IMG/VR virus record: IMGVR_UViG_3300042484_001556
Span: 2,123-66,122 of that record
Length of the DNA stretch: 64,000 nucleotides
Strand: one strand, 5' to 3'
Source of the DNA: a virus
Lineage: Duplodnaviria; Caudoviricetes
Below, piece by piece: positions 1 to 64,000 of this stretch. The position numbers and the translations under genes are program-made. The notes beneath the pieces are model-generated. The model ran no database searches and had not been told where the DNA came from. It worked only from the letters and a program-made list of their open reading frames with translations. How positions within the stretch are numbered: the stretch's first letter is position 1; each line of letters begins with the position of its first letter.

Positions 1-1924
1 ATTAAGTCCCGCGAATGCCGCGGATGATCGTTATCGTTATTTAAATATCGAAAATGCTGAACCAAATCTAGGGTTACCCGGCGGGAATCGATATTTTTTA
101 CGTGGCGATACAAACGGTACTCGATATTGGGACACGATTGAATCTAACGCTGAGGTATCTGTTAGATATGATTATATTACTGCAAGTCCCACAAATACTT
201 TTACTAGCTCTTCGGTTAGTTTAAGGGGAGATGCGTTATCATTTAATTCCAATACAGACGTAGTATTAGTATGGGTAAATGGTGTTCTTATTTCTCCAGG
301 CGGCGGTGTTGAACTCGGAGATTATCTTTTAGGTACAAATTCAGTAACACTATATACACCTACCGATGTAGATGATATTGTTACAATTATGCCGGTATTA
401 GGTGGAGCAGCAGGACAAACCGGCCCAGCAGGCCCACCCGGCCCCCAAGGCGCAACTGGCGCAACATTACTTGTAGGTGGTCCGACTGGCGCAACTGGGC
501 TTAGAGGAGCAACCGGTGCATCAGGTGCAACCGGTCCTTCGGGTTCTACTGGGTTGGGTGCGACTGGCGCTACTGGAGATATGGGTGCAACAGGATTAAC
601 TGGTGCAACAGGCGGCGCAGGGTCAACCGGCATTGGCGCAACGGGTGCAACTGGACCCGCCGGAACAACGGGCGCAACAGGCACCGGAGGAGGCACAGGC
701 GCCACTGGCGCCACGGGTGCGCTAGGCACAACAGGTGCTACAGGATTAACTGGCGCCACGGGATTATCAGGAGCTACAGGTGTTGCTGGTGCAACAGGCG
801 CAACCGGTTCATTAGGATCAACGGGCGCAACAGGAGCAACAGGAGTTGCTGGTGCAACTGGATCAACAGGTATTCAGGGTATTCCTGGGGCAACCGGCAC
901 TGGCGCAACGGGTGTTGCGGGTGCAACCGGCGCATCAGGAGCAACAGGTGTTGCAGGAGCAACCGGTGCTGGGGCAACAGGATTAACTGGCGCTACAGGA
1001 CTGTTGGGTGCGACAGGGGCAACCGGCTTAGCCGGACCAGCTTCAACGGTAGCAGGACCACCCGGCGCAACAGGGGCAACCGGCTTAGCCGGACCAGCTT
1101 CAACGGTAGCAGGACCAACAGGATTAACTGGCGCTACAGGAATACGAGGATCTACTGGCGCAACTGGAGCTCCGGGACCCGCTTCGACGGTAGCAGGTGC
1201 CACTGGAGCAACAGGAGCCCCGCCGGATACTTCGTTGTTTGTAACAACGAATACCACTCAAACTATTAGTGGCATTAAAAGTTTTACTGCAGATGTTGCG
1301 GTAACAGGCGTAGGCAATGGATTATATGTATACTCCAGTGGAGAATTGGTTGTAGGTACTGCAACCAATCCCGGATCTCCTAATTGGAAAGCGTATTTTC
1401 TTGCAAATGGTGCGCACCCTGGTATAGCAGCAAGTACTACTACAACCGCCGGCACAGCAATGTCGTTATTTGTAACATCACCTGCAATAAATTGGATTAC
1501 GTTTGGTGATTCTGGACCATCAGGCGCCGCAGACAATGGTGCAATCTCAGATTTAGCTGGGGGAGTTCAATATTTTACTGCGGCCGGTGGAGCGTTTACA
1601 AATGCTTCAGATTATAGGCAAAAAGAAAATGTACAATTACTCTCAAATGGATTGCAATTAATTAATCAACTTAGACCAGTTACATATACTTGGATAGATA
1701 AACCTGAAATTGGAACGTATCAGGGATTTATTGCTCACGAAATACAAGAAATATTACCAAAAAGTGTGGTGGGCGATAAAGATGCTGTATATGAGGATGG
1801 TAAAGTTAAACCTCAAGCAGTAGACTATAGTAAAGTAGTCCCCGCTTTGACAGCAGCAGTAAAAGAATTATCACAAATGGTTGACGAACTTAAATTGGAA
1901 GTAGCGGCACTAAAGGCTAAGTAA
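1..1924 (+). CDS. Collagen-like (Gly-X-Thr) tail fibre with C-terminal S74-type intramolecular chaperone; 5' end lies upstream of the window
   Basis: The frame of ORF 389..1924 is open back to base 2 ([26 protein letters not shown]...). Long GAT/GXT triplet run. C-terminus has SDYRQKENV...[12 protein letters not shown]...[17 protein letters not shown]. Confidence 0.85.
1013..1117 (+). repeat. 48-bp exact direct repeat (1013-1060, 1070-1117) in the collagen region
   Basis: acaggggcaaccggcttagccggaccagcttcaacggtagcaggacca occurs twice, 57 bp apart. Confidence 0.9.
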
Positions 1925-1973
1925 TATGAGGATAAATAAGTAGTATTAGATAATAAATTTTTTGAAAGATATT

Positions 1974-3050
1974 ATGAGATTTCATATTTTAGGATTGCCG
2001 CATACAGTATCATCTAAAGAATATAATGCATGTGCTTATACACAAAAGGTAGTTAAATTTGGTAAGATGATGACCGAACGAGGTCATACTGTAATACATT
2101 ATGGACACGAAGATTCGGATTTAATTTGTTCTGAGCATGTTACTGTATTAACTAACGAAGATTTTAAAATTGCATATGGTGATCATGATTGGAGAAAAAA
2201 CTTTTTTAAGTTTGATACCAATGATTATGCGTATCAAACATTTTATAAAAACGCAATTCGTGAAGTAGAAAAAAGAAAACAAAAAAACGATTTCATTTTG
2301 CCCTTTTGGGGAAGCGGAGTTAAAGCAGTATGTGACGCTCATCATCATGATATGATTGTAGTTGAACCTGGTATAGGATATGCAGGTGGACATTGGGCTC
2401 GTTGGAAAATATTTGAGTCTTATGCTATTATGCATGCCTATTATGGTATGGAAGGCGTCGGCAATTGTCGTTCCGATTGGTATGATACAGTTATTCCAAA
2501 TTACTTTGATTCTGAAGATTTTGAATACTCCGAAGAAAAAGAAGATTATATTTTATTTCTAAGTCGAGTATATGAAGGTAAAGGTATTCATATTGCAGTA
2601 CAAGCAGCAAAGGCGGCAGGTGTTAAATTAGTTGTTGCCGGGCAAAATCCGGATAATATTCAATTTCCAGATCATGTAGAATTTGTGGGATATGCGGATA
2701 TTGCAACAAGAAAAAAATTAATGTCTAAAGCCAAAGGGCTTTTTGTTGCATCAATGTATATTGAGCCGTTTGGTGGGGTACAAGTAGAAAGTTTATTATC
2801 TGGAACGCCTACAATTACTACAGATTGGGGAGCGTTTGTTGAAAATAATCCTAATGGTGTAACTGGTTATAGATGCAGAACTTTTGCAGACTTCGTTGAA
2901 GCTATAAAAAATCTTGATAAAATAAAACCTTCGGATTGTAGAAAATTCGGCGAGAAGTTTTTATTAGAAAATGTTGCTCCTTTATATGAGAAATATTTTC
3001 AAGATGTGTTGAATGTTTATACGGGCAATGGTTGGTATCAAATGCCTTAG
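1974..3050 (+). CDS. GT-B fold glycosyltransferase (GT4/Glycos_transf_1-like)
   Basis: Motifs [35 protein letters not shown] and GVTGY. ATG at 1974 preferred over TTG at 1962. Confidence 0.85.
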
Positions 3051-3171
3051 TAGCATAAGATAGTTATAGTGTGAGTAGGCATAACTTCATATGAATGGAT
3101 AAACTATAATAGATGCAATAATTTGATATTCTTTTTCATGTAATACTATTTAGTATCCAAATGTGGAATAT

Positions 3172-3179
3172 TATAAATA
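3172..3179 (+). promoter_or_regulatory. T4-type late promoter TATAAATA
   Basis: Exact gp55 consensus 25 bp upstream of the structural gene at 3204. Confidence 0.75.
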
Positions 3180-3203
3180 ATAGAGAGAATTTCTGGAAAA
3201 AGA

Positions 3204-6200
3204 ATGACAAAAGCAAGAGTATTTTCACAGGGCGGCGGCGGTTCAGCGGCAAATGCCTTAGCTAATATTAGTTTGGCGGACTTATCCGCCTTTCTTACTA
3301 CTGCTAACGTACGAGAAGTATCAAATCTTTATTACTCTAATAGTAGAGTATTTGCAAATTTATCATTAACTAGTATTAATGATTTATTTGATGTTGAAAC
3401 TAGAAGCAATACTGGTAATAGTTTAGCTAGTATTGGATATGGTTTAATTTGGACGGGTAATATTTGGACACCTGGACAAGTAGCAGCAAATCTTGCAACA
3501 CTTACTACGGATGATATAGCAGAAGGTTCAAATAACCTTTATTTCTCTAACGCCTTAGCTAGAAGAGCATTCACCGCAGGTACACCATCAATTGTAATTG
3601 ATTGGAATTTAGGTACCATCTCTGCAAACTTAACTGCTCTTGCAGCTTCCGCAAATACTACCGATTCTATACCGGAAGGCGCGGTTAATTTTTACTACCG
3701 CGATTCTCGCGCATATGCTAATTTAACTTTAGCGCATTTAGGTTCATTGCGTGATGTATATGTAACAGATGAAATTTATCCTGCAGGACATCCGAATTCC
3801 GGCAACATTATAGATGCTCATCCGAACGGTGGAGCATTAGTATATAATTCTGCAGCAGCAGCTTTCTTTGTAGAAAGAATTGTACCTACTGTTTCTGATC
3901 TTGCAAATGCTTTATCTAATTTAAATACAGATGCTCTATTAGAAGGCAGTAATAACTTATATTATAAAGATAATAGAGTTGTATCTAATCTAGCAAATTT
4001 AAGTATAAATGTATTTGCTGACGTAGATACCGTTAATACTGCACCTACATTAGGATACGTATTAACGTGGACAGGATCTGCTTGGGAACCTAGAGCTTCA
4101 AATATTGGTAACGTAGGCGTAATTTCTACCGCAACTAATGCAAATTTTGCAAATCTTGCAGGTATATCGAATGTAGCTTTAGTTGCAAATCAAGCAAACA
4201 TTGCAAATTTTGCAACACTTGCTGCAGTATCAAATTCTACAGTATTTGCGGAAAGATCAAATGTCGCAAATATTTCCTTATCTACAGTATTTGCGGAAAG
4301 ATCAAATGTCGCAAATTCTACGGTATTTGCAGAAAAATCTAATGTAGCAAATTTAGTATTATCCTTATCGAATTTTACTACTACGAATTTAGCAGAAGGT
4401 AGTAATTTATATTACACTGATAGTAGAGTATTTGCTAACGTATCGCAAATGAGTATTGATGCATTGTACGACGTTAGTACAAGCATAGCAAATGTGGGTG
4501 AAGTTCTTACCTGGTCTGGCACAAATTGGTATTCGGGTGCAACGGTAGGTGCAGCACAATCTGCACAATTTGCCGAAAGATCGAATGTAGCAAATTTAGT
4601 ATTATCCTTATCAAATTTTACCACTGATAATTTAACTGAAGGTTCAAATAATTTTTATTATACCTCAAATAAGTTAGCATCAGATATTCAGGCAGCAATA
4701 TATCGTAAAGATATAGAATTAGATGATTTAATTCTAGGTGGAGATTTAACAGTACAGGGTAATACTGTATTACTTAATGTTTCTAATGTAAAAACAGAAA
4801 GTAGAACACTAACACTTGCTTTAAATTCAGGTAGTCCTTCTAGTGCAGAAGGTTCTGGGATTTACATTGATGGCGCTAATGCTAGATTTACATACGGCCA
4901 AACAGATGACGGATTTGGTCTTAATAAAAATCTAACAGTTTTAGGTAACATCTTACCTGCAATCAGCGGTGTTTATAACATAGGTTCGCCTAGCAAATTA
5001 TGGCGCGGAATATATGTTGGTGCACAGACAATTTATTTAGGCAATTTAAGTCTAAGTGAATCTGCAGGTGGCGGCATACAAATACAAGATCAATATGGAA
5101 ATCCAGCCGGTGTTGATTTAGCAAATCTTGTAAGTACACAATTTGTTACTGTAAATCGTGTAGCATCAAATTCTACTACTGAGATTAATGGGTATTTCGG
5201 CGGAAACATACAGCAGTTTACTTCCGGTCAAACTGCAAATATTTACTTTGGTGTATTAAAAGATGGTACACTAAACAAATTCGCAGGTATGCGAATTACG
5301 GAAACGAAAGATATTGGATCAAATGTAAGAAGCGACATCCATTTCTACAATGATAAAGAAGGCACGGTTGATTCTACTGCAAGATTATCTTTATTAGGTA
5401 CAGGCAATATTGTACTTAATTCAAATCTTGTTACAATTAACGGCATTCGTTTAATTGATAATTTTGGTAATTTTGTTGGTAATGCGTATCTTGGTACTAC
5501 AGATGTAGCAATCGAACGTGGCGGTACTGCGGCAAACACTAGATCGGATGCAAGACGAAATATATTTTCGGATTTTTCTAATGGTCTTGTTGCAAAAATT
5601 GGAGGAGCAACAAATACGTTGGTTGCTGTTTCTATCGCGGCAGGTACAGGTGTTTATGTAACAGACGGTGATGCCCAATCAGGCAATCCTACTATTGCAA
5701 TTGGACAAAATGTTCATCCTACTGCATCAGTTACATTTAACAATGTAACCGTAGATGGTACATTAAATAGTAATGATATTACTGCGACAACTATTACTGC
5801 ATCGGGTGATTTAATTGTTTCGGGGAATTTGACTGTTCGCGGTAACGTAACAACAGTAAATTCAACAACCGTATCAATTAATGATAAAAACATTGTTCTT
5901 GCCAATAATGCAATAAATGCGGCAGAAGCAGATGGCGGCGGCATTACAATAAATGGTGCCAATGCAACATTCACATATTCAAATACCGGCGATAAGTTTG
6001 TAGTTAATAAGAATTTAGATGTTGCTGGAAATATTTCTAGTGTATATTCTATCTCTGCAGATAATATACAATTATCGGGCGATAAAATAACTGTGTTATC
6101 TGCGGTTGACGGCTCGCCTTCTTCTAATGCAAGTTTTATTATTAACCGAGGAAGTAGCACAGACGTAAGTTTAAAATGGGATGAAAGTATTGATAGATGG

Positions 6201-6773
6201 CAGTTTACTAACGATGGAACTGCGTTTTATAATATTCCTAAGCCTGAAGAATATGATAATGTAACATATAATATTTCTATACAGACTGGCACCATTCCAA
6301 CAAATGGCGCAAATTTAAAATTAGTTGGAAGCAAATCTGGTAATGTTGTATCTACAGATGTTATTGAAATTGTAGGCGATAGTTTAATTAATGTTACTAG
6401 ATCTACTGATGATAAGATACTTATCAGTGCAAGTGCCGGTACAAAGATATTAGAAAATATTGATAACTCTGGGGATTTTGTATTAGATTTATTTGGTAGT
6501 GCAGTGTATAGATCTGCCAAATATCTTTATACCGCAAAAACCACAGCATATTTAAGCGGTGGCCCTCATTTTGCATCTGGAGAAATTTTAGTTATGCACG
6601 ATGGCGCCAATGCATATATTACTCAATATGCTATGTTAAGTTCATCTGCTGATGATATTGTTACAGTAACAACCGACATAAATAATAGTAATGTAAGATT
6701 ATTAGCTAGAGCTACTTTAGGTGGCACATTAGCAACCGTTCGCCTAACAGGCATAACTTATACTGAAATATAA
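3204..6773 (+). CDS. Large tail fibre / virion structural protein
   Basis: Repeats of TTxxLxEGxNLYYTxxR, a DKNIVLA...DGGGITI segment and a C-terminal YRSAKY...EILVMHDG domain, typical of T4-like fibre proteins. Confidence 0.7.
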   Translation: MTKARVFSQGGGGSAANALANISLADLSAFLTTANVREVSNLYYSNSRVFANLSLTSINDLFDVETRSNTGNSLASIGYGLIWTGNIWTPGQVAANLATLTTDDIAEGSNNLYFSNALARRAFTAGTPSIVIDWNLGTISANLTALAASANTTDSIPEGAVNFYYRDSRAYANLTLAHLGSLRDVYVTDEIYPAGHPNSGNIIDAHPNGGALVYNSAAAAFFVERIVPTVSDLANALSNLNTDALLEGSNNLYYKDNRVVSNLANLSINVFADVDTVNTAPTLGYVLTWTGSAWEPRASNIGNVGVISTATNANFANLAGISNVALVANQANIANFATLAAVSNSTVFAERSNVANISLSTVFAERSNVANSTVFAEKSNVANLVLSLSNFTTTNLAEGSNLYYTDSRVFANVSQMSIDALYDVSTSIANVGEVLTWSGTNWYSGATVGAAQSAQFAERSNVANLVLSLSNFTTDNLTEGSNNFYYTSNKLASDIQAAIYRKDIELDDLILGGDLTVQGNTVLLNVSNVKTESRTLTLALNSGSPSSAEGSGIYIDGANARFTYGQTDDGFGLNKNLTVLGNILPAISGVYNIGSPSKLWRGIYVGAQTIYLGNLSLSESAGGGIQIQDQYGNPAGVDLANLVSTQFVTVNRVASNSTTEINGYFGGNIQQFTSGQTANIYFGVLKDGTLNKFAGMRITETKDIGSNVRSDIHFYNDKEGTVDSTARLSLLGTGNIVLNSNLVTINGIRLIDNFGNFVGNAYLGTTDVAIERGGTAANTRSDARRNIFSDFSNGLVAKIGGATNTLVAVSIAAGTGVYVTDGDAQSGNPTIAIGQNVHPTASVTFNNVTVDGTLNSNDITATTITASGDLIVSGNLTVRGNVTTVNSTTVSINDKNIVLANNAINAAEADGGGITINGANATFTYSNTGDKFVVNKNLDVAGNISSVYSISADNIQLSGDKITVLSAVDGSPSSNASFIINRGSSTDVSLKWDESIDRWQFTNDGTAFYNIPKPEEYDNVTYNISIQTGTIPTNGANLKLVGSKSGNVVSTDVIEIVGDSLINVTRSTDDKILISASAGTKILENIDNSGDFVLDLFGSAVYRSAKYLYTAKTTAYLSGGPHFASGEILVMHDGANAYITQYAMLSSSADDIVTVTTDINNSNVRLLARATLGGTLATVRLTGITYTEI

Positions 6774-6775
6774 TA

Positions 6776-9700
6776 ATGCAAGATTTTAGAGTAAAATCAG
6801 GACTACAAGTTTCCGGAAATATTTACGGAATTAATTACCTTACTGCCGGTAATATTACTGTTACCTATAGCGGATCGTTTGGTAATTTAACAGTAGGTGG
6901 GCAATTAGTTGCAAATGTTACAGGCACGGTAAGTTCTTTAAATAATTTTACTACGGCAAATTTAGCTGAGGGCACTAATCTTTATTATAGAGATAGCAGA
7001 GCATATGCAAATTTAACATTAGCAAGTATCGATGCTCTTTCAGATGTAAACACGGTAACCGTAACTCCTTTAATGGGATATGGGTTAATTTGGAATGGTT
7101 CAGAGTGGGCACCTAATGTAATTACTGTTTCTGATATTGCATTAGCTAATGTTGCCAATAGTGTTTTAGGTATAGTACAACAATCTATTGCGTCTTTTCA
7201 GGCAAACACTGCTAAGTTTGCGGAATCCGCAACTACTGCGAATGTAGCAAATTCTTCTGTATTTGCCACGACTGCTAATGTAGCAAATACTGTTTTAACA
7301 TTAGATAACTTTACTACAAGTGATCTAAGTGAAGGTAATAACTTATATTTTACTTCGCAACGGGCAATTGGTGCATTAGCGGGAAATAATGTCACTGTTA
7401 ATAATTTAACAGTGTCTGGCGATTTAGAAGTACAAGGTAATACGGTAACAATTAATACCGCAACACTAACGATTGAAGATAAAAATATTGTACTTGCGAA
7501 TGGAGCAACAAATGCTTCACAAGCAAATGGCGCCGGCATTACTATTGCAGGTGCGAATGCGGAGATTAAATACATATCATCAACAGACACTTTATTAATT
7601 AATAAAGCGTTAGATATCACTGATATTACTTTAGCTGCAAATACCGAAACAACCGGAGCATTACAGGTTGCCGGTGGTGCATATATTGCGGGCAATTTAA
7701 TTGTTGGTGGAGACATATATGTTCATGATGAACCGGTTGTAACTTTAAATCCGTTAAATCAAAGTATTGCATTATTACGATCCTATATGGATCAACCAGT
7801 GGGAAATGTATTATATGTCACCGGCAACGGTAACGATAATAATAGTGGTCATTCTTTCGCTAACGCATTAGCGAATATCCATACTGCGTTAAATAGAGCG
7901 CAACCATGGACTACCGTTTTTGTTAAAAGTGGAGATTATCTTTTATATGAGCAACCAGTCACCATTAAGAATCGCGTTGGTCTGGTTGGCGATAATTTAC
8001 GAACAACCACAATACGACCCGCTGAACGAACTAAGGATATGTTCTATGTGAACAATGCATCTTATGTAACGGGTATTACATTTAGAGATCATTTAAGTCC
8101 TTCGGCAGTATTTTCATATAATCCGGACGGATCGGCAGGATTTATTAGTACAAGCCCATATATTCAAAATTCTTCATCTATTACAACTACCGGAACAGGT
8201 ATGCGAGTAGATGGCAATTATGTTTCAGGGCTTCGCTCGATGGTGTGCGATTCTTATACCAATACGAATGAGGGTGGTATTGGTATCCACATGCTTAATA
8301 GAGGATATACGCAATTAGTATCGGTATTTACTATTTGCTGCGATATTGCAATTTTATGTGAAAATGGCGGATTTTGTTCCATTACTAATTCAAATGCATC
8401 GTTTGGTAGGCTTGGTCTACTTGCAAGAGGAGTTAGTAGCCCATTAAACTTTGGTAAATATGCAGAATCGTTTGAAACAGATGAGGGTACTCAATATCTA
8501 ATCACAAATTTAAATTCTCGTCCAAATTATGGCGATGTTATTTTATTTGCAAACTACGATCAGGCAAAATGCAGCAGAGATACCGGATTAATTATTGATT
8601 CTCTTGCTTTCGATTTAGCATACCAAAGTAATACGCAGTCCGCATTTGCGGGATTGCAATATTGGTCTCAATCTTCGTCAGCTATTCCGAATCAATCGGA
8701 AGAAACAATTGCTGCATTTAATTATGCAAAAGATTTATCTACAAATGTTGCCGCAAATATTAATATAACTGCTCCTAGACAAGGAAATGTAAATCAAACA
8801 TTTGGCAATGCTGGAGCATGGGTTACCAGAATTTCTGATGGATTTGATTTAGTTGCAAATGTTATTACCGGAGGAACAGTAGGTATAACGGATAGAATTA
8901 TTCCGAATACATTTCCGGCAAATACAAATGTAGCTGTCAATAATGCAGCAAATTTAGTTATTGCTAATAAAGAATTTATTCAGAAAGAAGTCATAGCATT
9001 TGTTAATCAAGAATATCCAGGATTTTTTGCGAATGCAACAAACTTTATTGATGCAGCAAATGCAATTACAAAATGCGAAAGAGACACCGGTTATCTAATA
9101 GATAGTATAATATTTGACTTCTTACATAACGGTAATCGGCAGGCAATAACATCGGGTGTATATTATTATACTAATGATTTCAATTCTACACAAATTGAAG
9201 ACCAAGTTGTACAAACAACTGCAGCATATGATTTCATTGGCACTATTATTGATGACATTGTTAGAAATAAAAAGGTTGCTGCGTATAATCAAGAAAAATG
9301 TGAAAGAGATACTAAGTTAATTGTAGATTCTATTGCTTTTGATTTAGGATATACTAGTAATACGCAATCTAATTTTGCTGGATTGCAATATTGGGCGCAA
9401 ACTTCTTCTGCTATTCCGAATCAATCGGAAGAAACAGTGGCAGCAATTGCCCATGTCAAAGTATTAGCTGCAAATATTGCACAGAATATTACAATAGCTT
9501 CACCAAAACAAGCGAACGTTTTACAAGTTTCTGGCACAGGTGGTACTGTTAATGAATCAAATATAATTACTAATAATTTTAATTTAGTTATTGATATCAT
9601 TAATAATGGCACAGTCGGAATTAGTGATAGAATTATTTCAAATAAATTTCCTGCAAATACAAATGTAGCTGTTAATAATGCTGCAAATCTCGTATTGTTG

Positions 9701-10960
9701 AATAGATCATTTATTCAAGCAGAAACTATTGCATATGTTAACCAAACATATCCAGGATTTTTTGCAAATGCAAATAACTTTATTGATGTAGCGAATGCAC
9801 AAACCAAATGCGCTAGAGATGTTGGTTATATTTTAGATAGTACCATATTTGATTTGCGTCACGATGGTAACCGTCAATCGGTTCAATCCGGTGTATTTTA
9901 TTATAATTTTAGTACAGCAAATACTCAAATTAACGAACAAATTGTGCAAACAGGCGCAGCATATAACTTTATCGGAACTATAATCGATGAAATTGTACGA
10001 GGAATTCCTGTTGCAAATGTTAGACAAAACGTATTTGTACAAAATACTACAGCAGCATCTGCCGCAACTCTAGCGGAAGCAAATATTGCACTACAAAAAA
10101 TTAGTTTAATTACTAATATTATAACAAATGGGCCCAATGTTGCGTTAGCTAAAATTTCAATTGATGCGAATGTGGCAACAATATCTACAAATGTTTCAAA
10201 TGCAGTTAAATTAATACTTGCGAATAAAGATTTTATTGCTGCAGAAACAATTGAGTTTGTAAATGCAACCTTATTTGATCCGCCTTACCAATCAGTATAT
10301 ACGCAAGATACTACGTCATATCCGGCGGCAAGTTTGGCTGAAGCAAATGTTGTACTACAAAAGATTGATCTAATTACAGATATTATAACTTTAGGTGCAA
10401 ATGCTGCCCCAGTTAAAAGCCCAATTTCTTATAGTACTTTAAGTACAAGTTCAAATGTTATTAATGCTGCTAAAATAATTTTAGCAAATAGAGATTATAT
10501 TGTTGCTGAAGTAAATGGATATATTAATAGAAATTGGGCAAATATTAGTAATGGTACAGTTGCGTTTTATACTGTAGCAAATAGTACTCCGATGGTTTCA
10601 AATACATCGTTGGTTACTCTTTTAGAGGGCGCCACAGATACTGTAATATTGGCAAATTCTTCAGTAAGTTTCCATCAACCTAGTTATATTTCTGCTCTAG
10701 GATATACATTTGAATATATTGGGTCAGGAACAAATATACAAACGGCATTGCCTTATAATGGCGGTTTTCCTATTCAGGAAAATGAAGTTACTGAGGAAAA
10801 GGGCGGTAGAGTATATTTTACAAGTACAGACCAACAAGGTGACTTTAGAATTGGTACAGAATTGGTATTTAATCGAGTAGATGGTACAATTTCTGGCAGG
10901 ACATTTAACAAGGCATTGTTTGCAGTTATGACACCATATATATTAGCAATCGAAGGATAA
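6776..10960 (+). CDS. Large virion structural protein (baseplate/fibre-associated)
   Basis: N-terminal DFRVKSGL, a beta-helix-like segment (VLYVTGNGND...GDNLRTT), four KCxRDxxxIxDS repeats and a C-terminal GRVYFTSTDQQGDFRIG. Confidence 0.7.
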   Translation: MQDFRVKSGLQVSGNIYGINYLTAGNITVTYSGSFGNLTVGGQLVANVTGTVSSLNNFTTANLAEGTNLYYRDSRAYANLTLASIDALSDVNTVTVTPLMGYGLIWNGSEWAPNVITVSDIALANVANSVLGIVQQSIASFQANTAKFAESATTANVANSSVFATTANVANTVLTLDNFTTSDLSEGNNLYFTSQRAIGALAGNNVTVNNLTVSGDLEVQGNTVTINTATLTIEDKNIVLANGATNASQANGAGITIAGANAEIKYISSTDTLLINKALDITDITLAANTETTGALQVAGGAYIAGNLIVGGDIYVHDEPVVTLNPLNQSIALLRSYMDQPVGNVLYVTGNGNDNNSGHSFANALANIHTALNRAQPWTTVFVKSGDYLLYEQPVTIKNRVGLVGDNLRTTTIRPAERTKDMFYVNNASYVTGITFRDHLSPSAVFSYNPDGSAGFISTSPYIQNSSSITTTGTGMRVDGNYVSGLRSMVCDSYTNTNEGGIGIHMLNRGYTQLVSVFTICCDIAILCENGGFCSITNSNASFGRLGLLARGVSSPLNFGKYAESFETDEGTQYLITNLNSRPNYGDVILFANYDQAKCSRDTGLIIDSLAFDLAYQSNTQSAFAGLQYWSQSSSAIPNQSEETIAAFNYAKDLSTNVAANINITAPRQGNVNQTFGNAGAWVTRISDGFDLVANVITGGTVGITDRIIPNTFPANTNVAVNNAANLVIANKEFIQKEVIAFVNQEYPGFFANATNFIDAANAITKCERDTGYLIDSIIFDFLHNGNRQAITSGVYYYTNDFNSTQIEDQVVQTTAAYDFIGTIIDDIVRNKKVAAYNQEKCERDTKLIVDSIAFDLGYTSNTQSNFAGLQYWAQTSSAIPNQSEETVAAIAHVKVLAANIAQNITIASPKQANVLQVSGTGGTVNESNIITNNFNLVIDIINNGTVGISDRIISNKFPANTNVAVNNAANLVLLNRSFIQAETIAYVNQTYPGFFANANNFIDVANAQTKCARDVGYILDSTIFDLRHDGNRQSVQSGVFYYNFSTANTQINEQIVQTGAAYNFIGTIIDEIVRGIPVANVRQNVFVQNTTAASAATLAEANIALQKISLITNIITNGPNVALAKISIDANVATISTNVSNAVKLILANKDFIAAETIEFVNATLFDPPYQSVYTQDTTSYPAASLAEANVVLQKIDLITDIITLGANAAPVKSPISYSTLSTSSNVINAAKIILANRDYIVAEVNGYINRNWANISNGTVAFYTVANSTPMVSNTSLVTLLEGATDTVILANSSVSFHQPSYISALGYTFEYIGSGTNIQTALPYNGGFPIQENEVTEEKGGRVYFTSTDQQGDFRIGTELVFNRVDGTISGRTFNKALFAVMTPYILAIEG

Positions 10961-10967
10961 AATAAAA

Positions 10968-11309
10968 ATGGCAACCGCATTAAACGTATTTAAAACAGTA
11001 ACCGCAGATATTACCACTGAAGATAAAATTCTTTATACTGCCCCATCTAGAAAAACTTCTATTTTCTTATCGGTACAGGCAGCAAATTTAAACAATACTA
11101 CGGTACAGATATCTTTTTACCATGGATCCACTGCTAATGTAAAAACTGCTCTTGCTAAAGATTTCAAAATCCCAGGCAACGACTCTATGGCTATTATTAG
11201 TGCTGGTTCTAAATTGGTTTTAGAAACTGGGCAAAAGGTATATGCAAGTGCTAGCGCAAATAATGCAGTTCAATTATTAATGAGTGTCTTAGAATCAGCA
11301 AATGACTAA
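10968..11309 (+). CDS. ~110-aa beta-rich fibre adaptor-like protein (copy 1)
   Basis: Pattern LYTAP...SVQAAN...IPGNDS...KLVLETG is shared with 24326, 27135 and 47625. Confidence 0.6.
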   Translation: MATALNVFKTVTADITTEDKILYTAPSRKTSIFLSVQAANLNNTTVQISFYHGSTANVKTALAKDFKIPGNDSMAIISAGSKLVLETGQKVYASASANNAVQLLMSVLESAND

Positions 11310-12393
11310 ACTAATATCCGGCAGAGTTGCGAAAGTTCCTAGCTCGAATGTTAGTTCGGATCGTTACCAATTCTTAGATTTATCAGAAGCAGAACCAGAT
11401 TTAGGCCTTCCGCCTGAACGGGCGCATGTACTTACCTCAGATTTAAATGGATATCGAAGTTGGATTCAATTAGATTCCGGTAACGTATTAGAAAGTACTA
11501 ATCAATACTTTACGAATACTAGAGCTAGATCCGTATTCACGGCAGGAAAAGGTATCGCAATAAACGGAGATGGTGTAATTATAAACACCGGATCTTCGTT
11601 TGAATTCAACTTAGGTATAGATGGTTCAGGATATGGCAATGTGTTAAGTACCATGTCTGGTATATTAACAATCCCAAATTCTCCAGTAAACGACAGGCAT
11701 GTATTAAGATCGTTACATATCACAAATATTAGTAATCAAGACGCATTAATATCCGGTAATATTTTATATTCTACGGGCAATACTGCACTGTTTGCGAATA
11801 AGTTACCAGTTCCAGTTGGTGGAGCTGTTGAATTAATGAGAAATGTGCAATTGCTGCAACCAAATGATAAGGTAAATCTTCAAGGATTTGCCTCAGATGG
11901 TACAGCTACATCTAATTTGTTACAATCAATTTATACATATGAAACATTTGCGACGGATTTTTCTTATGTCGGAAACGGAATTACATTAGAAAATTCCAAT
12001 ACAAATATACAAATATATGATTCGGCGCAAGGTTTTAGTATTGTAGAAAGCATTAAGCTTGTAAATTTAGTAAATTCAACTGTTCCTGTTAAAGTATATT
12101 GGGGCGATGCAAATGGAAATCCTAAAGCATATTTAGCACATAATTTACCTATTCCGCCAAATTCTACGGTAGAAATAATAACGGCACCAAAAAGAATTGA
12201 ATTGAGTGATAAATTATATGCAAATTATACAAATGCTGATGCTGGAGCAGTTTCTGCATTTATTTCTGCTAGATTAGGTTCAGTATATTCAATCGCAGCA
12301 TACACACCGTCTGCTTCTTCGTCAAATACGTTCTTAGCTTCATTTACAACTACCGAAAATGACGGTACAGTTATATACTACTCAATAGAATAG
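11302..12393 (+). CDS. Fibre carrier protein, cassette 1
   Basis: C-terminal ~290 aa is paralogous to 14205 and 18713. Ends GTVIYYSIE. Confidence 0.65.
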   Translation: MTKLISGRVAKVPSSNVSSDRYQFLDLSEAEPDLGLPPERAHVLTSDLNGYRSWIQLDSGNVLESTNQYFTNTRARSVFTAGKGIAINGDGVIINTGSSFEFNLGIDGSGYGNVLSTMSGILTIPNSPVNDRHVLRSLHITNISNQDALISGNILYSTGNTALFANKLPVPVGGAVELMRNVQLLQPNDKVNLQGFASDGTATSNLLQSIYTYETFATDFSYVGNGITLENSNTNIQIYDSAQGFSIVESIKLVNLVNSTVPVKVYWGDANGNPKAYLAHNLPIPPNSTVEIITAPKRIELSDKLYANYTNADAGAVSAFISARLGSVYSIAAYTPSASSSNTFLASFTTTENDGTVIYYSIE

Positions 12394-12397
12394 AAAA

Positions 12398-14161
12398 ATG
12401 GCAACTATATTTCCTAAAAACTTTGCATCTAATTCCTTTACTGGATCGGTCGTTGTGCGCAACGGACATGCAAATGTCTTTCTTCCTACCAATCCATACG
12501 CATTAGAAGGAAATAAACAATTCGTAGTTAGATTAAGAAAAAATAGCACCAGTGGATTTATAGTTGCAACAAGTCCGCAAATGACTATTAACGATACAAG
12601 TACAGTTGTCAGTTTATCTGCAAATGTATCTTCTGTTGCAGAGGGCAATCTTGTAAGTTTTACACTTGTTACTGCTAATGCGATGAATGGCGCAGGTATA
12701 TTTTATTCCGCATATCCGGTAACAGCAAATTTAACTATATCCGATTTTTTAGGTGGCAACACTGGCGTTTTTCCTATAGTAAATAACCAAGCAACATTTG
12801 TTCTAAGGGCAAATACGGATGCTGGTCTTGTAGACGAGACCGGAGAAAAGTTTGGTGTTCAAATAAGAACAAATTCTGCAGTAGGCGACATCGTTTATTC
12901 ATCCTCAAATGTAGAAATATTAGATTTTTATAAAACTGTCAATGTAATAAGTTTTGTTGAAAACTATACTGAAATTGCAGAGGGATCGAATGTAACATTT
13001 ACAATTACTGCACATAATGCAAATGCCACAACTTTGTATTATTATACTTCAGGTAATGTGTTACCGTCAAATTTTGTGTCCGGAAATACTGGTTCTTTTA
13101 TAATATCTACAGGGACTCCCGTAGTTGTAAATTTACCAACCACATCAATTATACCAAACAACGTATCCCAATCCTTTCAATTGAATCTTAGTCAAACGGG
13201 TGTTGGAGGAGTAGCTATAGCAACTAGCAATGTTGTATCTATTGTGGATACGGCATTGGCATTTATCAATGCCACCGGCGGAAATGTTACTGTTGCAAAT
13301 GGGTATACCTCCCATAGATTTACCGATTCAAATATATTTAATATTACAAATTTGGGAATTGTTGCAAATCGAACTATTGAATATTTAGCAGTAGCTGGAG
13401 GCGGTGCTGGGGGTGTCGGTAGCACTCCGGAAGCTATGGGCGCAGGCGGCGGTGGCGCCGGCGGCATGCTAACAGGTACGTATACTGCAACTAATACTGG
13501 AATTAGTAACATTATAATTGGCGGCGGTGGTGCCGGCGTGTCAGTTGCATTTCCTGCTACTAAAGGTGATAACGGATCTAATACAACAATTACATCTCCA
13601 TATATTTCTATATTAGCGTTTGGGGGTGGTTCTGCCGGATATGTATATAACCCAGGGGTTGCGAACGGTAATCCTGGTGGATCGGGCGGCGCCGCTGGAC
13701 GAACCTATTTGGCGGCCGGCAGTGTAGGCTCCGGAGTACCAGGGCAAGGTAATCCCGGCGGCTCGTATAGCGACAGCGCAACTGAAGCCGGAGGGGGAGG
13801 AGGTGCCGGGTCAGCTGGAGAATCGGGAAGTCCTTCTCAGGTTCCGTCTGGATCATTTAGTGCCGCTGGTGGTGCAGGCGCAACCACACCATTTACTTCG
13901 GGTGAATATTTTGCAGGTGGCGGTGGCGCCGGTGCTTACCATAGCCCGAATGACGGCGAAAGATATCTAGGTCTTGGAGGTACGGGAGGTGGCGGTAACG
14001 GTGGTGGTTATTTCCCCGGAGATCCCAATGGATCGAATCGCGCTGCTCAAAGTGGAGGAACAAATACTGGCGGCGGAGGTGGCGGAGGTAAAGGTTTCGG
14101 CGGCGTACCTAGCGGAAGCGGTGGCAGCGGTATAGTAATTATTCGGTATCGTACTAGTTAA
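12398..14161 (+). CDS. Calx-beta/Ig-like repeats plus Gly-rich adhesin-like tip, cassette 1
   Basis: Two EGxxVxFT repeats, then EYLAVAGGG...GSGIVIIRY. Confidence 0.7.
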   Translation: MATIFPKNFASNSFTGSVVVRNGHANVFLPTNPYALEGNKQFVVRLRKNSTSGFIVATSPQMTINDTSTVVSLSANVSSVAEGNLVSFTLVTANAMNGAGIFYSAYPVTANLTISDFLGGNTGVFPIVNNQATFVLRANTDAGLVDETGEKFGVQIRTNSAVGDIVYSSSNVEILDFYKTVNVISFVENYTEIAEGSNVTFTITAHNANATTLYYYTSGNVLPSNFVSGNTGSFIISTGTPVVVNLPTTSIIPNNVSQSFQLNLSQTGVGGVAIATSNVVSIVDTALAFINATGGNVTVANGYTSHRFTDSNIFNITNLGIVANRTIEYLAVAGGGAGGVGSTPEAMGAGGGGAGGMLTGTYTATNTGISNIIIGGGGAGVSVAFPATKGDNGSNTTITSPYISILAFGGGSAGYVYNPGVANGNPGGSGGAAGRTYLAAGSVGSGVPGQGNPGGSYSDSATEAGGGGGAGSAGESGSPSQVPSGSFSAAGGAGATTPFTSGEYFAGGGGAGAYHSPNDGERYLGLGGTGGGGNGGGYFPGDPNGSNRAAQSGGTNTGGGGGGGKGFGGVPSGSGGSGIVIIRYRTS

Positions 14162-14167
14162 GTAACA

Positions 14168-14174
14168 ATAAATA
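14168..14174 (+). promoter_or_regulatory. Late promoter core ATAAATA; further copies at 18675, 22115, 26602 and 28624
   Basis: An ATAAATA core lies about 30-60 bp before the first gene of each fibre cassette. Confidence 0.6.
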
Positions 14175-14204
14175 ATAGAGTATAAAATAAAGTAAAGTAT
14201 AAAA

Positions 14205-16847
14205 ATGCCAATAATTAACAAAGGTGTATTTGATATAGATTCAGTTTACCTACGAGAAGTAGGTAACGATTGGCCTACTGCTCAGGTGATAACAACATCT
14301 GATGTAATTGAAACTACAAATCAATATTTTACTAATGCTAGAGCAGTTGTTGCAGTAACGCCATTATTGACTACTGCAAACGTAATCGAAACTGCAGGAA
14401 ATTTATATTTCACAAATGAACGAGTCGCTGCAAACGTAGCCAATTTATCTGTTGGCGCATTATTTGATGTTATCATAAGCGGAAATTTAGAAACAGGTCA
14501 GGCCCTGGTCTATAGTAGTAATGCTAATGCATTTATTCCAATTTTCGTCAATAGCGAGGTTGCAAATGTAGCAGATATTGCAGGTAGAGTACTTTCATTA
14601 GAAAATCAAACTACTGCTAATGTAAGAGAGGCAAGTAGTAATTTATACTTTACAAATACTAGAGTATTAGATGCAATTTCATTGGCAACAATTAATCCTA
14701 GTAATATTAATGTACAGAATATAGTTGTTGATGTAATAACAGCAAATACATGGAATAGATTATATTCATCAAATGTTATAGAATTTAATAATTTATTCTA
14801 TACAAATTCAAGAGTTATATCTGCAGTAACACCAATATTGACAACTGCAAATGTTGTAGAATTGGACAATTTATATTTTACAAATACCAGAGTTATATCT
14901 GCAGTAACACCACTATTGACAACTGCGAATGTTATAGAATTAGAAAACCTATTCTATACAAATTCAAGAGTTATATCTGCAGTAACACCAATATTGACAA
15001 CTGCAAATGTTGTAGAACTTTCAAGCAATTTATATTTTACAAATACTAGAGTATTAGATGCAATTGCATTTGCAGATATTACTAATACAAAAAATTTAAA
15101 TGCTTTAGGAAATATTGTTGCAAGAATAATTTTTGCAGATGCAGTTTACGCAAATACCATTACTTCAACCGGTATCATCTCAACTACTGCAGTATTTGAT
15201 TCTCTTATAGTAAATACAAATACTATATTTTACGGTGACGTAACAACATACGGGGCAAATAATTTATCCATTTCAGATAATATGATTTATCTGAATAATG
15301 AATCTACACAAACTAATCCCGACATGGGTTGGGTCGGCAATTACAATGACGGTAATTATGGGCACGCTGGATTTTTCCGAGATGCGTCGGATGGAATATT
15401 TAAGGTATTTGATAACTATACACTTGAGCCAGATGCAAATATTTTTATTGATACTGCTAATGTATCTTTTAGATTAGCGAATTTACAGGCTACAAATTAT
15501 TTTGGTAACGTAACCGGTTTTGTTACAGGGCAAGTAAGTAGTATAGGTAATCATAATTCAGACGCATTAGCAGAAGGATCAGTAAAACTTTACTATACAA
15601 ATAGTAGAGTAATTTCTGCAGTAACACCATTATTAACGACTGCAAATGTATCAGAGTTAACCAATCTATATTATACAAATGCAAGAGTTCTTGCAAATGT
15701 AGAACAGATGAGTATCAATGTTTTAGCTGATGTTGATATTACAGATGTTTCTGTTAATTCTGTACTTACATGGAATGGAACAAAGTTTGTTCCCGGAGCA
15801 ACAGATGTTGCATTACGAGCAAATTTTGCAAATACTGCAGGATCTGCCAATGTTGCATTACTTGCAGCTGTTGCAAATATTGCACTATTAACAAATTTTG
15901 CGAATGCTGTTTTATCTCTAAGTAACTTTACTACTGCAAATTTAGCAGAAGGCAATAATTTATATTTTACTAACACCAGAGCTAGATCAGCATTTACCGC
16001 AGGTAAAGGTATTGTTATACAAGATAACGGTACCATTAAAAATACAGGTTCTCCTCCAGAATACAATTTAAGTATAAATGGTACGGGTGGAGGAAACGTC
16101 TTAGGCGCAATGTCAACCTTAATTACATTTCCAAATGTGACTAATGACAGATATTTATTATCATCAATACATTTAGTTAATACTTCGAATGATACAGCTT
16201 TAATTTCTGGTAACATTTTATATGCTACAGGTAATACCGCAGTATTTGCAAATAAAATTCCTGTAGGGGAAGGAAGTGTCGTAGAATTTATTAAACGAGG
16301 CCAAATATTTCAACCAAATGATAAAATTAATTTGCAAGGATTTAATTCATCAGGTGTAGCCACCTCGAACTTAATGTCCGTAATGTATACTTATGAAACA
16401 TTTGATACTGATATAAGTTATATTGGACTCGGGCAAACTATTGCAACAAGTAACACGCAAACACAGATATATGATTCATCGCAATCATATAGTATAATTG
16501 AAAGTATAAAATTTGTCAATCTTTCTACGGGAAATACCCCTATTCGATTAGTGTGGGCCGACGCTAACGGTGTACCTAAAGCACATCTTGCATATAATGT
16601 TCAAATACCCGCAAATTCATCTTTAGAAATTTTGCAAAAGCCTAAAAGAATTGAGCAATATGATAAATTGTATGCATCGTATGCAAATGCAGCAAATGCA
16701 ACAATGTCGGTATTCGTATCTGCAAGAATTGGTGCCGCTTATACGATAAGTACTTATACTGCCGCAGCTATCCCAGGAAACACATTGTCACTAGCATTCC
16801 TCACAACCGACAATGAAGGTACATCACTATACTACACAATAGAATAA
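14205..16847 (+). CDS. Fibre carrier protein, cassette 2
   Basis: MPIINKG start, 26-aa repeats (TPxLTTANVxExxNLxxTNxRV) and the conserved C-terminal module ending GTSLYYTIE. Confidence 0.7.
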   Translation: MPIINKGVFDIDSVYLREVGNDWPTAQVITTSDVIETTNQYFTNARAVVAVTPLLTTANVIETAGNLYFTNERVAANVANLSVGALFDVIISGNLETGQALVYSSNANAFIPIFVNSEVANVADIAGRVLSLENQTTANVREASSNLYFTNTRVLDAISLATINPSNINVQNIVVDVITANTWNRLYSSNVIEFNNLFYTNSRVISAVTPILTTANVVELDNLYFTNTRVISAVTPLLTTANVIELENLFYTNSRVISAVTPILTTANVVELSSNLYFTNTRVLDAIAFADITNTKNLNALGNIVARIIFADAVYANTITSTGIISTTAVFDSLIVNTNTIFYGDVTTYGANNLSISDNMIYLNNESTQTNPDMGWVGNYNDGNYGHAGFFRDASDGIFKVFDNYTLEPDANIFIDTANVSFRLANLQATNYFGNVTGFVTGQVSSIGNHNSDALAEGSVKLYYTNSRVISAVTPLLTTANVSELTNLYYTNARVLANVEQMSINVLADVDITDVSVNSVLTWNGTKFVPGATDVALRANFANTAGSANVALLAAVANIALLTNFANAVLSLSNFTTANLAEGNNLYFTNTRARSAFTAGKGIVIQDNGTIKNTGSPPEYNLSINGTGGGNVLGAMSTLITFPNVTNDRYLLSSIHLVNTSNDTALISGNILYATGNTAVFANKIPVGEGSVVEFIKRGQIFQPNDKINLQGFNSSGVATSNLMSVMYTYETFDTDISYIGLGQTIATSNTQTQIYDSSQSYSIIESIKFVNLSTGNTPIRLVWADANGVPKAHLAYNVQIPANSSLEILQKPKRIEQYDKLYASYANAANATMSVFVSARIGAAYTISTYTAAAIPGNTLSLAFLTTDNEGTSLYYTIE
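14794..15017 (+). repeat. 78-bp-period tandem repeat; 68 bp identical at 14794-14861 and 14950-15017
   Basis: tattctatacaaattcaagagttatatctgcagtaacaccaatattgacaactgcaaatgttgtagaa occurs twice, with a diverged copy in between. Confidence 0.85.
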
Positions 16848-16848
16848 T

Positions 16849-18675
16849 ATGCCATTAACTCCAAGTAAATTTGCAACAAATTCCCTTTTTGGCACGACTT
16901 CCGTTCAAAATGGGTTTGCTAATATAATGTTAGATACGATACCCTACGCATTAGAGGGAAACGTAAACTTCGTTGTTAAATTAAGAAAAGGTAGTATTTC
17001 CGGCGACGTCATTGCTACTTCTCCAGTAATAACATTACAGGATTTAAGTTCAGTTATTAGTTTAACGGCAAATACCGCATCCGTATCTGAAGGAAGTATT
17101 GTAAGCTTTACACTTACAACCGCAAATGCTGCAAATAATGCAAACGTATTTTACTCTGTATTGCCGGTTACTGCTAACGTAACCAATTCAGATTTTTATA
17201 CTGCGAACACAGGTACAGTATCTCTTATTAATAATCAAGCAACGATTTCTTTATATGCAAACACCGACGCAGGTTATGTAAATGAAGATGGCGAAACATT
17301 TAAAGTACAAATAAGAACTAATTCTGTAACAGGTGACATTATCTACACATCTGCAAATGTTGCAATTGTAGATTTATATAAATTAGTTACTATAACAGGC
17401 GTTACGCCTAATAATGCATCTATAAATCAAGGTGCAAATATAATATTTACTGTTTCTGCACTAAATTCAAATGGAATAACTTTATTTTATTCCACTTCAG
17501 GTAACGTAAATTCTACAAACTTCATAGGTGGAAATACCGGTTCTTTTGTTGCGAATGCGACAGGCGGGTTAGTTGTATTGCAAAGTAATACCAACATACC
17601 GTTGAATGAGATACGACAGTTTGCCTTACAAGTTAATCAAACAGGATTTGCTCCTGTACCTAGTGCAAATGTTGTAATTTATGGGCCAATTTCATATATT
17701 GAAGCAACAGGTGGTACTGTAACTACTGCGGGCGGATACAGAACACACGCATTTACATCATCTGCGAATTTAGATGTTACCAGTTTAGGTGCAAGTACTA
17801 CTATTGAATATCTTATTGTTGCTGGTGGCGGTGGTGGAGGCGGTGGTGGTACTTCGAATATTCCGCCGTACTCAGGTGGTGGCCCCTACGGCGGTGGTGG
17901 CGGAGGCGGTGCTGGTGGCACATTTATTGGTAATGTTACGGTAGGGTTAGGCGGAACGGTTATTGTAGTTGGGGGCGGTGGCGCAGCGACATCACCAAAA
18001 AATAGAGCAGGATTTAATGGTACCGATACAACCATCGCGGTATTTGGGGGATCTACAATACTTGCATATGGTGGAGGTGGCGGTAGTGGTGTTCCAACAC
18101 CAGGCCCCATACCCGGCGCAGCATCTCCGGGGGGGTCGGGCGGTGGTACTGCACCAGATGCGGTGGCCGGCGCGGGAGGAGGAACTCCTGGGCAAGGATA
18201 CCCGGGAGCAGGTGGTATAAGTTGCGGCATAGCAGATAACTTAGGTGGCGGGGGCGGTGGTGCTGCGGAATCAGGAGTTAGTACAGATGGACCAAGTAAT
18301 AGTCCTGGTACTGCGACCCGCGGAGGAGATGGTATAGGTGTACCTTGGGTTCCGGGATCATATGGTACCCCTGGGCCTACACCAGGCGCAAGATATTTTG
18401 GTGGTGGCGGCGGTGGCGGTAATTCTCCTGTGGCGATGGCATATGACGTGCGCGGCGGTCATGGCGGTGGTGGAGCTGGCGGAAATTATTATTCACCCCC
18501 ATCCGGTGCATATGCAATAGGTAGGAATACTGGTGGTCGTGACGGGGGAGGATATGCAGATGGCAATACCGGCGGTGGCGGTGGAGGAAATGGTTCCGCG
18601 GGTGCATCAACCGGCACCGGCCAAGGTGGTCCTGGAGGTTCGGGTATTGTGATTATTCGTTACCCATACATATAA
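16849..18675 (+). CDS. Calx-beta/Ig-like repeats plus Gly-rich adhesin-like tip, cassette 2
   Basis: Paralog of 12398 and 20454. YRTHAFT...EYLIVAGGG...GSGIVIIRYP. Confidence 0.7.
   Translation: MPLTPSKFATNSLFGTTSVQNGFANIMLDTIPYALEGNVNFVVKLRKGSISGDVIATSPVITLQDLSSVISLTANTASVSEGSIVSFTLTTANAANNANVFYSVLPVTANVTNSDFYTANTGTVSLINNQATISLYANTDAGYVNEDGETFKVQIRTNSVTGDIIYTSANVAIVDLYKLVTITGVTPNNASINQGANIIFTVSALNSNGITLFYSTSGNVNSTNFIGGNTGSFVANATGGLVVLQSNTNIPLNEIRQFALQVNQTGFAPVPSANVVIYGPISYIEATGGTVTTAGGYRTHAFTSSANLDVTSLGASTTIEYLIVAGGGGGGGGGTSNIPPYSGGGPYGGGGGGGAGGTFIGNVTVGLGGTVIVVGGGGAATSPKNRAGFNGTDTTIAVFGGSTILAYGGGGGSGVPTPGPIPGAASPGGSGGGTAPDAVAGAGGGTPGQGYPGAGGISCGIADNLGGGGGGAAESGVSTDGPSNSPGTATRGGDGIGVPWVPGSYGTPGPTPGARYFGGGGGGGNSPVAMAYDVRGGHGGGGAGGNYYSPPSGAYAIGRNTGGRDGGGYADGNTGGGGGGNGSAGASTGTGQGGPGGSGIVIIRYPYI
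17251..17326 (+). repeat. 76-bp exact repeat, second copy at 20859-20934
   Basis: ttatatgcaaacaccgacgcaggttatgtaaatgaagatggcgaaacatttaaagtacaaataagaactaattctg is present in both tip genes. Confidence 0.9.
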
Positions 18676-18733
18676 TAAATAATAAAATGTTAAAACAAAG
18701 TAAAGTATAAAAATGCCAATAATTAACAAAGGT
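18672..18733 (+). repeat. 62-bp exact cassette-boundary repeat, second copy at 22112-22173, partial copy at about 14189-14232
   Basis: ataataaataataaaatgttaaaacaaagtaaagtataaaaatgccaataattaacaaaggt contains the stop codon, late promoter core and MPIINKG start. Confidence 0.9.
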
Positions 18734-20449
18734 GTATTTGACACAGGTGATGCATTCTATGGAGTTGACATCTCAGCTACTGATGCTGACACTACATTTG
18801 CATACTCAACCATTGGCGATAAATTTTTACTCAATAAGACGATTGACGTAGTTAAAGGCGATGTTAGAGCATCCGGCAATTTAATTGCAAATGGTTTAAT
18901 AATTAGAAACATATCCGTTTCTGATCAAGTTCTGTCGGGACAAATTATATCTGCAAACATATTAGCAGATAGTGTAACCGCAAATATTTGGAATAGATTA
19001 TACACATCAAATGTTGTAGAAAATACAAATCAATACTTTACTAATGTTCGTGTACTACAAGCAGTAACACCCGTATTAACCACTGCAAATGTTGTAGAAA
19101 ATACAAATCAATACTTTACCAATACTAGAGTATTAAGTGCCCTTGTAGGCGCAAATGTATCTGTAAATAATCTAATTGTATCCGGTGATCTTGAAGTTCA
19201 AGGTAATACAGTTACATTAAATACAGCAACACTAACAATTGAAGATAAGAATATTGTACTTGCCAACGGCGCGCCAAACTCGGCTGCTGCGGATGGAGCG
19301 GGTATTACAATTAATGGTGCTGACGCTACGTTTACATACGCAAATACTGGCGATAAATTTGTAGTTAATAAAACATTAGATGTAGTTGTAGGCGATGTTA
19401 TATCATCCGGCAATTTAATTGCAAATGGTTTAGTAATTAGAAATATAACGGTATCGGATCAAATCCTTACGGGGCAAGTTACTTCTGCAAACATACTAGC
19501 AGATATAGTAACTGCAAATATTTGGAATGGCCTTTATACATCAAATGTTGTAGAAAATACTAGTTTATATTTTTCAAATTCTCGAGCCAGAGCAGCGTTT
19601 ACCGCAGGTAAAGGTATTGTTATTCGAGGCGACGGTACTATACAAAATACTGGCGGCGCAGTAAATTATAACTTAGATATTGATGGTACGACAAGTGGTA
19701 ATATTTTAAGTACAATGTCTGCGATGTTGGCATTTCCGTCGATCCCTTCCACTGATAGATTTTTACTTCGTTCTATACACGTAGTAAATATATCAAATGC
19801 GCCAGCATTAGTTTCGGGTAATATTTTATATGCCACAGGTAATACGGCATTTTTTGGAAATCAAATACCAGTAATGGAAGGCGGCGTTCTTGAGTTTATG
19901 GACAAACCGCAGATATTTCAACCTGGCGATGTAATTAATTTACAGGGATTTGACAATTCAGGTACAGCAACATCGAATATATTAAGTGCAATGTTTACTT
20001 ATGAAACATATTCGACCGATCCATCGTTTGTTGGATTAGGTCAAACATTGACGACCAATGCTACAAATTACCAAATATATAATTCGGAACAATCCTCAAG
20101 TATAATTGAGAGCATTAAATTTGTTAATTTAGCTACAACGACTAATACAGCAAAATTATATTGGGCAGATGCAAATGGTATATTAAGAACTCATTTGGCA
20201 CATAATTTACCAGTACCTCCTAATTCTTCGGTTGAGGTATTAGTTCAACCCAAACGTATAAATTTTAAAGATACGTTATACGCAAGTATTCGAGATAATA
20301 CGAATATGTCGGTATTCGTATCTGCAAGATTGTCAGCAACATATACGATATCGGAAAATACAGGTAATGTTGCACCTGGCGGAACAGTTTCGACGGTATT
20401 TGTTACTACCGATACTGAAGGAACCACTTTGTACTACACAATAGAATAG
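18713..20449 (+). CDS. Fibre carrier protein, cassette 3
   Basis: MPIINKG start, an internal duplication of DKFxxNKTxDVVxGDV...NIWN, and a C-terminus ending GTTLYYTIE. Confidence 0.7.
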   Translation: MPIINKGVFDTGDAFYGVDISATDADTTFAYSTIGDKFLLNKTIDVVKGDVRASGNLIANGLIIRNISVSDQVLSGQIISANILADSVTANIWNRLYTSNVVENTNQYFTNVRVLQAVTPVLTTANVVENTNQYFTNTRVLSALVGANVSVNNLIVSGDLEVQGNTVTLNTATLTIEDKNIVLANGAPNSAAADGAGITINGADATFTYANTGDKFVVNKTLDVVVGDVISSGNLIANGLVIRNITVSDQILTGQVTSANILADIVTANIWNGLYTSNVVENTSLYFSNSRARAAFTAGKGIVIRGDGTIQNTGGAVNYNLDIDGTTSGNILSTMSAMLAFPSIPSTDRFLLRSIHVVNISNAPALVSGNILYATGNTAFFGNQIPVMEGGVLEFMDKPQIFQPGDVINLQGFDNSGTATSNILSAMFTYETYSTDPSFVGLGQTLTTNATNYQIYNSEQSSSIIESIKFVNLATTTNTAKLYWADANGILRTHLAHNLPVPPNSSVEVLVQPKRINFKDTLYASIRDNTNMSVFVSARLSATYTISENTGNVAPGGTVSTVFVTTDTEGTTLYYTIE

Positions 20450-20453
20450 AAAA

Positions 20454-22115
20454 ATGGCAACTATACTACCTAGTAATTTTACTTCGAATTCATTATCTGG
20501 ATCATTTACTGTTCAAAATGGTTTAGCCAATATAACACTTCGCACGGTTCCTTATGCATTAGAGGGGGACAAACCGTTTGTTATTAAAATTCGCAGAAAT
20601 GGTATAACCGGCGATGTTATTGCAACATCTCCGCCAATCGTATTACGAGATACTAGCTCTATTGTAAGTTTAACTGCAAATGTTTCATCTATAGCTGAAG
20701 GAAATCTTGTAAGTTTTACTTTTGTTACGGCAAATGCAACAAATAATGCAAATATATTTTATTCAGTATTTCCAGTAACAGCGAATTTAACATTGTCTGA
20801 TTTTTATGGTTCTAATGTAGGAATTGCTACATTAGTAGATAATCAAGCAACTTTCTCATTATATGCAAACACCGACGCAGGTTATGTAAATGAAGATGGC
20901 GAAACATTTAAAGTACAAATAAGAACTAATTCTGCTTCAGGTAACATTGTTTATACGTCATCTAATGTAGCAATATTAGACACATATAAAGCATTTAATG
21001 TATTCGGCTTTGTTGAAAGTATTTCTTCTGTGGTTGAGGGAGCTAACGTAACATTTACAATTACTGCACATAATGCGGATGCAGGTACATTATACTACTC
21101 TACTACAGGTAATGTTACAAGTTCTAGCTTCGTATCCGGTAATACTGGATCAGCTGTTGTTAGTGGTACTACTGCTACAATATTATTACAAACAACCTCC
21201 ACCGTGCCTGCCCTTGAAGAAAGAACATTCCAATTAAAACTTAGTCAGACATCGGCATTTGGACCAACCATAGCAACTAGCAACACGATAACTATAATAG
21301 ACTCTGCATTGGCATATATTAATGCAACAGGCGGCGATCTAGTTACTGTTGCTGGTGGTTACAAGACTCATAGATTCTATACTTCTAATGCATTAGTCAT
21401 TACTGGATTAGGTACTCCTGCAGGCAGAACACTTGATTATCTAGTTGTTGCTGGCGGTGGCGGTGGCGGTGGCGGACTATACGGTGGTGGTGGCGGTGGC
21501 GCTGGCGGTTTTAGAACAAGTGCAGTTACTGTCACTACTGCGGGGAATGTAACTGTTGTCGTTGGTGCGGGAGGGGCACAGGCGACTTATATCGCACCTG
21601 GTGCTTCAAGTATGTTTAGCGGAAATCCATCTTCAATCAATGCCCCATATGTATCTATTGATTCAGCTGGCGGCGGGCACGGCGGCGGTTATCCGGTCTC
21701 ACCTAGCGGCGCCGGCGGCGGTTCAGGTGGCGGTGGCGGACATTCGGCAACTTATCCCGCAGGTGGCGGTACTCCTGGTCAAGGAAATCCTGGCGGTATT
21801 CTATACGGCGGAGGTGGAGGCGCATCGGCTGCTGGTACGAATGGCGGCGCTGGTAGCGCCAACCCTAAGGGTAATGGAGGAGATGGTTCAACCACACCGT
21901 TTACTCCTGGCGAATATTTTGCAGGTGGAGGTGGCGGTGGCAAAGAAACGATGCCACAGCCCGCATCCGTTGGGTCGGGTGGATTAGGTGGCGGTGGACC
22001 TGGATTATCCGCCGCAACTGTTAATACTGGAGGCGGAGGCGGAGGCGGTGTACAATCAAATCCTTCTGGTGCAGGTGGTTCGGGTATTGTGATTATTCGA
22101 TATCCATACGCATAA
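20454..22115 (+). CDS. Calx-beta/Ig-like repeats plus Gly-rich adhesin-like tip, cassette 3
   Basis: Paralog of 12398 and 16849. YKTHRF...DYLVVAGGG...GSGIVIIRYP. Confidence 0.7.
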   Translation: MATILPSNFTSNSLSGSFTVQNGLANITLRTVPYALEGDKPFVIKIRRNGITGDVIATSPPIVLRDTSSIVSLTANVSSIAEGNLVSFTFVTANATNNANIFYSVFPVTANLTLSDFYGSNVGIATLVDNQATFSLYANTDAGYVNEDGETFKVQIRTNSASGNIVYTSSNVAILDTYKAFNVFGFVESISSVVEGANVTFTITAHNADAGTLYYSTTGNVTSSSFVSGNTGSAVVSGTTATILLQTTSTVPALEERTFQLKLSQTSAFGPTIATSNTITIIDSALAYINATGGDLVTVAGGYKTHRFYTSNALVITGLGTPAGRTLDYLVVAGGGGGGGGLYGGGGGGAGGFRTSAVTVTTAGNVTVVVGAGGAQATYIAPGASSMFSGNPSSINAPYVSIDSAGGGHGGGYPVSPSGAGGGSGGGGGHSATYPAGGGTPGQGNPGGILYGGGGGASAAGTNGGAGSANPKGNGGDGSTTPFTPGEYFAGGGGGGKETMPQPASVGSGGLGGGGPGLSAATVNTGGGGGGGVQSNPSGAGGSGIVIIRYPYA

Positions 22116-22152
22116 TAAATAATAAAATGTTAAAACAAAGTAAAGTATAAAA

Positions 22153-24324
22153 ATGCCAATAATTAACAAAGGTATATTTAATGTAAATTCTATTTATCTA
22201 CGAGATGTAGGTAACGATTGGCCTACTGCTCAAGTTATTTCTACTACTGATATAGTTGAGGGCACCAATGAATACTTTTCTAATTCAAAAGTGTATGCCC
22301 CTGCAGTTGTAGCGGTAACTCCGTTATTAACTACTGCAAATGTTGTAGAAACTACAAATCAATACTTTACCAATGTTCGTGTATCTCAGGTTATTGATCC
22401 AAAATTAACTACAGCAAATGTACTTGAAACTACTAATCAATATTTCACCAATGCGAAAGTTATTGCAACGGTTACTCCGTTACTAACTACTGCAAATGTT
22501 AATGAGTTAGGAAATTTATATTTTACAATTCCTCGAGTCTTTGAGGCGTTATCTTATGCAAATTTAGCCTTAAATAATTTAACACTTATCGGTGATCTTG
22601 AAGTACAAGGAAATGTTGTTACTTTAAACATTGGTACTTTAAATGTTGAAGATAAAAATATCTTATTGGCCAACGGCGCAATTAATGCGGCAGCTGCAGA
22701 TGGTGCAGGTTTCACAATTGCAGGTGCGCAAGCTAATATAGTATATCAATCCGCCGGTAATAAATTTTTAGTTAATAAAACATTAGATGTAATTATTGGC
22801 GATGTTAGAGCATCAGGTAATTTAATTGCAAATGGTCTAATAATTAGAAACATATCAGTATCAGATCAAGTACTTGCCGGAAATATTACGGGCACTTCTG
22901 TTACCGGTGCTAATATTTTAGCTGATAGTGTAACCGCAAATAGTTGGAATAGATTATATACTGCCAATGTAATTGAAACTGCCGGTAATTTATATTTTAC
23001 TACGCAAAGAGCAAGAGATTCATTTAGCGCCGGCGATTTTATCTCAATAACTAATGGGGTTATATCTGCTTCAGCAACAACTACTGTTGCAAATGATAGT
23101 ACTACAATACTAGCACAAGCGGATACGCTAAGTTATTCGATGGGCAGAACAATTTCTGATCCAAAAAACATATTAGTTGTAATTGAGGGATTATTGCAAT
23201 TACCGGTTACTGATTATGGTGTTACCGGATCTACGATAACATTTACAAGTCAGCCCCCAGTTGGGTCAAATATTGAAGTTAGATTCTTTGGTTCAGAATC
23301 GTTTACTACCTCATATCCTACATTAGTATCCACCGTGGATAGTTTTGTGGGTAACGGATCAAATGTAAATTATACGTTGTCCACAACGCCGGCGGGAATA
23401 AATTTTATTTCCGTTATTATAGATGGCGTGTTTCAACAAATTAATACATATACATTATCTGGCAAAACTTTAATATTATCCGAAGCCCCTAGTGCCAATG
23501 CAGATATTGATGTAAGAATAATTAGTGGCCCAGTAGGCGGGCAATATAACACCAGAACATTTGTTGGTGATAATACGACAAACACGTTTGTTGTTTCTTC
23601 TGGATTTACTCAAGATAGCATTTTAGTATTTGAAAATGGCATTGCCCAAGTACCAACTACAGATTATACTTATGATTTAGGTGTATTAAGATTTGTATCG
23701 CCGCCGGCAACGAATGTTGTTATACATATTAGAGAATTAAGTACAGCTGGGCCAAATCTTATTGCCGCTATACGAGGAACAGATATAGTAACGGGCAATT
23801 TAATACCAATTGCAGATGTTACGTATAATTTGGGTAGTCCTACCAAAAAATACAAAACTTTATATTTAAGTGCAAATACTATATTTTTAGGTAATAGTAG
23901 TATTAGTATAAATGACAATTCTATTGCAATTAGTTCATCGGGGCAAACTTCTACATTAGCTGTACAGGGACGGGATCTACAATCTAGTAATATTATACCT
24001 GAAACTAGCGGAATATCTACGTTAGGTAGCGATAATAAAAAATATAAAACTTTGTATTTGGAACCGGCTAATTCTTTGGTAATAGGTAATACTACTATAG
24101 GTGTTACCGGTACTTCATTATCCGTTAGCTCACCTATCAAATTAAAAAGTTATTCTACAATAGATTTAAATAGTTTAACTAGTTCTGTAGGAGATATAGT
24201 TTTTAATACTACTGTAGCAACAGTACAATATTACAATGGGGAATCTTGGGCTAACATAGGAGCATCCGCTTCTGGGGGTTCAGACAATAAAACAGTAGGA
24301 TACGCTTTAGTATTCGGAGGATAA
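22153..24324 (+). CDS. Fibre carrier protein, cassette 4, with three small beta-domain repeats
   Basis: MPIINKG start, three VxxxGxxQxxxxxY...PxxxxxIxxR repeats and a hydrophobic end KTVGYALVFGG. Confidence 0.65.
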   Translation: MPIINKGIFNVNSIYLRDVGNDWPTAQVISTTDIVEGTNEYFSNSKVYAPAVVAVTPLLTTANVVETTNQYFTNVRVSQVIDPKLTTANVLETTNQYFTNAKVIATVTPLLTTANVNELGNLYFTIPRVFEALSYANLALNNLTLIGDLEVQGNVVTLNIGTLNVEDKNILLANGAINAAAADGAGFTIAGAQANIVYQSAGNKFLVNKTLDVIIGDVRASGNLIANGLIIRNISVSDQVLAGNITGTSVTGANILADSVTANSWNRLYTANVIETAGNLYFTTQRARDSFSAGDFISITNGVISASATTTVANDSTTILAQADTLSYSMGRTISDPKNILVVIEGLLQLPVTDYGVTGSTITFTSQPPVGSNIEVRFFGSESFTTSYPTLVSTVDSFVGNGSNVNYTLSTTPAGINFISVIIDGVFQQINTYTLSGKTLILSEAPSANADIDVRIISGPVGGQYNTRTFVGDNTTNTFVVSSGFTQDSILVFENGIAQVPTTDYTYDLGVLRFVSPPATNVVIHIRELSTAGPNLIAAIRGTDIVTGNLIPIADVTYNLGSPTKKYKTLYLSANTIFLGNSSISINDNSIAISSSGQTSTLAVQGRDLQSSNIIPETSGISTLGSDNKKYKTLYLEPANSLVIGNTTIGVTGTSLSVSSPIKLKSYSTIDLNSLTSSVGDIVFNTTVATVQYYNGESWANIGASASGGSDNKTVGYALVFGG

Positions 24325-24325
24325 A

Positions 24326-24697
24326 ATGGCAGCACCCAATTTAATCGGCGCAACAACAATTAACGGAAAAACTTCCGGAATAAGTTTAACAACTACAGTA
24401 GCAACTACTGTATTAAATAATCCGGCAAGTTCTGGCAAATGCTTAAAAATTAATACATTAAATGTGAGTAATTATAGTGCTTCATCTGCAACTATAACGG
24501 TATCATACAACACTGGTGCTAATTTAACCGGTACATCATTTCAAATTGTAGCAAACGTAACTATTCCGTCGTATGCGACTTTGAATATTATTGATAAATC
24601 TAGTCAATATTATTTAGAAGAAAATAGATGTTTAGCTGCAACCGCAGGTACTGCAAATACAATAATATTAACTACAAGCTATGAGGATATTAGCTAA
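24326..24697 (+). CDS. ~120-aa fibre adaptor-like protein (copy 2)
   Basis: KINTLNVSN...IPSYATL...YYLEE...SYEDIS, same fold pattern as 10968. Confidence 0.6.
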   Translation: MAAPNLIGATTINGKTSGISLTTTVATTVLNNPASSGKCLKINTLNVSNYSASSATITVSYNTGANLTGTSFQIVANVTIPSYATLNIIDKSSQYYLEENRCLAATAGTANTIILTTSYEDIS

Positions 24698-25647
24698 TGG
24701 TTAAAAGGTATCAAGGTGGATTTATTTCTGCCACTAGAGCATCCACCTCTCTTTCCTCAGCAAGCGGAGTATATGACGCACTATCTACAGTTTCACAATT
24801 AAAAACTGCAGGTTATTGGCCAGGATCTTTATTTACCTTTGAAGTATTAATTGTGGGGGGCGGTGGCGGCGGCGGTGGCTGGAGACAATCCGGCGGCGGT
24901 GCTGGTGGGTTATTATATTATGGTAATAATACTACAACAAAAACACCAAATGGTCCAGAATTAACAGCAACAATTAATCAAGCATTTACTGTTACTATTG
25001 GATCGGGATCTAGTGGTACTTCTAGTGGCGCAACACAGGGTGGACATACTACCTTTGATGTATATACTGCGATAGGAGGGCAAGGATCTAATTATCGTGC
25101 GGCTGCAGGCGGTTCTGGCGGTGGAGGCCCGGGTGGCGGAAACTTAGGTAGCGGTGGTGCAGGCACAGCGGGTCAAGGTAATCCCGGCGGAACAAGTGTA
25201 TCTGGAGGTTGGGGCGGTGGTGGTGGCGCCGGAGCTGCAGGTGGTAGCGGAACTTCCCCTGCGACGGGTGGGGTAGGTGGGGTAGGTCTACAGTACAGCG
25301 AATTTTCTGCAGTAGGCGGCTCGCCCGCAGGATGGTTTGCCGGCGGTGGCGGTGGAGGAGCACAAACTAATGGTGGCATTGGGGGGTTAGGCGGCGGTGG
25401 AGCTGGCGGTACGCCCGCAACATCTGCAGAAGGACAAAATGCTATTGCTAATACTGGCGGAGGCGGTGGAGGTGACAGCGATATTCACCGTAGCGACACT
25501 GGAGGAAATGGCGGATCGGGAGTAGTAATTGTAAGTTACCGAGGTACGGTTGCGCGAGGAACAGGGGGAACAATTAGTACATCTGCTAGAACAAATTATG
25601 TTGTACATACATTTAATTCTTCAGGCACATTTACATTCACAGGTTGA
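24697..25647 (+). CDS. Gly-rich adhesin-like tip protein
   Basis: EVLIVGGGGGGG...GSGVVIVSY...YVVHTFNSSGTF. Confidence 0.7.
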   Translation: MVKRYQGGFISATRASTSLSSASGVYDALSTVSQLKTAGYWPGSLFTFEVLIVGGGGGGGGWRQSGGGAGGLLYYGNNTTTKTPNGPELTATINQAFTVTIGSGSSGTSSGATQGGHTTFDVYTAIGGQGSNYRAAAGGSGGGGPGGGNLGSGGAGTAGQGNPGGTSVSGGWGGGGGAGAAGGSGTSPATGGVGGVGLQYSEFSAVGGSPAGWFAGGGGGGAQTNGGIGGLGGGGAGGTPATSAEGQNAIANTGGGGGGDSDIHRSDTGGNGGSGVVIVSYRGTVARGTGGTISTSARTNYVVHTFNSSGTFTFTG

Positions 25648-25650
25648 TAT

Positions 25651-26055
25651 ATGGCACATTTTGCAAGATTAGATAATTTTAACACGGTTATAAATGTTAT
25701 TGTTGTTGCTAATGAAGATACATTAGTCGACGGCATTGAAAATGAACAAAAGGGCATAGAATTTTGCCAAAGTTTAATTCCAGGTAAATGGATTAAAACT
25801 AGTTACAATACCTCCGGCGGAAGACATTTATTAGGTGGCTTGCCTTTTAGAAAAAATTATGCTTCTATTGGTTATAAGTATGATCCCAACCGAGACGCAT
25901 TTATTCCTCCGCAACCTCATATGAGTTGGACACTGAATGAAACAACCTGTTTATGGGAAACCGCGGTAGAACATACCAAAGATGGTGAAACTTGGTCTTG
26001 GGATGAAGCTTTGCTTGATTGGGTAAAAGTAACACCCGTCGTAACTTTACCTTAA
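25651..26055 (+). CDS. Gly-rich-tip-associated small protein (fibre assembly/chaperone-like)
   Basis: MAHFA...WIKTSYN...FRKNYA.IG..YD..RDAF..PQP..SW.L.E.TC.W; paralog of 52355. Confidence 0.55.
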   Translation: MAHFARLDNFNTVINVIVVANEDTLVDGIENEQKGIEFCQSLIPGKWIKTSYNTSGGRHLLGGLPFRKNYASIGYKYDPNRDAFIPPQPHMSWTLNETTCLWETAVEHTKDGETWSWDEALLDWVKVTPVVTLP

Positions 26056-26062
26056 ATACTTT

Positions 26063-26587
26063 ATGAAAAAAGAACACGAATTAGGATATTTTGGAAATAT
26101 TTGGGTTAGGCAAAATGTTTTAGAGAATGAGGGCGACGAATCTGAAGGCCACATTCATTTATTTGATCATGTTAGTTTACTAGCACGCGGATCAGTCAAA
26201 GTTACTATAGATGGGTATCCTCCAAGGCAGTTTGTTGCCCCTACATTCATTGTTATTAAAAAAGAACATAGGCATAAATTTACTGCAATAACTGATGATG
26301 TACTTTGGTACTGCGTATTTGCAATACGAGATGAAGCTGGGGAATTATCCGATATATATCCCGAAACAAGTAGTCCATTTTTTATTGCAGAGGTTGGAGA
26401 TAACTATTGGGACAATAGAAAAAAATTAGAAGATCTAAGTATTGATATAGACCATAAACCTTTTCCTAGTTGGAGTTTTGACAATACTTTGTTAAAATGG
26501 AAAGCCCCTACTGCATATCCTCAAGACGGAAAACTATACATATGGAATGAGGAGTCGTGCAAATGGATTCGCAATCTTCAAGTTTAA
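26063..26587 (+). CDS. Cupin-like protein fused to a Trp-rich C-terminal module
   Basis: GHIHLFDHVSLLARGSV...IKKEHRHKF. C-terminal KPFPSW...W.AP..YP.DG..Y.W.E resembles the ends of 25651 and 52355. Confidence 0.55.
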   Translation: MKKEHELGYFGNIWVRQNVLENEGDESEGHIHLFDHVSLLARGSVKVTIDGYPPRQFVAPTFIVIKKEHRHKFTAITDDVLWYCVFAIRDEAGELSDIYPETSSPFFIAEVGDNYWDNRKKLEDLSIDIDHKPFPSWSFDNTLLKWKAPTAYPQDGKLYIWNEESCKWIRNLQV

Positions 26588-26663
26588 TAATTGAGCATAA
26601 CATAAATAAAAGAATATTGACCAATATACTCAAAATAACATTTTAAGACTTAGAGAAACCTAA

Positions 26664-27125
26664 ATGGCAAGACGAATAAGTAGGTTACAAATTAATGCAG
26701 GCACCGCTAGTAATAATGATATATTGGTGGTAGAGGGCAACGACTTAGTTTATAAAAATCTTGCAAATATCTATGCTGGGATAAGTCCAAATTCAAATGT
26801 TGAGGGTAACATTAGATTTACCGGTTCCGTTACAGCTAATTCATTTGCTTCTACCGGTTTCGGCGTACCAACATTAACATCCGCAACAAACATCAATTTA
26901 AATGCAAATGGGTATAATGGCGGCGCAGTTGTAATACAAAATTCGGCATTACGATTAAGAAGTTATTCCACATTGAATTTGACAAGTTTAACCTCAACGT
27001 CCGGCGATGTAATATATAATTCTAATACAGCAACGGTGCAATATTACAATGGCTCATCTTGGGCAAACATTGGTGCAGGTGCATCTGCAGAATCAGTAAG
27101 CCCATTTTTACTAATGGGAGCATAG
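26664..27125 (+). CDS. Short fibre/linker protein
   Basis: N-terminal ~135 aa is paralogous to 28658. Ends VSPFLLMGA. Confidence 0.6.
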   Translation: MARRISRLQINAGTASNNDILVVEGNDLVYKNLANIYAGISPNSNVEGNIRFTGSVTANSFASTGFGVPTLTSATNINLNANGYNGGAVVIQNSALRLRSYSTLNLTSLTSTSGDVIYNSNTATVQYYNGSSWANIGAGASAESVSPFLLMGA

Positions 27126-27134
27126 GGAAATCAT

Positions 27135-27464
27135 ATGGCAACAACATACAAAGTTTTAGGACAAGTTAATCCCGCATCAAATACATTCACTACGCTGTAT
27201 ACGGTTCCGGCGGCAACAAGTACAGTTGTATCTACAATTAATGTGTGTAATCAAGGCATAGCTAACGATACTTTTAGAATTGCAATTAGGCCAGGCGGCG
27301 AAACATTAGTTCCAAAACATTATATATCTTTTAACACTGTGGTTCCTGCATATGATTCTATTAGTTTAACAGTCGGAATAACATTAGCTACAACTGATAT
27401 AATCACCGTGTATGCAAATGCATCTACAACAAGTTTTAATGTGTTTGGTTCGGAGATTAGTTAA
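27135..27464 (+). CDS. ~110-aa fibre adaptor-like protein (copy 3)
   Basis: MATTYKVLGQ...TLYTVPAA...VCNQ...SFNVFGSEIS; close paralog of 47625. Confidence 0.65.
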   Translation: MATTYKVLGQVNPASNTFTTLYTVPAATSTVVSTINVCNQGIANDTFRIAIRPGGETLVPKHYISFNTVVPAYDSISLTVGITLATTDIITVYANASTTSFNVFGSEIS

Positions 27465-28591
27465 TGGCGATAAAAACGCACAGCCTCCAAAAAATCAGCA
27501 CTAGGTTTACAAATGTCTTGGGACTTAATAATCCTAGACTAACTATTCCTGTTGAATATTTGGTAGTTGCGGGTGGCGGTGGTGGCGGCGCAAATGATGC
27601 TGCAGGCGGTGGTGCCGGCGGCCTTAGAACTGCAACTGGATTAGCTACGGCTATTGGAGTCCCGATTACTGTTACAGTCGGCGCCGGAGGATCGGGCGGT
27701 GTTAATAACACTACTGGAACTCAAGGTTCAAATTCTGTATTCTCCTCAATTACATCTACTGGCGGTGGTTTTGGTGGAGCCGACGACAACACCCCCACCG
27801 CGCCTTTGAGGTATGGTGGAGCCGGTGGTTCTGGTGGCGGTGGCGGTGGCGGATCAAATCCGGTGGGTGGAGTTAACGGTGGTACTGGAATAGGCGGACA
27901 AGGCAACAATGGCGGCAACAGCGGCACTAGTCAAGCTCCCGGGTACGGAGGTGGTGGTGGTGGCGGCGCAGGCGCAGTCGGCGCATCATGCACCAGCGGC
28001 GGCAATGGTAATGGTGGTGTTGGTTTAATCTCAACAATTACGGGTACGACCACAAGTACAAGTAGTGTGGCAATGGGCACTGGCACAAAAACATTTACTG
28101 TTGCGTCTGGTTTAAGTTATACCGCCGGCCAGCCAATACGAATGTACTATGACGTATCAAATTATATGTATGGGGCAGTTGCAAGTTATTCCGGATTATC
28201 TTTAACCGTAACGGTGGCTTCGATTGTCGGTTCAGGTACATATGCTTCTTGGAATATTGATTATATATATGCCGGCGGCGGCGGGGGCGGATCAAGAGGT
28301 ACTGTAGGTACGGGCGGAGCAGGCGGGGGCGGGGCAGGAGCTCCATCCGGGGGTGGCGTAACGGCAACAAGCGGAACTACAAACACTGGCGGCGGTGGTG
28401 GTGGCACTGGCAATGATTGGGAAAATGGCGGTCAAACTGGTAATGCTGGCTCTGGCGGATCGGGTATCGTTATTATACGATACGCTGACAGTTATGCAGC
28501 AGCAACTGCGACTACAGGATCGCCCAATATAACAGTTACAGGTGGGTACAGAATATATAAATGGACGTCGTCTGGATCAATTACATTTTAA
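27464..28591 (+). CDS. Gly-rich adhesin-like tip protein with an inserted beta-domain
   Basis: VEYLVVAGGG...GSGIVIIRY...YRIYKWTSSGSITF, interrupted by a non-Gly-rich ~70-aa insert. Confidence 0.7.
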   Translation: MAIKTHSLQKISTRFTNVLGLNNPRLTIPVEYLVVAGGGGGGANDAAGGGAGGLRTATGLATAIGVPITVTVGAGGSGGVNNTTGTQGSNSVFSSITSTGGGFGGADDNTPTAPLRYGGAGGSGGGGGGGSNPVGGVNGGTGIGGQGNNGGNSGTSQAPGYGGGGGGGAGAVGASCTSGGNGNGGVGLISTITGTTTSTSSVAMGTGTKTFTVASGLSYTAGQPIRMYYDVSNYMYGAVASYSGLSLTVTVASIVGSGTYASWNIDYIYAGGGGGGSRGTVGTGGAGGGGAGAPSGGGVTATSGTTNTGGGGGGTGNDWENGGQTGNAGSGGSGIVIIRYADSYAAATATTGSPNITVTGGYRIYKWTSSGSITF

Positions 28592-28657
28592 ACTGCATTC
28601 CCGTATCATAAGATTGTTACATCATAAATATAGATATTAGTACACAAGAAAAAGTAA

Positions 28658-29506
28658 ATGTCAAGACGAATAAGTAGGTTACAAATTAATGCAGGCACCG
28701 CCAGTAATAATGATATACTAGTGGTGCAAGGTAACGACTTAGTTTATAAAAATCTTGCAAACATTTATGCTGGTATAAGTCCAAATTCAAATGTTGAAGG
28801 TAATATTAGATTTACCGGATCGGTAACTGCAAATACTTTTGCCTCTGCAGGATTTGGCGTACCAACACTAACATCGGCAACAAACATTAATTTAAGTGCG
28901 AATGGTGCAAATGGGGGCGCTGTTGTACTTACAAGTTCTCCAATAAGACTTAGATCATATACAACTGCAAATAGAAGTAATATTATTGCGACTGTTGGTG
29001 ATACAATTTATAATTCTAATTTAAATGTACCGCAATACTATAATGGTAGTGCTTGGACCAGCGCAGTAGTTGCCGGTCCGGCATTTAGTGCATATGCAAA
29101 CTCCACCGGACAAACAATTACAAATGGTATACAGACCAAAGTCCTGTTCCAAGTAGAAGAATTTGATACCAACAACAACTATGACAGTTCAAGATTCACT
29201 CCCACAGTCGAAGGGTATTATCAATTAAACGCAGAAGTTCGACTAGATGGCGCCAGTGGCACCGGCGAAATGATGATTGTTCTTTATAAAAACGGCGCAG
29301 AACACAAGCGCGGAACAAACCAACAAGGTACACAAATTGCCGCAAACTTCTGGGCAATGCAAGTAAGTTCCGTGGTGTATGCTAATGGCACCACAGATTA
29401 TTTCGAAATATACGTTCAACAAGGTTCGGGCGGGTCTATATCTGTTACAGCAGTTAATGCTCCAGCTATTACCTGGTTCAACGGATGTATGATCAGAGGC
29501 ATATAA
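28658..29506 (+). CDS. Short fibre with C-terminal C1q/TNF-like domain
   Basis: PAFSAY...KVLFQVEEFDTNNNYD..RFTP.V.GYY...NGTTDYFEIYV...WFNG. Confidence 0.7.
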   Translation: MSRRISRLQINAGTASNNDILVVQGNDLVYKNLANIYAGISPNSNVEGNIRFTGSVTANTFASAGFGVPTLTSATNINLSANGANGGAVVLTSSPIRLRSYTTANRSNIIATVGDTIYNSNLNVPQYYNGSAWTSAVVAGPAFSAYANSTGQTITNGIQTKVLFQVEEFDTNNNYDSSRFTPTVEGYYQLNAEVRLDGASGTGEMMIVLYKNGAEHKRGTNQQGTQIAANFWAMQVSSVVYANGTTDYFEIYVQQGSGGSISVTAVNAPAITWFNGCMIRGI

Positions 29507-29512
29507 TAAAAG

Positions 29513-32500
29513 ATGGCAAAACTAAAAATATCAGAATTAACCAGAATTACTACAGCAAATCCTACAGATTTATTATATGTTGTCCAAGCTAATGCTAGTA
29601 AAAGTATTAGCGTAAATGATTTGCTTAAGAATTTTGCCGGTCTTAGTCTAAGCGGAAATGTTTCTTTCGGTGGTACTCCTCAGGTAATTAGCGGAACTGG
29701 TACGGTAGATTTAACTACACCGATTACCCATATTAGAGTAGGTTCAAGTTTACAACAAGTAACGGTTCCTAGAGGATCTAACGGACAAATAAAAATATTC
29801 ACAACCACCAGTAGCCAAGGTGGTGTCTCGCGGTTATCGGGAAATATTGCAGGCGCAGATTTAAATTTTTCGGCAATTGGCGACGACGCAATTTTAGTAT
29901 ATACTGACGGAAATTGGCGAGTAATAGGGCAATCCGAATTTAGATCTGCAAATTCTTATGTAACATCCGTGAATGGTGAGGGTCCTGGCACCGTAGTGTT
30001 AACTACCGCAAATATTGCAGAGAATACTAATTTATACTACACAAATTCTAGAGTTAGATCAACAATTTCTGTAACAGGCACTGGTTCATATGATCAGGCA
30101 AATGGTATAATCAATATCGTAGGCGGCGTAACATCAGTCAATGGTGCGACTGGCGCAGTTGTATTAACTACTACAAATATTGCAGAAGGTTCTAATTTAT
30201 ATCATACTACTAATCGAGTTCGTCAAGCAATTTCGGTAACGGGCACTGGTTCTTATGACCAAGCAAATGGCATAATTAATGTTGTAGGTGGAGTAACATC
30301 TGTTAATGGTGCAACCGGAGCAGTCGTATTAACTACAGATACTGTTCAAGAAGCAACAAATTTATATTATACTTCAACCAGAGTTATTACTGATTTGAAT
30401 GCTGCAGATACTGTATATCTTGGCAACATATTACCTAAAGATAATTTAACGTATAATATTGGTTCGCCTACTGCAAGATGGAAAACGGGATATTTTGCTG
30501 CACAAACTTTAGATTTGGGCGGGGTTGAATTATCAGTTGACCCCACCACCGGAGGATTAAGTTTACCGGTTGGTTCAACAATCGGAGGGGTAAACCCCGG
30601 GGCAATAATAATTAAAGGAGAACTTGCAAATGTATCCTTGTTACCAGGCAGTGCAACTACAGGTGATGGTTATCTAATTACCAGTAATTTACATGTATGG
30701 AATAGTACAACTTGGACAAATGTAGGATTAGTACAAGGTCCTAGAGGATATACAGGTGCAACTGGCCCAGAAGGTATGCAAGGTACGATTGGCCCGATTG
30801 GTTCAACAGGTACGGCGGGTACAAGTGTAACAATTTTAGGAAGTGTTGCGAATGTCAATTTATTACCTCCAACCGCAATAGATGGGTCTGGGTATTTAAT
30901 TGAAGGCAATCTTTATGTGTTTGCCAGTAATGTAGTTACAAATGTTGGTCGCATTGAAGGTCCACCTGGCGCAACTGGCGTAATAGGATTAACAGGAAAT
31001 ACTGGAGCAACCGGTATTCAGGGCGCAACCGGCGTAATAGGATTAACTGGTAATGTAGGTTTAACGGGATCAACCGGCGCAACCGGATTAACAGGAAATA
31101 CTGGATCAACAGGGGTAATAGGGTTAACCGGTAATGTAGGTTTAACTGGCTCAACCGGTATTACTGGTAATACTGGAGCAACCGGAGTTCAAGGTGCAAC
31201 AGGCATACAAGGTGCGACTGGATTAACCGGTAATACTGGAGCAACCGGAGTTCAAGGTACAACGGGTTCGATTGGTTTGACTGGTGCAACCGGCATACAA
31301 GGTGCAACTGGGGTAATAGGATTAACCGGTAATACTGGAGCAACCGGAGTTCAAGGTGCAACGGGTTCGATTGGTTTGACTGGTAATGTAGGTTTAACAG
31401 GATCAACTGGTGCAACGGGTGTATCTGGTCTATACATAGTTTCTGCAAACGTAAGTACCGCAAATTTGGTTATTACATTAAATGATTCTAATACAATTAA
31501 TGCAGGATACATATTAGGTCCAACAGGTGCGACCGGTGTAACAGGACTAACCGGTAACATTGGCTCAACCGGTGCGACAGGCATACAAGGTGCAACGGGT
31601 ATTGGTTCGATTGGCGCAACAGGTATTCGCGGAGCAACGGGAGCAACGGGTGTAACTGGTAATGTTGGCTCAACCGGCGTACAAGGTGCAACGGGGTTAT
31701 ATGTAGTTTCCGCTAATGTAAGTAATGCAAATTTAATAATTACTTTAAATGACGCAAATGCAATTAATGCGGGATATGTATTTGGTCCAACGGGTGCAAC
31801 CGGATTTACCGGTAATACCGGAGCAACCGGTTTTATTGGTGCATCTGGACTAATTGGATTAACCGGGAATACTGGGGCAACTGGTTCAACCGGTGCAACG
31901 GGGCCTGCTGGAACAAGTGTAACTATACTAGCTTCATTACCAGACTCATCTTCTTTCCCTGTAAGCGGCAATGTCAATGGGGATGGATATTTAATTACCG
32001 GAAATCTTTGGGTATATTCTGGAAATACATTTACAAATGTTGGTACCATTCAAGGACCTAGTGGAGCAACGGGCGCAACCGGAGTACAAGGGGCGACCGG
32101 ATTAACAGGCAATGTAGGCTCAACCGGCGTACAAGGTGCAACAGGCGCAGATTCTACAGTACCAGGAGCAACTGGTTCAACAGGAGCGACCGGAGCTACG
32201 GGATTAGGAGCAACCGGTGCAACAGGCGTAATAGGTGCAACCGGATTGTACATAGTTTCTGCTAATGTAAGTGGCGCAAATTTACAAATTACACTTAATA
32301 ATTCTAATGTTATTTTAGCGGGATCGATATTAGGCCCAACCGGTGCAACTGGAGTAGGAGCAACTGGAGCAACTGGTACAATTGGTTCAACTGGTGCAAC
32401 AGGTCCTGCTGGAGGATTTTCAACTGGATCAAACGGTCAAGTAAATTCTTTAGGTGTAGGTACAACCGCATCAGGTACAGCGGGTGAAATTCGAGCAACG

Positions 32501-32815
32501 AATAATATAACTGCATATTATTCGGATGATAGATTAAAAACTAAATTAGGTCCTATTACCGACGCATTAGATAAAATTAAACAATTATCTGGATTTTATT
32601 ATCAGGCAAATGAAATTGCGCAGGCATTGGGATATGAAGTTAAACAAGAGGTGGGTGTATCCGCACAGGAAGTACAAAAAGTACAACCAGAAGTAGTTGC
32701 CCCTGCGCCAATTGATGAAAAATATTTAACTGTTAGATATGAAAGATTGATACCTCTAATTATTGAAGCAATTAAAGAATTAGACGTAAAAGTCAATGAG
32801 CTAAAGGATAAGTAA
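29513..32815 (+). CDS. Long collagen-like (Gly-X-Thr) tail fibre with C-terminal S74-type chaperone
   Basis: GXT triplet tracts interrupted by small domains, VTSVNGxTGAVVL repeats, and SDDRLKTKL...[13 protein letters not shown]...[17 protein letters not shown]. Confidence 0.85.
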
Positions 32816-33891
32816 TGGCTTTATTGAATTCGGGTGCAATTAGTCTCGGTGGAAATATATCAGGTCTTTCAGTTAATCTTGAATTATTTAAAGCAGCCAA
32901 CGCTACAATAAGTATAAATGATATAGATGCTAGAGACTTAGCAGATATTCCATCCGGTACAATTTCATTGAGCGATTTCTATGGTAAGTCTTATTATGCA
33001 TTTGGGCAAGAAGAATTTACTACTCCCGGTACATACACTTGGGTATGCCCGTCTGACGTAACATCCATTTCTGTTTTATGTATTGGTGGAGGTGGAGGCG
33101 GTAGTGCCGGAACGAATCTTATTGGCGTAGGAGGCGGTGGTGGCGGCGGTGCGCTAGCTTATAGAAATGCGGTTGCGGTTATTCCTAATCAAAGTTATAA
33201 TATTGTTGTCGGCGCAGGAGGTACTGGTCAAATAACAATTAGCGGAACAACTACTCAAGAAGCAGGAAGTGGCGGTGGATCTAGCGCATTCTCCTGTGTC
33301 GGCGGTGGAGGACAATCCGGAGGAAAATCGTCGGCAAATGCAACCATTAGTATTGGCTCATCTGCACTAGGAGACGGTGGCACTCTTGGGGGAGTATATA
33401 GCGGAGGTTCAATTGGTGGAGCTGGTGGAAGTATAGATACTTCTTCTGTAGGTTTTCGAGCACCAGGCGGCGGTGGCGCAGCTGGCTATACCGGAATAGG
33501 AGGAGCGGGCGCTCGAGGTGCAAGACCAACAGGATCTCCTGCATCGTCCGCCGGCTTTGCGGGCACTGCGGGATTAGGAGGCGGTGCAGGTGGAGGTGGT
33601 TCTGGATATATAAGCGATACCATACGAGAAGCAACCGGCGGCAACGGTGGTGGCGTAGGAGTGTATGGTTCGGGGCCAAACGGTGCTGGAGGAATAGGCG
33701 GATCCTCGACAATAACACGCGGTAATGGTGGAGATGGTTCATTTGGTTCATTTGGTTACTATGGTGCAGGCGGCGGGGGTGGGGTAGGCGGTTCGACTAG
33801 AAATGCGGAAAATGGTATAAATGGTGCAGTAAGAATAATTTGGCCTGGGCAATTACGTTCATTCCCTCTAACACTAACAGATAATGTTTAA
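32815..33891 (+). CDS. Gly-rich adhesin (gp38-like arrangement at the fibre tip)
   Basis: N-terminal SGAISL...ISLSDFYGK cap, Gly-rich body ending GAVRIIW. Start overlaps the stop of the chaperone-bearing fibre. Confidence 0.65.
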   Translation: MALLNSGAISLGGNISGLSVNLELFKAANATISINDIDARDLADIPSGTISLSDFYGKSYYAFGQEEFTTPGTYTWVCPSDVTSISVLCIGGGGGGSAGTNLIGVGGGGGGGALAYRNAVAVIPNQSYNIVVGAGGTGQITISGTTTQEAGSGGGSSAFSCVGGGGQSGGKSSANATISIGSSALGDGGTLGGVYSGGSIGGAGGSIDTSSVGFRAPGGGGAAGYTGIGGAGARGARPTGSPASSAGFAGTAGLGGGAGGGGSGYISDTIREATGGNGGGVGVYGSGPNGAGGIGGSSTITRGNGGDGSFGSFGYYGAGGGGGVGGSTRNAENGINGAVRIIWPGQLRSFPLTLTDNV

Positions 33892-35473
33892 AGAATATAT
33901 TGTAAGTTTACAAAAAAATGTAGATTATACCTCATTTTGGCAGGAGATGGAGTCTCCTACGAATGCCCATCCATTCATTCCTGATAGAAAAATAGATATA
34001 GTAAATAATAGAGATGGTAGCACAAGAAGTTGCCATTATTCGTTAACAGATGAAGAAGCAAATATATTAAAAAATGATTCTAGAGTATATTCCGTAGAAA
34101 TTCCACCTGAACAACGAGACGATATAAAAATTGGATTTCGTGGTGCACAGGTTGGAGATTTTACTAAGCCATCGACATCAACCGGTGCATATAAAAATTG
34201 GGGATTGCGTAGAATAAACAGCGCAACCAATCTTTATGGTACGGGTACAACTACCGATAATGTTTACAAATATTTACTAGATGGCACAGGAGTAGATGTT
34301 GTTATACAGGATAGCGGCATTGAACTGAACCATCCGGAATTTAAAGACAATTTTGGTTCTTCTCGAATACAACAGATAAATTGGTATACTGCCAGCGGCT
34401 TGGGCGGTACACAGAACGCAAATCATTATAGAGATTATGATGGGCACGGGACGCATGTTGCCGGTATAGCAACGGGTAAAACTTTTGGCTGGGCAAAAAA
34501 TGCAAAAATATATTCTTTGAAGGTAAGCGGTCTTGAAGGTGCTGGCGATTCTGGTACTGGGATATCAATTACGGATTGCTTTGACGTAATTAAACTTTGG
34601 CATAGAAATAAACCAATTGATTCATCTACGGGATTTAAGCGACCAACAATTGTTAATATGAGCTGGGGATATAGTTTAACCTATTCATCTGTATCTTCTG
34701 TTTTATATAGAGGAGTTACTTACAATGATGCCAATACTACAGGTAATGCAGCATATCGTTGGACAAATTTTGGCTTAGTAAATTTATCTAGTGGCGGAAA
34801 TTTTATTACTAATTTTAGATTAGGATCCGTTGATGTTGATATACAGGAAATGATTGATGAAGGCATACATGTCATCATTGCTGCGGGAAATAACTACCAC
34901 AAAATAGATACTCCGGACGGAGTAGACTATGAGAATTATTTTACTTCTGGTGGATCAGATTATTTCTATCACAGAGGTTCTAGTCCATATGATGACGAAG
35001 CGTTTAAGGTTGGTAATATTGATAGTACTGTATTTTCTGCAGTACAAGATCAAAAAGCCCATTCAAGCGAAACCGGTCCAGGTGTTGATGTATGGGCGCC
35101 GGGATCAAATATTATAAGTTGCACTAGTAACACTAATTCATTTAGCGGTGTTGCCTATAATTTAGATTCTAGCTTTAAACAAGTTATTTTAAGCGGAACA
35201 TCAATGGCTGCACCTCAGGTGTGTGGGTTAGGCGCACTTTATTTACAAATAAATCCCGGAGTAAGACCAAATCAACTTAAATCTTGGTTCTTAGGAAAAT
35301 CGGTAAGCAATACCACCATATATAGTTCTAACATCAACAATGATTATACTAATACTAGATCATTGCTAGGTGGAAATAATAGATTTGTATATAACCCATT
35401 TGGTATAGATTCGGATACTCTTGTATCTGGTCCAATGACTTTAGTATCAGGAGCAATTAACTTAACACAATGA
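33884..35473 (+). CDS. Subtilisin-like S8 serine protease, probably virion-associated
   Basis: Catalytic triad motifs VVIQDSG, HGTHVAG and GTSMAAPQV, with oxyanion AAGN and NMSWG. Confidence 0.9.
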   Translation: MFKEYIVSLQKNVDYTSFWQEMESPTNAHPFIPDRKIDIVNNRDGSTRSCHYSLTDEEANILKNDSRVYSVEIPPEQRDDIKIGFRGAQVGDFTKPSTSTGAYKNWGLRRINSATNLYGTGTTTDNVYKYLLDGTGVDVVIQDSGIELNHPEFKDNFGSSRIQQINWYTASGLGGTQNANHYRDYDGHGTHVAGIATGKTFGWAKNAKIYSLKVSGLEGAGDSGTGISITDCFDVIKLWHRNKPIDSSTGFKRPTIVNMSWGYSLTYSSVSSVLYRGVTYNDANTTGNAAYRWTNFGLVNLSSGGNFITNFRLGSVDVDIQEMIDEGIHVIIAAGNNYHKIDTPDGVDYENYFTSGGSDYFYHRGSSPYDDEAFKVGNIDSTVFSAVQDQKAHSSETGPGVDVWAPGSNIISCTSNTNSFSGVAYNLDSSFKQVILSGTSMAAPQVCGLGALYLQINPGVRPNQLKSWFLGKSVSNTTIYSSNINNDYTNTRSLLGGNNRFVYNPFGIDSDTLVSGPMTLVSGAINLTQ

Positions 35474-35859
35474 TATTTGAATTGACTGAAGATAATTTTG
35501 TAATGTTTGCAGTAAAACACTATGACAATCCGGGGTGCCTCGGTATGGATGAGTTTTACGACGATTTAAAACGATTTAAATATATTAAACGATTACTTCG
35601 TAAACATGATGTGGGCAAGGATCTTAAAGAAAGATTAATACTTAATCATATAATTATACTAGGAAATTTATTTGGTGTTGAGGCAACAACTAAAATGCTA
35701 TTCTTTAAGTTAGAAGAAAAATTTTGGCCTCAAATAAAAACTTTCCTAGTATTTTTAAACTATATGCCTATAAAAATTATAGTAACAACCGGTGTAGAAA
35801 TAGTAGATAATGATATACCGTTAGATGAAACCGTATTAGAAACTTTAAAGAAGATTTAA
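35470..35859 (+). CDS. Conserved T4-like hypothetical protein
   Basis: YDNP.C...EF..DLKRFKYIKRL...ERLILNH pattern, typical of T4-like genes upstream of primase. Confidence 0.7.
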   Translation: MIFELTEDNFVMFAVKHYDNPGCLGMDEFYDDLKRFKYIKRLLRKHDVGKDLKERLILNHIIILGNLFGVEATTKMLFFKLEEKFWPQIKTFLVFLNYMPIKIIVTTGVEIVDNDIPLDETVLETLKKI

Positions 35860-36420
35860 ATGGGAAGATTTGTAGATTCAATTATTGCTCTAAGAATACT
35901 AAACTTATTAGTTACTCCCTTTGAAAATACCGAGGCATATAAGCGCGGCATTATAGATACTAAAGGCAAAGAACTAAAAAAGATGAGTGAATTAAACACC
36001 GTCGAAGATAGAGATGCATATACTTTATTACATAGATTAGTTTATAGATTAAAACGAATTATTGAAAAGGTGCCTATTGATAATAAAAAAATTGTGTCTT
36101 TAGCTGCCGCATATTCTTTAATCAAAGAGCATACACAATTAGGTAAAGAGCCCTTAAATCTCGAAGAACAATATATAAGACTCATCGGTGAAGATTTGAC
36201 AGAAGAAATTGCGGAAGTTGAGAAAATATTAGATGAAAAAAAGATTTTTACTTTTAAACAATTTTCGGAAGAAACTGGTATGGTAGCTCCGGCGAATAAT
36301 GCAATGGCTACTTCAGGTATTGCTGGATTAGATAAAGATGTACCCGTAAGTAAAAAAGCACAGAAAAAATATACAGCATCCGGTGCTAGTTCTATGTTTA
36401 GAAGAAATAAGGCATTATAA
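35860..36420 (+). CDS. Conserved T4-like hypothetical protein (possibly head-associated)
   Basis: LLVTPF...AYK.GIID..G motif; C-terminal FKQFSEE...APAN. Confidence 0.6.
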   Translation: MGRFVDSIIALRILNLLVTPFENTEAYKRGIIDTKGKELKKMSELNTVEDRDAYTLLHRLVYRLKRIIEKVPIDNKKIVSLAAAYSLIKEHTQLGKEPLNLEEQYIRLIGEDLTEEIAEVEKILDEKKIFTFKQFSEETGMVAPANNAMATSGIAGLDKDVPVSKKAQKKYTASGASSMFRRNKAL

Positions 36421-36762
36421 ATGGCTACAAATAATATACGAGATCTTGACACTGATATACGAGTTTCGGTATTGGAAACTCAAGTTAATTCGTTAACTAC
36501 AGGTTTTGAGAAAATTGAGAAAAAAATGGAAGATAATTATGTAATTTTACATGAGCGCATCAATGATCTTGGATCGGAGTTTGAACATAAAAACGAAAAG
36601 ATTATAGAAAAAATTGACGCACATAGTGAAACTAGCGCTAGACATAATCATGAAATTTTGGAAAAAATTGGTAAAATTGAAAAATGGCGTTGGATGATAA
36701 TGGGCGGAGCAATGGTTGCGGGTTATGTACTTGCTCACATTAAAATGGAAAATTTGTTCTAA
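36421..36762 (+). CDS. Coiled-coil protein with C-terminal hydrophobic helix
   Basis: Heptad-rich sequence followed by EKWRWMIMGGAMVAGYVL. Confidence 0.6.
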   Translation: MATNNIRDLDTDIRVSVLETQVNSLTTGFEKIEKKMEDNYVILHERINDLGSEFEHKNEKIIEKIDAHSETSARHNHEILEKIGKIEKWRWMIMGGAMVAGYVLAHIKMENLF

Positions 36763-36766
36763 AGGC

Positions 36767-36795
36767 TTGACTTTCTAGTAGTTCTATTATATAAT
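36767..36795 (+). promoter_or_regulatory. sigma70-type promoter TTGACT-N17-TATAAT
   Basis: Near-consensus boxes upstream of the primase RBS (aggag). Confidence 0.8.
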
Positions 36796-36818
36796 TTAGA
36801 CTTCGTATAGGAGTCTAA

Positions 36819-37841
36819 ATGTCTTTATTTGTAGATTTAAAGTATTTGAAGTTAATTAGTAATCAACTTCCTCTTTTTAAACAAAAGAGCGATCGTTTAT
36901 ATAATTGCAGATGTATAATCTGCGGTGACTCTGAGGCAAAGAAAAATAAGGCAAGGGGATATTTTTATCCTGCAAAAAATGATTTATTTTATAAATGTCA
37001 TAACTGCGGTGCATCTATGCACTTTGGTTCATTTTTAAAACAATTCAACGGGTTGCAGTATAATCAATATTCTTTGGAACGATACAACGAAGGCTTACCT
37101 AGTAATAAACCGCATCAAAATATTGAAGATAAATTTAAGATGCAAGCTCCGGTATTTGTAAAGCCGGAACAACGCTTATTAGATGGTCTGTTGGATCGAT
37201 TGGATAAATTACCCGAAGATCATGAGGCGGTTCAATTTTGTTTGACACGCAAAATACCTAGAGGAAAGTTTCATTACTTATATTATATTGATAATATTTC
37301 CAATATTGTACAACTTAATACGAAGTATAAAGAACAAATAAAAACAAAAGAACCTAGATTAGTACTTCCTTTTTACAATAAAGATAATCAATTGATTGCA
37401 GTAACATGCAGAGCTTTGCGAAATGAAAGTCTCAGATATGTTACTGTGAAAATTATAGAAGATGAATTACTAGCTTTTGGATTAGATAAATTAGATAGAA
37501 CTAAACCAATTTATGTTGTCGAGGGACCCATTGATAGTTTATTTTTACCTAATTGTATTGCGGTGGGTGGTACTGCATTTACCAAATTGGAAACATTAGA
37601 TTTACCAAAAGATAAAGTTATTGCTATATTGGACAATCAACCTCGTAATAAAGATGTTTGTAAAATTTTAGATAAGGTGATTGATAAACAATATAAGGTT
37701 GTGATCTGGCCTCAATCCTTAGATCAAAAAGATATTAATGATATGGTATTGGCAGGTAAAGATCCACTTGATGTTGTTAAGAAACATATATATCAAGGAT
37801 TAGAAGCAAAAATTAAATTTACAGAGTGGAAGAGGTGTTAG
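36819..37841 (+). CDS. 61: DNA primase (T4 gp61-like)
   Basis: Zn finger CIICGDS...KCHNC, RLVLPF, and TOPRIM motifs VVEGPIDSLF, DNQPRN, KDINDM. Confidence 0.92.
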   Translation: MSLFVDLKYLKLISNQLPLFKQKSDRLYNCRCIICGDSEAKKNKARGYFYPAKNDLFYKCHNCGASMHFGSFLKQFNGLQYNQYSLERYNEGLPSNKPHQNIEDKFKMQAPVFVKPEQRLLDGLLDRLDKLPEDHEAVQFCLTRKIPRGKFHYLYYIDNISNIVQLNTKYKEQIKTKEPRLVLPFYNKDNQLIAVTCRALRNESLRYVTVKIIEDELLAFGLDKLDRTKPIYVVEGPIDSLFLPNCIAVGGTAFTKLETLDLPKDKVIAILDNQPRNKDVCKILDKVIDKQYKVVIWPQSLDQKDINDMVLAGKDPLDVVKKHIYQGLEAKIKFTEWKRC

Positions 37842-37842
37842 T

Positions 37843-38502
37843 ATGAAAGTATATATTTCTAATTATCGTAATCATTGGATTTCTCCGTATACAGTACTTG
37901 AGAAGATTTTCTTCTGGCGCGAAATTGATTATGATGAACCTATCATTGTAAAACTTTCTGATATACTGCAGCCGATTAGTTTAGTTCTGCAAAAGTTTTT
38001 AGACTTTGTTCATCCAAAGACTAATTATGTAAAAATTGATAAATGGGATACTTGGTCTATGGATCATACGTTATCCTATATTATTCTACCTATGTTGAAA
38101 CAACTAAAGGAAAAGGCAAATGGCTCGCCTCTCGTAGATGATGAGGATGTTCCGGAAGAACTTAAAAGTAGTTCCGCCCCTACTAAGGTAAATGAGTGGG
38201 ATCCAGATGATAATTACTTTAAACGATGGGAATGGGTTTTAGGCGAAATGATTTTCGCATTTAATTGCAAGATCGATGATTCTTGGCAAGACGAATTTAA
38301 ATCAGGGGAATTTGATATGATGCATGTTCCTGTTGATAAAGACGGCAACGAAGTTCCTGAGCAAGGTGCAAAATTATATGAATTGAGAGATGGCCCTAAC
38401 CATACATATAAATGTGATTTTGATGGTATGCGAAAAGTTGAGGAAAGAATGCAAAATGGCTTTAGATTGTTTGGAAAATATTATAATGGATTGTGGGATT
38501 AA
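37843..38502 (+). CDS. Conserved phage hypothetical protein
   Basis: 219-aa ORF with IDKWDTWSMD..L..II.PML and GF.LFGKYY..LWD. Confidence 0.7.
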   Translation: MKVYISNYRNHWISPYTVLEKIFFWREIDYDEPIIVKLSDILQPISLVLQKFLDFVHPKTNYVKIDKWDTWSMDHTLSYIILPMLKQLKEKANGSPLVDDEDVPEELKSSSAPTKVNEWDPDDNYFKRWEWVLGEMIFAFNCKIDDSWQDEFKSGEFDMMHVPVDKDGNEVPEQGAKLYELRDGPNHTYKCDFDGMRKVEERMQNGFRLFGKYYNGLWD

Positions 38503-38504
38503 CT

Positions 38505-38681
38505 ATGAGCCTAGATGAAGAAATCGCATTTAATTCCTGGTGGGATGCTAGTAAATATATGCAGGTTGTGGCATCGTCGGAGTCATCGAAGCAAGTAGCA
38601 AAGGATGCATGGGAAGCCGCATTAAATTTTGAACAAGCAAAAGCTATAAGGTCAACACGTTGGAATGGAGTAATACAGTGA
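38505..38681 (+). CDS. Hypothetical protein
   Basis: ATG at 38505 fills the gap; stop overlaps the thyX GTG start. Confidence 0.55.
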   Translation: MSLDEEIAFNSWWDASKYMQVVASSESSKQVAKDAWEAALNFEQAKAIRSTRWNGVIQ

Positions 38682-39340
38682 AAGTAAAATTGATAGGTTA
38701 CACAAAACCTAATGTAGATGTTGATGTACCTGAGATGAATGACCTGCAGGATTTGATTGCATTTTGTGCAAGAGTAAGTAATCCCGCAAATCAAAATAAT
38801 ACTGAAACAAGCGAAAAGCTTATTAAATATCTAATTAAAAACAAGCATTGGTCACCGTTAGAAATGGTCCATGTTACTCTTGAAATTGAAACAACTCGCG
38901 ACATTGCACGACAAATGCTTCGCCACAGATCATTTTCTTTTCAGGAATTTAGTCAACGATATGCAGACCCCGTTAAGCACTTAGACTTTGTTATACGTGA
39001 AGCTAGATTACAAGATACTAAAAATCGTCAGAATAGTATTGCAACTGATGATGTAGAACTTAATTTGGAATGGGCTCGCCGTCAGCAAAACATTATTGAC
39101 GTAGTAAAAGACACATATAAATGGGCAATTGATAATGGTATTGCGAAAGAACAAGCTCGGGCAATTCTACCCGAAGGTAACACTGTAAGTAAACTCTATA
39201 TGGCGGGTACTCTTAGAAGTTGGATTCATTACGTTCAACTTAGATCAGAAAACGGAACGCAACAGGAACATGTGGACATAGCCGAAGCCTGTGCTGAAGT
39301 TATTTCTACTATCTTCCCAATGGCTAAGGATATGATTTAA
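38678..39340 (+). CDS. thyX: FAD-dependent thymidylate synthase
   Basis: HWSPLE and RQMLRHRSFSFQEFSQRY (RHRX7S motif). GTG start at 38678 with GGAG RBS. Confidence 0.95.
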   Translation: MKVKLIGYTKPNVDVDVPEMNDLQDLIAFCARVSNPANQNNTETSEKLIKYLIKNKHWSPLEMVHVTLEIETTRDIARQMLRHRSFSFQEFSQRYADPVKHLDFVIREARLQDTKNRQNSIATDDVELNLEWARRQQNIIDVVKDTYKWAIDNGIAKEQARAILPEGNTVSKLYMAGTLRSWIHYVQLRSENGTQQEHVDIAEACAEVISTIFPMAKDMI

Positions 39341-39374
39341 TAAATAACAGACTCCCTACTTTTTATTCTATCAT

Positions 39375-39851
39375 ATGTGGATTCTAAAATTCCTTCCAGA
39401 TTCTTTATTAATACTATTAACCCATGCAATAACTGCAATTGGAGCAATAGCATTATTGGTTGGATTCTTTTTAGCATTCATTCCCATTATTAGTAGATAT
39501 GGTAAGATATTAAAGATTGCAGGTACCGCGGTTCTTCTAATAGGCATATATTTCGAAGGCGGATTGAGTACCGAAATGGAATGGCGCAAACGAGTCGCAG
39601 AAATGCAAGAAAAGGTTAGACTTGCAGAACAAAAAAGCGTCATTGTAAATACTAAAATACAAACTAAAATTGTAGAAAAGATTAAGGTCATTAAAGAACG
39701 AGGCGAAGAGCATATTAAATACATCGATAGAGAGATAGTAAAATATGACGATAAATGCGTAATACCAAAAGAATTTATTCAATTATTAAATGATGCCTCT
39801 AAGAAACCAGTAGATACTCCTGAAAATACTGCAGGAGAAGGTAATGAATAA
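39375..39851 (+). CDS. Inner-membrane spanin (Rz-like)
   Basis: N-terminal TM helices, coiled coil and a C-terminal Cys (KCVIP). Overlaps the lipoprotein gene. Confidence 0.65.
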   Translation: MWILKFLPDSLLILLTHAITAIGAIALLVGFFLAFIPIISRYGKILKIAGTAVLLIGIYFEGGLSTEMEWRKRVAEMQEKVRLAEQKSVIVNTKIQTKIVEKIKVIKERGEEHIKYIDREIVKYDDKCVIPKEFIQLLNDASKKPVDTPENTAGEGNE

Positions 39852-40104
39852 GCTACTACTATCTTTATTATTTTTGACAGGGTGTTCTACTACTGTCCCA
39901 GTTGTAATGAAATTTCCTAACGCACCAGTAATTTTAACTGAACCATGCGCGGAATTGATCAAACTAAATGATGATGCAAAACTTAGCGACGTTGCAAAAA
40001 CAGTATCGGGTAACTATAATCTGTATCATGAATGTTCCATAAAAGTGGACGGGTGGATTGAATGGCATAAGTCACAAAAAGAAATATTTGAATCTGTAAA
40101 GTAA
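39844..40104 (+). CDS. Outer-membrane spanin lipoprotein (Rz1-like)
   Basis: Lipobox LTG-C, Pro-rich segment, PC..L and NY.LYHEC. Confidence 0.7.
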   Translation: MNKLLLSLLFLTGCSTTVPVVMKFPNAPVILTEPCAELIKLNDDAKLSDVAKTVSGNYNLYHECSIKVDGWIEWHKSQKEIFESVK

Positions 40105-40133
40105 GTAAACAAAAATAAAAATTGGAGTTATAC

Positions 40134-41930
40134 ATGGCAGAAAATGTCGTACATGGGATTAATGTCGATTATTCTAAGGATGCCCTTTTCGATGAATTGG
40201 GTATCAAAAGATTAAAAGAATCGTATATGAAAGATGATGAAATTTCACCTCAGGAAAGGTTCGCATATGTATCAAGCACTTTTGGATCTAATGCTGAACA
40301 TTCTCAGCGTCTCTATGATTATTGTTCTAAGCATTGGCTTAGTTTGTCTACTCCTATTCTCTCTTTTGGTCGTAGTAAGCGCGGCTTGCCTATTAGTTGT
40401 TTTCTACCCTATTTGGATGATTCAGCAGAAGGTCTTGTCAACACATTATCAGAAGTAAATTGGCTCAGTATGTTGGGTGGAGGAGTTGGAATTGGTCTTG
40501 GTATTCGGTCTGCCGATGATAAGTCTGTTGGTATTATGCCGCACCTTCGCACATATGACGCATCATCTTTAGCTTATCGTCAAGGTAGGACTCGCCGTGG
40601 TAGTTATGCCGCCTACCTTGATATTAGCCACCCCGATATTATAGCTTTTCTTGAAATGAGAAAACCTACCGGTGATCCTAATATGAGAACACAAAATTTA
40701 CACCATGGTATTAATATCACCGATGACTTTATGCACATACTAGAAAATAGTATGAAGGATAAAGATGCAAATGATGATTGGGAACTTAAAGATCCTGCAT
40801 CTAAAGAAGTTCGAGAAGTAGTTTCGGCTAAGGAATTATGGCAGCGTATTTTAGAAATGCGTATGATGACAGGTGAACCTTATCTCCACTTCATTGATAC
40901 TAGCAATAGGCACATGCCCGAATCTCAGAAGAAATTGGGATTGAGTATTAAGCAATCTAATTTGTGCAGTGAAATTATTTTACCTACTGATAAGCAACGA
41001 ACTGCTGTTTGCTGTTTGTCCTCATTAAATTTAGAATATTATGATCAATGGAAAAATGATAAGATATTCCTTCGAGATGTTGCAGAAATGCTTGATAACG
41101 TTCTTCAATATTTTATCGATAACGCACCCAATGCAATTAAACGAGCAAAGTATTCCGCAATGCGAGAAAGATCAATCGGCATCGGTGCACTAGGATGGCA
41201 TGCGTTTTTACAGAAAAATAATATCCCATGGGAATCATCCATGGCAGTTGGTAGAAACAAGCAAATCTTTAAAAATATTCGGACTAAATTAGATGCAGCT
41301 AATCTTGAATTGGGTAAAGAACGAGGTGAAGCTCCTGATGCAACTGGCACAGGTCAACGCTTTTCGCATCTTATGGCTATTGCACCTAATGCTTCTTCTT
41401 CTATTATTATGGGAAACACGTCTCCTAGCGTAGAACCATATAGAGCAAATGCATATAGACAAGATACACTCTCAGGATCAATGCTTAATAAGAATAAATT
41501 TTTAGATGCAATTGTTAGAAAAGAAGCAGAGACTCGTAAAGATGGCTGGTATGAAGAAGTTTGGTCTAGCATTATTGCAAATGATGGATCGGTTCAGCAT
41601 TTAGATTGGTTGGATGAGTGGAACAAAGATGTGTTTAAAACATCAATGGAAATAGATCAAAGATGGTTAATAGAACATGCTAGTGACAGACAAGTATATA
41701 TAGATCAGGCACAGTCTATTAATCTATTCTTTAGACCAGACGCAAATATATTATATCTACATGCTGTACATTTTATGGCATGGAAAATGGGTCTAAAGAC
41801 TTTATATTATTGCCGCTCAGAGAAGATAGGTAAAGCGGACAAAGTATCTAAGCGCATAGAGCGAGATGTAATTAAAGAGTTGGATATGAAAGCAATTCTC
41901 GACGGTGATACTTGTTTAGCATGCGAATAG
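40134..41930 (+). CDS. nrdA: Ribonucleotide reductase class I alpha subunit (short, no ATP cone)
   Basis: PISCF, QSNLCSEI, AIAPNASSS, DQAQS.N, KTLYY and C-terminal CLACE. Confidence 0.95.
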   Translation: MAENVVHGINVDYSKDALFDELGIKRLKESYMKDDEISPQERFAYVSSTFGSNAEHSQRLYDYCSKHWLSLSTPILSFGRSKRGLPISCFLPYLDDSAEGLVNTLSEVNWLSMLGGGVGIGLGIRSADDKSVGIMPHLRTYDASSLAYRQGRTRRGSYAAYLDISHPDIIAFLEMRKPTGDPNMRTQNLHHGINITDDFMHILENSMKDKDANDDWELKDPASKEVREVVSAKELWQRILEMRMMTGEPYLHFIDTSNRHMPESQKKLGLSIKQSNLCSEIILPTDKQRTAVCCLSSLNLEYYDQWKNDKIFLRDVAEMLDNVLQYFIDNAPNAIKRAKYSAMRERSIGIGALGWHAFLQKNNIPWESSMAVGRNKQIFKNIRTKLDAANLELGKERGEAPDATGTGQRFSHLMAIAPNASSSIIMGNTSPSVEPYRANAYRQDTLSGSMLNKNKFLDAIVRKEAETRKDGWYEEVWSSIIANDGSVQHLDWLDEWNKDVFKTSMEIDQRWLIEHASDRQVYIDQAQSINLFFRPDANILYLHAVHFMAWKMGLKTLYYCRSEKIGKADKVSKRIERDVIKELDMKAILDGDTCLACE

Positions 41931-41936
41931 ATTAAT

Positions 41937-42572
41937 ATGGGCAAGATTGCGATATTCCTACATCATCCTAAATGCTCAGTTCAGTCTAGTAATGGTATTA
42001 TAAATGCGTTATCTAAAGAATATACATTTAAAATATTTACAAAGCATGAAGTGGAACCTGGGTTTTTAGATGATGTGGATATTGTATGTTTTCCCGGAGG
42101 GATAGGAGATGCAGATAGCTTCGATAGTTTATTTAAGTTTAATCGCGATGCTATTCGTAAGTTTATTTCTCGCGGAGGAAGATATTTGGGAATCTGTATG
42201 GGTGCTTATTGGAGCGGCCCTGATTATTTTGATCTTGTCGGGAACATAAATGTAGTACAATATATAAGGCGACATAATACATGTACACGGCGACCGCATG
42301 CAAAACAAATGCCGGTAACATGGAAAGGTGAATCTCACAATATGTTCTTTTATGATGGGTGTACGTTTACCGGTAGTAATTACGAAACCGTCGCAACATA
42401 TCCAAATGGAGACCCAATGGCAATTATAAAAAATCGAATAGGATTAATAGGGTGCCATCCTGAAGCATCCAAGCATTGGTATGATTCTTATAGTTGGATG
42501 CAGAAGCGTTGGGAAAAAACAACAAATGAGCAATTGTTACTAGATTTCGTTAACGAATTAATGAAAAGATAA
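41937..42572 (+). CDS. Class I glutamine amidotransferase-like protein (BPL_N-like)
   Basis: FPGG, GGRYLGICMGAY (nucleophile Cys) and GCHPE. Confidence 0.75.
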   Translation: MGKIAIFLHHPKCSVQSSNGIINALSKEYTFKIFTKHEVEPGFLDDVDIVCFPGGIGDADSFDSLFKFNRDAIRKFISRGGRYLGICMGAYWSGPDYFDLVGNINVVQYIRRHNTCTRRPHAKQMPVTWKGESHNMFFYDGCTFTGSNYETVATYPNGDPMAIIKNRIGLIGCHPEASKHWYDSYSWMQKRWEKTTNEQLLLDFVNELMKR

Positions 42573-42573
42573 A

Positions 42574-42894
42574 ATGATAACAATTACAGATTCCGCAGTA
42601 TCAAAAATTAAAGCAATCATTGCAGAGGATAATGAAGATGCGATGCTTCGTATTTTTGTTGAGGGTGGTGGTTGTTCAGGATTTAAATATGGGTTCTCTT
42701 TAGAAAATGTACTTCAGGAAGATGATTTAAGTTTTGAAAAAGATGGAATAAGTATTATAGTGGATGCAATATCTATGCAATATCTGCAAGAAGCAGAAGT
42801 CGATTACAAACAAACATTAACGTCCGCAGAATTTATAATTAAAAATCCTAATGCAAAGGCATCGTGTGGATGCGGTTCAAGTTTTACGATATAA
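42574..42894 (+). CDS. erpA: A-type Fe-S cluster carrier (ErpA/IscA, HesB family)
   Basis: ITITDSA, LRIFVEGGGCSGFKY and NPNAKASCGCGSSF. Confidence 0.9.
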   Translation: MITITDSAVSKIKAIIAEDNEDAMLRIFVEGGGCSGFKYGFSLENVLQEDDLSFEKDGISIIVDAISMQYLQEAEVDYKQTLTSAEFIIKNPNAKASCGCGSSFTI

Positions 42895-42902
42895 GGGAAG
42901 AG

Positions 42903-43892
42903 ATGGCAAAACAAAATAGTAGAATAACTGATGATAGGAACTCATTCAAACCATTTAATTATCCATGGGCGTATGACGCCTGGCTTAAGCACGAGCAAAG
43001 CCACTGGCTGCATACTGAAGTACCTATGCTGGAAGATGTAAAAGATTGGAAGAAGAATTTAACAGAATCAGAAAAACAATTTTTAACTAACATTTTTAGA
43101 TTCTTTACTCAAGGTGATATAGATGTGGCTGGCGGGTATGTAAATAACTATCTACCGCATTTTCCTCAGCCAGAAGTTAGAATGATGTTATTAGGATTTT
43201 CTGCAAGAGAAGCATTACATATTGCAGCATATTCTCATTTAATTGAGACTTTAGGTATGCCGGAATCTACATATGGCGAGTTCTTAGAGTATACTGAGAT
43301 GAGAGAAAAGCACGAATACCTATTGGATCTTTCTTCTAAGAATGGTACAATAGAATCTACTGCTACTCACATTGCAGCATTTTCGGCATTTACAGAAGGC
43401 ATGCAATTGTTTAGCTCCTTCATTATGTTATTGAATTTTGCCAGACATGGTAAGATGAAAGGCATGGGGCAGATTATAACCTGGTCTATTGTGGATGAAA
43501 CTCAACATGCAGAGGGCATGGTTAAACTTTTCCGCACATACGTTGAAGAAAACAAGGAAATATGGAACGATGAGCTTAAAGGGAAAATTTACACGATTGC
43601 GGAGAAGATGGTTGATCTTGAGGATAAATTTATTTCTCTTGCTTTCAGAACTGGGGCGATCACAGGGTTAAGCGAAGAAGATGTCAAAGAATATATTCGC
43701 TACATTGCGGATCGACGTTTAATTAGTCTTGGTCTACGTGGTATTTTTAAACGTAAGAAGAATCCTTTACCTTGGGTTGAGGAAATGATTAATGCGCCGA
43801 CTCACACTAACTTCTTTGAAAACAGAGCAACCGATTATGCTAAAGGCGCATTAAGCGGAAATTGGAATGAGGTATGGGGTAAAGCTGCATGA
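42903..43892 (+). CDS. nrdB: Ribonucleotide reductase class I beta subunit
   Basis: FFTQGD, REALHIAAY, TEGMQLFSSF, DETQH and NFFENR. ATG at 42903. Confidence 0.95.
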   Translation: MAKQNSRITDDRNSFKPFNYPWAYDAWLKHEQSHWLHTEVPMLEDVKDWKKNLTESEKQFLTNIFRFFTQGDIDVAGGYVNNYLPHFPQPEVRMMLLGFSAREALHIAAYSHLIETLGMPESTYGEFLEYTEMREKHEYLLDLSSKNGTIESTATHIAAFSAFTEGMQLFSSFIMLLNFARHGKMKGMGQIITWSIVDETQHAEGMVKLFRTYVEENKEIWNDELKGKIYTIAEKMVDLEDKFISLAFRTGAITGLSEEDVKEYIRYIADRRLISLGLRGIFKRKKNPLPWVEEMINAPTHTNFFENRATDYAKGALSGNWNEVWGKAA

Positions 43893-44098
43893 AAACATTT
43901 AAAGATATTTCAGTAAAAAAATATCCAGACGGCGAATTGATATCTAAAAATTTGCCACCTGCGTATAAATTGGGAAATGCAAAAGAAAATTGTGAGAATT
44001 GTGAAGCATATAAAGCGGAAACAAAATATTGCAGTATATGGGATGCAAAGGTGAGACCTAACTATTGGTGCAAAAAATGGATACCGATCGAAAAGTAA
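43889..44098 (+). CDS. HiPIP-like 4-Cys small protein
   Basis: Y...NCENC..Y...YC..W...V.PNYWCKKW matches HiPIP Cys/aromatic spacing. Confidence 0.55.
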   Translation: MKTFKDISVKKYPDGELISKNLPPAYKLGNAKENCENCEAYKAETKYCSIWDAKVRPNYWCKKWIPIEK

Positions 44099-44259
44099 TA
44101 ACATTTGTTGAAAAGCGAAGAGCCATATGCAATAGCTGCGAACACCTTACATCTTTCGTAGGAGTTAAATCGTGTCAAGTATGTGGTTGCGCAATTTGGA
44201 CTAAGATTAGAATTAAAAGTACAAAGTGCCCCAAGGATAAATGGGGCGTTGAAGATTAA
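44077..44259 (+). CDS. Small Cys-rich protein
   Basis: R..IC..C...CQVCGC....K......CP..KW. Confidence 0.65.
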   Translation: MDTDRKVITFVEKRRAICNSCEHLTSFVGVKSCQVCGCAIWTKIRIKSTKCPKDKWGVED

Positions 44260-44280
44260 ATTATTTGAAAAGGAAATATT

Positions 44281-44571
44281 ATGTTAATTGATAAAGGTGT
44301 AACTGCTGGCGAAGTAATTACATTTAAGCTTACTTCAGGTGAAGAATTAGTAGCAAAATTAGTGGAGGAAACATCTACTCATTATAAATTGGCTAAACCT
44401 ATGGTTATCGGTATGGGACAACAAGGGCCAGGCTTAATGCCGTATTTGTTCACAGTGAAACAGGAGAAGGATGTTAAATTGTCTAAGCATGCTGTTACTG
44501 TAGCAGAACCTACTGATGAAATTTTTGCTAAGCAATTTCTTAAAACAACTACAGGAATTGCATTAGCATAA
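44281..44571 (+). CDS. Conserved phage hypothetical protein (possibly Sm-like fold)
   Basis: FKLTSGEELVAK...P...GLMPY...TTGI; RBS aagga. Confidence 0.6.
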   Translation: MLIDKGVTAGEVITFKLTSGEELVAKLVEETSTHYKLAKPMVIGMGQQGPGLMPYLFTVKQEKDVKLSKHAVTVAEPTDEIFAKQFLKTTTGIALA

Positions 44572-44577
44572 TTCACA

Positions 44578-45027
44578 ATGCCTAATAAAATTGATTATGC
44601 TCATATGAAGGTTGCGGAAACGTATGCTGAATTATCAAATGCGAAAAGATTGCAGGTTGGGTCTATTATAGTAAAAGATGATAAAGTAATTTCTATTGGC
44701 TATAACGGCACGCCCTCGGGTTGGGATAACAACTGCGAAAATGAAACTGTGGAACTATATTCAGATTACGAAGGCGCAATACATAGCACTATATTAAAAA
44801 CTAAACCCGAGGTTATACATGCAGAGATGAATGCTATAGGAAAGTTAGCAAAATCGGTATCCTCGGGTGAAGATGCTACTATGTATGTGACGCATGCTCC
44901 TTGTTTTGACTGTGCGAAACTTATACATATTGCAGGTATTAAAAAAGTATTTTATCGCAATGCATATAGAACAACTGATGGCATTGAGTTTTTAACTAAA
45001 TGTAAAATTGAAGTGGAGCAATTATGA
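44578..45027 (+). CDS. cd: dCMP deaminase
   Basis: IGYNGTP, HAEMNAI and THAPCFDCAK. Confidence 0.92.
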   Translation: MPNKIDYAHMKVAETYAELSNAKRLQVGSIIVKDDKVISIGYNGTPSGWDNNCENETVELYSDYEGAIHSTILKTKPEVIHAEMNAIGKLAKSVSSGEDATMYVTHAPCFDCAKLIHIAGIKKVFYRNAYRTTDGIEFLTKCKIEVEQL

Positions 45028-45515
45028 AAGATTTAACAGTAGGATTTACATGCTCATCCTTTGATCTTTTCCACGCAGGTCATGTTGTTATGCTTGAAGA
45101 AGCTAAACGACAATGCGATTACCTTATTGTAGGTATTCAAACAGATCCTACAATGGATAGAGATACAAAGAATAAGCCTGTTCAATCTATTATAGAAAGA
45201 CAGATACAAGTCAAAGCATGTAAATATGTAGATGAGGTTGTTATCTATAATACTGAAAAAGAACTAGAAGATATTCTTATGACTTTACCAATTAATGTTA
45301 GAATATTGGGTGAAGAATATAAGGATTTGGAATTTACGGGTAAAGATATTTGTTTAAAACGAAGTATCAAATTCTTTTACAATAAAAGAGATCATTACTT
45401 TAGTTCGACTGATCTTCGTAAAAGAGTATTTGAAACAGAAGTTAAGAAAAGGGGGTTAGTATGGCCAGAAAACAGCACCACGAATGCTTCGAATGTGACG
45501 CCGTCTTCAAAATAA
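45024..45515 (+). CDS. Cytidylyltransferase (TagD/glycerol-3-phosphate CT-like)
   Basis: FDLFHAGH (HxGH), YLIVG, YVDEV and RDHYFSST. Confidence 0.85.
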   Translation: MKDLTVGFTCSSFDLFHAGHVVMLEEAKRQCDYLIVGIQTDPTMDRDTKNKPVQSIIERQIQVKACKYVDEVVIYNTEKELEDILMTLPINVRILGEEYKDLEFTGKDICLKRSIKFFYNKRDHYFSSTDLRKRVFETEVKKRGLVWPENSTTNASNVTPSSK

Positions 45516-45634
45516 GTTATGATCTAGATGAAAATTACTATAAAGTAAAAAATTGTCCCTTCTGCGGCACCTCAATGGATGCCGAGGAAGAAGATCGATA
45601 TGAAGATAACGAGTATGACGAAGACGTGTCCTAA
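45461..45634 (+). CDS. 57-aa zinc-ribbon protein with acidic tail (absent from the ORF track)
   Basis: MARKQHHECFECDAVF...CPFCGTSMDAEEEDRYEDNEYDEDVS; aggggg RBS-like sequence upstream. Confidence 0.7.
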   Translation: MARKQHHECFECDAVFKISYDLDENYYKVKNCPFCGTSMDAEEEDRYEDNEYDEDVS

Positions 45635-45968
45635 GTGTAATACAACGCACAACAAACCCGGCAAATTTTGTAGCCGGGTTTGTGCCAACTCCCGGCAATG
45701 GACATCTGAGCAAAAACAGGTATTCTCACAAAAACAAAAAGAATATATGGCCACGGAAGAGTCCGAAGGTCACAGATATAAAAAATCTATACAAACCACC
45801 ATGCTACATAAAACGGGGCGCATGGGTTCTGGTTTAGCAACAGAACGGCTTGAAGATGTTATGACTGACCCCGATGATTATTTTTTAGTACCACCTAGAC
45901 AGGAAATAGATACGTTTGTTGAGGATGGCGATCTTTGGGAGGTCGTAGATGACTACAATAAATACTAA
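45615..45968 (+). CDS. Hypothetical protein with N-terminal Zn-binding motif
   Basis: CPKC...KFCSRVCANSR. Start at 45615 (or 45600) is more plausible than 45579. Confidence 0.6.
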   Translation: MTKTCPKCNTTHNKPGKFCSRVCANSRQWTSEQKQVFSQKQKEYMATEESEGHRYKKSIQTTMLHKTGRMGSGLATERLEDVMTDPDDYFLVPPRQEIDTFVEDGDLWEVVDDYNKY

Positions 45969-45986
45969 TTTAGAATTGGTATTTTT

Positions 45987-46394
45987 ATGTGGATATATGA
46001 TAATAACCCGTTAATAGATATTCCAGAAACAGCATATGGTTTTGTATACTTGATTACTAATATTACTAACGGTAAAAAATATATAGGAAAAAAATTGTTT
46101 TGGTTTCGTAAGACAAAACAAGTTAAAGGTAAAAAGAAACGTATTAAGGTTGAATCGGATTGGAGAGACTATTGGTCCTCATCTGACGAAGTCAAAAAAG
46201 ATGTAGAACTCTTTGGTGCGGATAAATTTATAAGAGAAATACTGCACATATGCCCCAATAAAGGGCTGTGCAATTATTTAGAAGCGCGCGAACAAATGGA
46301 TCGTCGAGTTCTTGAATCGGATTTATATTATAATGGCCAAATACAATGCAGAGTTCACAAAACTCACATAAAGAACCTTGCAAAAAATAAATGA
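45987..46394 (+). CDS. denA: GIY-YIG endonuclease, T4 endonuclease II (DenA)-like
   Basis: GFVYLITN...KKYIGKK...ESDW.DYWSSS...F.REIL...YYNG.I. Confidence 0.75.
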   Translation: MWIYDNNPLIDIPETAYGFVYLITNITNGKKYIGKKLFWFRKTKQVKGKKKRIKVESDWRDYWSSSDEVKKDVELFGADKFIREILHICPNKGLCNYLEAREQMDRRVLESDLYYNGQIQCRVHKTHIKNLAKNK

Positions 46395-47146
46395 TATTCG
46401 TCTCACTTTTATTGTTAACGGCATTAGCAATCTCAGGCATAGCGGGATATTTTTCAATCGTAGGATTGGCTCATATATTCTCTGCAAATGTACTACCTAT
46501 AGTTATTATGGGTTGCATACTTGAGGTTGGAAAGCTTGTTACTGCATCGTTTGTATATAGACAATGGAACAAAATTAATATATTGATGAAGACATATTTC
46601 GTCATTAGTATTATCATATTATCTATTATTACCTCCTTAGGTATTTTTGGTTATCTATCAAAATCATATACATCTGATTCTGCTGGAATATATGATAGTG
46701 AAACACAAATAACAACTACTAAAAATTTAATAGATATAGAACGTAAGCGGTTGGATAATCTATTAGATAGGCAATCTAAAAGAGAAACGTCGAATAAAAA
46801 ATTAGATGCAGAAATTCAGAATTCACAAAATAGAATTTCTACACTAACTAAGGATTTTGGCGAAATACAAAAAAACAAAAATAAACAGAATGCTGATATT
46901 GGCCCTATTCGATATATCTCTGAGCTAGTATATCAGAAAAATGATATGGAAACAATTGATCGAGCAGTTCGTCTTATTATTATGGCATTGATGTTTGTAT
47001 TTGACCCGTTAGCTATTTTATTAGTTATAGCTGCGAATATGCTTCTACATCAAAGAAAACATAAGATTCGTCCAAAATACTCAAAACATTCAATAGAAAT
47101 TGACAAAAGCTCGGTATTTAACATAGAAAATAAAGACTTCGGATAA
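46391..47146 (+). CDS. Membrane protein with central coiled coil
   Basis: Three N-terminal TM segments (LEVGKL, GIFGYLSK), a coiled coil, GPIRYI and FVFDPLA TM. Confidence 0.7.
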   Translation: MIFVSLLLLTALAISGIAGYFSIVGLAHIFSANVLPIVIMGCILEVGKLVTASFVYRQWNKINILMKTYFVISIIILSIITSLGIFGYLSKSYTSDSAGIYDSETQITTTKNLIDIERKRLDNLLDRQSKRETSNKKLDAEIQNSQNRISTLTKDFGEIQKNKNKQNADIGPIRYISELVYQKNDMETIDRAVRLIIMALMFVFDPLAILLVIAANMLLHQRKHKIRPKYSKHSIEIDKSSVFNIENKDFG

Positions 47147-47154
47147 TATAAATA
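47147..47154 (+). promoter_or_regulatory. T4-type late promoter TATAAATA
   Basis: Exact consensus heading the second fibre island. Confidence 0.75.
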
Positions 47155-47178
47155 TTGTGGTAAATTTAAAGGATTAAT

Positions 47179-47616
47179 ATGGCTTTAACTAAAATTAAAA
47201 GTAGCGGTATAGCTCCTGCTGCAATCACCGCAACTAATATAGCTCCTGCTGCAATCACCGCAAATAATATATCTACAGGTGCAGTAGCTGATTTGTTAAT
47301 TGCGGGCACATTTACAACGATTGAAGCAAATGGTAGAATTAGCTCTACCGTGTCCTCCGGTGACAAAATACTAGTTGAAGCAAATGGTAGAATTAGTTCG
47401 ACCGTGTCCTCCGGTGACAAAATACTAGTTGAAGCAAATGGTAGAATTAGTTCGACCGTGTCCTCCGGTGACAAAATACTAGTTGAAGCAAATGGTAGAA
47501 TTAGTTCGACCGTGTCCTCCGGTGACAAAATACTAGTTGAAGCAAATGGTAGAATTAGCTCTACCGCAACAGAATTAGATTTTAATCCGCTATCACTAAT
47601 GCTATCAGGAATGTAA
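47179..47616 (+). CDS. Short repeat-containing fibre/linker protein
   Basis: MALTKI start, 10-aa x2 and 18-aa x4.5 repeats, hydrophobic end FNPLSLMLSGM. Confidence 0.65.
   Translation: MALTKIKSSGIAPAAITATNIAPAAITANNISTGAVADLLIAGTFTTIEANGRISSTVSSGDKILVEANGRISSTVSSGDKILVEANGRISSTVSSGDKILVEANGRISSTVSSGDKILVEANGRISSTATELDFNPLSLMLSGM
47211..47270 (+). repeat. 30-bp tandem duplication
   Basis: agctcctgctgcaatcaccgcaa(c/a)taatat x2. Confidence 0.9.
47321..47566 (+). repeat. 54-bp coding tandem repeat, 4.5 copies
   Basis: Unit ttgaagcaaatggtagaattag(ctct/ttcg)accgtgtcctccggtgacaaaatactag encodes EANGRISSTVSSGDKILV. Confidence 0.95.
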
Positions 47617-47624
47617 GGAACAAT

Positions 47625-47954
47625 ATGGCAACTAAAATTAAAGTATTAGGGCAAGAAATACCATCGGCAGATACCGATACTACATTATATACGGTACCGG
47701 CGGCAAATAGCACAATTGCATCCACATTGCAAGTATGCAATCAAGCTAGTAGCGATGCAAAATTTCGTATTGCGGTTAGACCAGCGGGCGCAGCAATTGC
47801 AACAAAACATTATCTATTATATGATACGGTAATACCGGCCAATGACGGTATTTCGTTGACATTGGGGTTAACATTAGCTGCAACAGATGTTGTTACGGTA
47901 CGTGCAAATACAGCTAGTGTAAGTTTTAATATATTCGGTTCTGAAATATATTAA
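47625..47954 (+). CDS. ~110-aa fibre adaptor-like protein (copy 4)
   Basis: Close paralog of 27135 (KVLGQ, TLYTVPAA, VCNQ, FRIA.RP, SFN.FGSEI). Confidence 0.65.
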   Translation: MATKIKVLGQEIPSADTDTTLYTVPAANSTIASTLQVCNQASSDAKFRIAVRPAGAAIATKHYLLYDTVIPANDGISLTLGLTLAATDVVTVRANTASVSFNIFGSEIY

Positions 47955-47978
47955 AATTACAAAAATACTATTTTCTAA

Positions 47979-48299
47979 ATGACTACTAAGATAACTCGTA
48001 ACAACATAAATGATACCGCGTATTACGATATAGCCGGACCCGAATTTACTTCATTAGTGTATCCAGGAGTACAAACTTCTACGAACACTGCAGGTGGCGA
48101 CACAATCACTGTTAATGGGCAAGGGTTTAAATCTGGTCTAAGTGTTGTTGCAAATAGTAAAATTGCAAGTGTAGTTACATTTATAAATTCTTCGCAAATT
48201 ACTTTTACTGCACCGGCGAATCCTGCAGGCACTTATATCTTGTTTATTACGAATCCAAACGGAAGTTTTGCTGTTGCCCCTGGATTTAGTTATAGTTAA
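47979..48299 (+). CDS. Stand-alone IPT/TIG-like domain protein
   Basis: GGDTITVNGQGF..G..V...ITFTAPA.PAG.Y....TNP.G; paralog of the N-terminus of 48327. Confidence 0.65.
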   Translation: MTTKITRNNINDTAYYDIAGPEFTSLVYPGVQTSTNTAGGDTITVNGQGFKSGLSVVANSKIASVVTFINSSQITFTAPANPAGTYILFITNPNGSFAVAPGFSYS

Positions 48300-48326
48300 A
48301 TAATTTACTTTAAAGAATGTTGTAAA

Positions 48327-51137
48327 ATGACCACAAAGATTTCTGTACAAAATATTGAAACAGCTACATTAGCCTCTATTACGCCTCCTAGAATTACTTC
48401 AATTGGTTATGGTGGCGATGATACTGCAACAGATACTGCAGGAAATGTTAGTGTCACTTTGACAGGAGAAGGATTTGCAGCCGGCGCAAGTGTTTTTATT
48501 GATGGCGCCAGTGCAGGATCCGTATCGGTAGTAAGTTCAACTCAAATTACCTTCAATCCTCCAGCGAAACCTGCAGGAACATATCCGTTGTATGTTATTA
48601 ATTCCGATGGTAGTTCTGCTATTGCGATACCTGGAATTAGTTATAGTGGCGTGCCTACGTATACAACTGCTGCAGGTAATTTAGCAAACGTATATGAAAC
48701 AACTTCTTTTAATAGTGCAATAGTTGCGACAGGCGATGCACCTATTGCGTATAGTGTGTACAGCGGAACTTTACCACCAGGTGCGAATTTAAGTAGCACA
48801 GGTAATATTACTGGTACAAGTTCATCTACGGCAAGCCCTACCACATATAATTTTACTGTTCGTGCGTCGGATGCACAGAATCAAGATACCGATAGGCCTT
48901 TTAGTATAACAGTTAATCCCGATATTGTAATTTGGGGTAGCCCAGCTGCAGACGCTATTATAGAACTTGCTGCGGATGCTGCAATGAGTAATGTTTCATT
49001 TATTGCAAATAGTGCAGCAGGATATAGCGTATCATATAGTGCAAATATATTACCAACCGGACTAAGTTTAATCGGGTCAAATGTTTTTGGTACACCTACT
49101 GTGACCGGTAACACTATTAGTGTGGTGACGGCTACTTCGGCGACTACAAATAGAACTACAAACAGAACATTTACTTGGGTTGTTTCTGTTGCTGCAGAAC
49201 CTTACTTCAAATCTACTACATTGCTGCTAACCGGTAATGGCACAGATAATGCAAATAATCACGCATTTGTAGACAGTAGTACTAATGCGTTTGCATTAAC
49301 ACGATATGGCAACGCTACACAAGGATCGCTTACGCCGTTTAGCCCAACTGGCTATAGCGCTTATTTTGATGGTAGCGGGGATTATTTAACCACTACTGGA
49401 TTTGGGTTAGCAACTGACTTTACTCTTGAGTTTTGGAGTTATTTCACTGCACAGCCAAGCAGTGGTTATTTTACATCTGCCAGTAGTATGGGTCCAATCA
49501 TAGGAATAGAAACTCTTAAAACAATTTTAGGGCAGAATGGAGGCTGGCTTCTTAACCCACCAAATGATTCTAGTGTGTATCCAAATGGCGTGTCTCCAAT
49601 AAATCAATGGAATCACTGGGCAGTAGTTAGAGCATCTGGCACACTAAAGTTTTACTTAAATGGTATACAGCTTGGATCTGTTGCAAATACTACTGATTAT
49701 TCTGCTTCTCAAACTTGGGGAATTGGCGCAGCAGATAACGGCCAAGGCCCAGTAAACGCACCACATTACATGAGCAACTTTAGATTTTCAAGTGTTGCTA
49801 GATATAGCGGAACAAGTACAACAGTTGCGAACTTTGCATTGCCGACTGCAAATTTTACCAGCGATGCAGATACCATCTTTTTGGGATTAGCAAGTAACAG
49901 ATTTAAAGACTCCGGACCAAACAATCGAGCAATAACCGTGGCTGGGGATAGTAAAATAGTAGCCTTCTCTCCATTCGCACCCGCTGCCGCATACAGTGCT
50001 GCGACTCATGGTGGTAGTATGTACTTTGATGGTACTGGGGACTATCTTACTGGTCCAGCAAATAATGCCGATGTGCTACTGGGCACCGGGGACTTTACCT
50101 TTGAAGGTTGGTTTTATCAGACAGCCACGAATACATACCCAGGAGTTCTTGAAATTGGTGTACATACGGTAAATGGTATTTTGTTTATTGCTAGTAACGG
50201 GTCCACCATAACTGCATACGGGCCGGCTGGGTTTATGGGTACAGCAACCGCTCCTCCGTTAAACACTTGGAACCACATAGCGTGGGTCCGCAGCAGTGGA
50301 ACTTTTAAGATTTACGTAAATGGTGTAGGTAATGCCGGCACTGCTAGTGCTAGTAATTTCTCTGATAATACAACCACAACGTTCGGGGGAGAAAGCACCA
50401 GATCGAATGCGGCGTACACCTATTCTGGATATATGTCGGGGGTACGTTTAGTTAAAGGCACTGCAGTATATACTGCCAACTTTACTCCACCCACTGCACC
50501 ACTAACTGCTATTTCAGGAACATCTTTACTGGTACAAGGAACCAACGCAGGTATTGTTGATGCTTCAGGTAGAAATAATTTAGAAACTGTGGGTGACGCT
50601 AGAATTAGCACAACAGTGAAGAAATATGGTACTGGCAGTATATATTTTGATGGTACCGGAGATGCCTTGTTCACACGAACAAATCCAGCGCTTGCGTTTG
50701 AGTCTGGAGATTTTACTGTTGAGTTTTGGGTAAACTTTACTTCTATAGCAAACAGGCAAGATCTGGTATGGTGGGTTCCTGATAATGATTCTTTACGTGG
50801 TGGTATAAGTTGGCGCCTGTCTGGTGACGCACTATGCTATTATGATGCTGCTGTGGGTGCAGCTATAAACACAGCTTGGTTACCAACAATCAATACCTGG
50901 TATCACATTGCACTATCAAGAAGTGGATCATCCACAAGACTGTTTATTGATGGAGTGGCTGGAACCACATACTCAACAATACGGCCATATGCTGCCTCGT
51001 ACAGACTCTATATTGGTAAAGATTCTGCCAGCGATAGTTATCCATTCACCGGATACATGGATGACTTTAGAATAACAAAAGGCGTGGCAAGATATACAGC
51101 AAACTTTACGCCGCCGACAGCACATTTATTGAAATAA
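48327..51137 (+). CDS. Fibre/adhesin with IPT/TIG, Ig (He_PIG-like) and three LamG/ConA-like domains
   Basis: GTLPPG..L...G.I.GT, then three YFDG.GD.L...DFT.E.W...W.H.A..R..G repeats and FTPPTA endings. Confidence 0.8.
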   Translation: MTTKISVQNIETATLASITPPRITSIGYGGDDTATDTAGNVSVTLTGEGFAAGASVFIDGASAGSVSVVSSTQITFNPPAKPAGTYPLYVINSDGSSAIAIPGISYSGVPTYTTAAGNLANVYETTSFNSAIVATGDAPIAYSVYSGTLPPGANLSSTGNITGTSSSTASPTTYNFTVRASDAQNQDTDRPFSITVNPDIVIWGSPAADAIIELAADAAMSNVSFIANSAAGYSVSYSANILPTGLSLIGSNVFGTPTVTGNTISVVTATSATTNRTTNRTFTWVVSVAAEPYFKSTTLLLTGNGTDNANNHAFVDSSTNAFALTRYGNATQGSLTPFSPTGYSAYFDGSGDYLTTTGFGLATDFTLEFWSYFTAQPSSGYFTSASSMGPIIGIETLKTILGQNGGWLLNPPNDSSVYPNGVSPINQWNHWAVVRASGTLKFYLNGIQLGSVANTTDYSASQTWGIGAADNGQGPVNAPHYMSNFRFSSVARYSGTSTTVANFALPTANFTSDADTIFLGLASNRFKDSGPNNRAITVAGDSKIVAFSPFAPAAAYSAATHGGSMYFDGTGDYLTGPANNADVLLGTGDFTFEGWFYQTATNTYPGVLEIGVHTVNGILFIASNGSTITAYGPAGFMGTATAPPLNTWNHIAWVRSSGTFKIYVNGVGNAGTASASNFSDNTTTTFGGESTRSNAAYTYSGYMSGVRLVKGTAVYTANFTPPTAPLTAISGTSLLVQGTNAGIVDASGRNNLETVGDARISTTVKKYGTGSIYFDGTGDALFTRTNPALAFESGDFTVEFWVNFTSIANRQDLVWWVPDNDSLRGGISWRLSGDALCYYDAAVGAAINTAWLPTINTWYHIALSRSGSSTRLFIDGVAGTTYSTIRPYAASYRLYIGKDSASDSYPFTGYMDDFRITKGVARYTANFTPPTAHLLK

Positions 51138-51139
51138 TT

Positions 51140-51325
51140 ATGCAAACAACAATCGCAGATTACGTTTTAAGCAATCCGGCTAATTCTGACATGGATAAGA
51201 CCACATTTGAAACGGATTTAATTTTTGATACTATCTTAGATGATGCAGATCCTACGTTGATCTATGTAAACAATAATATTGCAATTGCCTGGTATGAGCA
51301 AATTGCAATGGTCGGATTTAAATAA
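51140..51325 (+). CDS. Small acidic hypothetical protein
   Basis: 61-aa ORF tightly packed between two fibre genes. Confidence 0.55.
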   Translation: MQTTIADYVLSNPANSDMDKTTFETDLIFDTILDDADPTLIYVNNNIAIAWYEQIAMVGFK

Positions 51326-51335
51326 CGAGGAATAC

Positions 51336-52340
51336 ATGAGTTTAAAAAAATCTTCAGCCAGAACAGCACTAAATGCTAGATTAACACAGGCAAGCCTTAT
51401 CAATGCAAAAGGACCAACTACCGCAGTTGCAACTAGCTTAGGCACAGTTGTTGCGTCTGGAGGAACACAATCTAATATAACTGTATATGGAACAAATTAT
51501 AGAGTTCACACATTCACAACCAGCGCAAATTTAGTAGTTACAACTGGGGGAAATGTAGATCTTCTAGTTGTCGGTGCAGGTGGTAGTGCCAGAGGATGGA
51601 TATCTGCAGTATATGGTAGTAGTGGCGGTGGCGGTGGGGGCGGCGTTTTATTATATGGTGCGTATGAACAATCCATAGCAGGTGGGGGTCCAATCTATTT
51701 AGACGGGGCGAACACCTATACTATTACTATTGGTGCCGGCGGACCAGGAACCGCAAATAACTATGTTAGCGCCACGCAACTTGGTAGAGACGGCGGCAAT
51801 ACTATCTTTGCGGGCGGAGTACTTAATCTTGTCGCATATGGCGGAAGAATGGGACCGGCAATCGTATCAACTGATGGCGTTCTAGGAGGAAATGCAGCCA
51901 TGTTACCATTTGTATCTAATCAAGGATATCGAGGTGGTTTTCGTGGTACTATAATAACTACCGGCGTTGGTTCCGGCGGAGGCGGTGGGGCTGGCGGCGC
52001 TGGGGAAAGCGGAGCAAATTACCCCGCCCATGTCGGAGGAACTTTCAACGGTGGTCCTGGTATAGCGAGTACAATATCCGGCACTTGGTCAGGCTATGGT
52101 GGCGGTGGCGGTGGCGGCATATACAGGTGGGGCAGCGTAGGAACTTTCTATAGAGGTAAAGGTGGGTTCGGTGGAGGCGGAGACGCAGGGGGTAATGCTT
52201 TTATCATTGCAAATGCCGGCAATGTAAATACTGGGGGCGGTGGTGGCGGAGCTTCATCTCGAGAAAATACTTCAATTTTAGATAGATCTTCTGCAGGCGC
52301 GGGCGGGTCAGGAATTGTAATTGTAAGATACGTAGTTTAA
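51336..52340 (+). CDS. Gly-rich adhesin-like tip protein
   Basis: ASGG...YRVHTFT...DLLVVGAGG...GSGIVIVRY. ATG at 51336 with gagg RBS. Confidence 0.7.
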   Translation: MSLKKSSARTALNARLTQASLINAKGPTTAVATSLGTVVASGGTQSNITVYGTNYRVHTFTTSANLVVTTGGNVDLLVVGAGGSARGWISAVYGSSGGGGGGGVLLYGAYEQSIAGGGPIYLDGANTYTITIGAGGPGTANNYVSATQLGRDGGNTIFAGGVLNLVAYGGRMGPAIVSTDGVLGGNAAMLPFVSNQGYRGGFRGTIITTGVGSGGGGGAGGAGESGANYPAHVGGTFNGGPGIASTISGTWSGYGGGGGGGIYRWGSVGTFYRGKGGFGGGGDAGGNAFIIANAGNVNTGGGGGGASSRENTSILDRSSAGAGGSGIVIVRYVV

Positions 52341-52354
52341 TTAAGGAGAAATAA

Positions 52355-52726
52355 ATGAGTCATTTTGCTAAAGTAGAAAACGGAATTGTAACACAAGTAA
52401 TTGTTGCGGAACAAGATTTTATTAATACCGGTGCAGTAGGAGATCCTTCTTCATGGGTGCAAACCAGTTATAATACAGCAGGTGGAGTCCATCGTGACGG
52501 AGGAACCCCATTGCGTAAAAACTATGCAGGTATTGGTATGGTATATGATTCGGTTAGAGACGCATTTTATGCAACGCAACCATATCCAAGTTGGGTGTTA
52601 GATGAGAATACTTGTTATTGGAACGCACCAGTAGCTTTGCCTGAAGATCACGGTACGGGAGACCCTCTTAAGATGTATGAGTGGGATGAATCCATTACAA
52701 ATTGGAAAGAAATTGTTACCGCATAA
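52355..52726 (+). CDS. Gly-rich-tip-associated small protein (paralog of 25651)
   Basis: MSHFAKV...WVQTSYN...LRKNYAGIG..YD..RDAF..QPYPSW.LDE.TC.W; strong RBS aaggag. Confidence 0.65.
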   Translation: MSHFAKVENGIVTQVIVAEQDFINTGAVGDPSSWVQTSYNTAGGVHRDGGTPLRKNYAGIGMVYDSVRDAFYATQPYPSWVLDENTCYWNAPVALPEDHGTGDPLKMYEWDESITNWKEIVTA

Positions 52727-52737
52727 CAATTTTGGAT

Positions 52738-52766
52738 AGACCCAGTAACGCTGGGTCTTGACTTTC
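52738..52766 (+). terminator. Hairpin, probable intrinsic terminator of the second fibre island
   Basis: agacccag-taacg-ctgggtct (8-bp stem) followed by tgacttt; the U-tract is weak. Confidence 0.55.
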
Positions 52767-52786
52767 GCACCAATATATTATATAAT
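52758..52786 (+). promoter_or_regulatory. sigma70-type promoter TTGACT-N17-TATAAT
   Basis: Boxes at 52758-52763 and 52781-52786. Confidence 0.8.
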
Positions 52787-52854
52787 TACCATGTGACCTA
52801 AAAAGGTAACCTTATCCTCTATGTTAATAGCATAGATTTCTTAAAAGGTAAACA

Positions 52855-53634
52855 ATGAATTTGTCCAAAATATTAATGGTAGGGTGTCTTTTCCTTCCTA
52901 GTTTGGCAATAGCGGAATGGTACGATTCCCGCGGTGAGTATTATTTTGGTGTAGAAACCTCAGAAAAGGTTGCATGTAAAGCAGCGGAAGACTTAGCAGT
53001 ATTAGATGTACTTAGACGCACTAAGGGAGAATCAATTTCAGTTTCTCAGTTTCAGACATGCGATGATAGTAGTGCAGATGTTTGCAGAATGTTATCATCG
53101 GCAATTATGTATACTGAAGGCACTGTTACTGGTTTAAACAGAGTGCATCAAGAAGTAACTACTTTGCCGGGGAAAAAGGTATGTACTGTATTAGCAAAAG
53201 TAAAGATACAGAAAGAAAAAGGATTTGCAGATGTATCATTTGATCCAGAAATAAAAATGGTTCAAACTCGTTTGCGAGACGGCGAGACAATTACTTACAT
53301 TGTTAAACCTACTTCGGCGATGTACTTAAACTTATTTGTATATTCCCCTTACACTGAAGATATACAACTAATATATCCGAATCGTTATGATTCAAGTAAA
53401 AAGATTACAAAGGTTACTAATATACCTACAAAAAATAGTTATAGGATTAACGCAGAGTTTCCAAAGATTAGCGGCAATCTAGCAGGTGAGATGGTAATTG
53501 CTGTTGCAACAAAAAAAGAAATAACTTTTAGAGAGAAATTTACTTTTACAGAGTTTAATGAACGACTACTTGAAATACCTCGTAATGAACGTCGAGTAGT
53601 TCGCATACCCTATTTTATAATGGCACCAAACTGA
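52855..53634 (+). CDS. Secreted protein with DUF4384-like C-terminal domain
   Basis: Signal peptide ending SLAIA-E; GETI.Y.V.....YL.LF.....IQLIYPN. Confidence 0.6.
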   Translation: MNLSKILMVGCLFLPSLAIAEWYDSRGEYYFGVETSEKVACKAAEDLAVLDVLRRTKGESISVSQFQTCDDSSADVCRMLSSAIMYTEGTVTGLNRVHQEVTTLPGKKVCTVLAKVKIQKEKGFADVSFDPEIKMVQTRLRDGETITYIVKPTSAMYLNLFVYSPYTEDIQLIYPNRYDSSKKITKVTNIPTKNSYRINAEFPKISGNLAGEMVIAVATKKEITFREKFTFTEFNERLLEIPRNERRVVRIPYFIMAPN

Positions 53635-53645
53635 GAGATACATTC

Positions 53646-54239
53646 ATGAAAAAATTAATCATTATTGCAGGTAGCATTGCGTTATTTGGTTGCGGTACAC
53701 CTAAGCCGGGTACATACGAAGCATTCAAAGCGCAAAAAGAAGAAACAAAAAAGGAAATGACTAAGACGTTAAATTCTGTCCCCGATTGGTTTCTTAAACC
53801 TCCTGTAGATAATTATGCGCTTTATGAAAAGGGTTCAGCAAAATCGCACGATATGCAAATGGCAGTAATTAAAGCAACTGCACTTGCACGTGCTCAATTA
53901 GCATTATCAATTGAGGGAGAGATCAATGCTAATATTAAATTGTTCATGGATGAGGTAGGGCAGGATCCTACTATCTCTAATATGAATTCGGTTACGACAT
54001 CTCAGGATGTTCTGTTAGCCAAACTACACGGAGTACAGCAAGAAGATTGTAAAATAATGATTGAGGATACTCATTATGTTGCATATATTTTAATCAAATA
54101 CCCATTAGGAGAAATGAATCGGGTGTTAATTGAAAAGATTAAAAGTAATTCTGTACTTGAATCCAGATTGCGAGCAAGCAAATCATTTAATGAACTAGAG
54201 AAAAAGGTAGATAACGCACGCCGCAACGCAACACAGTAA
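53646..54239 (+). CDS. Lipoprotein (LPP20-like)
   Basis: Lipobox LFG-C; VPDWF..PP...G.A.S.D.Q.A..KA...AR..LA. Confidence 0.7.
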   Translation: MKKLIIIAGSIALFGCGTPKPGTYEAFKAQKEETKKEMTKTLNSVPDWFLKPPVDNYALYEKGSAKSHDMQMAVIKATALARAQLALSIEGEINANIKLFMDEVGQDPTISNMNSVTTSQDVLLAKLHGVQQEDCKIMIEDTHYVAYILIKYPLGEMNRVLIEKIKSNSVLESRLRASKSFNELEKKVDNARRNATQ

Positions 54240-54267
54240 CAAACTTATTCACAACCAGGAGAAGTAC

Positions 54268-54837
54268 ATGGAAATAAGTTCGAAGAGCAAAATCAAAAAA
54301 GCGATTAGCTTAACAACGAAGTTCTTTAAAGCTTTCGCCCTAGGGCTTTTACTTTGTACATATACAAATCTTTATGTCGTCAACGCAAAGACAGTTGACG
54401 CACAATTCATAAAGAAAGAATATGCAAAGGCAAAAGAATTAAAAAAACAACACGCATGCTTAACCCGAAACATTTATTTCGAAGCAGCAGGTGAATCATT
54501 AGAAGGTAAAATTGCTGTTGCTCAGGTTACATTAAACCGAGTAAATTCCGGCAAGTTCCCACATTCTATATGTGAAGTTGTACAACAGAAAACTGCAGTA
54601 AATGAAAAAACAATTTGTCAATTCAGTTGGTACTGCGAAAATTATAGAGATAAGAAAATAAATAAAGCAAAATGGGATGAAAGTACTCGTGCTGCCAATA
54701 TGATTATTTTTGAAAAACATGGCAATAAGAAATTAAAGACTGCACTGTATTTTCACAATGAGGAAGTAAGCCCGGTATGGAAAAAGCGAAGACTTGCTAA
54801 AATAGGCAGGCATACCTTTTACGGAGATCGAGGATAA
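54268..54837 (+). CDS. Cell wall hydrolase (SleB/Hydrolase_2)
   Basis: CLTRNIYFEAAGES..G..AVAQV.LNRV....FP..IC.VV.Q...CQFSW...IGRHTFY. Confidence 0.9.
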   Translation: MEISSKSKIKKAISLTTKFFKAFALGLLLCTYTNLYVVNAKTVDAQFIKKEYAKAKELKKQHACLTRNIYFEAAGESLEGKIAVAQVTLNRVNSGKFPHSICEVVQQKTAVNEKTICQFSWYCENYRDKKINKAKWDESTRAANMIIFEKHGNKKLKTALYFHNEEVSPVWKKRRLAKIGRHTFYGDRG

Positions 54838-54869
54838 TGCCAATTGTGCATTTGACTTTAAATTAAAAT

Positions 54870-55103
54870 ATGACCGAAGACGAAAAGTTTGATAATTTAA
54901 TAGAAAGATGGAAGTCTTTGAAATATTACAAAGTAGTCATACCTTTGGCTCACTCATTAGTATTCCGAGGACCGGTTCCATTTGATGTAAAAATAAATAA
55001 AGATGGTATAGCTCAATTTAATATACTTGCCGCTTCATATGCAGAAGCAGAATGCAGAGCATGGGATTTTATAAATGGAAAATACATACCTAGAAAAGAT
55101 TAG
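54870..55103 (+). CDS. Hypothetical protein
   Basis: 77-aa ORF in the gene string. Confidence 0.55.
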   Translation: MTEDEKFDNLIERWKSLKYYKVVIPLAHSLVFRGPVPFDVKINKDGIAQFNILAASYAEAECRAWDFINGKYIPRKD

Positions 55104-55269
55104 AACAATTAGTGCCAACGGGGTTAGGCCTTCATATGAAAAATACTTAGGTGGCCAGCCAAAATATCCATTTGATACAGACGGTGTAGCATTTAGATGT
55201 ACGCTTTGCGAAGGGATTTGGTTGAAGGAAACTGAGGCCAAACTGCACAAATGTGAGCCAAAAAGTTAG
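55075..55269 (+). CDS. Hypothetical protein with C2-H-C zinc-finger-like end
   Basis: FRCTLC...AKLHKC. Confidence 0.5.
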   Translation: MENTYLEKIRTISANGVRPSYEKYLGGQPKYPFDTDGVAFRCTLCEGIWLKETEAKLHKCEPKS

Positions 55270-55292
55270 CAAATTGCTAATAAAACTTTTGC

Positions 55293-55321
55293 TTGACTTC
55301 TGAACCATTTGCACATATAAT
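55293..55321 (+). promoter_or_regulatory. sigma70-type promoter TTGACT-N17-TATAAT
   Basis: The -10 box ends 7 bp before ATG 55328, suggesting a leaderless mRNA. Confidence 0.8.
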
Positions 55322-55327
55322 AAGTGT

Positions 55328-55633
55328 ATGGTGAGAAAAAAGAGATCTGATCGTAGGCATATAATTTACAGTATGACAAATACTGTAACAGGTGACTTCT
55401 ACATAGGTATTACGCAGGGTTTTCGTCAAAAAGATCTAAAAGTTCGTGTGCAAAAACACGTTCGTAGGGCATTGACTGAAGATAAAAATTGGTCGTTGTG
55501 CAAAGCAATACGGCATTTTGGTGCAGACCAATTCTTTTCACAAATTATTGAAGTTGTTCGAGGTAAGACTCAAGCACATGCAATTGAACGTAGTATGATT
55601 AAAGAATATCTTCCTACTCTTAATACTCAATAA
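55328..55633 (+). CDS. Small GIY-YIG family protein
   Basis: IIYSMTN..TGDFYIGIT...R...H...E...I....P.LN. Confidence 0.75.
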   Translation: MVRKKRSDRRHIIYSMTNTVTGDFYIGITQGFRQKDLKVRVQKHVRRALTEDKNWSLCKAIRHFGADQFFSQIIEVVRGKTQAHAIERSMIKEYLPTLNTQ

Positions 55634-55644
55634 GGAACTATATT

Positions 55645-55962
55645 ATGAAACTTGTTATTCAAACTCAAGTATACGAAAACTACGGTGATGCTAGCAATCC
55701 TCATTGGAAGGCAAAGGGCGGAGAGGATTATTGGTATGATCTTGGTGAGTATAGTCGAAGCAAACAAGCAGTTGCCGAACTAATACAATTTTTTAGTCCT
55801 CGTATTGAATCTCATAATAATTATTATCGAGAACATATCATCTACTCAAGTATTGAGTCGGATGCGTATTTAACTCCGTTTGAAAAAGATCAATTAGACT
55901 ACGACGGACACATTACATATCAGGCAAAACAATTACACATTCAAGATGAGGTGACTGCATGA
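55645..55962 (+). CDS. Conserved phage hypothetical protein
   Basis: MKLVIQTQ.YENYG....HWK.KGG..Y; RBS aagga. Confidence 0.7.
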   Translation: MKLVIQTQVYENYGDASNPHWKAKGGEDYWYDLGEYSRSKQAVAELIQFFSPRIESHNNYYREHIIYSSIESDAYLTPFEKDQLDYDGHITYQAKQLHIQDEVTA

Positions 55963-56219
55963 GCAAGGGTAAATTGAGTAATGGTAGTATTACAATTGAT
56001 GGATTGACACAGGAACAAGTTATTCTGCTGAACGTGATGTGGACGATTGAATCCGAGGAAGATCTGTATACTTGGAAAGATAAATTAAGTTTGCGTCAAA
56101 GTAAAATGGTAGAAGCATTGATGGTTCTAATTCTTCTAGAGCAGTTAGATGCGGATATGATTGAGGAACCGGATTATTCTGATGCAAGCGAAATCTTAGG
56201 TAAATTTACTTTGCATTAA
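55959..56219 (+). CDS. Hypothetical protein
   Basis: ATGA overlap with the previous gene; gaggt RBS. Confidence 0.65.
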   Translation: MSKGKLSNGSITIDGLTQEQVILLNVMWTIESEEDLYTWKDKLSLRQSKMVEALMVLILLEQLDADMIEEPDYSDASEILGKFTLH

Positions 56220-56233
56220 TATAGGAGAGTAGT

Positions 56234-56539
56234 ATGAGCGCACAAGAAGACAAAGAGAAGCGTAGTAAACGACTTTTAAAAGATCAGAATGCAATCAATA
56301 AGCAGGTAAAGATCGCAAAAGAATATAAGTTGCATCAAGGGTTGAAATGGAAAAAAATTGAGCAACCTCATCGGAATCGAAAAACTCATATTCTTAATTG
56401 CGGTGATCCTAAGTGTGTGATGTGTATGAATCCTAGAAAATCATTTGGTGATAAGACCATTCAAGAATTAAAATTTGAGCAAGATGTAGAAACTATTAGA
56501 GATAAACATAGTAATGGAACCGCTATAGGAGATGTATGA
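56234..56539 (+). CDS. Hypothetical basic protein with CxxxxCxxC motif
   Basis: QPHR..K.H...CGDPKCVMCMNPR; aggag RBS. Confidence 0.7.
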   Translation: MSAQEDKEKRSKRLLKDQNAINKQVKIAKEYKLHQGLKWKKIEQPHRNRKTHILNCGDPKCVMCMNPRKSFGDKTIQELKFEQDVETIRDKHSNGTAIGDV

Positions 56540-56769
56540 CATCTGAAATTTTAACAGTGCCGCCTTTAGATAGATTCCATTTAGAAAATAAAATTCTAAA
56601 CTGTTGGAATGTGATTGACGATATTCAACTTATTTCTAATCGAATGGAATCTATGGATGAAGATGCCAGACTGAATTCTATGATTGGCTTAAAGGCAATC
56701 TATGCGCTTAAGTTTGATGATCTTTGGGAAACATTTGAGAAGTTAATTGCTGATAAAAAAATTATTTAA
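56536..56769 (+). CDS. Hypothetical protein
   Basis: DRF.LE..I..CW....D; aggag RBS. Confidence 0.7.
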   Translation: MTSEILTVPPLDRFHLENKILNCWNVIDDIQLISNRMESMDEDARLNSMIGLKAIYALKFDDLWETFEKLIADKKII

Positions 56770-56781
56770 TAGGAGAAACAT

Positions 56782-56931
56782 ATGAGAGAATTTTCGTTTT
56801 ACCTTGAGGCATGGAAGTTTTGCCATTTTAATAATATTCCTGTTAATCGTATCAAACGAAAAGAATGGGATATTTGGATGGTTGATGTAGGCAGCATTAA
56901 AGTTAAAAACCTTCCTGCGGTAGCTGCGTAA
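56782..56931 (+). CDS. 49-aa hypothetical protein (absent from the ORF track)
   Basis: aggag RBS; MREFSFYLEAWKFC...LPAVAA. Confidence 0.6.
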   Translation: MREFSFYLEAWKFCHFNNIPVNRIKRKEWDIWMVDVGSIKVKNLPAVAA

Positions 56932-57119
56932 TGAGGCCGCTATCTTTCTTTGAGCTACTGTTAGTTATGATTATTGCCATACTGGTATTACTATTTCTAA
57001 CTGTAGGATTCCCAAGGAAAGATGCGGTTGACCCTTGTGTAATTGTTGAACGTAAATCTAATGTAGCTCAAGAGTATAAAGACAGCTGCAAGAATTTGAA
57101 GGAATTATATGCACCTTAA
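56931..57119 (+). CDS. Small membrane protein
   Basis: One TM helix and two Cys. Confidence 0.55.
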   Translation: MRPLSFFELLLVMIIAILVLLFLTVGFPRKDAVDPCVIVERKSNVAQEYKDSCKNLKELYAP

Positions 57120-57137
57120 TCTAATGAGTGTAGGTGA

Positions 57138-57299
57138 ATGAAAGAACCGCAACTAAAGATATTTAAATGTAAGGTATGCGGTCAAACTAGATTCGATACT
57201 AATCTATATTTTTTCAATACGAAATCTAGTAAATGCCTATGGTGTACTAAGTTTCCTAAGAAAAAGAAAAGAGAATTTAAAGATGACTCTGTGGCGTAA
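57138..57299 (+). CDS. 53-aa Cys-motif protein (absent from the ORF track)
   Basis: MKEPQLKIFKCKVCG...KCLWCTK; aggtg RBS. Confidence 0.55.
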   Translation: MKEPQLKIFKCKVCGQTRFDTNLYFFNTKSSKCLWCTKFPKKKKREFKDDSVA

Positions 57300-57486
57300 G
57301 CGTATAATTGCAAACAAGTGTTGGTGTTATGAATGCAACAAAGACATGACACTTGTTCAAGATGGTACATCATTTCAGATACCATATGATGGCACGCATA
57401 CGCTAGTATGCCCAGAGTGTAAAACTAAACAATGTTCAAAATATACAAATCATTCTAATACATGTGAGGTAAGTAATGACAATTAG
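57283..57486 (+). CDS. Small Cys-rich protein
   Basis: CWCYEC...CPECKTKQC....H...C. Confidence 0.6.
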   Translation: MTLWRKRIIANKCWCYECNKDMTLVQDGTSFQIPYDGTHTLVCPECKTKQCSKYTNHSNTCEVSNDN

Positions 57487-57658
57487 GCTTTTCCAAAAAG
57501 AATACAGAATGGAACATGATGATATGGAAAAAATGGACGAGGACATTGCTAATGCCTTCGATCCGGAGCAAAATGCTGCTCTTATTGCAATGATTGAGGA
57601 TGAGAACCAGACTCCTACAGGAAGCATCAGGATCACCATTGATTGGATAGCAGATTAA
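57476..57658 (+). CDS. Small acidic hypothetical protein
   Basis: gaggt RBS; 60 aa. Confidence 0.55.
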   Translation: MTIRLFQKEYRMEHDDMEKMDEDIANAFDPEQNAALIAMIEDENQTPTGSIRITIDWIAD

Positions 57659-57672
57659 TAACATCTTTTTGC

Positions 57673-57701
57673 TTGACTTTTCGTCCAATATGTGCTATAA
57701 T
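57673..57701 (+). promoter_or_regulatory. Early sigma70 promoter with extended -10
   Basis: TTGACT-N17-TATAAT, with TG at the extended -10 position. Confidence 0.85.
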
Positions 57702-57730
57702 AATGAAACAATATAGACAAGGAGAAAACG

Positions 57731-57973
57731 ATGACTAGAGAATATACTGCAAAATTGCTGCAAATGATTGACGATGGTATGCTTGATAAGGATATGGTCA
57801 TCTCTGCCTTTGCGCAGTATTTGTCTGAGGATGAAGTTCGAGAAATGATGTACATGAATGATATGATTGATGACATCGACGAGTATGATGATAGTATGGA
57901 TGGTGATTTTGATACTGCAATGAGCTCTGCAGGTATGGGTACAGATGAAGATTATAACTTTTATGGAGTATAA
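57731..57973 (+). CDS. Acidic early protein
   Basis: aaggag RBS; C-terminal MDGDFD.A..SAG.GTDEDY. Confidence 0.7.
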   Translation: MTREYTAKLLQMIDDGMLDKDMVISAFAQYLSEDEVREMMYMNDMIDDIDEYDDSMDGDFDTAMSSAGMGTDEDYNFYGV

Positions 57974-57974
57974 T

Positions 57975-58313
57975 ATGACTACACTTGATACAACTACAAT
58001 TGAAACCGCAGTAATGGAAGCGTTTGCTGCAGCAAAAGAAGCAAGCCTAAGTGAATTCAACCGACTAGGTGGAGACAGTATGTCATGTGGTTTTGCTTGG
58101 GTAACAGTAAAACCTGGTACATCTAAGGTTGCTCGATATCTGAAGGCAATTGGTGAAGGTAAAGCTGCGTATGGCGGTGGCACACAAATTTGGAATCCAG
58201 GTAAACTTAATGTACAGAACATCGATATCAAAGAAGAGGGGGCCTATGCATTTGCAAGGGTTCTTCGAGCCAAACTAGGTGTTAAGGTAATTGTTGATTC
58301 GAGATTAGATTAA
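57975..58313 (+). CDS. Conserved phage hypothetical protein
   Basis: CGFAWV.V...QN...KE.GA.AFA.VL...SRLD; ggag RBS, ATG at 57975. Confidence 0.7.
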   Translation: MTTLDTTTIETAVMEAFAAAKEASLSEFNRLGGDSMSCGFAWVTVKPGTSKVARYLKAIGEGKAAYGGGTQIWNPGKLNVQNIDIKEEGAYAFARVLRAKLGVKVIVDSRLD

Positions 58314-58436
58314 TGAGTACTATTATGTGGAAACTAAATTCGTTTTTAAATACAAAATTTCCTAGGACTTTAACTATATTGCAGAATTTTACATTCGCAG
58401 AATGGTTTAGTGTTTTCTTTCTTGTAGGAGTTGCAT

Positions 58437-58610
58437 TTGACAAATTCTAATGAGATGGTCGGTGTCGCGAAGCGAACATTCCATACTAATGAGTCAGTAG
58501 TTATTGTTAAAGCTAACAGCAATGAGGCGCCTCCTTCAGCGAACACTGTACCTATCGCACCGGAACCTTCTCCAGACAAAAAAGACGATTCGGGGTATCT
58601 TTGGCTATGA
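58437..58610 (+). CDS. 57-aa hypothetical protein (TTG start; absent from the ORF track)
   Basis: aggag RBS before TTG; stop overlaps ATG 58607. Confidence 0.4.
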   Translation: MTNSNEMVGVAKRTFHTNESVVIVKANSNEAPPSANTVPIAPEPSPDKKDDSGYLWL

Positions 58611-58912
58611 GTTCTATTGATAGGTTATCAGATCAATTGCTGAAAGATGTTTCAGGTAAGTGGGTAGCAACATCATGTCTGGAACAGTTTGCTCAGTCTG
58701 TAGCAAAAGAATGTACTTCGGTAATTTGGGACACTATGCGACACCCTGGCGGTGCGGTTGATCTAGCTCAGCATGCTATGCTTGTTCATATCATATCTGA
58801 AATCAACGATAGATTTTCGATACAGGATAACGGCATATTACAAATGCTTAGTGCCGATATCAATGAAGCATTTAATAATGGCGCTAGTTTAGCTAACATG
58901 GAGACACCATAA
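58607..58912 (+). CDS. Hypothetical protein
   Basis: LEQFAQ.V.KEC pattern; ATG at 58607. Confidence 0.6.
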   Translation: MSSIDRLSDQLLKDVSGKWVATSCLEQFAQSVAKECTSVIWDTMRHPGGAVDLAQHAMLVHIISEINDRFSIQDNGILQMLSADINEAFNNGASLANMETP

Positions 58913-59079
58913 TGGAAGTACAACCGAAGGATACGAGTCGAGGCCACTTCTGGGTCAGTATAGGTAAGAGTGCTGTTCGTATATTTGCTGGCGGTGTATT
59001 GATGCTAGGAAATGTTTGGTTAGCCGGCATTTGTATTGTATTAGCAGAATGTCTCGGTATCCTTGAAGAGCTCGTATAA
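58912..59079 (+). CDS. 55-aa membrane protein (absent from the ORF track)
   Basis: ggag RBS; HFWVS..KS.VRI.AG...AE.LGILEELV. Confidence 0.65.
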   Translation: MEVQPKDTSRGHFWVSIGKSAVRIFAGGVLMLGNVWLAGICIVLAECLGILEELV

Positions 59080-59099
59080 TTTTTAAATAATCTAAACCG

Positions 59100-59106
59100 A
59101 TAAATA
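59100..59106 (+). promoter_or_regulatory. Late promoter core ATAAATA inside the early region
   Basis: gataaatatt about 25 bp upstream of ATG 59128. Confidence 0.55.
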
Positions 59107-59127
59107 TTGTTATTTACAGGAATCGGC

Positions 59128-60615
59128 ATGAGAAATTTTAAGCAAATTAGAGAAGAAACCGGCCATTATGCAAAGGCTGAAGAACATCTATCTAAAGCAA
59201 ATGATGCAGATGCTAAAGGCAAACCGGCATCATTCCACGCTCATATGGCCGAATACCACGATGAATTGTCCCAGTGGCACGAATCAAAAGGTAGAAGCGC
59301 TACAGCAGATAAGCACGCTGATAAAGCAGACTACCATCACGAAAAATCAATAGATCTTGGCCGAGGTGTACATGAAGCTAGAGATACTAAACAAGAACTA
59401 AGAGACGCAATGACAAGACATACTCGTTCCGCGATTGCCGCAAAAGGCGAAGGCGATAGCGAAAAGGTAAAAGTTCATCAAGCGTATATCAACAAAATCA
59501 AAGACAAATTAGGTAAGATGGATGCAATGGGCGAGGAGGCTGGCCCATTTAGTTACGGAGCGAAAAAGCTACAAGGTGCGGATAAAGATACTGGGGTTAG
59601 TGAAGCTGAGCAGATCGATGAACTGAAAAAGTCTACATTGGGTTCTTATGTTAAGAAAGCAGCACAAGATGCTGAAGAGGCAGGCAGAGACCAAGAGTAT
59701 CATGGTCATAAAAATGACTATGCGCGTGGTGAAAAACGTCAAAAAGGTATTGCAAAAGCAGTTGATCGTTTGACTAAAGAAGATATAAATTCATACGATT
59801 TTGAAAAAGACGCTGACGCTAGCATAAAAGCTATGCGAGATAAAACAGCCGCCAAACGAGCAGCAGAAACTCCAGCACAAAAAGATGATCGTCGAGCAGC
59901 AACCGCCGCAAAAATGGCAACACCTGCCCCAGATGGTAGCGCAAGAGTAAGTCCTGACGATCAAATGGATAAGGACATAAAGGCTCATAGGGCTCGTGTA
60001 CAAAACGCTAAACCTAGCATGGCGGAAGAGCAAGAACAAATAGACGAATTAAAAACCGGTACATTACTTCGCTATCACACTAAAGCAGGAAAAAGTGGTT
60101 TAGAAGCTGGTGTAAGAGCATCAAAAAGTTTAGATGCAGGTAAGTATGTTAGTGCTATTCCAGATCTTAATACGCGTGAGAAGCGTATGAAAGGTCAAAT
60201 GCAAGCCATGAGTAAAATACAAAAACGGTATGCTACTGAAGAAGCTGAACTAGAAGAAGCTATTACCAGCAAAGACATTAAAATGGCTGTTGGGGTAGTA
60301 AAAGATAAAAGATATGCCGGTGGTAATATGACCGGTGCAGTAAGTACATTAGAAAAAATTAAAAAGAATCTATCTAATCATCCAAGAGTACAGCAAGCAC
60401 TCAAAACTGCCAACGAAGAAGTTGATGATGAAGGTAGTATGGCTAAAGGTCAATTAAACAGAATGATTGACCAGGCAACCGGTCTAGTTAAAATTATGGA
60501 TGATAAAAAGCAGTTGGATGGTTGGGTACAATCTAAACTAACTACGGCATCTGATTATCTTGATTCGGTCCATGATTACCTAATGCATAGTAAACAAGAT
60601 GTTGATACAAAGTAG
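59128..60615 (+). CDS. Probable internal head (core) protein with repeated protease-type sites
   Basis: MRNFKQIREE start, charged modules separated by EQIDE/LEE/EE motifs, and C-terminal EGSMAKGQL...WVQSKLT.ASDYL. Confidence 0.6.
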   Translation: MRNFKQIREETGHYAKAEEHLSKANDADAKGKPASFHAHMAEYHDELSQWHESKGRSATADKHADKADYHHEKSIDLGRGVHEARDTKQELRDAMTRHTRSAIAAKGEGDSEKVKVHQAYINKIKDKLGKMDAMGEEAGPFSYGAKKLQGADKDTGVSEAEQIDELKKSTLGSYVKKAAQDAEEAGRDQEYHGHKNDYARGEKRQKGIAKAVDRLTKEDINSYDFEKDADASIKAMRDKTAAKRAAETPAQKDDRRAATAAKMATPAPDGSARVSPDDQMDKDIKAHRARVQNAKPSMAEEQEQIDELKTGTLLRYHTKAGKSGLEAGVRASKSLDAGKYVSAIPDLNTREKRMKGQMQAMSKIQKRYATEEAELEEAITSKDIKMAVGVVKDKRYAGGNMTGAVSTLEKIKKNLSNHPRVQQALKTANEEVDDEGSMAKGQLNRMIDQATGLVKIMDDKKQLDGWVQSKLTTASDYLDSVHDYLMHSKQDVDTK

Positions 60616-60662
60616 TACAAACTAAAGAGAAGCAATCTACATAACCTAAGTGAGATTTTATA

Positions 60663-60848
60663 ATGACCAAACTTGTTCTACTTAATTTTTTAGTATTTCT
60701 CTCTAGCATGACGTTCGCCCTAAGCGCAGGCAATATTCTAGCCTGCGCTCTCCTCTTCGTATTTTTTACGATCACCCATACTATACTAGAAATTCGCAAC
60801 GATGCCAATTTTGAACAACCAAAACGTATAGAACCCGTACTAGATTAA
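60663..60848 (+). CDS. Small two-TM membrane protein
   Basis: Two hydrophobic stretches. Confidence 0.5.
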   Translation: MTKLVLLNFLVFLSSMTFALSAGNILACALLFVFFTITHTILEIRNDANFEQPKRIEPVLD

Positions 60849-60862
60849 CGATCATCTTTTGC

Positions 60863-60891
60863 TTGACTTTTCTTCCAAACTATGCTATAAT
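60863..60891 (+). promoter_or_regulatory. Early sigma70 promoter with extended -10
   Basis: TTGACT-N17-TATAAT with TGc before the -10 box. Confidence 0.85.
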
Positions 60892-60926
60892 ATGCATATA
60901 GACAATGAAGAAACGGAGTGATTACT

Positions 60927-61076
60927 ATGGTGGACCAAGAATTACTTGATACGTTGTATAACGCACTCATTAATTTAGATGAAGTAGCTGGTTGTTTTGA
61001 TGAGGAAACCAATGCTAGGATTGACGGGCAGCGCCGAGAACTTGCGGCACGCATACGTGAACTAGAACCAGCATAA
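60927..61076 (+). CDS. 49-aa early protein (absent from the ORF track)
   Basis: ggag RBS after the promoter; MVDQELLDTLYNAL...IRELEPA. Confidence 0.6.
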   Translation: MVDQELLDTLYNALINLDEVAGCFDEETNARIDGQRRELAARIRELEPA

Positions 61077-61237
61077 TGAACGAAGACGACATAGTATACA
61101 GGCTGCGTAAGAGAGCTGAGATCCGTAGGCAGATTGTAGATCGTAAGTCTGTACAGGAAGGTCGACCAGATCGTATTGCAGATTTGTTAGAAGAAGCGGC
61201 AATTGAGATAGAGAGGTTACGTAATGAAAACATTTGA
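61076..61237 (+). CDS. 53-aa hypothetical protein (absent from the ORF track)
   Basis: MNEDDIVYRLRKRAEIRRQI..RKSVQEG.PDRIADLLEEAA.EIE.LR; TAATG coupling. Confidence 0.65.
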   Translation: MNEDDIVYRLRKRAEIRRQIVDRKSVQEGRPDRIADLLEEAAIEIERLRNENI

Positions 61238-61448
61238 TACATTTGAACAAGTAGAAGGTATGGGCGGCTGCATGAAGAAGCCGATTGTGGTTCATGCTAA
61301 GAAGATGGATGTAGAATTCCGAGTTAATACTCTAGAAGGTAATTACAAGCAAGGCAAACCTGAAGATTATCTTATGAGAGGCATTGATGGTGAATTGTAT
61401 ATTTGTGATGGCCCTATCTTTGAAAAGACTTATAATTGGGTTGAATGA
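61224..61448 (+). CDS. Conserved phage protein (TLEG...GDY-type)
   Basis: TLEG......DYL..G..GE.Y.C...IFEKTY; gaggt RBS. Confidence 0.7.
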   Translation: MKTFDTFEQVEGMGGCMKKPIVVHAKKMDVEFRVNTLEGNYKQGKPEDYLMRGIDGELYICDGPIFEKTYNWVE

Positions 61449-61576
61449 AGAAGAAAACTAATTGATATGACAGATAATTTTATATTCATTACTACGTTTG
61501 TTTTCATTATTTTTTGCGCTAGTATTTCGCTAATTGGATTCGGAATGATGTTGGCTAAGATGGTACTAAGTACACT

Positions 61577-61819
61577 ATGATACCGCATATACTACTCATG
61601 TGGTCAATGTCAATATCCACAATTACTGGAACAGAGCACGGTGACTGGAAGTATCTGGGAACGTATGAATCCAACAAAGCCTGCCAACAAGCTTTCGTAG
61701 ACCTCTCGGCACAATACTACAATATCTACGGTACCTTTAAGTGCATGCCTGACGCATATTTACAGCAAGAAGTAAAAGTACAGAAGAAAACGAACACTGA
61801 TAACTGGGTAAGATACTAA
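61577..61819 (+). CDS. Hypothetical protein, possibly secreted
   Basis: Hydrophobic N-terminus; two Cys (AC..A, FKC.P). Confidence 0.55.
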   Translation: MIPHILLMWSMSISTITGTEHGDWKYLGTYESNKACQQAFVDLSAQYYNIYGTFKCMPDAYLQQEVKVQKKTNTDNWVRY

Positions 61820-61956
61820 TGGGAAATTTCATCATAGGTACCATATTTGGAATTATTGTATCTCAGCTAGGATTCAGCGGAGTAGCAAAGATTCTAGATA
61901 AAGCAATGTATTCGATACAGGAAATCGCAGTAGACTACGAACAGAGCAAGCGATGA
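61819..61956 (+). CDS. 45-aa membrane protein (absent from the ORF track)
   Basis: MGNFIIGTIFGIIVSQLGFSGVAKILDK; TAATG coupling. Confidence 0.55.
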   Translation: MGNFIIGTIFGIIVSQLGFSGVAKILDKAMYSIQEIAVDYEQSKR

Positions 61957-62111
61957 GTATTTGGAATCATATCTACTATCTAGTAAGACACGGTGCCTGG
62001 TCCGCAGGCCGACAATGGGGTAAATCTAAATTCGGCGTGTACCATAATTACTATGACGGTGACTGGATCACGTTAAACCTGGGACCATTCTGGATTTGTG
62101 TAAACTATTAG
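61953..62111 (+). CDS. 52-aa aromatic-rich protein (absent from the ORF track)
   Basis: ATGA overlap; YYDG.W..LNLGPFW. Confidence 0.5.
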   Translation: MSIWNHIYYLVRHGAWSAGRQWGKSKFGVYHNYYDGDWITLNLGPFWICVNY

Positions 62112-62133
62112 TAACAAGGTAACGTACGAATAA

Positions 62134-62418
62134 ATGATAATACATAAGATACCAATGTCGCTACTAAACAATGTAGCACAAGCAGGAGAACAGACAAAAC
62201 GTATCAACTCTCACAAGCATGAGGATGATATGGTAAAGTACAGCAATGAAGCATTTAATTTAAAAGCACTACAAGAATCCCACCGTCTTCAACGTAATTA
62301 CACGTACATGAAAGACACAGAACTAATCAACCTATACTGGCATACATCAAACCAATACGAGAACAGTTTGTTAAAGTATGCTACGTACTCCGGTCTACAT
62401 ATAGATCGATACATCTAA
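62134..62418 (+). CDS. Hypothetical protein
   Basis: 94-aa ORF. Confidence 0.5.
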   Translation: MIIHKIPMSLLNNVAQAGEQTKRINSHKHEDDMVKYSNEAFNLKALQESHRLQRNYTYMKDTELINLYWHTSNQYENSLLKYATYSGLHIDRYI

Positions 62419-62427
62419 TCAATTAGT

Positions 62428-62751
62428 ATGACAACGATGTCTGTGCAGGACATTCTCATATACCTAAAAAACGTAATGGGCACAACCTCGCATGAAGATT
62501 GGCGTAACAATATAGTCAATACTAACGATCATTTTGTGCTAATGACTATTCCGCTAAACTCATTAATGAGCAATCTCTCTAATCTAAATCAAGCAAATGT
62601 AGAAAAATACAAACAAATGAATACGAAAGCACCTCTCATAGTGATTGGTAGCGACGGTAATATCATTGACGGATATCATAGAGTAAACGCAATGAAAGAA
62701 CTTAAGGTTACTACAATAGAAGCATGGGTAGGAACAAAAGAAAAAACGTAA
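62428..62751 (+). CDS. ParB/Srx-like domain protein
   Basis: PLIVI...IIDGYHRV.A...L....I.AWV. Confidence 0.7.
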   Translation: MTTMSVQDILIYLKNVMGTTSHEDWRNNIVNTNDHFVLMTIPLNSLMSNLSNLNQANVEKYKQMNTKAPLIVIGSDGNIIDGYHRVNAMKELKVTTIEAWVGTKEKT

Positions 62752-63096
62752 TATAGCATCGAAATAAGTCAACAACAGTGCGGCTTCTCAAGGGGCAAAA
62801 AGCAAAAAGCAACGTTAAAGTACAGATTAGATCGATATGGCATATAGAGTATATAGAACATATAGAATAATCGAGCCTATACAGAATAGCATATATAGTG
62901 TCAGAATGTATAGAGGGCGTAGATAGATCGGTAGCGTGCGTAGAGTACTAGCTTTCCGTAGATGTACTTGATGTACTTGATGTTGCATGCTTGTTATATT
63001 ATATTTTTATTAATATTATTGTTCTAACAACTCTAGCGCTCAACGGCGGCAGCTAGACTTATTATATTAACAACTCTATCTATTCTAACAAAATGC

Positions 63097-63125
63097 TTGA
63101 CTTTTTGGTCAAACTGTGCTATAAT
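63097..63125 (+). promoter_or_regulatory. Early sigma70 promoter with extended -10
   Basis: TTGACT-N17-TATAAT; shares tgctataatatgcatatagacaat with the 60863 promoter. Confidence 0.85.
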
Positions 63126-63157
63126 ATGCATATAGACAATAAAGAAAAGGGGCAGTT

Positions 63158-63409
63158 ATGCGTAGAGCGGCAGTGATCAAAGGGTTCAAGAACTCGCAGA
63201 AAATCAGAGCTATCGTAGACGGTGTTGGCCTCTATATGACGATTGGAGAGATCGTAGACAGCTTTGTTTATACTACACAGTATTGCGCTGTAGAGCAAAC
63301 GCTACATATGATGGCTAGAGAGAAGTGCGGTGGAATCAGTCAGCGCTTAGGCATATATGATTACAAAATGAACAAGGTGACGGTTGATGTACAAGTGGAT
63401 TTAGTTTAG
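63158..63409 (+). CDS. Hypothetical early protein
   Basis: First ORF after the promoter; agggg RBS. Confidence 0.65.
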   Translation: MRRAAVIKGFKNSQKIRAIVDGVGLYMTIGEIVDSFVYTTQYCAVEQTLHMMAREKCGGISQRLGIYDYKMNKVTVDVQVDLV

Positions 63410-63414
63410 ACAAT

Positions 63415-63582
63415 TTATGCTATATAGAAACACACCAATTGCCCTTATAAGCAATTATATTGAAGGACTGCGGAATTCTGAACATACAGCTTACCGAGAA
63501 AAGCGAGAAACAAATTGGAAACAATTTGCCAAGCGTAAGGCTGCGTCAGACTGGTTCATTGGTGTGTTTCTATATAGTGTAA
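63415..63582 (+). ncRNA. Candidate structured non-coding RNA of unknown family
   Basis: Perfect 20-bp closing inverted repeat (63420-63439 / 63558-63577) with nested stems and a GAAA-tetraloop hairpin. Confidence 0.6.
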
Positions 63583-63596
63583 TTTAAGGAGAAGAA

Positions 63597-63794
63597 ATGA
63601 CAGAAACAGAAATTCGTGCGAAGATGGATGCTTTACTGGAATCGAACAAGCATTGGAAGAGTTGTCAGGATGGTAGCTATGAAATGGCCTTGAGCATGAG
63701 CGGCTACTATGATTTGCGATCCCAATTGAATGCAGCCGAAGACGCACGCATTGAAGCAATAATCGTTAACGATTTAACAACTCCTAAGCAATAA
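63597..63794 (+). CDS. Hypothetical early protein
   Basis: aaggag RBS; 65 aa. Confidence 0.65.
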   Translation: MTETEIRAKMDALLESNKHWKSCQDGSYEMALSMSGYYDLRSQLNAAEDARIEAIIVNDLTTPKQ

Positions 63795-63802
63795 TAAAAT
63801 GC

Positions 63803-63831
63803 TTGACTTTTTGTCCGAAATGTGCTATAAT
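63803..63831 (+). promoter_or_regulatory. Early sigma70 promoter with extended -10
   Basis: TTGACT-N17-TATAAT with TG extension. Confidence 0.85.
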
Positions 63832-63861
63832 AGCAACATGGAAAATAAAAAAGGAGAACAA

Positions 63862-64000
63862 ATGGACGTTAAGGTGAAGTTCAACTCTAGCAAGAATCGC
63901 TTTGAGGGTTTTGTTGACGGTAAGATGGTTTCACGCTCAAGGCACGAATCATATGTAAAAGACCAGTTAGCTAAGCTAGGCTTCGTCGTTGGTAACAATG
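63862..64000 (+). CDS. Hypothetical early protein, 3' end truncated by the window
   Basis: aaggag RBS; MDVKVKFNSSKNRFEGFVDGK... is open to the window end. Confidence 0.65.
   Translation, partial: MDVKVKFNSSKNRFEGFVDGKMVSRSRHESYVKDQLAKLGFVVGNN

Follow-up and report, generated by a model that had tools for sequence, protein, structure and literature searches.

Tagged fibres and small beta-sandwich adaptors in a large uncultured phage: a candidate docking joint for tail-fibre tips

Introduction

How are the successive parts of a tail fibre held together when they are encoded by separate genes? The question is raised by the 64,000-nt stretch of DNA analysed here (the window), in which the tail-fibre genes of a large uncultured phage, as read from the ORFs, come in repeated three-gene sets. 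Their order is a fibre with a short hydrophobic C-terminal tail, a small beta-sandwich adaptor, and a host-binding tip or further fibre. A sequence-only reading of this DNA had proposed that these sets encode a general tag-and-socket joint.

Layout of the cassettes

The four tag-bearing ORFs of that reading, their coordinates and their C-termini were confirmed, and the next gene does begin within 10 bp: the gaps are of 7, 1, 9 and 8 nt for the cassettes of 6776, 22153, 26664 and 47179, respectively (genes are named by their first nucleotide; Table 1). The 10968 adaptor overlaps gene 11302 by 8 nt, while the stop codons of adaptors 24326 and 27135 each overlap the next start by 1 nt. All four cassettes are real, but the count of four was too low: a fifth cassette, of class B (see below), adjoins the window directly upstream, its fibre and adaptor lying outside it. 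In contig L018 this cassette comprises a tag-bearing fibre (1..1491) ending in ..AVMTPYILALQ, a 120-aa adaptor (1501..1863, E 3.6e-15) and a next gene starting at 1870. The three-gene cassette is conserved and recurs in hundreds of other environmental phages, and chained cassettes are present in some contigs (L031, L041/L042, L029).

Table 1. Genes of the fibre cassettes and of the carriers, in window coordinates
Feature	Position	Strand	Length (aa)	Evidence and details
Collagen-like fibre with Peptidase_S74 C-terminal chaperone domain; downstream module of the fifth (class B) cassette	2..1924	+		Collagen 5.7e-24, Peptidase_S74 1.3e-12; gene start upstream of the window
Fibre, class B tag	6776..10960	+	1394	Last ~130 aa a conserved C-terminal domain ending in tag ..AVMTPYILAIEG (codons 10931-10957); phrog_17885 'tail fiber protein' 5.8e-73, aa 1264-1393 on profile 872-1001 of 1002
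Class B adaptor	10968..11309	+	113	phrog_1276 4.8e-10
Carrier	11302..12393	+	363	Class B partner N-terminus ..DRYQFLDLSEAEPDLGLP, short shaft, two tandem jelly-roll domains (aa ~106-216, 222-325), ~35-aa tail
Glycine-rich tip protein	12398..14161	+	587	Gly_rich_2 PF21722, 2.9e-19
Carrier	14205..16847	+	880	Repeat shaft; C-terminal double jelly-roll module as in 11302
Glycine-rich tip protein	16849..18675	+	608	Aligns with the other Gly-rich proteins; no Pfam match at 1e-3
Carrier	18713..20449	+	578	Same C-terminal module as 11302
Glycine-rich tip protein	20454..22115	+	553	Gly_rich_2 3.2e-21
Fibre, class C tag	22153..24324	+	723	C-terminal knob (aa 660-710), linker, tag ..VGYALVFGG (codons 24295-24321)
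Class C adaptor	24326..24697	+	123	Adaptor-family alignment, HMM match; no PHROG at 0.01
Glycine-rich tip	24697..25647	+	316	Class C partner N-terminus MVKRYQGGFISAT; Gly_rich_2 5.5e-17
Short fibre, class A tag	26664..27125	+	153	Knob, G/A/S linker, tag ..VSPFLLMGA (codons 27096-27122)
Class A adaptor	27135..27464	+	109	AF2 pLDDT 94.7, pTM 0.84, 8 strands
Glycine-rich tip	27464..28591	+	375	Gly_rich_2 1.1e-9
Paralog of 26664	28658..29506	+		80% identity over aa 1-133
Short fibre, class A tag	47179..47616	+	145	Five 18-aa repeats, tag ..NPLSLMLSGM (codons 47584-47613)
Class A adaptor	47625..47954	+	109	phrog_1276 1.3e-10; 59% identity to 27135
TIG protein	47979..48299	+	106	Distal module after the second class A adaptor
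TIG/He_PIG/3x Laminin_G_3 protein	48327..51137	+	936	Distal module after the second class A adaptor

The adaptor family

Both the alignment and an HMM built from the four small proteins of ~110 aa show that they form one family, as had been claimed. The other members are 21-25% identical to 10968, and 27135 and 47625 share 59% identity. The HMM was run on all 240 ORFs of at least 50 aa on both strands of the window. Beyond the four, it matched only 14205 (aa 740-839, E 7.5e-10) and 11302 (aa 217-319, E 1.1e-8 to 2.9e-8), the next best match among these ORFs having an E of 0.083. The same HMM found 2786 database representatives at E<=1e-3 and 584 at <=1e-10; they are mostly free-standing proteins of ~109 aa. 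Among homologs in databases, the annotation (annotation only) 'virion structural protein' occurs.

The predicted fold of the class A adaptor 27135 is an all-beta, 8-strand jelly roll or sandwich (AF2 pLDDT 94.7). The adaptors matched no Pfam family at 0.01 and no PDB entry by sequence; the best hits of a fold search were generic jelly rolls (Z 8-10), with no specific resemblance to a solved connector structure. The family, for which a docking role is proposed below, is previously undescribed. As for the tips, the glycine-rich profile of the window matches the fibre of phage Pam3 (7yfw, 7ypx; E 1.4e-3), whose glycine-rich domain is receptor-binding according to the available text of its description (PMC9608196).

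Tags at the C-termini of the upstream proteins

Adaptor homologs in 184 loci of other viral contigs are preceded by proteins with a conserved hydrophobic motif at the extreme C-terminus, which falls into three classes: A (..FLLMGA), B (..TPYILAIEG) and C (..GYSLIFGG). The tag of 6776 is also found upstream of class B adaptors in L183-L203, ..GYSL[IV]FGG precedes class C adaptors in L103-L182, and the 47179 cassette has a near-identical counterpart in L037. The tags had been described as hydrophobic with a terminal Gly; the hydrophobic motif stands, but Gly is terminal in two of the four tags only, and what defines the tags is a hydrophobic motif, specific to each class, in the last residues of the protein. 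Being hydrophobic does not by itself set these ends apart, as the four rank 2, 3, 12 and 13 among 62 plus-strand ORFs.

Class A relatives were analysed in 80 loci, which contain 89 adaptor ORFs, 79 of them with an upstream ORF ending within -12..80 nt. The tag ends 70 of these 79 upstream ORFs. With patterns that were written after the data had been seen, the 64 unique upstream C-termini include 55 with a G[AGMIL] end, compared with 33 of 360 control ORF ends, and the 6-mer tag motif occurs in 55/64 and 20/360, respectively; nine of the 64 lack the tag. The pattern upstream of adaptors thus exceeds chance. In an independent collection of genome contigs, 9 of 16 upstream ends are canonical and three are near-variants. 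The bodies of the tag-bearing proteins are otherwise unrelated (collagen-like, repeat and other types), and the putative tag peptide sits after a flexible G/S/T-rich linker. A cultured case is Pontimonas phage phiPsal1, in which an 86-aa protein ends in ..NALMLMGG; 6 nt later begins an adaptor homolog that bears the annotation 'putative virion structural protein'.

A putative docking joint

The reading that we favour, on the strength of sequence and gene order, is that of a non-covalent docking joint, through which the ends of fibres are likely to receive their receptor-binding tips or an additional fibre segment. The ~110-aa jelly-roll protein would serve a distal fibre module as its docking domain, or 'socket': it would bind the few hydrophobic residues with which the preceding fibre protein ends and, in turn, hold the next protein, be it a fibre segment or a tip of glycine-rich, TIG or LamG type that binds the receptor. 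This joint would come in three arrangements. In the split one (shaft-tag, adaptor, tip), adaptor and tip are translationally coupled; in the second, found in other phages, the adaptor is fused to the tip; in the third, adaptor-like domains are fused to the shaft, as in carriers 11302, 14205 and 18713. We infer the physical contact between tag and adaptor and its stoichiometry, its geometry (either strand addition to a sheet or insertion of the free C-terminus into a pocket) and the retention of the adaptor in the virion. The general joint of the sequence-only reading is partly supported, by cassette conservation, class pairing, the split and fused forms and chaining.

Fused versions and the chaperone alternative

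Split and fused versions both exist, as anticipated. Carriers 11302, 14205 and 18713 end without a tag and have adaptor-like domains fused to their shafts. The HMM matched two of them; 18713 was not matched directly, but it is 54-58% identical to the other carriers over the C-terminal module. For the 11302 carrier, 112 homologs were found. Two adaptor-like domains per carrier had been claimed. Domain 2 is, by sequence, a member of the adaptor family (hhalign, prob 90%, E 1.5e-6), while domain 1 resembles an adaptor by predicted fold only: its sequence match to the family is not significant (hhalign E 0.016), that to domain 2 has an E of 7.8e-5, and the AF2 model of 11302 (pLDDT 87.1) has two tandem sandwiches, with a second 8-strand sandwich at domain 1, and shares its BFVD matches with the adaptor model.

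Other phages have the adaptor as the N-terminal domain of a longer protein, followed by tip-type domains (Gly_rich_2, TIG, Laminin_G_3), the same types that lie downstream of adaptors in this window. Among 20 relatives scanned, Gly_rich_2 comes after the N-terminal adaptor in eight, TIG in four, He_PIG in three, Laminin_G_3 in two, and RCC1 and DUF285 in one each. In L207/L208, a fused adaptor-Gly-rich protein comes directly after a protein of at least 830 aa ending in ..TLNTFLLMGA, and the second and third adaptors follow untagged proteins. The window itself offers a 'fused tip' comparison: in place of the linker and tag of 26664, the chain of 28658 runs on covalently into a C-terminal domain of ~150 aa.

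These fusions bear on the possibility that the small protein is an assembly chaperone (Tfa-like or T4 gp38-like) of the upstream fibre, binding its hydrophobic C-terminus during folding and trimerisation, and not a structural joint. Like fibre chaperone genes, the adaptor gene lies directly 3' of the fibre gene, the tag might fit an aggregation-prone end, and Pam3 gp25 and TfaMu, in the available text, grip the distal fibre with a beta-sandwich domain (PMC9608196). We nevertheless regard a chaperone as unlikely: the adaptor domain is joined to receptor-binding-type domains elsewhere and is an integral C-terminal part of three carriers, its model is all-beta and lacks the helical trimerisation domain of gp25 and Tfa, and both the absence of a Pfam match at 0.01 and the structural-protein annotation of homologs (annotation only) point the same way. 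The two roles are not mutually exclusive.

Class pairing of tags and adaptors

The claim that tags and adaptors co-vary holds at the level of classes. The 156 unique adaptor/tag pairs of the 184 loci include 132 cognate ones (69 A-A, 10 B-B and 53 C-C) and no cross-class pair, the remainder being 12 'other' and 12 without upstream ORF. Tag class changes twice on the adaptor tree over 136 rows, against 40-59 changes in 200 shuffles; both this and the class pairing would also be expected from co-inheritance of whole cassettes. Contigs L111-L114 hold two classes each, every one correctly paired. Tag consensus and partner N-terminus differ from class to class, and we propose that this phage has three or more classes of specificity. 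Between the knobs of 26664 and 22153 there is 63% identity over aa 94-144, a stretch that stops just short of the tags; these homologous knobs bear a class A and a class C tag, and the matching adaptor follows each.

A real cassette could also exist with tag and adaptor never touching: the adaptor would be the N-terminal domain of the tip, pairing would reflect co-inheritance, and the tag would serve elsewhere, for instance in closing the fibre trimer or in binding tip or baseplate directly. The pairing is congruent with the adaptor phylogeny, so kinship alone could yield it, covariation independent of kinship was not obtained with the 4-5 independent class A pairs at hand for residue-level analysis, and some adaptors follow untagged proteins. 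We hold this to be improbable, given that tags are kept on otherwise unrelated shafts, that homologous knobs in one genome carry different, adaptor-matched tags, that the shaft-fused carriers have none, and that 28658 has a covalent domain in its place.

Finally, it is very improbable that the motif arose from nucleotide constraints, imposed by a ribosome-binding site that the adaptor gene has within the last codons: at gaps of up to 12 nt, GGA encodes the Gly at -2 in 58 of 74 tags (background 25% GGA), and the window junctions read GAAGGATAA, GGAGGATAA, GGAGCATAGGGA and AGGAATGTAAGGA, but the hydrophobic positions -6 to -3 lack purine-rich codons, tags are class-specific, and at gaps above 12 nt Gly is kept in 14 of 20 tags with unbiased codons (GGT 4, GGA 4, GGC 6). 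For the hydrophobic core this origin is largely refuted; it accounts for no more than the codon used for the terminal Gly, whose GGA codons also serve the adaptor gene as ribosome-binding site.

The cassettes would, on the docking reading, probably encode snap-on joints for exchangeable tips. If so, the three classes could keep several fibres from mixing while they assemble next to one another, and recombination at cassette borders could exchange tips.

Comparison with known systems

The T4 connectors gp35 and gp36, between gp34 and gp37, are small separate proteins joining fibre segments end to end; they are not known to resemble the adaptor in size or sequence and provide one joint per fibre, and we know of no conserved C-terminal tag code for them. 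Terminal peptides or small domains also dock receptor-binding proteins (RBPs) into modular, exchangeable and sometimes branched assemblies in Klebsiella phages of the KP32/K11 type (RBP2 N-terminal peptide on RBP1) and in CBA120 (XD domains of its TSPs). In those systems it is the incoming protein that brings the docking peptide or domain, at its N-terminus, and the carrier supplies the T4gp10-like or XD domain to which this binds, whereas here the peptide is the carrier's C-terminus and the socket lies in or before the incoming protein.

In the chain-like fibres of podophages GP4, VP1 and A1002, small beta-rich subunits are strung on a peptide from another protein by beta-sheet augmentation, according to the available text (PMC13730344). 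By analogy, this is a possible geometry for tag binding, although these subunits are dimers on an internal 'rope' domain of the nozzle protein and that text describes no C-terminal tag. Pam3 gp24 consists of a helical anchor, a TNF-like jelly roll and a glycine-rich domain (PMC9608196, available text), and thus, like the window, places a jelly-roll domain before a glycine-rich receptor-binding domain; the adaptor is likened to the TNF-like domain by arrangement only. In that text, gp24 is a single chain whose helices dock on the baseplate and which needs the separate chaperone gp25, with no C-terminal tag or socket described. TfaMu and Pam3 gp25, from the same text, share with the adaptor the gene position 3' of the fibre gene and a beta-sandwich touching the distal fibre, but the adaptor lacks their helical trimerisation domain and is fused to tips or shafts in relatives.

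Closest in principle is the gp38 adhesin of T2/T6/S16-type phages, likewise a separate distal receptor-binding protein attached non-covalently to the end of the long tail fibre, gp37. It has an N-terminal attachment domain and a polyglycine II receptor-binding domain, and its gene adjoins the fibre gene (PMC12032242, PMC9608196; available text). Here the docking domain is instead a free-standing or fused 8-strand jelly roll, for which no similarity to gp38 was detected, either in the PDB by sequence or in the top 50 hits of the fold search, and the fibre side bears a short conserved C-terminal hydrophobic tag. Moreover, one genome holds at least three classes, with Gly-rich, TIG, LamG or whole-fibre payloads. 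By analogy, we think it fairly likely that the joint works as gp38 of T2/S16 does on gp37, by means of an undescribed family.

Results

Small proteins behind tagged fibre genes form one family

Upon translation of the ORFs of the window (named by their start positions), four fibre proteins were found to end in the hydrophobic tags that the sequence-only reading had written down: ..TPYILAIEG in 6776, ..VGYALVFGG in 22153, ..VSPFLLMGA in 26664 and ..FNPLSLMLSGM in 47179. As it had also claimed, each tag is followed within 10 bp by a small protein (gaps of 7, 1, 9 and 8 nt; products of 109-123 aa), and these proteins, hereafter adaptors, constitute a single family. They share an HMM, and 24326 (class C) and the two class A members, 27135 and 47625, are 21-25% identical to 10968 (class B); 27135 and 47625 are 59% identical to each other.

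An HMM built from the four adaptors was searched against the 240 ORFs of at least 50 aa on both strands of the window. Membership of the family was taken as a significant HMM match across about 105 of the approximately 110 positions together with an eight-strand sandwich. The adaptors themselves scored E 1e-46 to 1e-50, by construction. Beyond them, matches came from only two ORFs, 14205 at aa 740-839 (E 7.5e-10) and 11302 at aa 217-319 (E about 1.1e-8 to 2.9e-8), the next-best E being 0.083. Hence, of the untagged fibres whose C-termini had been expected to carry adaptor-like domains, two were recovered by the HMM and the other, 18713, gave no direct match. A profile search of the whole contig yielded a fifth adaptor just upstream of the window (E 3.6e-15), located 9 nt behind a fibre ending ..AVMTPYILALQ and followed by the collagen-like fibre that enters the window at 2..1924.

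Searching 1.84 billion representative proteins with the adaptor profile gave 2786 matches at E<=1e-3, 584 of them at <=1e-10. Among the best 150 of the 2786, most are free-standing proteins of about 109 aa, 23 are 213-242 aa long with two matched stretches, and 16 (250-838 aa) carry the adaptor domain N-terminally. Three of the four adaptors match positions 1-110 of the 325-position profile phrog_1276 (PHROGs, function unknown; 10968 4.8e-10, 27135 1.1e-8, 47625 1.3e-10), and 24326 has no PHROG at 0.01. Neither a description of the family nor a relevant paper for the tag motif strings was found in the literature searched, subscription journals and supplements lying outside it. The adaptor family thus comprises thousands of members (2786 representatives), lacks a Pfam entry and is undescribed in that literature.

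The AF2 model of 27135 (99-row alignment; pLDDT 94.7, pTM 0.84) has eight strands. The PDB contains no sequence match to the adaptor profile (best E 0.12, a dehydrogenase), and fold searches with the model returned generic small jelly rolls only (VIA Z 8-10; Foldseek best E 5e-4, TM about 0.5). VIA listed HDT1/nucleoplasmin (Z 10.1), the cement protein of phage KHP40 (Z 9.9), Ena pilins and XepA/YomS, and Foldseek the Bd2133 fibre tip (E 5e-4, TM 0.5); no function was assigned from these matches. Close matches in BFVD are uncharacterised phage proteins, a few of which bear names: those of MaMV-DC, S-TIM5 and S-SCSM1 are called virion (structural) protein, those of S-CAM1 and P-SSM2 tail fiber-like protein; matches in the ESM Atlas fall in clusters labelled 'hypothetical protein' only.

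We propose that the adaptor probably serves distal modules as their docking domain, with the tag as its ligand. A role as chaperone only appears improbable: the hallmark of Tfa and Pam3 gp25 is a conserved C-terminal alpha-helical trimerisation domain, whereas the model of 27135 is all-beta with a single short helical turn, and neither adaptors nor carriers (the untagged fibres 11302, 14205 and 18713) have a Pfam family at E 0.01.

Tags precede adaptors in other phages

Loci were collected with single adaptors as queries: 27135 (class A) gave 80, from at least 420 relatives, 24326 (class C) likewise gave 80, and 10968 (class B) gave 24. The class A loci contain 89 adaptor ORFs, 79 of them with an upstream ORF ending within -12 to 80 nt, and 70 of these 79 end in the tag motif, consensus [FL][LM]L[MIG]G[AGM]. 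The predicted enrichment of adaptor homologs behind tag-ended genes was borne out, since 55 of 64 unique upstream ends match. Of 360 control ORFs taken from these loci, 20 fit the 6-mer pattern and 33 end in G[AGMIL]; the patterns were written after the data had been seen, and several matching control ends resemble true tags. Apart from their ends, the upstream proteins are mutually unrelated (collagen-like, repeat-rich and others); only the last six columns align, usually behind a G/S/T-rich stretch. Class C adaptors are preceded by ..GYSL[IV]FGG or ..AIAMxxIFG[GYLF], and class B adaptors by ..KALFAVMTPY[IM]LA[IL]EG. In 20 loci from assembled bacterial or archaeal genomes, the majority being contigs of MAGs, an upstream ORF is present for 16 adaptor ORFs; its end is canonical in nine and a near-variant in three.

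Hydrophobicity alone fails to single out the tags, because glycine-rich proteins likewise end hydrophobic: the four tags rank 2, 3, 12 and 13 among 62 plus-strand ORFs. Chained cassettes were observed on other viral contigs (L031, L041/L042, L029), where the protein behind one adaptor ends in a tag or tag-like sequence (..TETISPFLLMGA, ..IEIMSYMGAY, ..HILDVMQAI) and a second adaptor of about 100-125 aa follows.

Among cultured phages, the siphovirus Pontimonas phage phiPsal1 has a clean class A cassette, the clearest encountered: an 86-aa protein (gp020) ends ..GGLDNALMLMGG and, 6 nt on, an adaptor homolog follows (gp021, phiPsal1_021). The latter is 50% identical to 27135 and bears the annotation 'putative virion structural protein'. 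More distant copies, hypothetical in almost all annotations, occur in S-CAM1, HMO-2011 and Methylophilales phage Melnitz, and weakly in P-SSM2/P-SSM5 and Streptomyces phages. PSSM2_302 of P-SSM2, behind the tail fibre PSSM2_301 ending ..SEFFVGQI, gives a weak sequence match (E 0.08) and is a lead only. HTVC010P, a phage named in the phiPsal1 annotation, gave no match by tblastn at E<=0.1. By annotation, namely that of phiPsal1_021 and of the BFVD entries of MaMV-DC, S-TIM5 and S-SCSM1, the adaptor is a putative virion component.

Tags and adaptors pair by class

Each adaptor was classed by its best relative in the window and each tag by its motif. This gave 156 unique adaptor/tag pairs: 69 A-A, 10 B-B and 53 C-C; none is cross-class, 12 show another end and 12 have no upstream ORF. 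A quick maximum-likelihood tree of 158 adaptors requires two changes of tag class across its 136 labelled rows, as compared to 40-59 changes in shuffles, a low count that could be obtained from kinship alone. Two observations go beyond whole-cassette kinship. On four contigs (L111-L114), two classes stand side by side, each with its correct partner. In the window, the knobs of 26664 (aa 94-144) and 22153 (aa 660-710) are homologous (63% identity, the alignment ending at the linker) and bear a class A and a class C tag, respectively, each followed by the matching adaptor. The paralog 28658 is 80% identical to 26664 across aa 1-133 and has a covalent domain of about 150 aa in place of linker and tag; neither 28658 nor the glycine-rich 24697 has a sequence match in the PDB.

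The downstream partners, whose start is usually overlapped by 1 nt by the adaptor stop, also begin in class-specific ways: M-x-K-R-Y-x-G-G-[VI]-[IM]-S-A in class C, ..GKVKKV.P..DRY.FL.L.EAEPDLG in class B and, more weakly, an M-A-[IV] start in class A.

Residue-level covariation within class A had no power (312 column tests; 4-5 independent pairs on supported branches). A real cassette in which tag and adaptor make no direct contact is, in our judgement, unlikely. If the adaptor docks on the tag, as we favour, the tag might be added as a strand to the jelly roll, or its free C-terminus might enter a pocket; as the tag sits strictly at the very end, the pocket geometry is suggested, no more.

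The terminal glycine and the ribosome-binding site

The last codons before the adaptor start are GAAGGA, GGAGGA, GGAGCA and GGAATG in the window. Across the collected loci with gaps of <=12 nt, Gly at -2 is encoded by GGA in 58 of 74 cases against a background of 25%, and the Gly codon doubles as a Shine-Dalgarno element. Where the gap is >12 nt, 14 of 20 tags still have the Gly, its codons being used evenly, so the residue is retained at the protein level, and a nucleotide-level artefact is very hard to credit as the origin of the tags.

Split and fused forms of the proposed joint

Twenty longer adaptor relatives were compared with Pfam. After the N-terminal adaptor domain they carry Gly_rich_2 (8), TIG (4), He_PIG (3), Laminin_G_3 (2), RCC1 (1) or DUF285 (1), six having no family. 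The domains fused to adaptors elsewhere are those encoded behind adaptors in the window: Gly_rich_2 (24697, 27464), TIG (47979) and TIG/He_PIG/Laminin_G_3 (48327). In L207/L208 (2495..5827), three adaptor-bearing genes stand in a row behind one tagged fibre, which is at least 830 aa long and ends ..TLNTFLLMGA. Directly behind it comes a fused adaptor-Gly-rich protein (397 aa), then a fused adaptor-LamG-Gly-rich protein of 597 aa and, unfused, an adaptor of 107 aa, neither of the latter two preceded by a tag. These three may be alternative tips for a single shaft.

The carriers have in common a C-terminal module of about 285 aa, for which 112 homologs were found in the database; some of these stand alone as proteins of about 246 aa. 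The carriers lack a tag, as the sequence-only reading had it; its two fused adaptor-like domains hold by sequence for domain 2 (hhalign against the adaptor family, probability 90%, E 1.5e-6) and by predicted fold only for domain 1, which is not significant against the family (E 0.016) and matches domain 2 only weakly (E 7.8e-5). The AF2 model of the module (pLDDT 87.1) shows two tandem eight-strand sandwiches. The single-domain BFVD entries matched by the adaptor model were recovered with it too (TM 0.7-0.88 on target), as were two-domain proteins of S-SKS1, S-CAM1 and P-SSM2.

Each carrier is followed by a gene for a glycine-rich protein. Above the gathering cut-off of Pfam Gly_rich_2 (PF21722; 24.3 bits) are 12398 (70.4 bits), 20454 (76.8), 24697 (63.0), 27464 (39.0), 32815 (43.2) and 51279 (54.0); 16849 has no Pfam match at 1e-3. 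The glycine-rich tip profile matches the Pam3 tail fibre (E 1.4e-3, about 140 positions), the shorter matches in that search being glycine runs, and does not match S16 gp38. The glycine-rich domain of the Pam3 fibre is described as its receptor-binding end and likened to S16 gp38 (PMC9608196). The three tips behind carriers, 12398, 16849 and 20454, have a conserved N-terminal part of about 300 aa (MATI[FL]P.NF.SNS..), absent from the shorter tips, through which they may contact the double jelly roll of the carrier.

Genome setting

CheckV estimates a completeness of 37% for the 66-kb source contig (window, bases 2123-66122), and no cultured phage relative was found by megablast with 12 kb of the window. 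Every gene lies on the + strand. The left 52 kb form a very large fibre gene cluster, beyond which nucleotide-metabolism genes were read from the translations.

Further genes in the window
Feature	Coordinates	Strand	Remarks
Collagen-repeat fibre	2..1924	+	C-terminal Peptidase_S74 'chaperone of endosialidase' domain
Group-1 glycosyltransferase	1962..3050	+	Pfam 1e-15, inside fibre cluster
Paralogous small protein, start M[AS]HFA..	25651..26055	+	134 aa, directly behind glycine-rich tip gene 24697
Collagen-repeat fibre	29513..32815	+	C-terminal Peptidase_S74 'chaperone of endosialidase' domain
Subtilase, Peptidase_S8	33884..35473	+	Pfam 3e-32, inside fibre cluster
Paralogous small protein, start M[AS]HFA..	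52355..52726	+	123 aa, directly behind glycine-rich tip gene 51279

Long antisense ORFs within both collagen-repeat fibres (e.g., 322..759 and 31351..32049) are repeat artefacts. The two paralogous small proteins have no Pfam family at 1e-3 and may be tip-specific helpers. The fibres 14205, 18713 and 22153 have a common N-terminus of about 30 residues (MPIINKG[VI]F..), continued in two of the three as ..YLR[ED]VGNDWPTAQVI, which suggests that they share a proximal docking site separate from the tag/adaptor joints.

Discussion

Taken more broadly, the joint might belong to an orthogonal docking code common to phages of many lineages, in which a free C-terminal hydrophobic peptide would be read by a small jelly-roll socket, PDZ-like or in the style of strand complementation, with at least three mutually exclusive specificities per virion and possibly mixed tip sets per fibre; we advance this tentatively, and with some doubt. 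A trimeric shaft would present three tags, and several adaptor-tip genes can stand behind one tagged fibre, as at L207/L208, so one fibre could bear mixed tips. If so, host recognition would be combinatorial and rapidly exchangeable. Going by those cultured phages in which distant copies occur, cyanobacteria, SAR116 and freshwater or marine Actinobacteria are among the hosts. Fibre tips, most of which lack annotation, determine the host range of aquatic phages, and the three-part cassette of tagged fibre, adaptor and tip or next fibre provides a rule for spotting receptor-binding proteins in metagenomes. It would explain the movement of tips between unrelated shafts and may account for the many different tips of large phages. 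As a small natural peptide/domain pair, it could serve laboratory studies of host range as a means of attaching tips to phage fibres.

Strand addition has been described in A1002 and GP4, whose fibres are chain-like (PMC13730344). The proposed docking would resemble the way in which gp38 of T2/S16 sits on gp37; gp38 is an adhesin that is monomeric, attaches by an N-terminal domain and contains a polyglycine sandwich (PMC12032242). T2/S16 gp38 is not among the 50 best fold matches to the adaptor model. In contrast to T2/S16 gp38, the system considered here would combine an undescribed socket family with a defined peptide at the C-terminus, and would do so in several specificity classes.

Follow-up and report, generated by a model that had tools for sequence, protein, structure and literature searches.

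An Ig-like beta-sandwich divided between adjacent carrier and tip genes, a candidate fiber joint in an uncultured phage

We identified three tandem cassettes, each composed of a carrier gene and a tip gene, in the window (i.e., the whole 64,000-nucleotide stretch of viral DNA analyzed here). Every cassette cuts one beta-sandwich repeat of ~106 residues at the same loop (Table 1). We consider it probable, at roughly three chances in four, that each cassette specifies two separate virion fiber proteins that are joined noncovalently by rebuilding one Ig-like beta-sandwich. The initial annotation of this DNA had proposed that carrier and tip are made separately and lock together by fragment complementation, a proposal supported by our computational results (conserved gene ends, fused relatives, and a predicted co-fold).

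According to this proposal, the carrier, consisting of a shaft and a ~212-residue carrier domain, would end with four strands (~37 residues; ...G-T-x-L-Y-Y-T-I-E), and the tip would open with the other five (~66 residues; M-x-x-I-x-x-x-N-F-x-S-N-S-L-S-G...). After its half-domain, the tip would continue with two whole copies of the domain and a distal glycine-rich domain that presumably contacts the host. In the model, each of the two sheets would contain interdigitated strands of both chains; a half by itself would not be expected to fold, and the joint should thus form by co-folding. The tip starts 1 to 4 nt past the carrier stop in the window and 1 to 14 nt past it in relatives, which suggests translational coupling; such coupling would provide equal amounts of the two proteins in proximity. 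The pairing of the three cassettes may be matched (orthogonal). If the carrier were a trimer, three tips per fiber would have to fit.

Cassettes and the divided repeat

The C-terminal 330 aa of carrier 1 are alignable with carriers 2 and 3, and carrier 1 matches PHROG 8745 ("tail fiber protein"; E = 3.9e-6). The shaft of carrier 2 is built of 26-aa (78-nt) repeats. Tips 1 and 2 match PHROG 2295 (E = 2.6e-29 for tip 2), and the Pfam family Gly_rich_2 (PF21722) was detected in tip 1 (aa 323-585; E = 2.9e-19) and tip 3 (E = 3.2e-21), its match to tip 2 (E = 0.023) being under the Pfam cut-off. The half-domain is absent from two further glycine-rich proteins, encoded in the window at 24697-25647 and 27464-28591. 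A Shine-Dalgarno-like motif is absent at 28 of the 45 gene starts in the window.

Table 1. Positions of the carriers, tips, half-domains, repeats, and junctions in the window
Feature	Position	Strand	Description
Carrier 1	11302..12393	+	363 aa; N-terminal fiber part, ~212-aa carrier domain, first half of split sandwich
Carrier 1 half-domain	12277..12390	+	Last 38 residues, ending ...GTVIYYSIE; profile 4-39 / 2-38
Junction 1	12391..12400	+	TAG, spacer AAAA, ATG; tip frame +1
Tip 1	12398..14161	+	587 aa; second half aa 1-67, repeats aa 69-178 and 179-290, glycine-rich domain
Carrier 2	14205..16847	+	880 aa; long shaft, carrier domain, first half of split sandwich
Carrier 2 half-domain	16731-16844	+	Last 38 aa of carrier 2
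Junction 2	16845..16851	+	TAA, spacer T, ATG; tip frame +1
Tip 2	16849..18675	+	608 aa; second half aa 1-66, two repeats, glycine-rich domain
Carrier 3	18713..20449	+	578 aa; shaft, carrier domain ~aa 295-540, first half of split sandwich
Carrier 3 half-domain	20333-20446	+	aa 541-578
Junction 3	20447..20456	+	TAG, spacer AAAA, ATG; tip frame +1
Tip 3	20454..22115	+	553 aa; second half aa 1-67 (20454-20654), then repeats, glycine-rich domain
Tip 3 repeat 1	20658-20987	+	From profile of internal repeats
Tip 3 repeat 2	20988-21320	+	From profile of internal repeats

Junctions 1 and 3 read GAA TAG AAAA ATG, and junction 2 reads GAA TAA T ATG. Cassettes 1 and 3 have the stop, the spacer, and the first 12 tip bases in common, so the window contains two junction variants, not three. 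The initial description was thus correct in placing the break at the same residue in all three cassettes and only partly so in giving them different stop codons and spacers. The sequence of junction 1 was found identical in loci L003, L004, L005, and L012.

A profile of the six internal tip repeats (109 positions) recovered two full-length repeats in each of the three tips, in agreement with the initial annotation. The N termini of tips 1, 2, and 3 gave partial matches to profile positions 42-106, 45-106, and 44-106 (E = 8e-8, 1.6e-9, and 1.5e-5, respectively, in a search of six sequences), confirming that each tip starts with a second half-repeat. The C termini of carriers 1, 2, and 3 align to positions 4-39, 14-38, and 7-38. 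Alone, these carrier halves match weakly with this profile (E = 0.18, 0.72, and 4e-4) and with a broader profile of 226 full-length repeats and 106 positions (E = 0.056, 0.1, and 0.0011 at Z = 1000). When the cognate halves were joined with an X at the break, the broader profile aligned them as a single domain over positions 2-5 to 105, with 52.7, 39.9, and 56.3 bits versus 42.2, 28.5, and 36.1 bits for the tip halves alone; joins with shuffled carrier halves (20 per cassette) reached maxima of 41.4, 28.9, and 38.9 bits. The joined halves of all three cassettes therefore align to one repeat unit, and the missing first half corresponds to the carrier C terminus, as had been claimed.

Conservation of the cut, predicted co-fold, and co-divergence

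Among the 120 carrier homologs listed (136 matches in all), 118 end in register at ...LYYT(I/L)E (wider pattern, ...YY(T/S/K)(I/L/V)(E/R)), and the other 2 are truncated. On the tip side, 94 of 117 homologs start within 3 residues of the second-half start. N termini fall at profile positions 39-41 in 138 of 398 sequences (392 fetched and the six of the window), protein sets that are skewed by the choice of queries. Homologs in which the halves are kept in register diverge down to about 31 to 45% identity. Fused homologs, a search for which had been proposed initially, were also found: at least 22 protein clusters carry the uncut domain, and 22 of 28 matches (fused forms) cover the junction region at 99 to 100%. 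For example, an 819-aa protein of L002 (3469-5928) is uncut and reads ...GTQVYYEVSTVVGNITQADFVSNLSG... across the cut position. The 201 proteins holding the end of the carrier domain comprise 161 cut at this position (site A), 37 fused forms, 2 without the half-domain, and 1 other. As fused forms exist, the cut is unnecessary for the domain to work. Tip homologs of ~940 aa were considered as fusions and dropped, since they start at the half-domain and contain two repeat-plus-glycine-rich modules.

A second cut (site B), represented by 17 clusters, affects the next repeat, at profile position 69/70; among the 398 sequences, 17 proteins end at 69/70 and 4 start at 70-72. The two site-B genes adjoin in L031 (2326-4077 and 4087-6348), where the spacer GGAGTAGAA holds an AAGGAG-like ribosome-binding site. 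A search of viral contigs for more site-B junctions returned the L031 contig alone, so the adjacency is a single-contig observation. Two proteins (P0296 and P0304) start with "MANA..." at profile position 25; these starts may represent a third cut or may have been miscalled.

No match was obtained when 11302-22115 was compared by megablast with 50,697 phage records or when tip 3 was searched by tblastn. Carrier 3 had 5 weak matches (26 to 29% identity), including one in Synechococcus phage S-SKS1, whose homolog stops directly after the carrier domain, without a half-domain. The S-SKS1 protein also ranked first in a BFVD search (E = 6.9e-15). No relative was recovered from 185,579 prokaryote species genomes with a profile of fused forms. 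The source annotations of six clusters read only "hypothetical protein" or "plastocyanin."

Complex prediction was performed for one cognate pair (carrier 3 aa 295-578 and tip 3 aa 1-180). The ipSAE values were 0.72, 0.72, and 0.73, and the best of 3 controls scored 0.00; at least 99% of the contacts are shared between runs, with a partner pLDDT of at least 82. Of 80 solved complexes, 58 reached the score mark, compared with 2 of 110 mismatched pairs, a calibration that is only rough here because our own alignments were used. One interdigitated sandwich is predicted from the last ~37 residues of the carrier and the first ~66 of the tip. The predicted interface includes carrier residues 542, 544, 546-547, and 549-578 and tip residues 4-66, 96, and 98-99; carrier residues 574-577 (YYTI) pack against tip residues 14-18 and 42-47, and carrier residues 559-564 pack against tip residues 24-29. 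Among the complex predictions suggested in the initial annotation, the cognate pair of cassette 3 is thus predicted to co-fold. This score is the model's own confidence and may reflect merely the common origin of the halves from one fold. In an AlphaFold model of a fused relative, cut A lies in the loop that separates the first four strands (298-303, 307-309, 313-321, and 328-337) from the rest (350-354 onward), and cut B lies in loop 477-484, after the sixth of nine strands; the glycine-rich part (residues 599-778) is poorly modeled (pLDDT of <50).

The model of the uncut domain (pLDDT of 89.9) was aligned by VIA-align with the Calx domain NCX1 CBD1 (3gin_A; Z = 9.7, rmsd 3.0, 104 aligned), which tied with intimin (6tqd_A; Z = 9.9) and the MG domain of alpha2-macroglobulin (2p9r_B; Z = 9.7, rmsd 2.5, 91 aligned). 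Foldseek returned nothing at E <= 0.001 for the uncut domain, with Calx entries at ~2e-3 and a pilus assembly entry at rank 38 among generic Ig-like matches; for the whole fused model, it returned only generic multi-sandwich matches (rmsd of >20). The repeat profile A4 had a best E value of 0.26 against PDB sequences. There were zero matches to Calx-beta (PF03160) at E <= 0.1 in the three tips and three carriers, and a precomputed PF03160 match was present in 3 of 117 distant homologs (P0105, P0114, and P0116). Judging from the structural models, the fold of the split domain is Ig-like, and the Calx-beta label initially given to this domain, which has no Pfam match at E <= 0.1, is not established.

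Mantel tests were performed on 19 related carrier-tip pairs, with phylogeny uncorrected. Divergence of the tip half tracked that of the carrier domain at rho = 0.62 and that of the carrier half at rho = 0.50 (p = 0.0005 in both tests) but showed no correlation with that of tip repeat 1, which follows the tip half in the same protein (rho = 0.00, p = 0.50). The evolutionary swap unit would thus begin past the split domain. These correlations argue for matched pairs, in which each half stays with its carrier, over tips that can be exchanged freely, and leave the initial suggestion that tips are exchangeable among carriers unsupported.

The arrangement could also be a relic of gene fission, in which the halves no longer pair, the half-domains are disordered or otherwise used, and the tip either depends on other contacts for its attachment to the virion or represents a separate fiber. 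Such a relic would be compatible with a pairing that is predicted only, with the weak profile matches of the isolated carrier halves, and with the two glycine-rich proteins of the window that have no half-domain. A relic would decay, however, and the register is kept in nearly all listed carriers and in most tips. The halves also co-diverge, one sandwich is predicted against controls at 0.00, and a second, independent cut site follows the same logic. We therefore consider a relic unlikely and favor the rebuilt sandwich.

Evidence for separate translation of carrier and tip

Recoding (a +1 frameshift, stop readthrough, or a ribosome hop) would yield a carrier-tip fusion like those of the uncut relatives, which indicate that a single chain is viable; the tips of the window, all in the +1 frame and starting a few nucleotides past the stop, are also consistent with this scenario. 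However, the tip frame across 22 distinct junctions is +1 in 16, 0 in 4, and +2 in 2, the spacers differ in length (1 to 14 nt), and the 14-nt spacer of L025 contains further stop triplets. The initial statement that the tip is always in the +1 frame therefore holds for the window (3/3) and fails for the relatives (0 or +2 in 6 of 22 junctions). All 22 junctions retain an ATG, always at the same residue, and it is at this position that 94 of the 117 tip homologs begin. The last carrier codons change synonymously (TAT/TAC and ACA/ACC/ACG), so a slippery site is not conserved at the RNA level. Moreover, ATA GAA gives a +1-frame TAG just before the stop, so a shift would be possible only on GAA-stop; re-pairing on AAU is not expected for such a shift. 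The ribosome-binding site in the site-B spacer also argues against recoding. The junctions thus have neither a constant frame nor a conserved slippery site, and all retain a start codon for the downstream frame; programmed +1 frameshifting, which had been offered as the alternative, is rejected. Because the frames vary among junctions, recoding as a whole is largely refuted, and we regard it as very improbable.

Sequencing or assembly errors or pseudogenes breaking single fiber genes would explain the bare fact of a stop within a domain and nothing else, and such an artefact (sequencing errors had already been discounted in the initial annotation) is refuted by the same cut in three diverged cassettes, by its recurrence in 22 different junction sequences on metagenome and viral contigs that are independent of one another, by a cut common to more than 100 protein clusters on either side, and by the conserved start codons.

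Implications and comparison with known systems

To our knowledge, how the pieces of multiprotein phage fibers recognize and hold one another is known in only a few model phages. We found no description of a fiber joint made from a gene-split domain in the literature searched (subscription journals were mostly outside this search), in line with the initial annotation. A joint readable from sequence would let annotators predict the binding partners of fiber proteins in uncultured phages without structures, the signature being a gene end and the next gene start inside one small fold that is proved by uncut relatives. The natural series formed by the uncut domain and its versions cut at either of two loops would serve studies of gene fission and co-folding. 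If the three pairs of this genome are specific, they would represent natural orthogonal split-domain pairs for protein engineering. For host-range work, the gene boundary would not mark the start of the exchanged module, which would begin past the split domain.

More tentatively, and at less than even odds, split sandwiches may be general, gene-encoded, self-sorting fiber connectors, in which each tip finds its own carrier only, even when one cell produces all of them, and the position of the cut is movable. If so, the halves would be natural orthogonal "protein Velcro" pairs, and the host-range exchange unit would be everything distal to the joint. One virus could then hold paralogous pairs (three here), each with its own co-evolving half-domains, and the cut could move (site A, site B, or uncut) with function retained.

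In chaperone-usher pilins (e.g., Fim and Pap), the last strand is missing and is supplied by the next subunit or a chaperone, and the subunits polymerize. As in these pili, an Ig-like fold incomplete in one chain would be completed by another, forming a stable noncovalent joint. Unlike in pilins, in which only the last strand is absent, the split domain is interrupted at about 40% or 65% of its length, after the fourth or sixth of nine strands, and two different proteins would be joined once. The donor-strand analogy drawn initially is therefore only loose, with ~4 strands in one chain and 5 in the other in place of one donated strand. In complement C3, the MG6 domain is an Ig-like (macroglobulin) sandwich formed from two chains of a processed precursor. 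It resembles the proposed joint in that one sandwich has strands from two polypeptides, and the best fold matches of the split domain include MG domains; the C3 chains result from cleavage of an already folded precursor, whereas those described here are encoded by two genes.

[quoted passage not shown] A glycine-rich tip gene likewise follows a fiber gene in the window (Gly_rich_2 in tips 1 and 3, and under the cut-off in tip 2). As described there, Gp38 attaches through an N-terminal domain and electrostatic interactions, without a shared split domain (PMC12032242). The crystal structure of the BppU-BppA baseplate tripod of Lactococcus phage Tuc2009 provides another parallel, in which two separately made adhesion-device proteins are held together because a portion of one completes a beta-sandwich sheet of the other (PMC4742702). 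For the cassettes, the corresponding strand-to-strand contacts come from prediction only (ipSAE of 0.72 versus 0.00). Tuc2009 is a siphophage of a Gram-positive host, and its joint adds a hairpin to an otherwise whole small domain, whereas the uncultured large phage described here would combine ~4 and 5 of nine strands in an interdigitated manner. Compared with BppU-BppA, the domain divided here is also represented by uncut versions in relatives.

A repeat domain divided between two genes

The window (64,000 bases) comes from a linear virus record of 66,122 bases with an estimated completeness of 37%, and its 5' ~35 kb is a long run of fibre genes, all in one orientation, followed by replication genes. 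Three tandem cassettes are found here, each comprising an upstream fibre protein (the carrier, with a shaft and a carrier domain) and a downstream protein (the tip). The last ~330 residues are common to the three carriers, and the three tips are alike in their first 67 residues, in the pair of ~110-residue repeats, and in a glycine-rich end. The glycine-rich end matches Pfam PF21722 in tip 1 (E = 2.9e-19) and tip 3 (E = 3.2e-21), and that of tip 2 reaches only E = 0.023, under the cut-off.

Features of the window and of related loci
Feature	Location	Remark
Carrier 1	window 11302-12393	363 aa
Tip 1	window 12398-14161	587 aa
Carrier 2	window 14205-16847	880 aa
Tip 2	window 16849-18675	608 aa
Carrier 3	window 18713-20449	578 aa
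Tip 3	window 20454-22115	553 aa
Direct repeat, 113 nt	window 18627-18739, 22067-22179	93% identical; flanks cassette 3
Third copy of direct repeat	window 14119-14231	65% identical
Tandem shaft repeats, carrier 2	window 14718-15058	78 nt (26 aa)
Leader before ATG	window 14180-14204, 18688-18712, 22128-22152	
Small proteins	window 10968-11309, 24326-24697, 27135-27464	109-123 aa
Glycine-rich proteins	window 24697-25647, 27464-28591	no sandwich repeats
Cut cassette, L002	92-1750 / 1755-3431	
Uncut gene, L002	3469-5928	819 aa
Gene pair at site B, L031	2326-4077, 4087-6348	
Carrier relative with insert, L031	6383-8074	insert also in protein cluster P0225
Carrier-domain relative, L038	3039-4145	NC_020851

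As judged from their sequences, the carrier C terminus and the tip N terminus are two halves of one repeat. Tip N termini match positions 42-45 to 106 of a profile built from all six internal repeats (E = 8e-8, 1.6e-9, and 1.5e-5), and carrier C termini match positions 4, 14, and 7 to 38-39 of the same profile, weakly when taken alone (E = 0.18, 0.72, and 4e-4). Cognate halves linked with an X at the break and scored on a broader profile (226 distinct full-length homolog repeats; 106 positions) gave a single-domain alignment from positions 2-5 to 105 of 106, with 52.7, 39.9, and 56.3 bits for cassettes 1 to 3 versus 42.2, 28.5, and 36.1 bits for the tip halves alone. Shuffled carrier halves (20 per cassette) all scored below the cognate ones (maxima of 41.4, 28.9, and 38.9 bits). 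The initial annotation, which had proposed one repeat split across the gene boundary in three cassettes, is confirmed.

Modeling of the uncut domain alone (pLDDT 89.9) predicts an Ig-like beta-sandwich. The top VIA-align matches tie, namely, intimin D00-D0 (6tqd_A; Z 9.9; rmsd 2.6 Å; 94 aligned), NCX1 CBD1 (3gin_A; Z 9.7; rmsd 3.0 Å; 104 aligned), and an alpha2-macroglobulin MG domain (2p9r_B; Z 9.7; rmsd 2.5 Å; 91 aligned); Foldseek returned nothing for this model at E <= 0.001. Since NCX1 CBD1 is tied with other Ig-like folds and none of the three carriers and three tips matched Calx-beta in Pfam, the Calx-beta label given initially is unsupported.

The 113-nt direct repeat extends over the end of a tip, the leader between the genes, and the conserved start MPIINKG, and could serve as a substrate for cassette duplication or exchange through recombination. 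The tandem shaft repeats of carrier 2 (...TTANV-E--NLYFTN-RV-SAVTP-L...) occur in single copy in carrier 3 and the next fibre gene. These three genes also share the leader ...aaagtaaagtataaaa before the ATG.

Junctions between carrier and tip genes

Cassettes 1 and 3 have the junction GAA TAG AAAA ATG, and cassette 2 has GAA TAA T ATG. We collected 22 distinct junction sequences from the window and loci L001-L030. All 22 have an ATG at the tip start, and their spacers are A-rich and 1 to 14 nt long. The tip lies in the +1 frame in 16 junctions, in frame 0 in 4 (L015, L017, L018, and L022; GAA TAA AAA ATG), and in frame +2 in 2 (L019 and L025). The constant +1 frame first described holds for the window's three cassettes and fails in relatives, the source of all 6 junctions in frame 0 or +2. 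A programmed +1 frameshift, yielding one fused carrier-tip protein, had been put forward as the alternative. Against it, ATA GAA creates a +1-frame TAG right before the stop. Three tip frames are also beyond the reach of any single recoding event, but all of them are compatible with termination at the carrier stop and a new start at the conserved ATG. Codons before the stop vary synonymously at Y (TAT/TAC), T (ACA/ACC/ACG/TCA), and I/L (ATA/TTA/TTG), and conservation is therefore at the protein level and not that of an RNA signal. We reject recoding on these grounds; the junction sequences indicate that carrier and tip are two proteins. The window's tips lack a Shine-Dalgarno-like motif, and because the motif is also missing at 28 of the 45 gene starts in the window, we only infer translational coupling by re-initiation at the junction.

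Cut and uncut forms among relatives

The carrier-domain search gave 136 matches. Among the best 120, 118 carrier homologs end in register at ...YY(T/S/K)(I/L/V)(E/R), nearly all reading ...YYTIE, and 2 are truncated fragments. Searching with residues 1-300 of tip 3 gave 117 proteins, 94 of which start no more than 3 residues from a common position (M-P/A-I-x-x-S-N-F-x-S-N-S-L-S-G). Of the remaining 23, 6 are fragments or have their start called elsewhere (P0038, P0049, P0050, P0079, P0092, and P0094), and 17 are distant proteins with whole internal repeats. N termini at profile positions 39-41 numbered 138 among 398 pooled sequences, in a census that drew on the best 150 of 2,532 profile matches. 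Tip homologs of ~940 aa were rejected as candidate fusions: the chain begins with the half-domain and holds two repeat-plus-glycine-rich modules, a double arrangement seen in many of them (e.g., P0002, P0006, and P0029).

In a sample of 201 proteins holding the carrier-domain end, skewed by the choice of queries, 161 are cut at this shared position (site A), 20 are fused across it and continue, 17 are fused across it and end at a second cut (site B), 2 lack the half-domain, and 1 is unclear. The related locus L002 has a cut cassette immediately followed by an uncut gene, whose product runs unbroken from the carrier domain through an intact first repeat and a second repeat to a glycine-rich domain. 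The junction region of this protein had 28 matches, with 99 to 100% coverage in 22, and P0260 is a cut counterpart of the fused P0240 type. Seventeen of the clusters uncut at site A terminate in the following repeat, at profile position 69-70 (...TYTLVLTTTG), and starts at positions 70-72 are seen in four proteins, three with MPIP(D/N)NETR.... Adjacency of genes at site B is known from one IMG/VR contig, L031, where the upstream gene terminates within repeat 2 with ...GNTYTLVLTTTG and the downstream gene starts MPIPDNETRFFQLQIR; the junction is TAA GGAGTAGAA ATG, the 9-nt spacer GGAGTAGAA having a Shine-Dalgarno-like motif.

Other arrangements were also observed. Among cultured phages, a relative of the carrier domain was found only in Synechococcus phage S-SKS1 (L038); it stops directly after this domain, without the half-sandwich, and a 2OG-Fe(II) oxygenase gene comes next. 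Some carrier relatives contain a cupredoxin-like insert (named "plastocyanin" by the sources), which is unusual in a fibre shaft. Matches to the carrier-domain profile, in its second half, reach E = 5.4e-10 and 4.8e-7 (Z = 1000) for two of the three small proteins in the window and only E = 0.41 (Z = 1000) for the third. The end of each touches or overlaps the start of the next gene, which in two cases encodes a glycine-rich protein; they may represent another way to pair a carrier-like unit with such a protein.

Proposed joining of the halves and comparison with known systems

Mantel tests on pairwise segment identities of 19 carrier-tip pairs (2,000 permutations; phylogeny ignored) showed that the tip half correlates with the carrier domain (rho = 0.62; p = 0.0005) and the carrier half (rho = 0.50; p = 0.0005) and not with tip repeat 1 (rho = 0.00; p = 0.50). 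Between cassette 3 and L002, identity is 99% in the carrier domain, 97% in the carrier half, 94% in the tip half, and 77% in tip repeat 1; among the window's cassettes, it is 34 to 61% for carrier halves and 54 to 58% for tip halves. These comparisons place the evolutionary module boundary at the end of the split domain rather than at the gene boundary, in agreement with one structural unit built from two gene ends. Such a boundary speaks against tips being freely swapped between carriers, and the exchangeable tips suggested initially are left unsupported. The co-divergence is compatible with three matched pairs within one virus.

An AlphaFold model of a fused relative, from an alignment of 20, is confident at residues ~92-515 (block means mostly 70 to 90; whole-model pLDDT 58.8). 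It shows a nine-strand sandwich in which cut A falls in the loop that follows strand 4, and it places cut B in loop 477-484. For one cognate pair (residues 295-578 of carrier 3 and 1-180 of tip 3; custom alignments), a co-fold was predicted, with ipSAE values of 0.72, 0.72, and 0.73 versus 0.00 for the best of three controls; in the tool's calibration, that mark was attained by 58 of the 80 solved complexes and by 2 of the 110 mismatched pairs, counts that are only approximate for custom alignments. At least 99% of contacts agree between runs, with a partner pLDDT of 82 or more. The predicted interface coincides exactly with the two half-domains (carrier 542-578, tip 4-66). Here, carrier Y574-I577 contacts tip 14-18 and 42-47, and carrier 559-564 contacts tip 24-29, so that both sheets would mix strands from both chains. 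The prediction supports carrier-tip binding, although the score may come simply from the model recognizing both segments as portions of a single fold.

The best explanation, drawn solely from comparative and predicted evidence and given a probability of about three in four, is that favored by the initial annotation: carrier and tip are made separately and joined by rebuilding one Ig-like beta-sandwich. Our searches for split-domain or strand-complementation tail-fibre joints, in literature mostly outside subscription journals, turned up no account of fibre proteins joined through a domain that is divided between their genes. Donor-strand complementation in pili is alike in principle only. The Gp38 adhesins of T2/S16-type phages are functional analogues, being glycine-rich adhesins on the fibre tip, and their N-terminal domain attaches through electrostatic contacts (PMC12032242). 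A precedent for the proposed joint is BppU-BppA of phage Tuc2009, a solved sheet-completion joint between phage adhesion proteins (PMC4742702). Joints by beta-sheet completion are already known, and the proposed split-domain fibre joint would be a variant of them.
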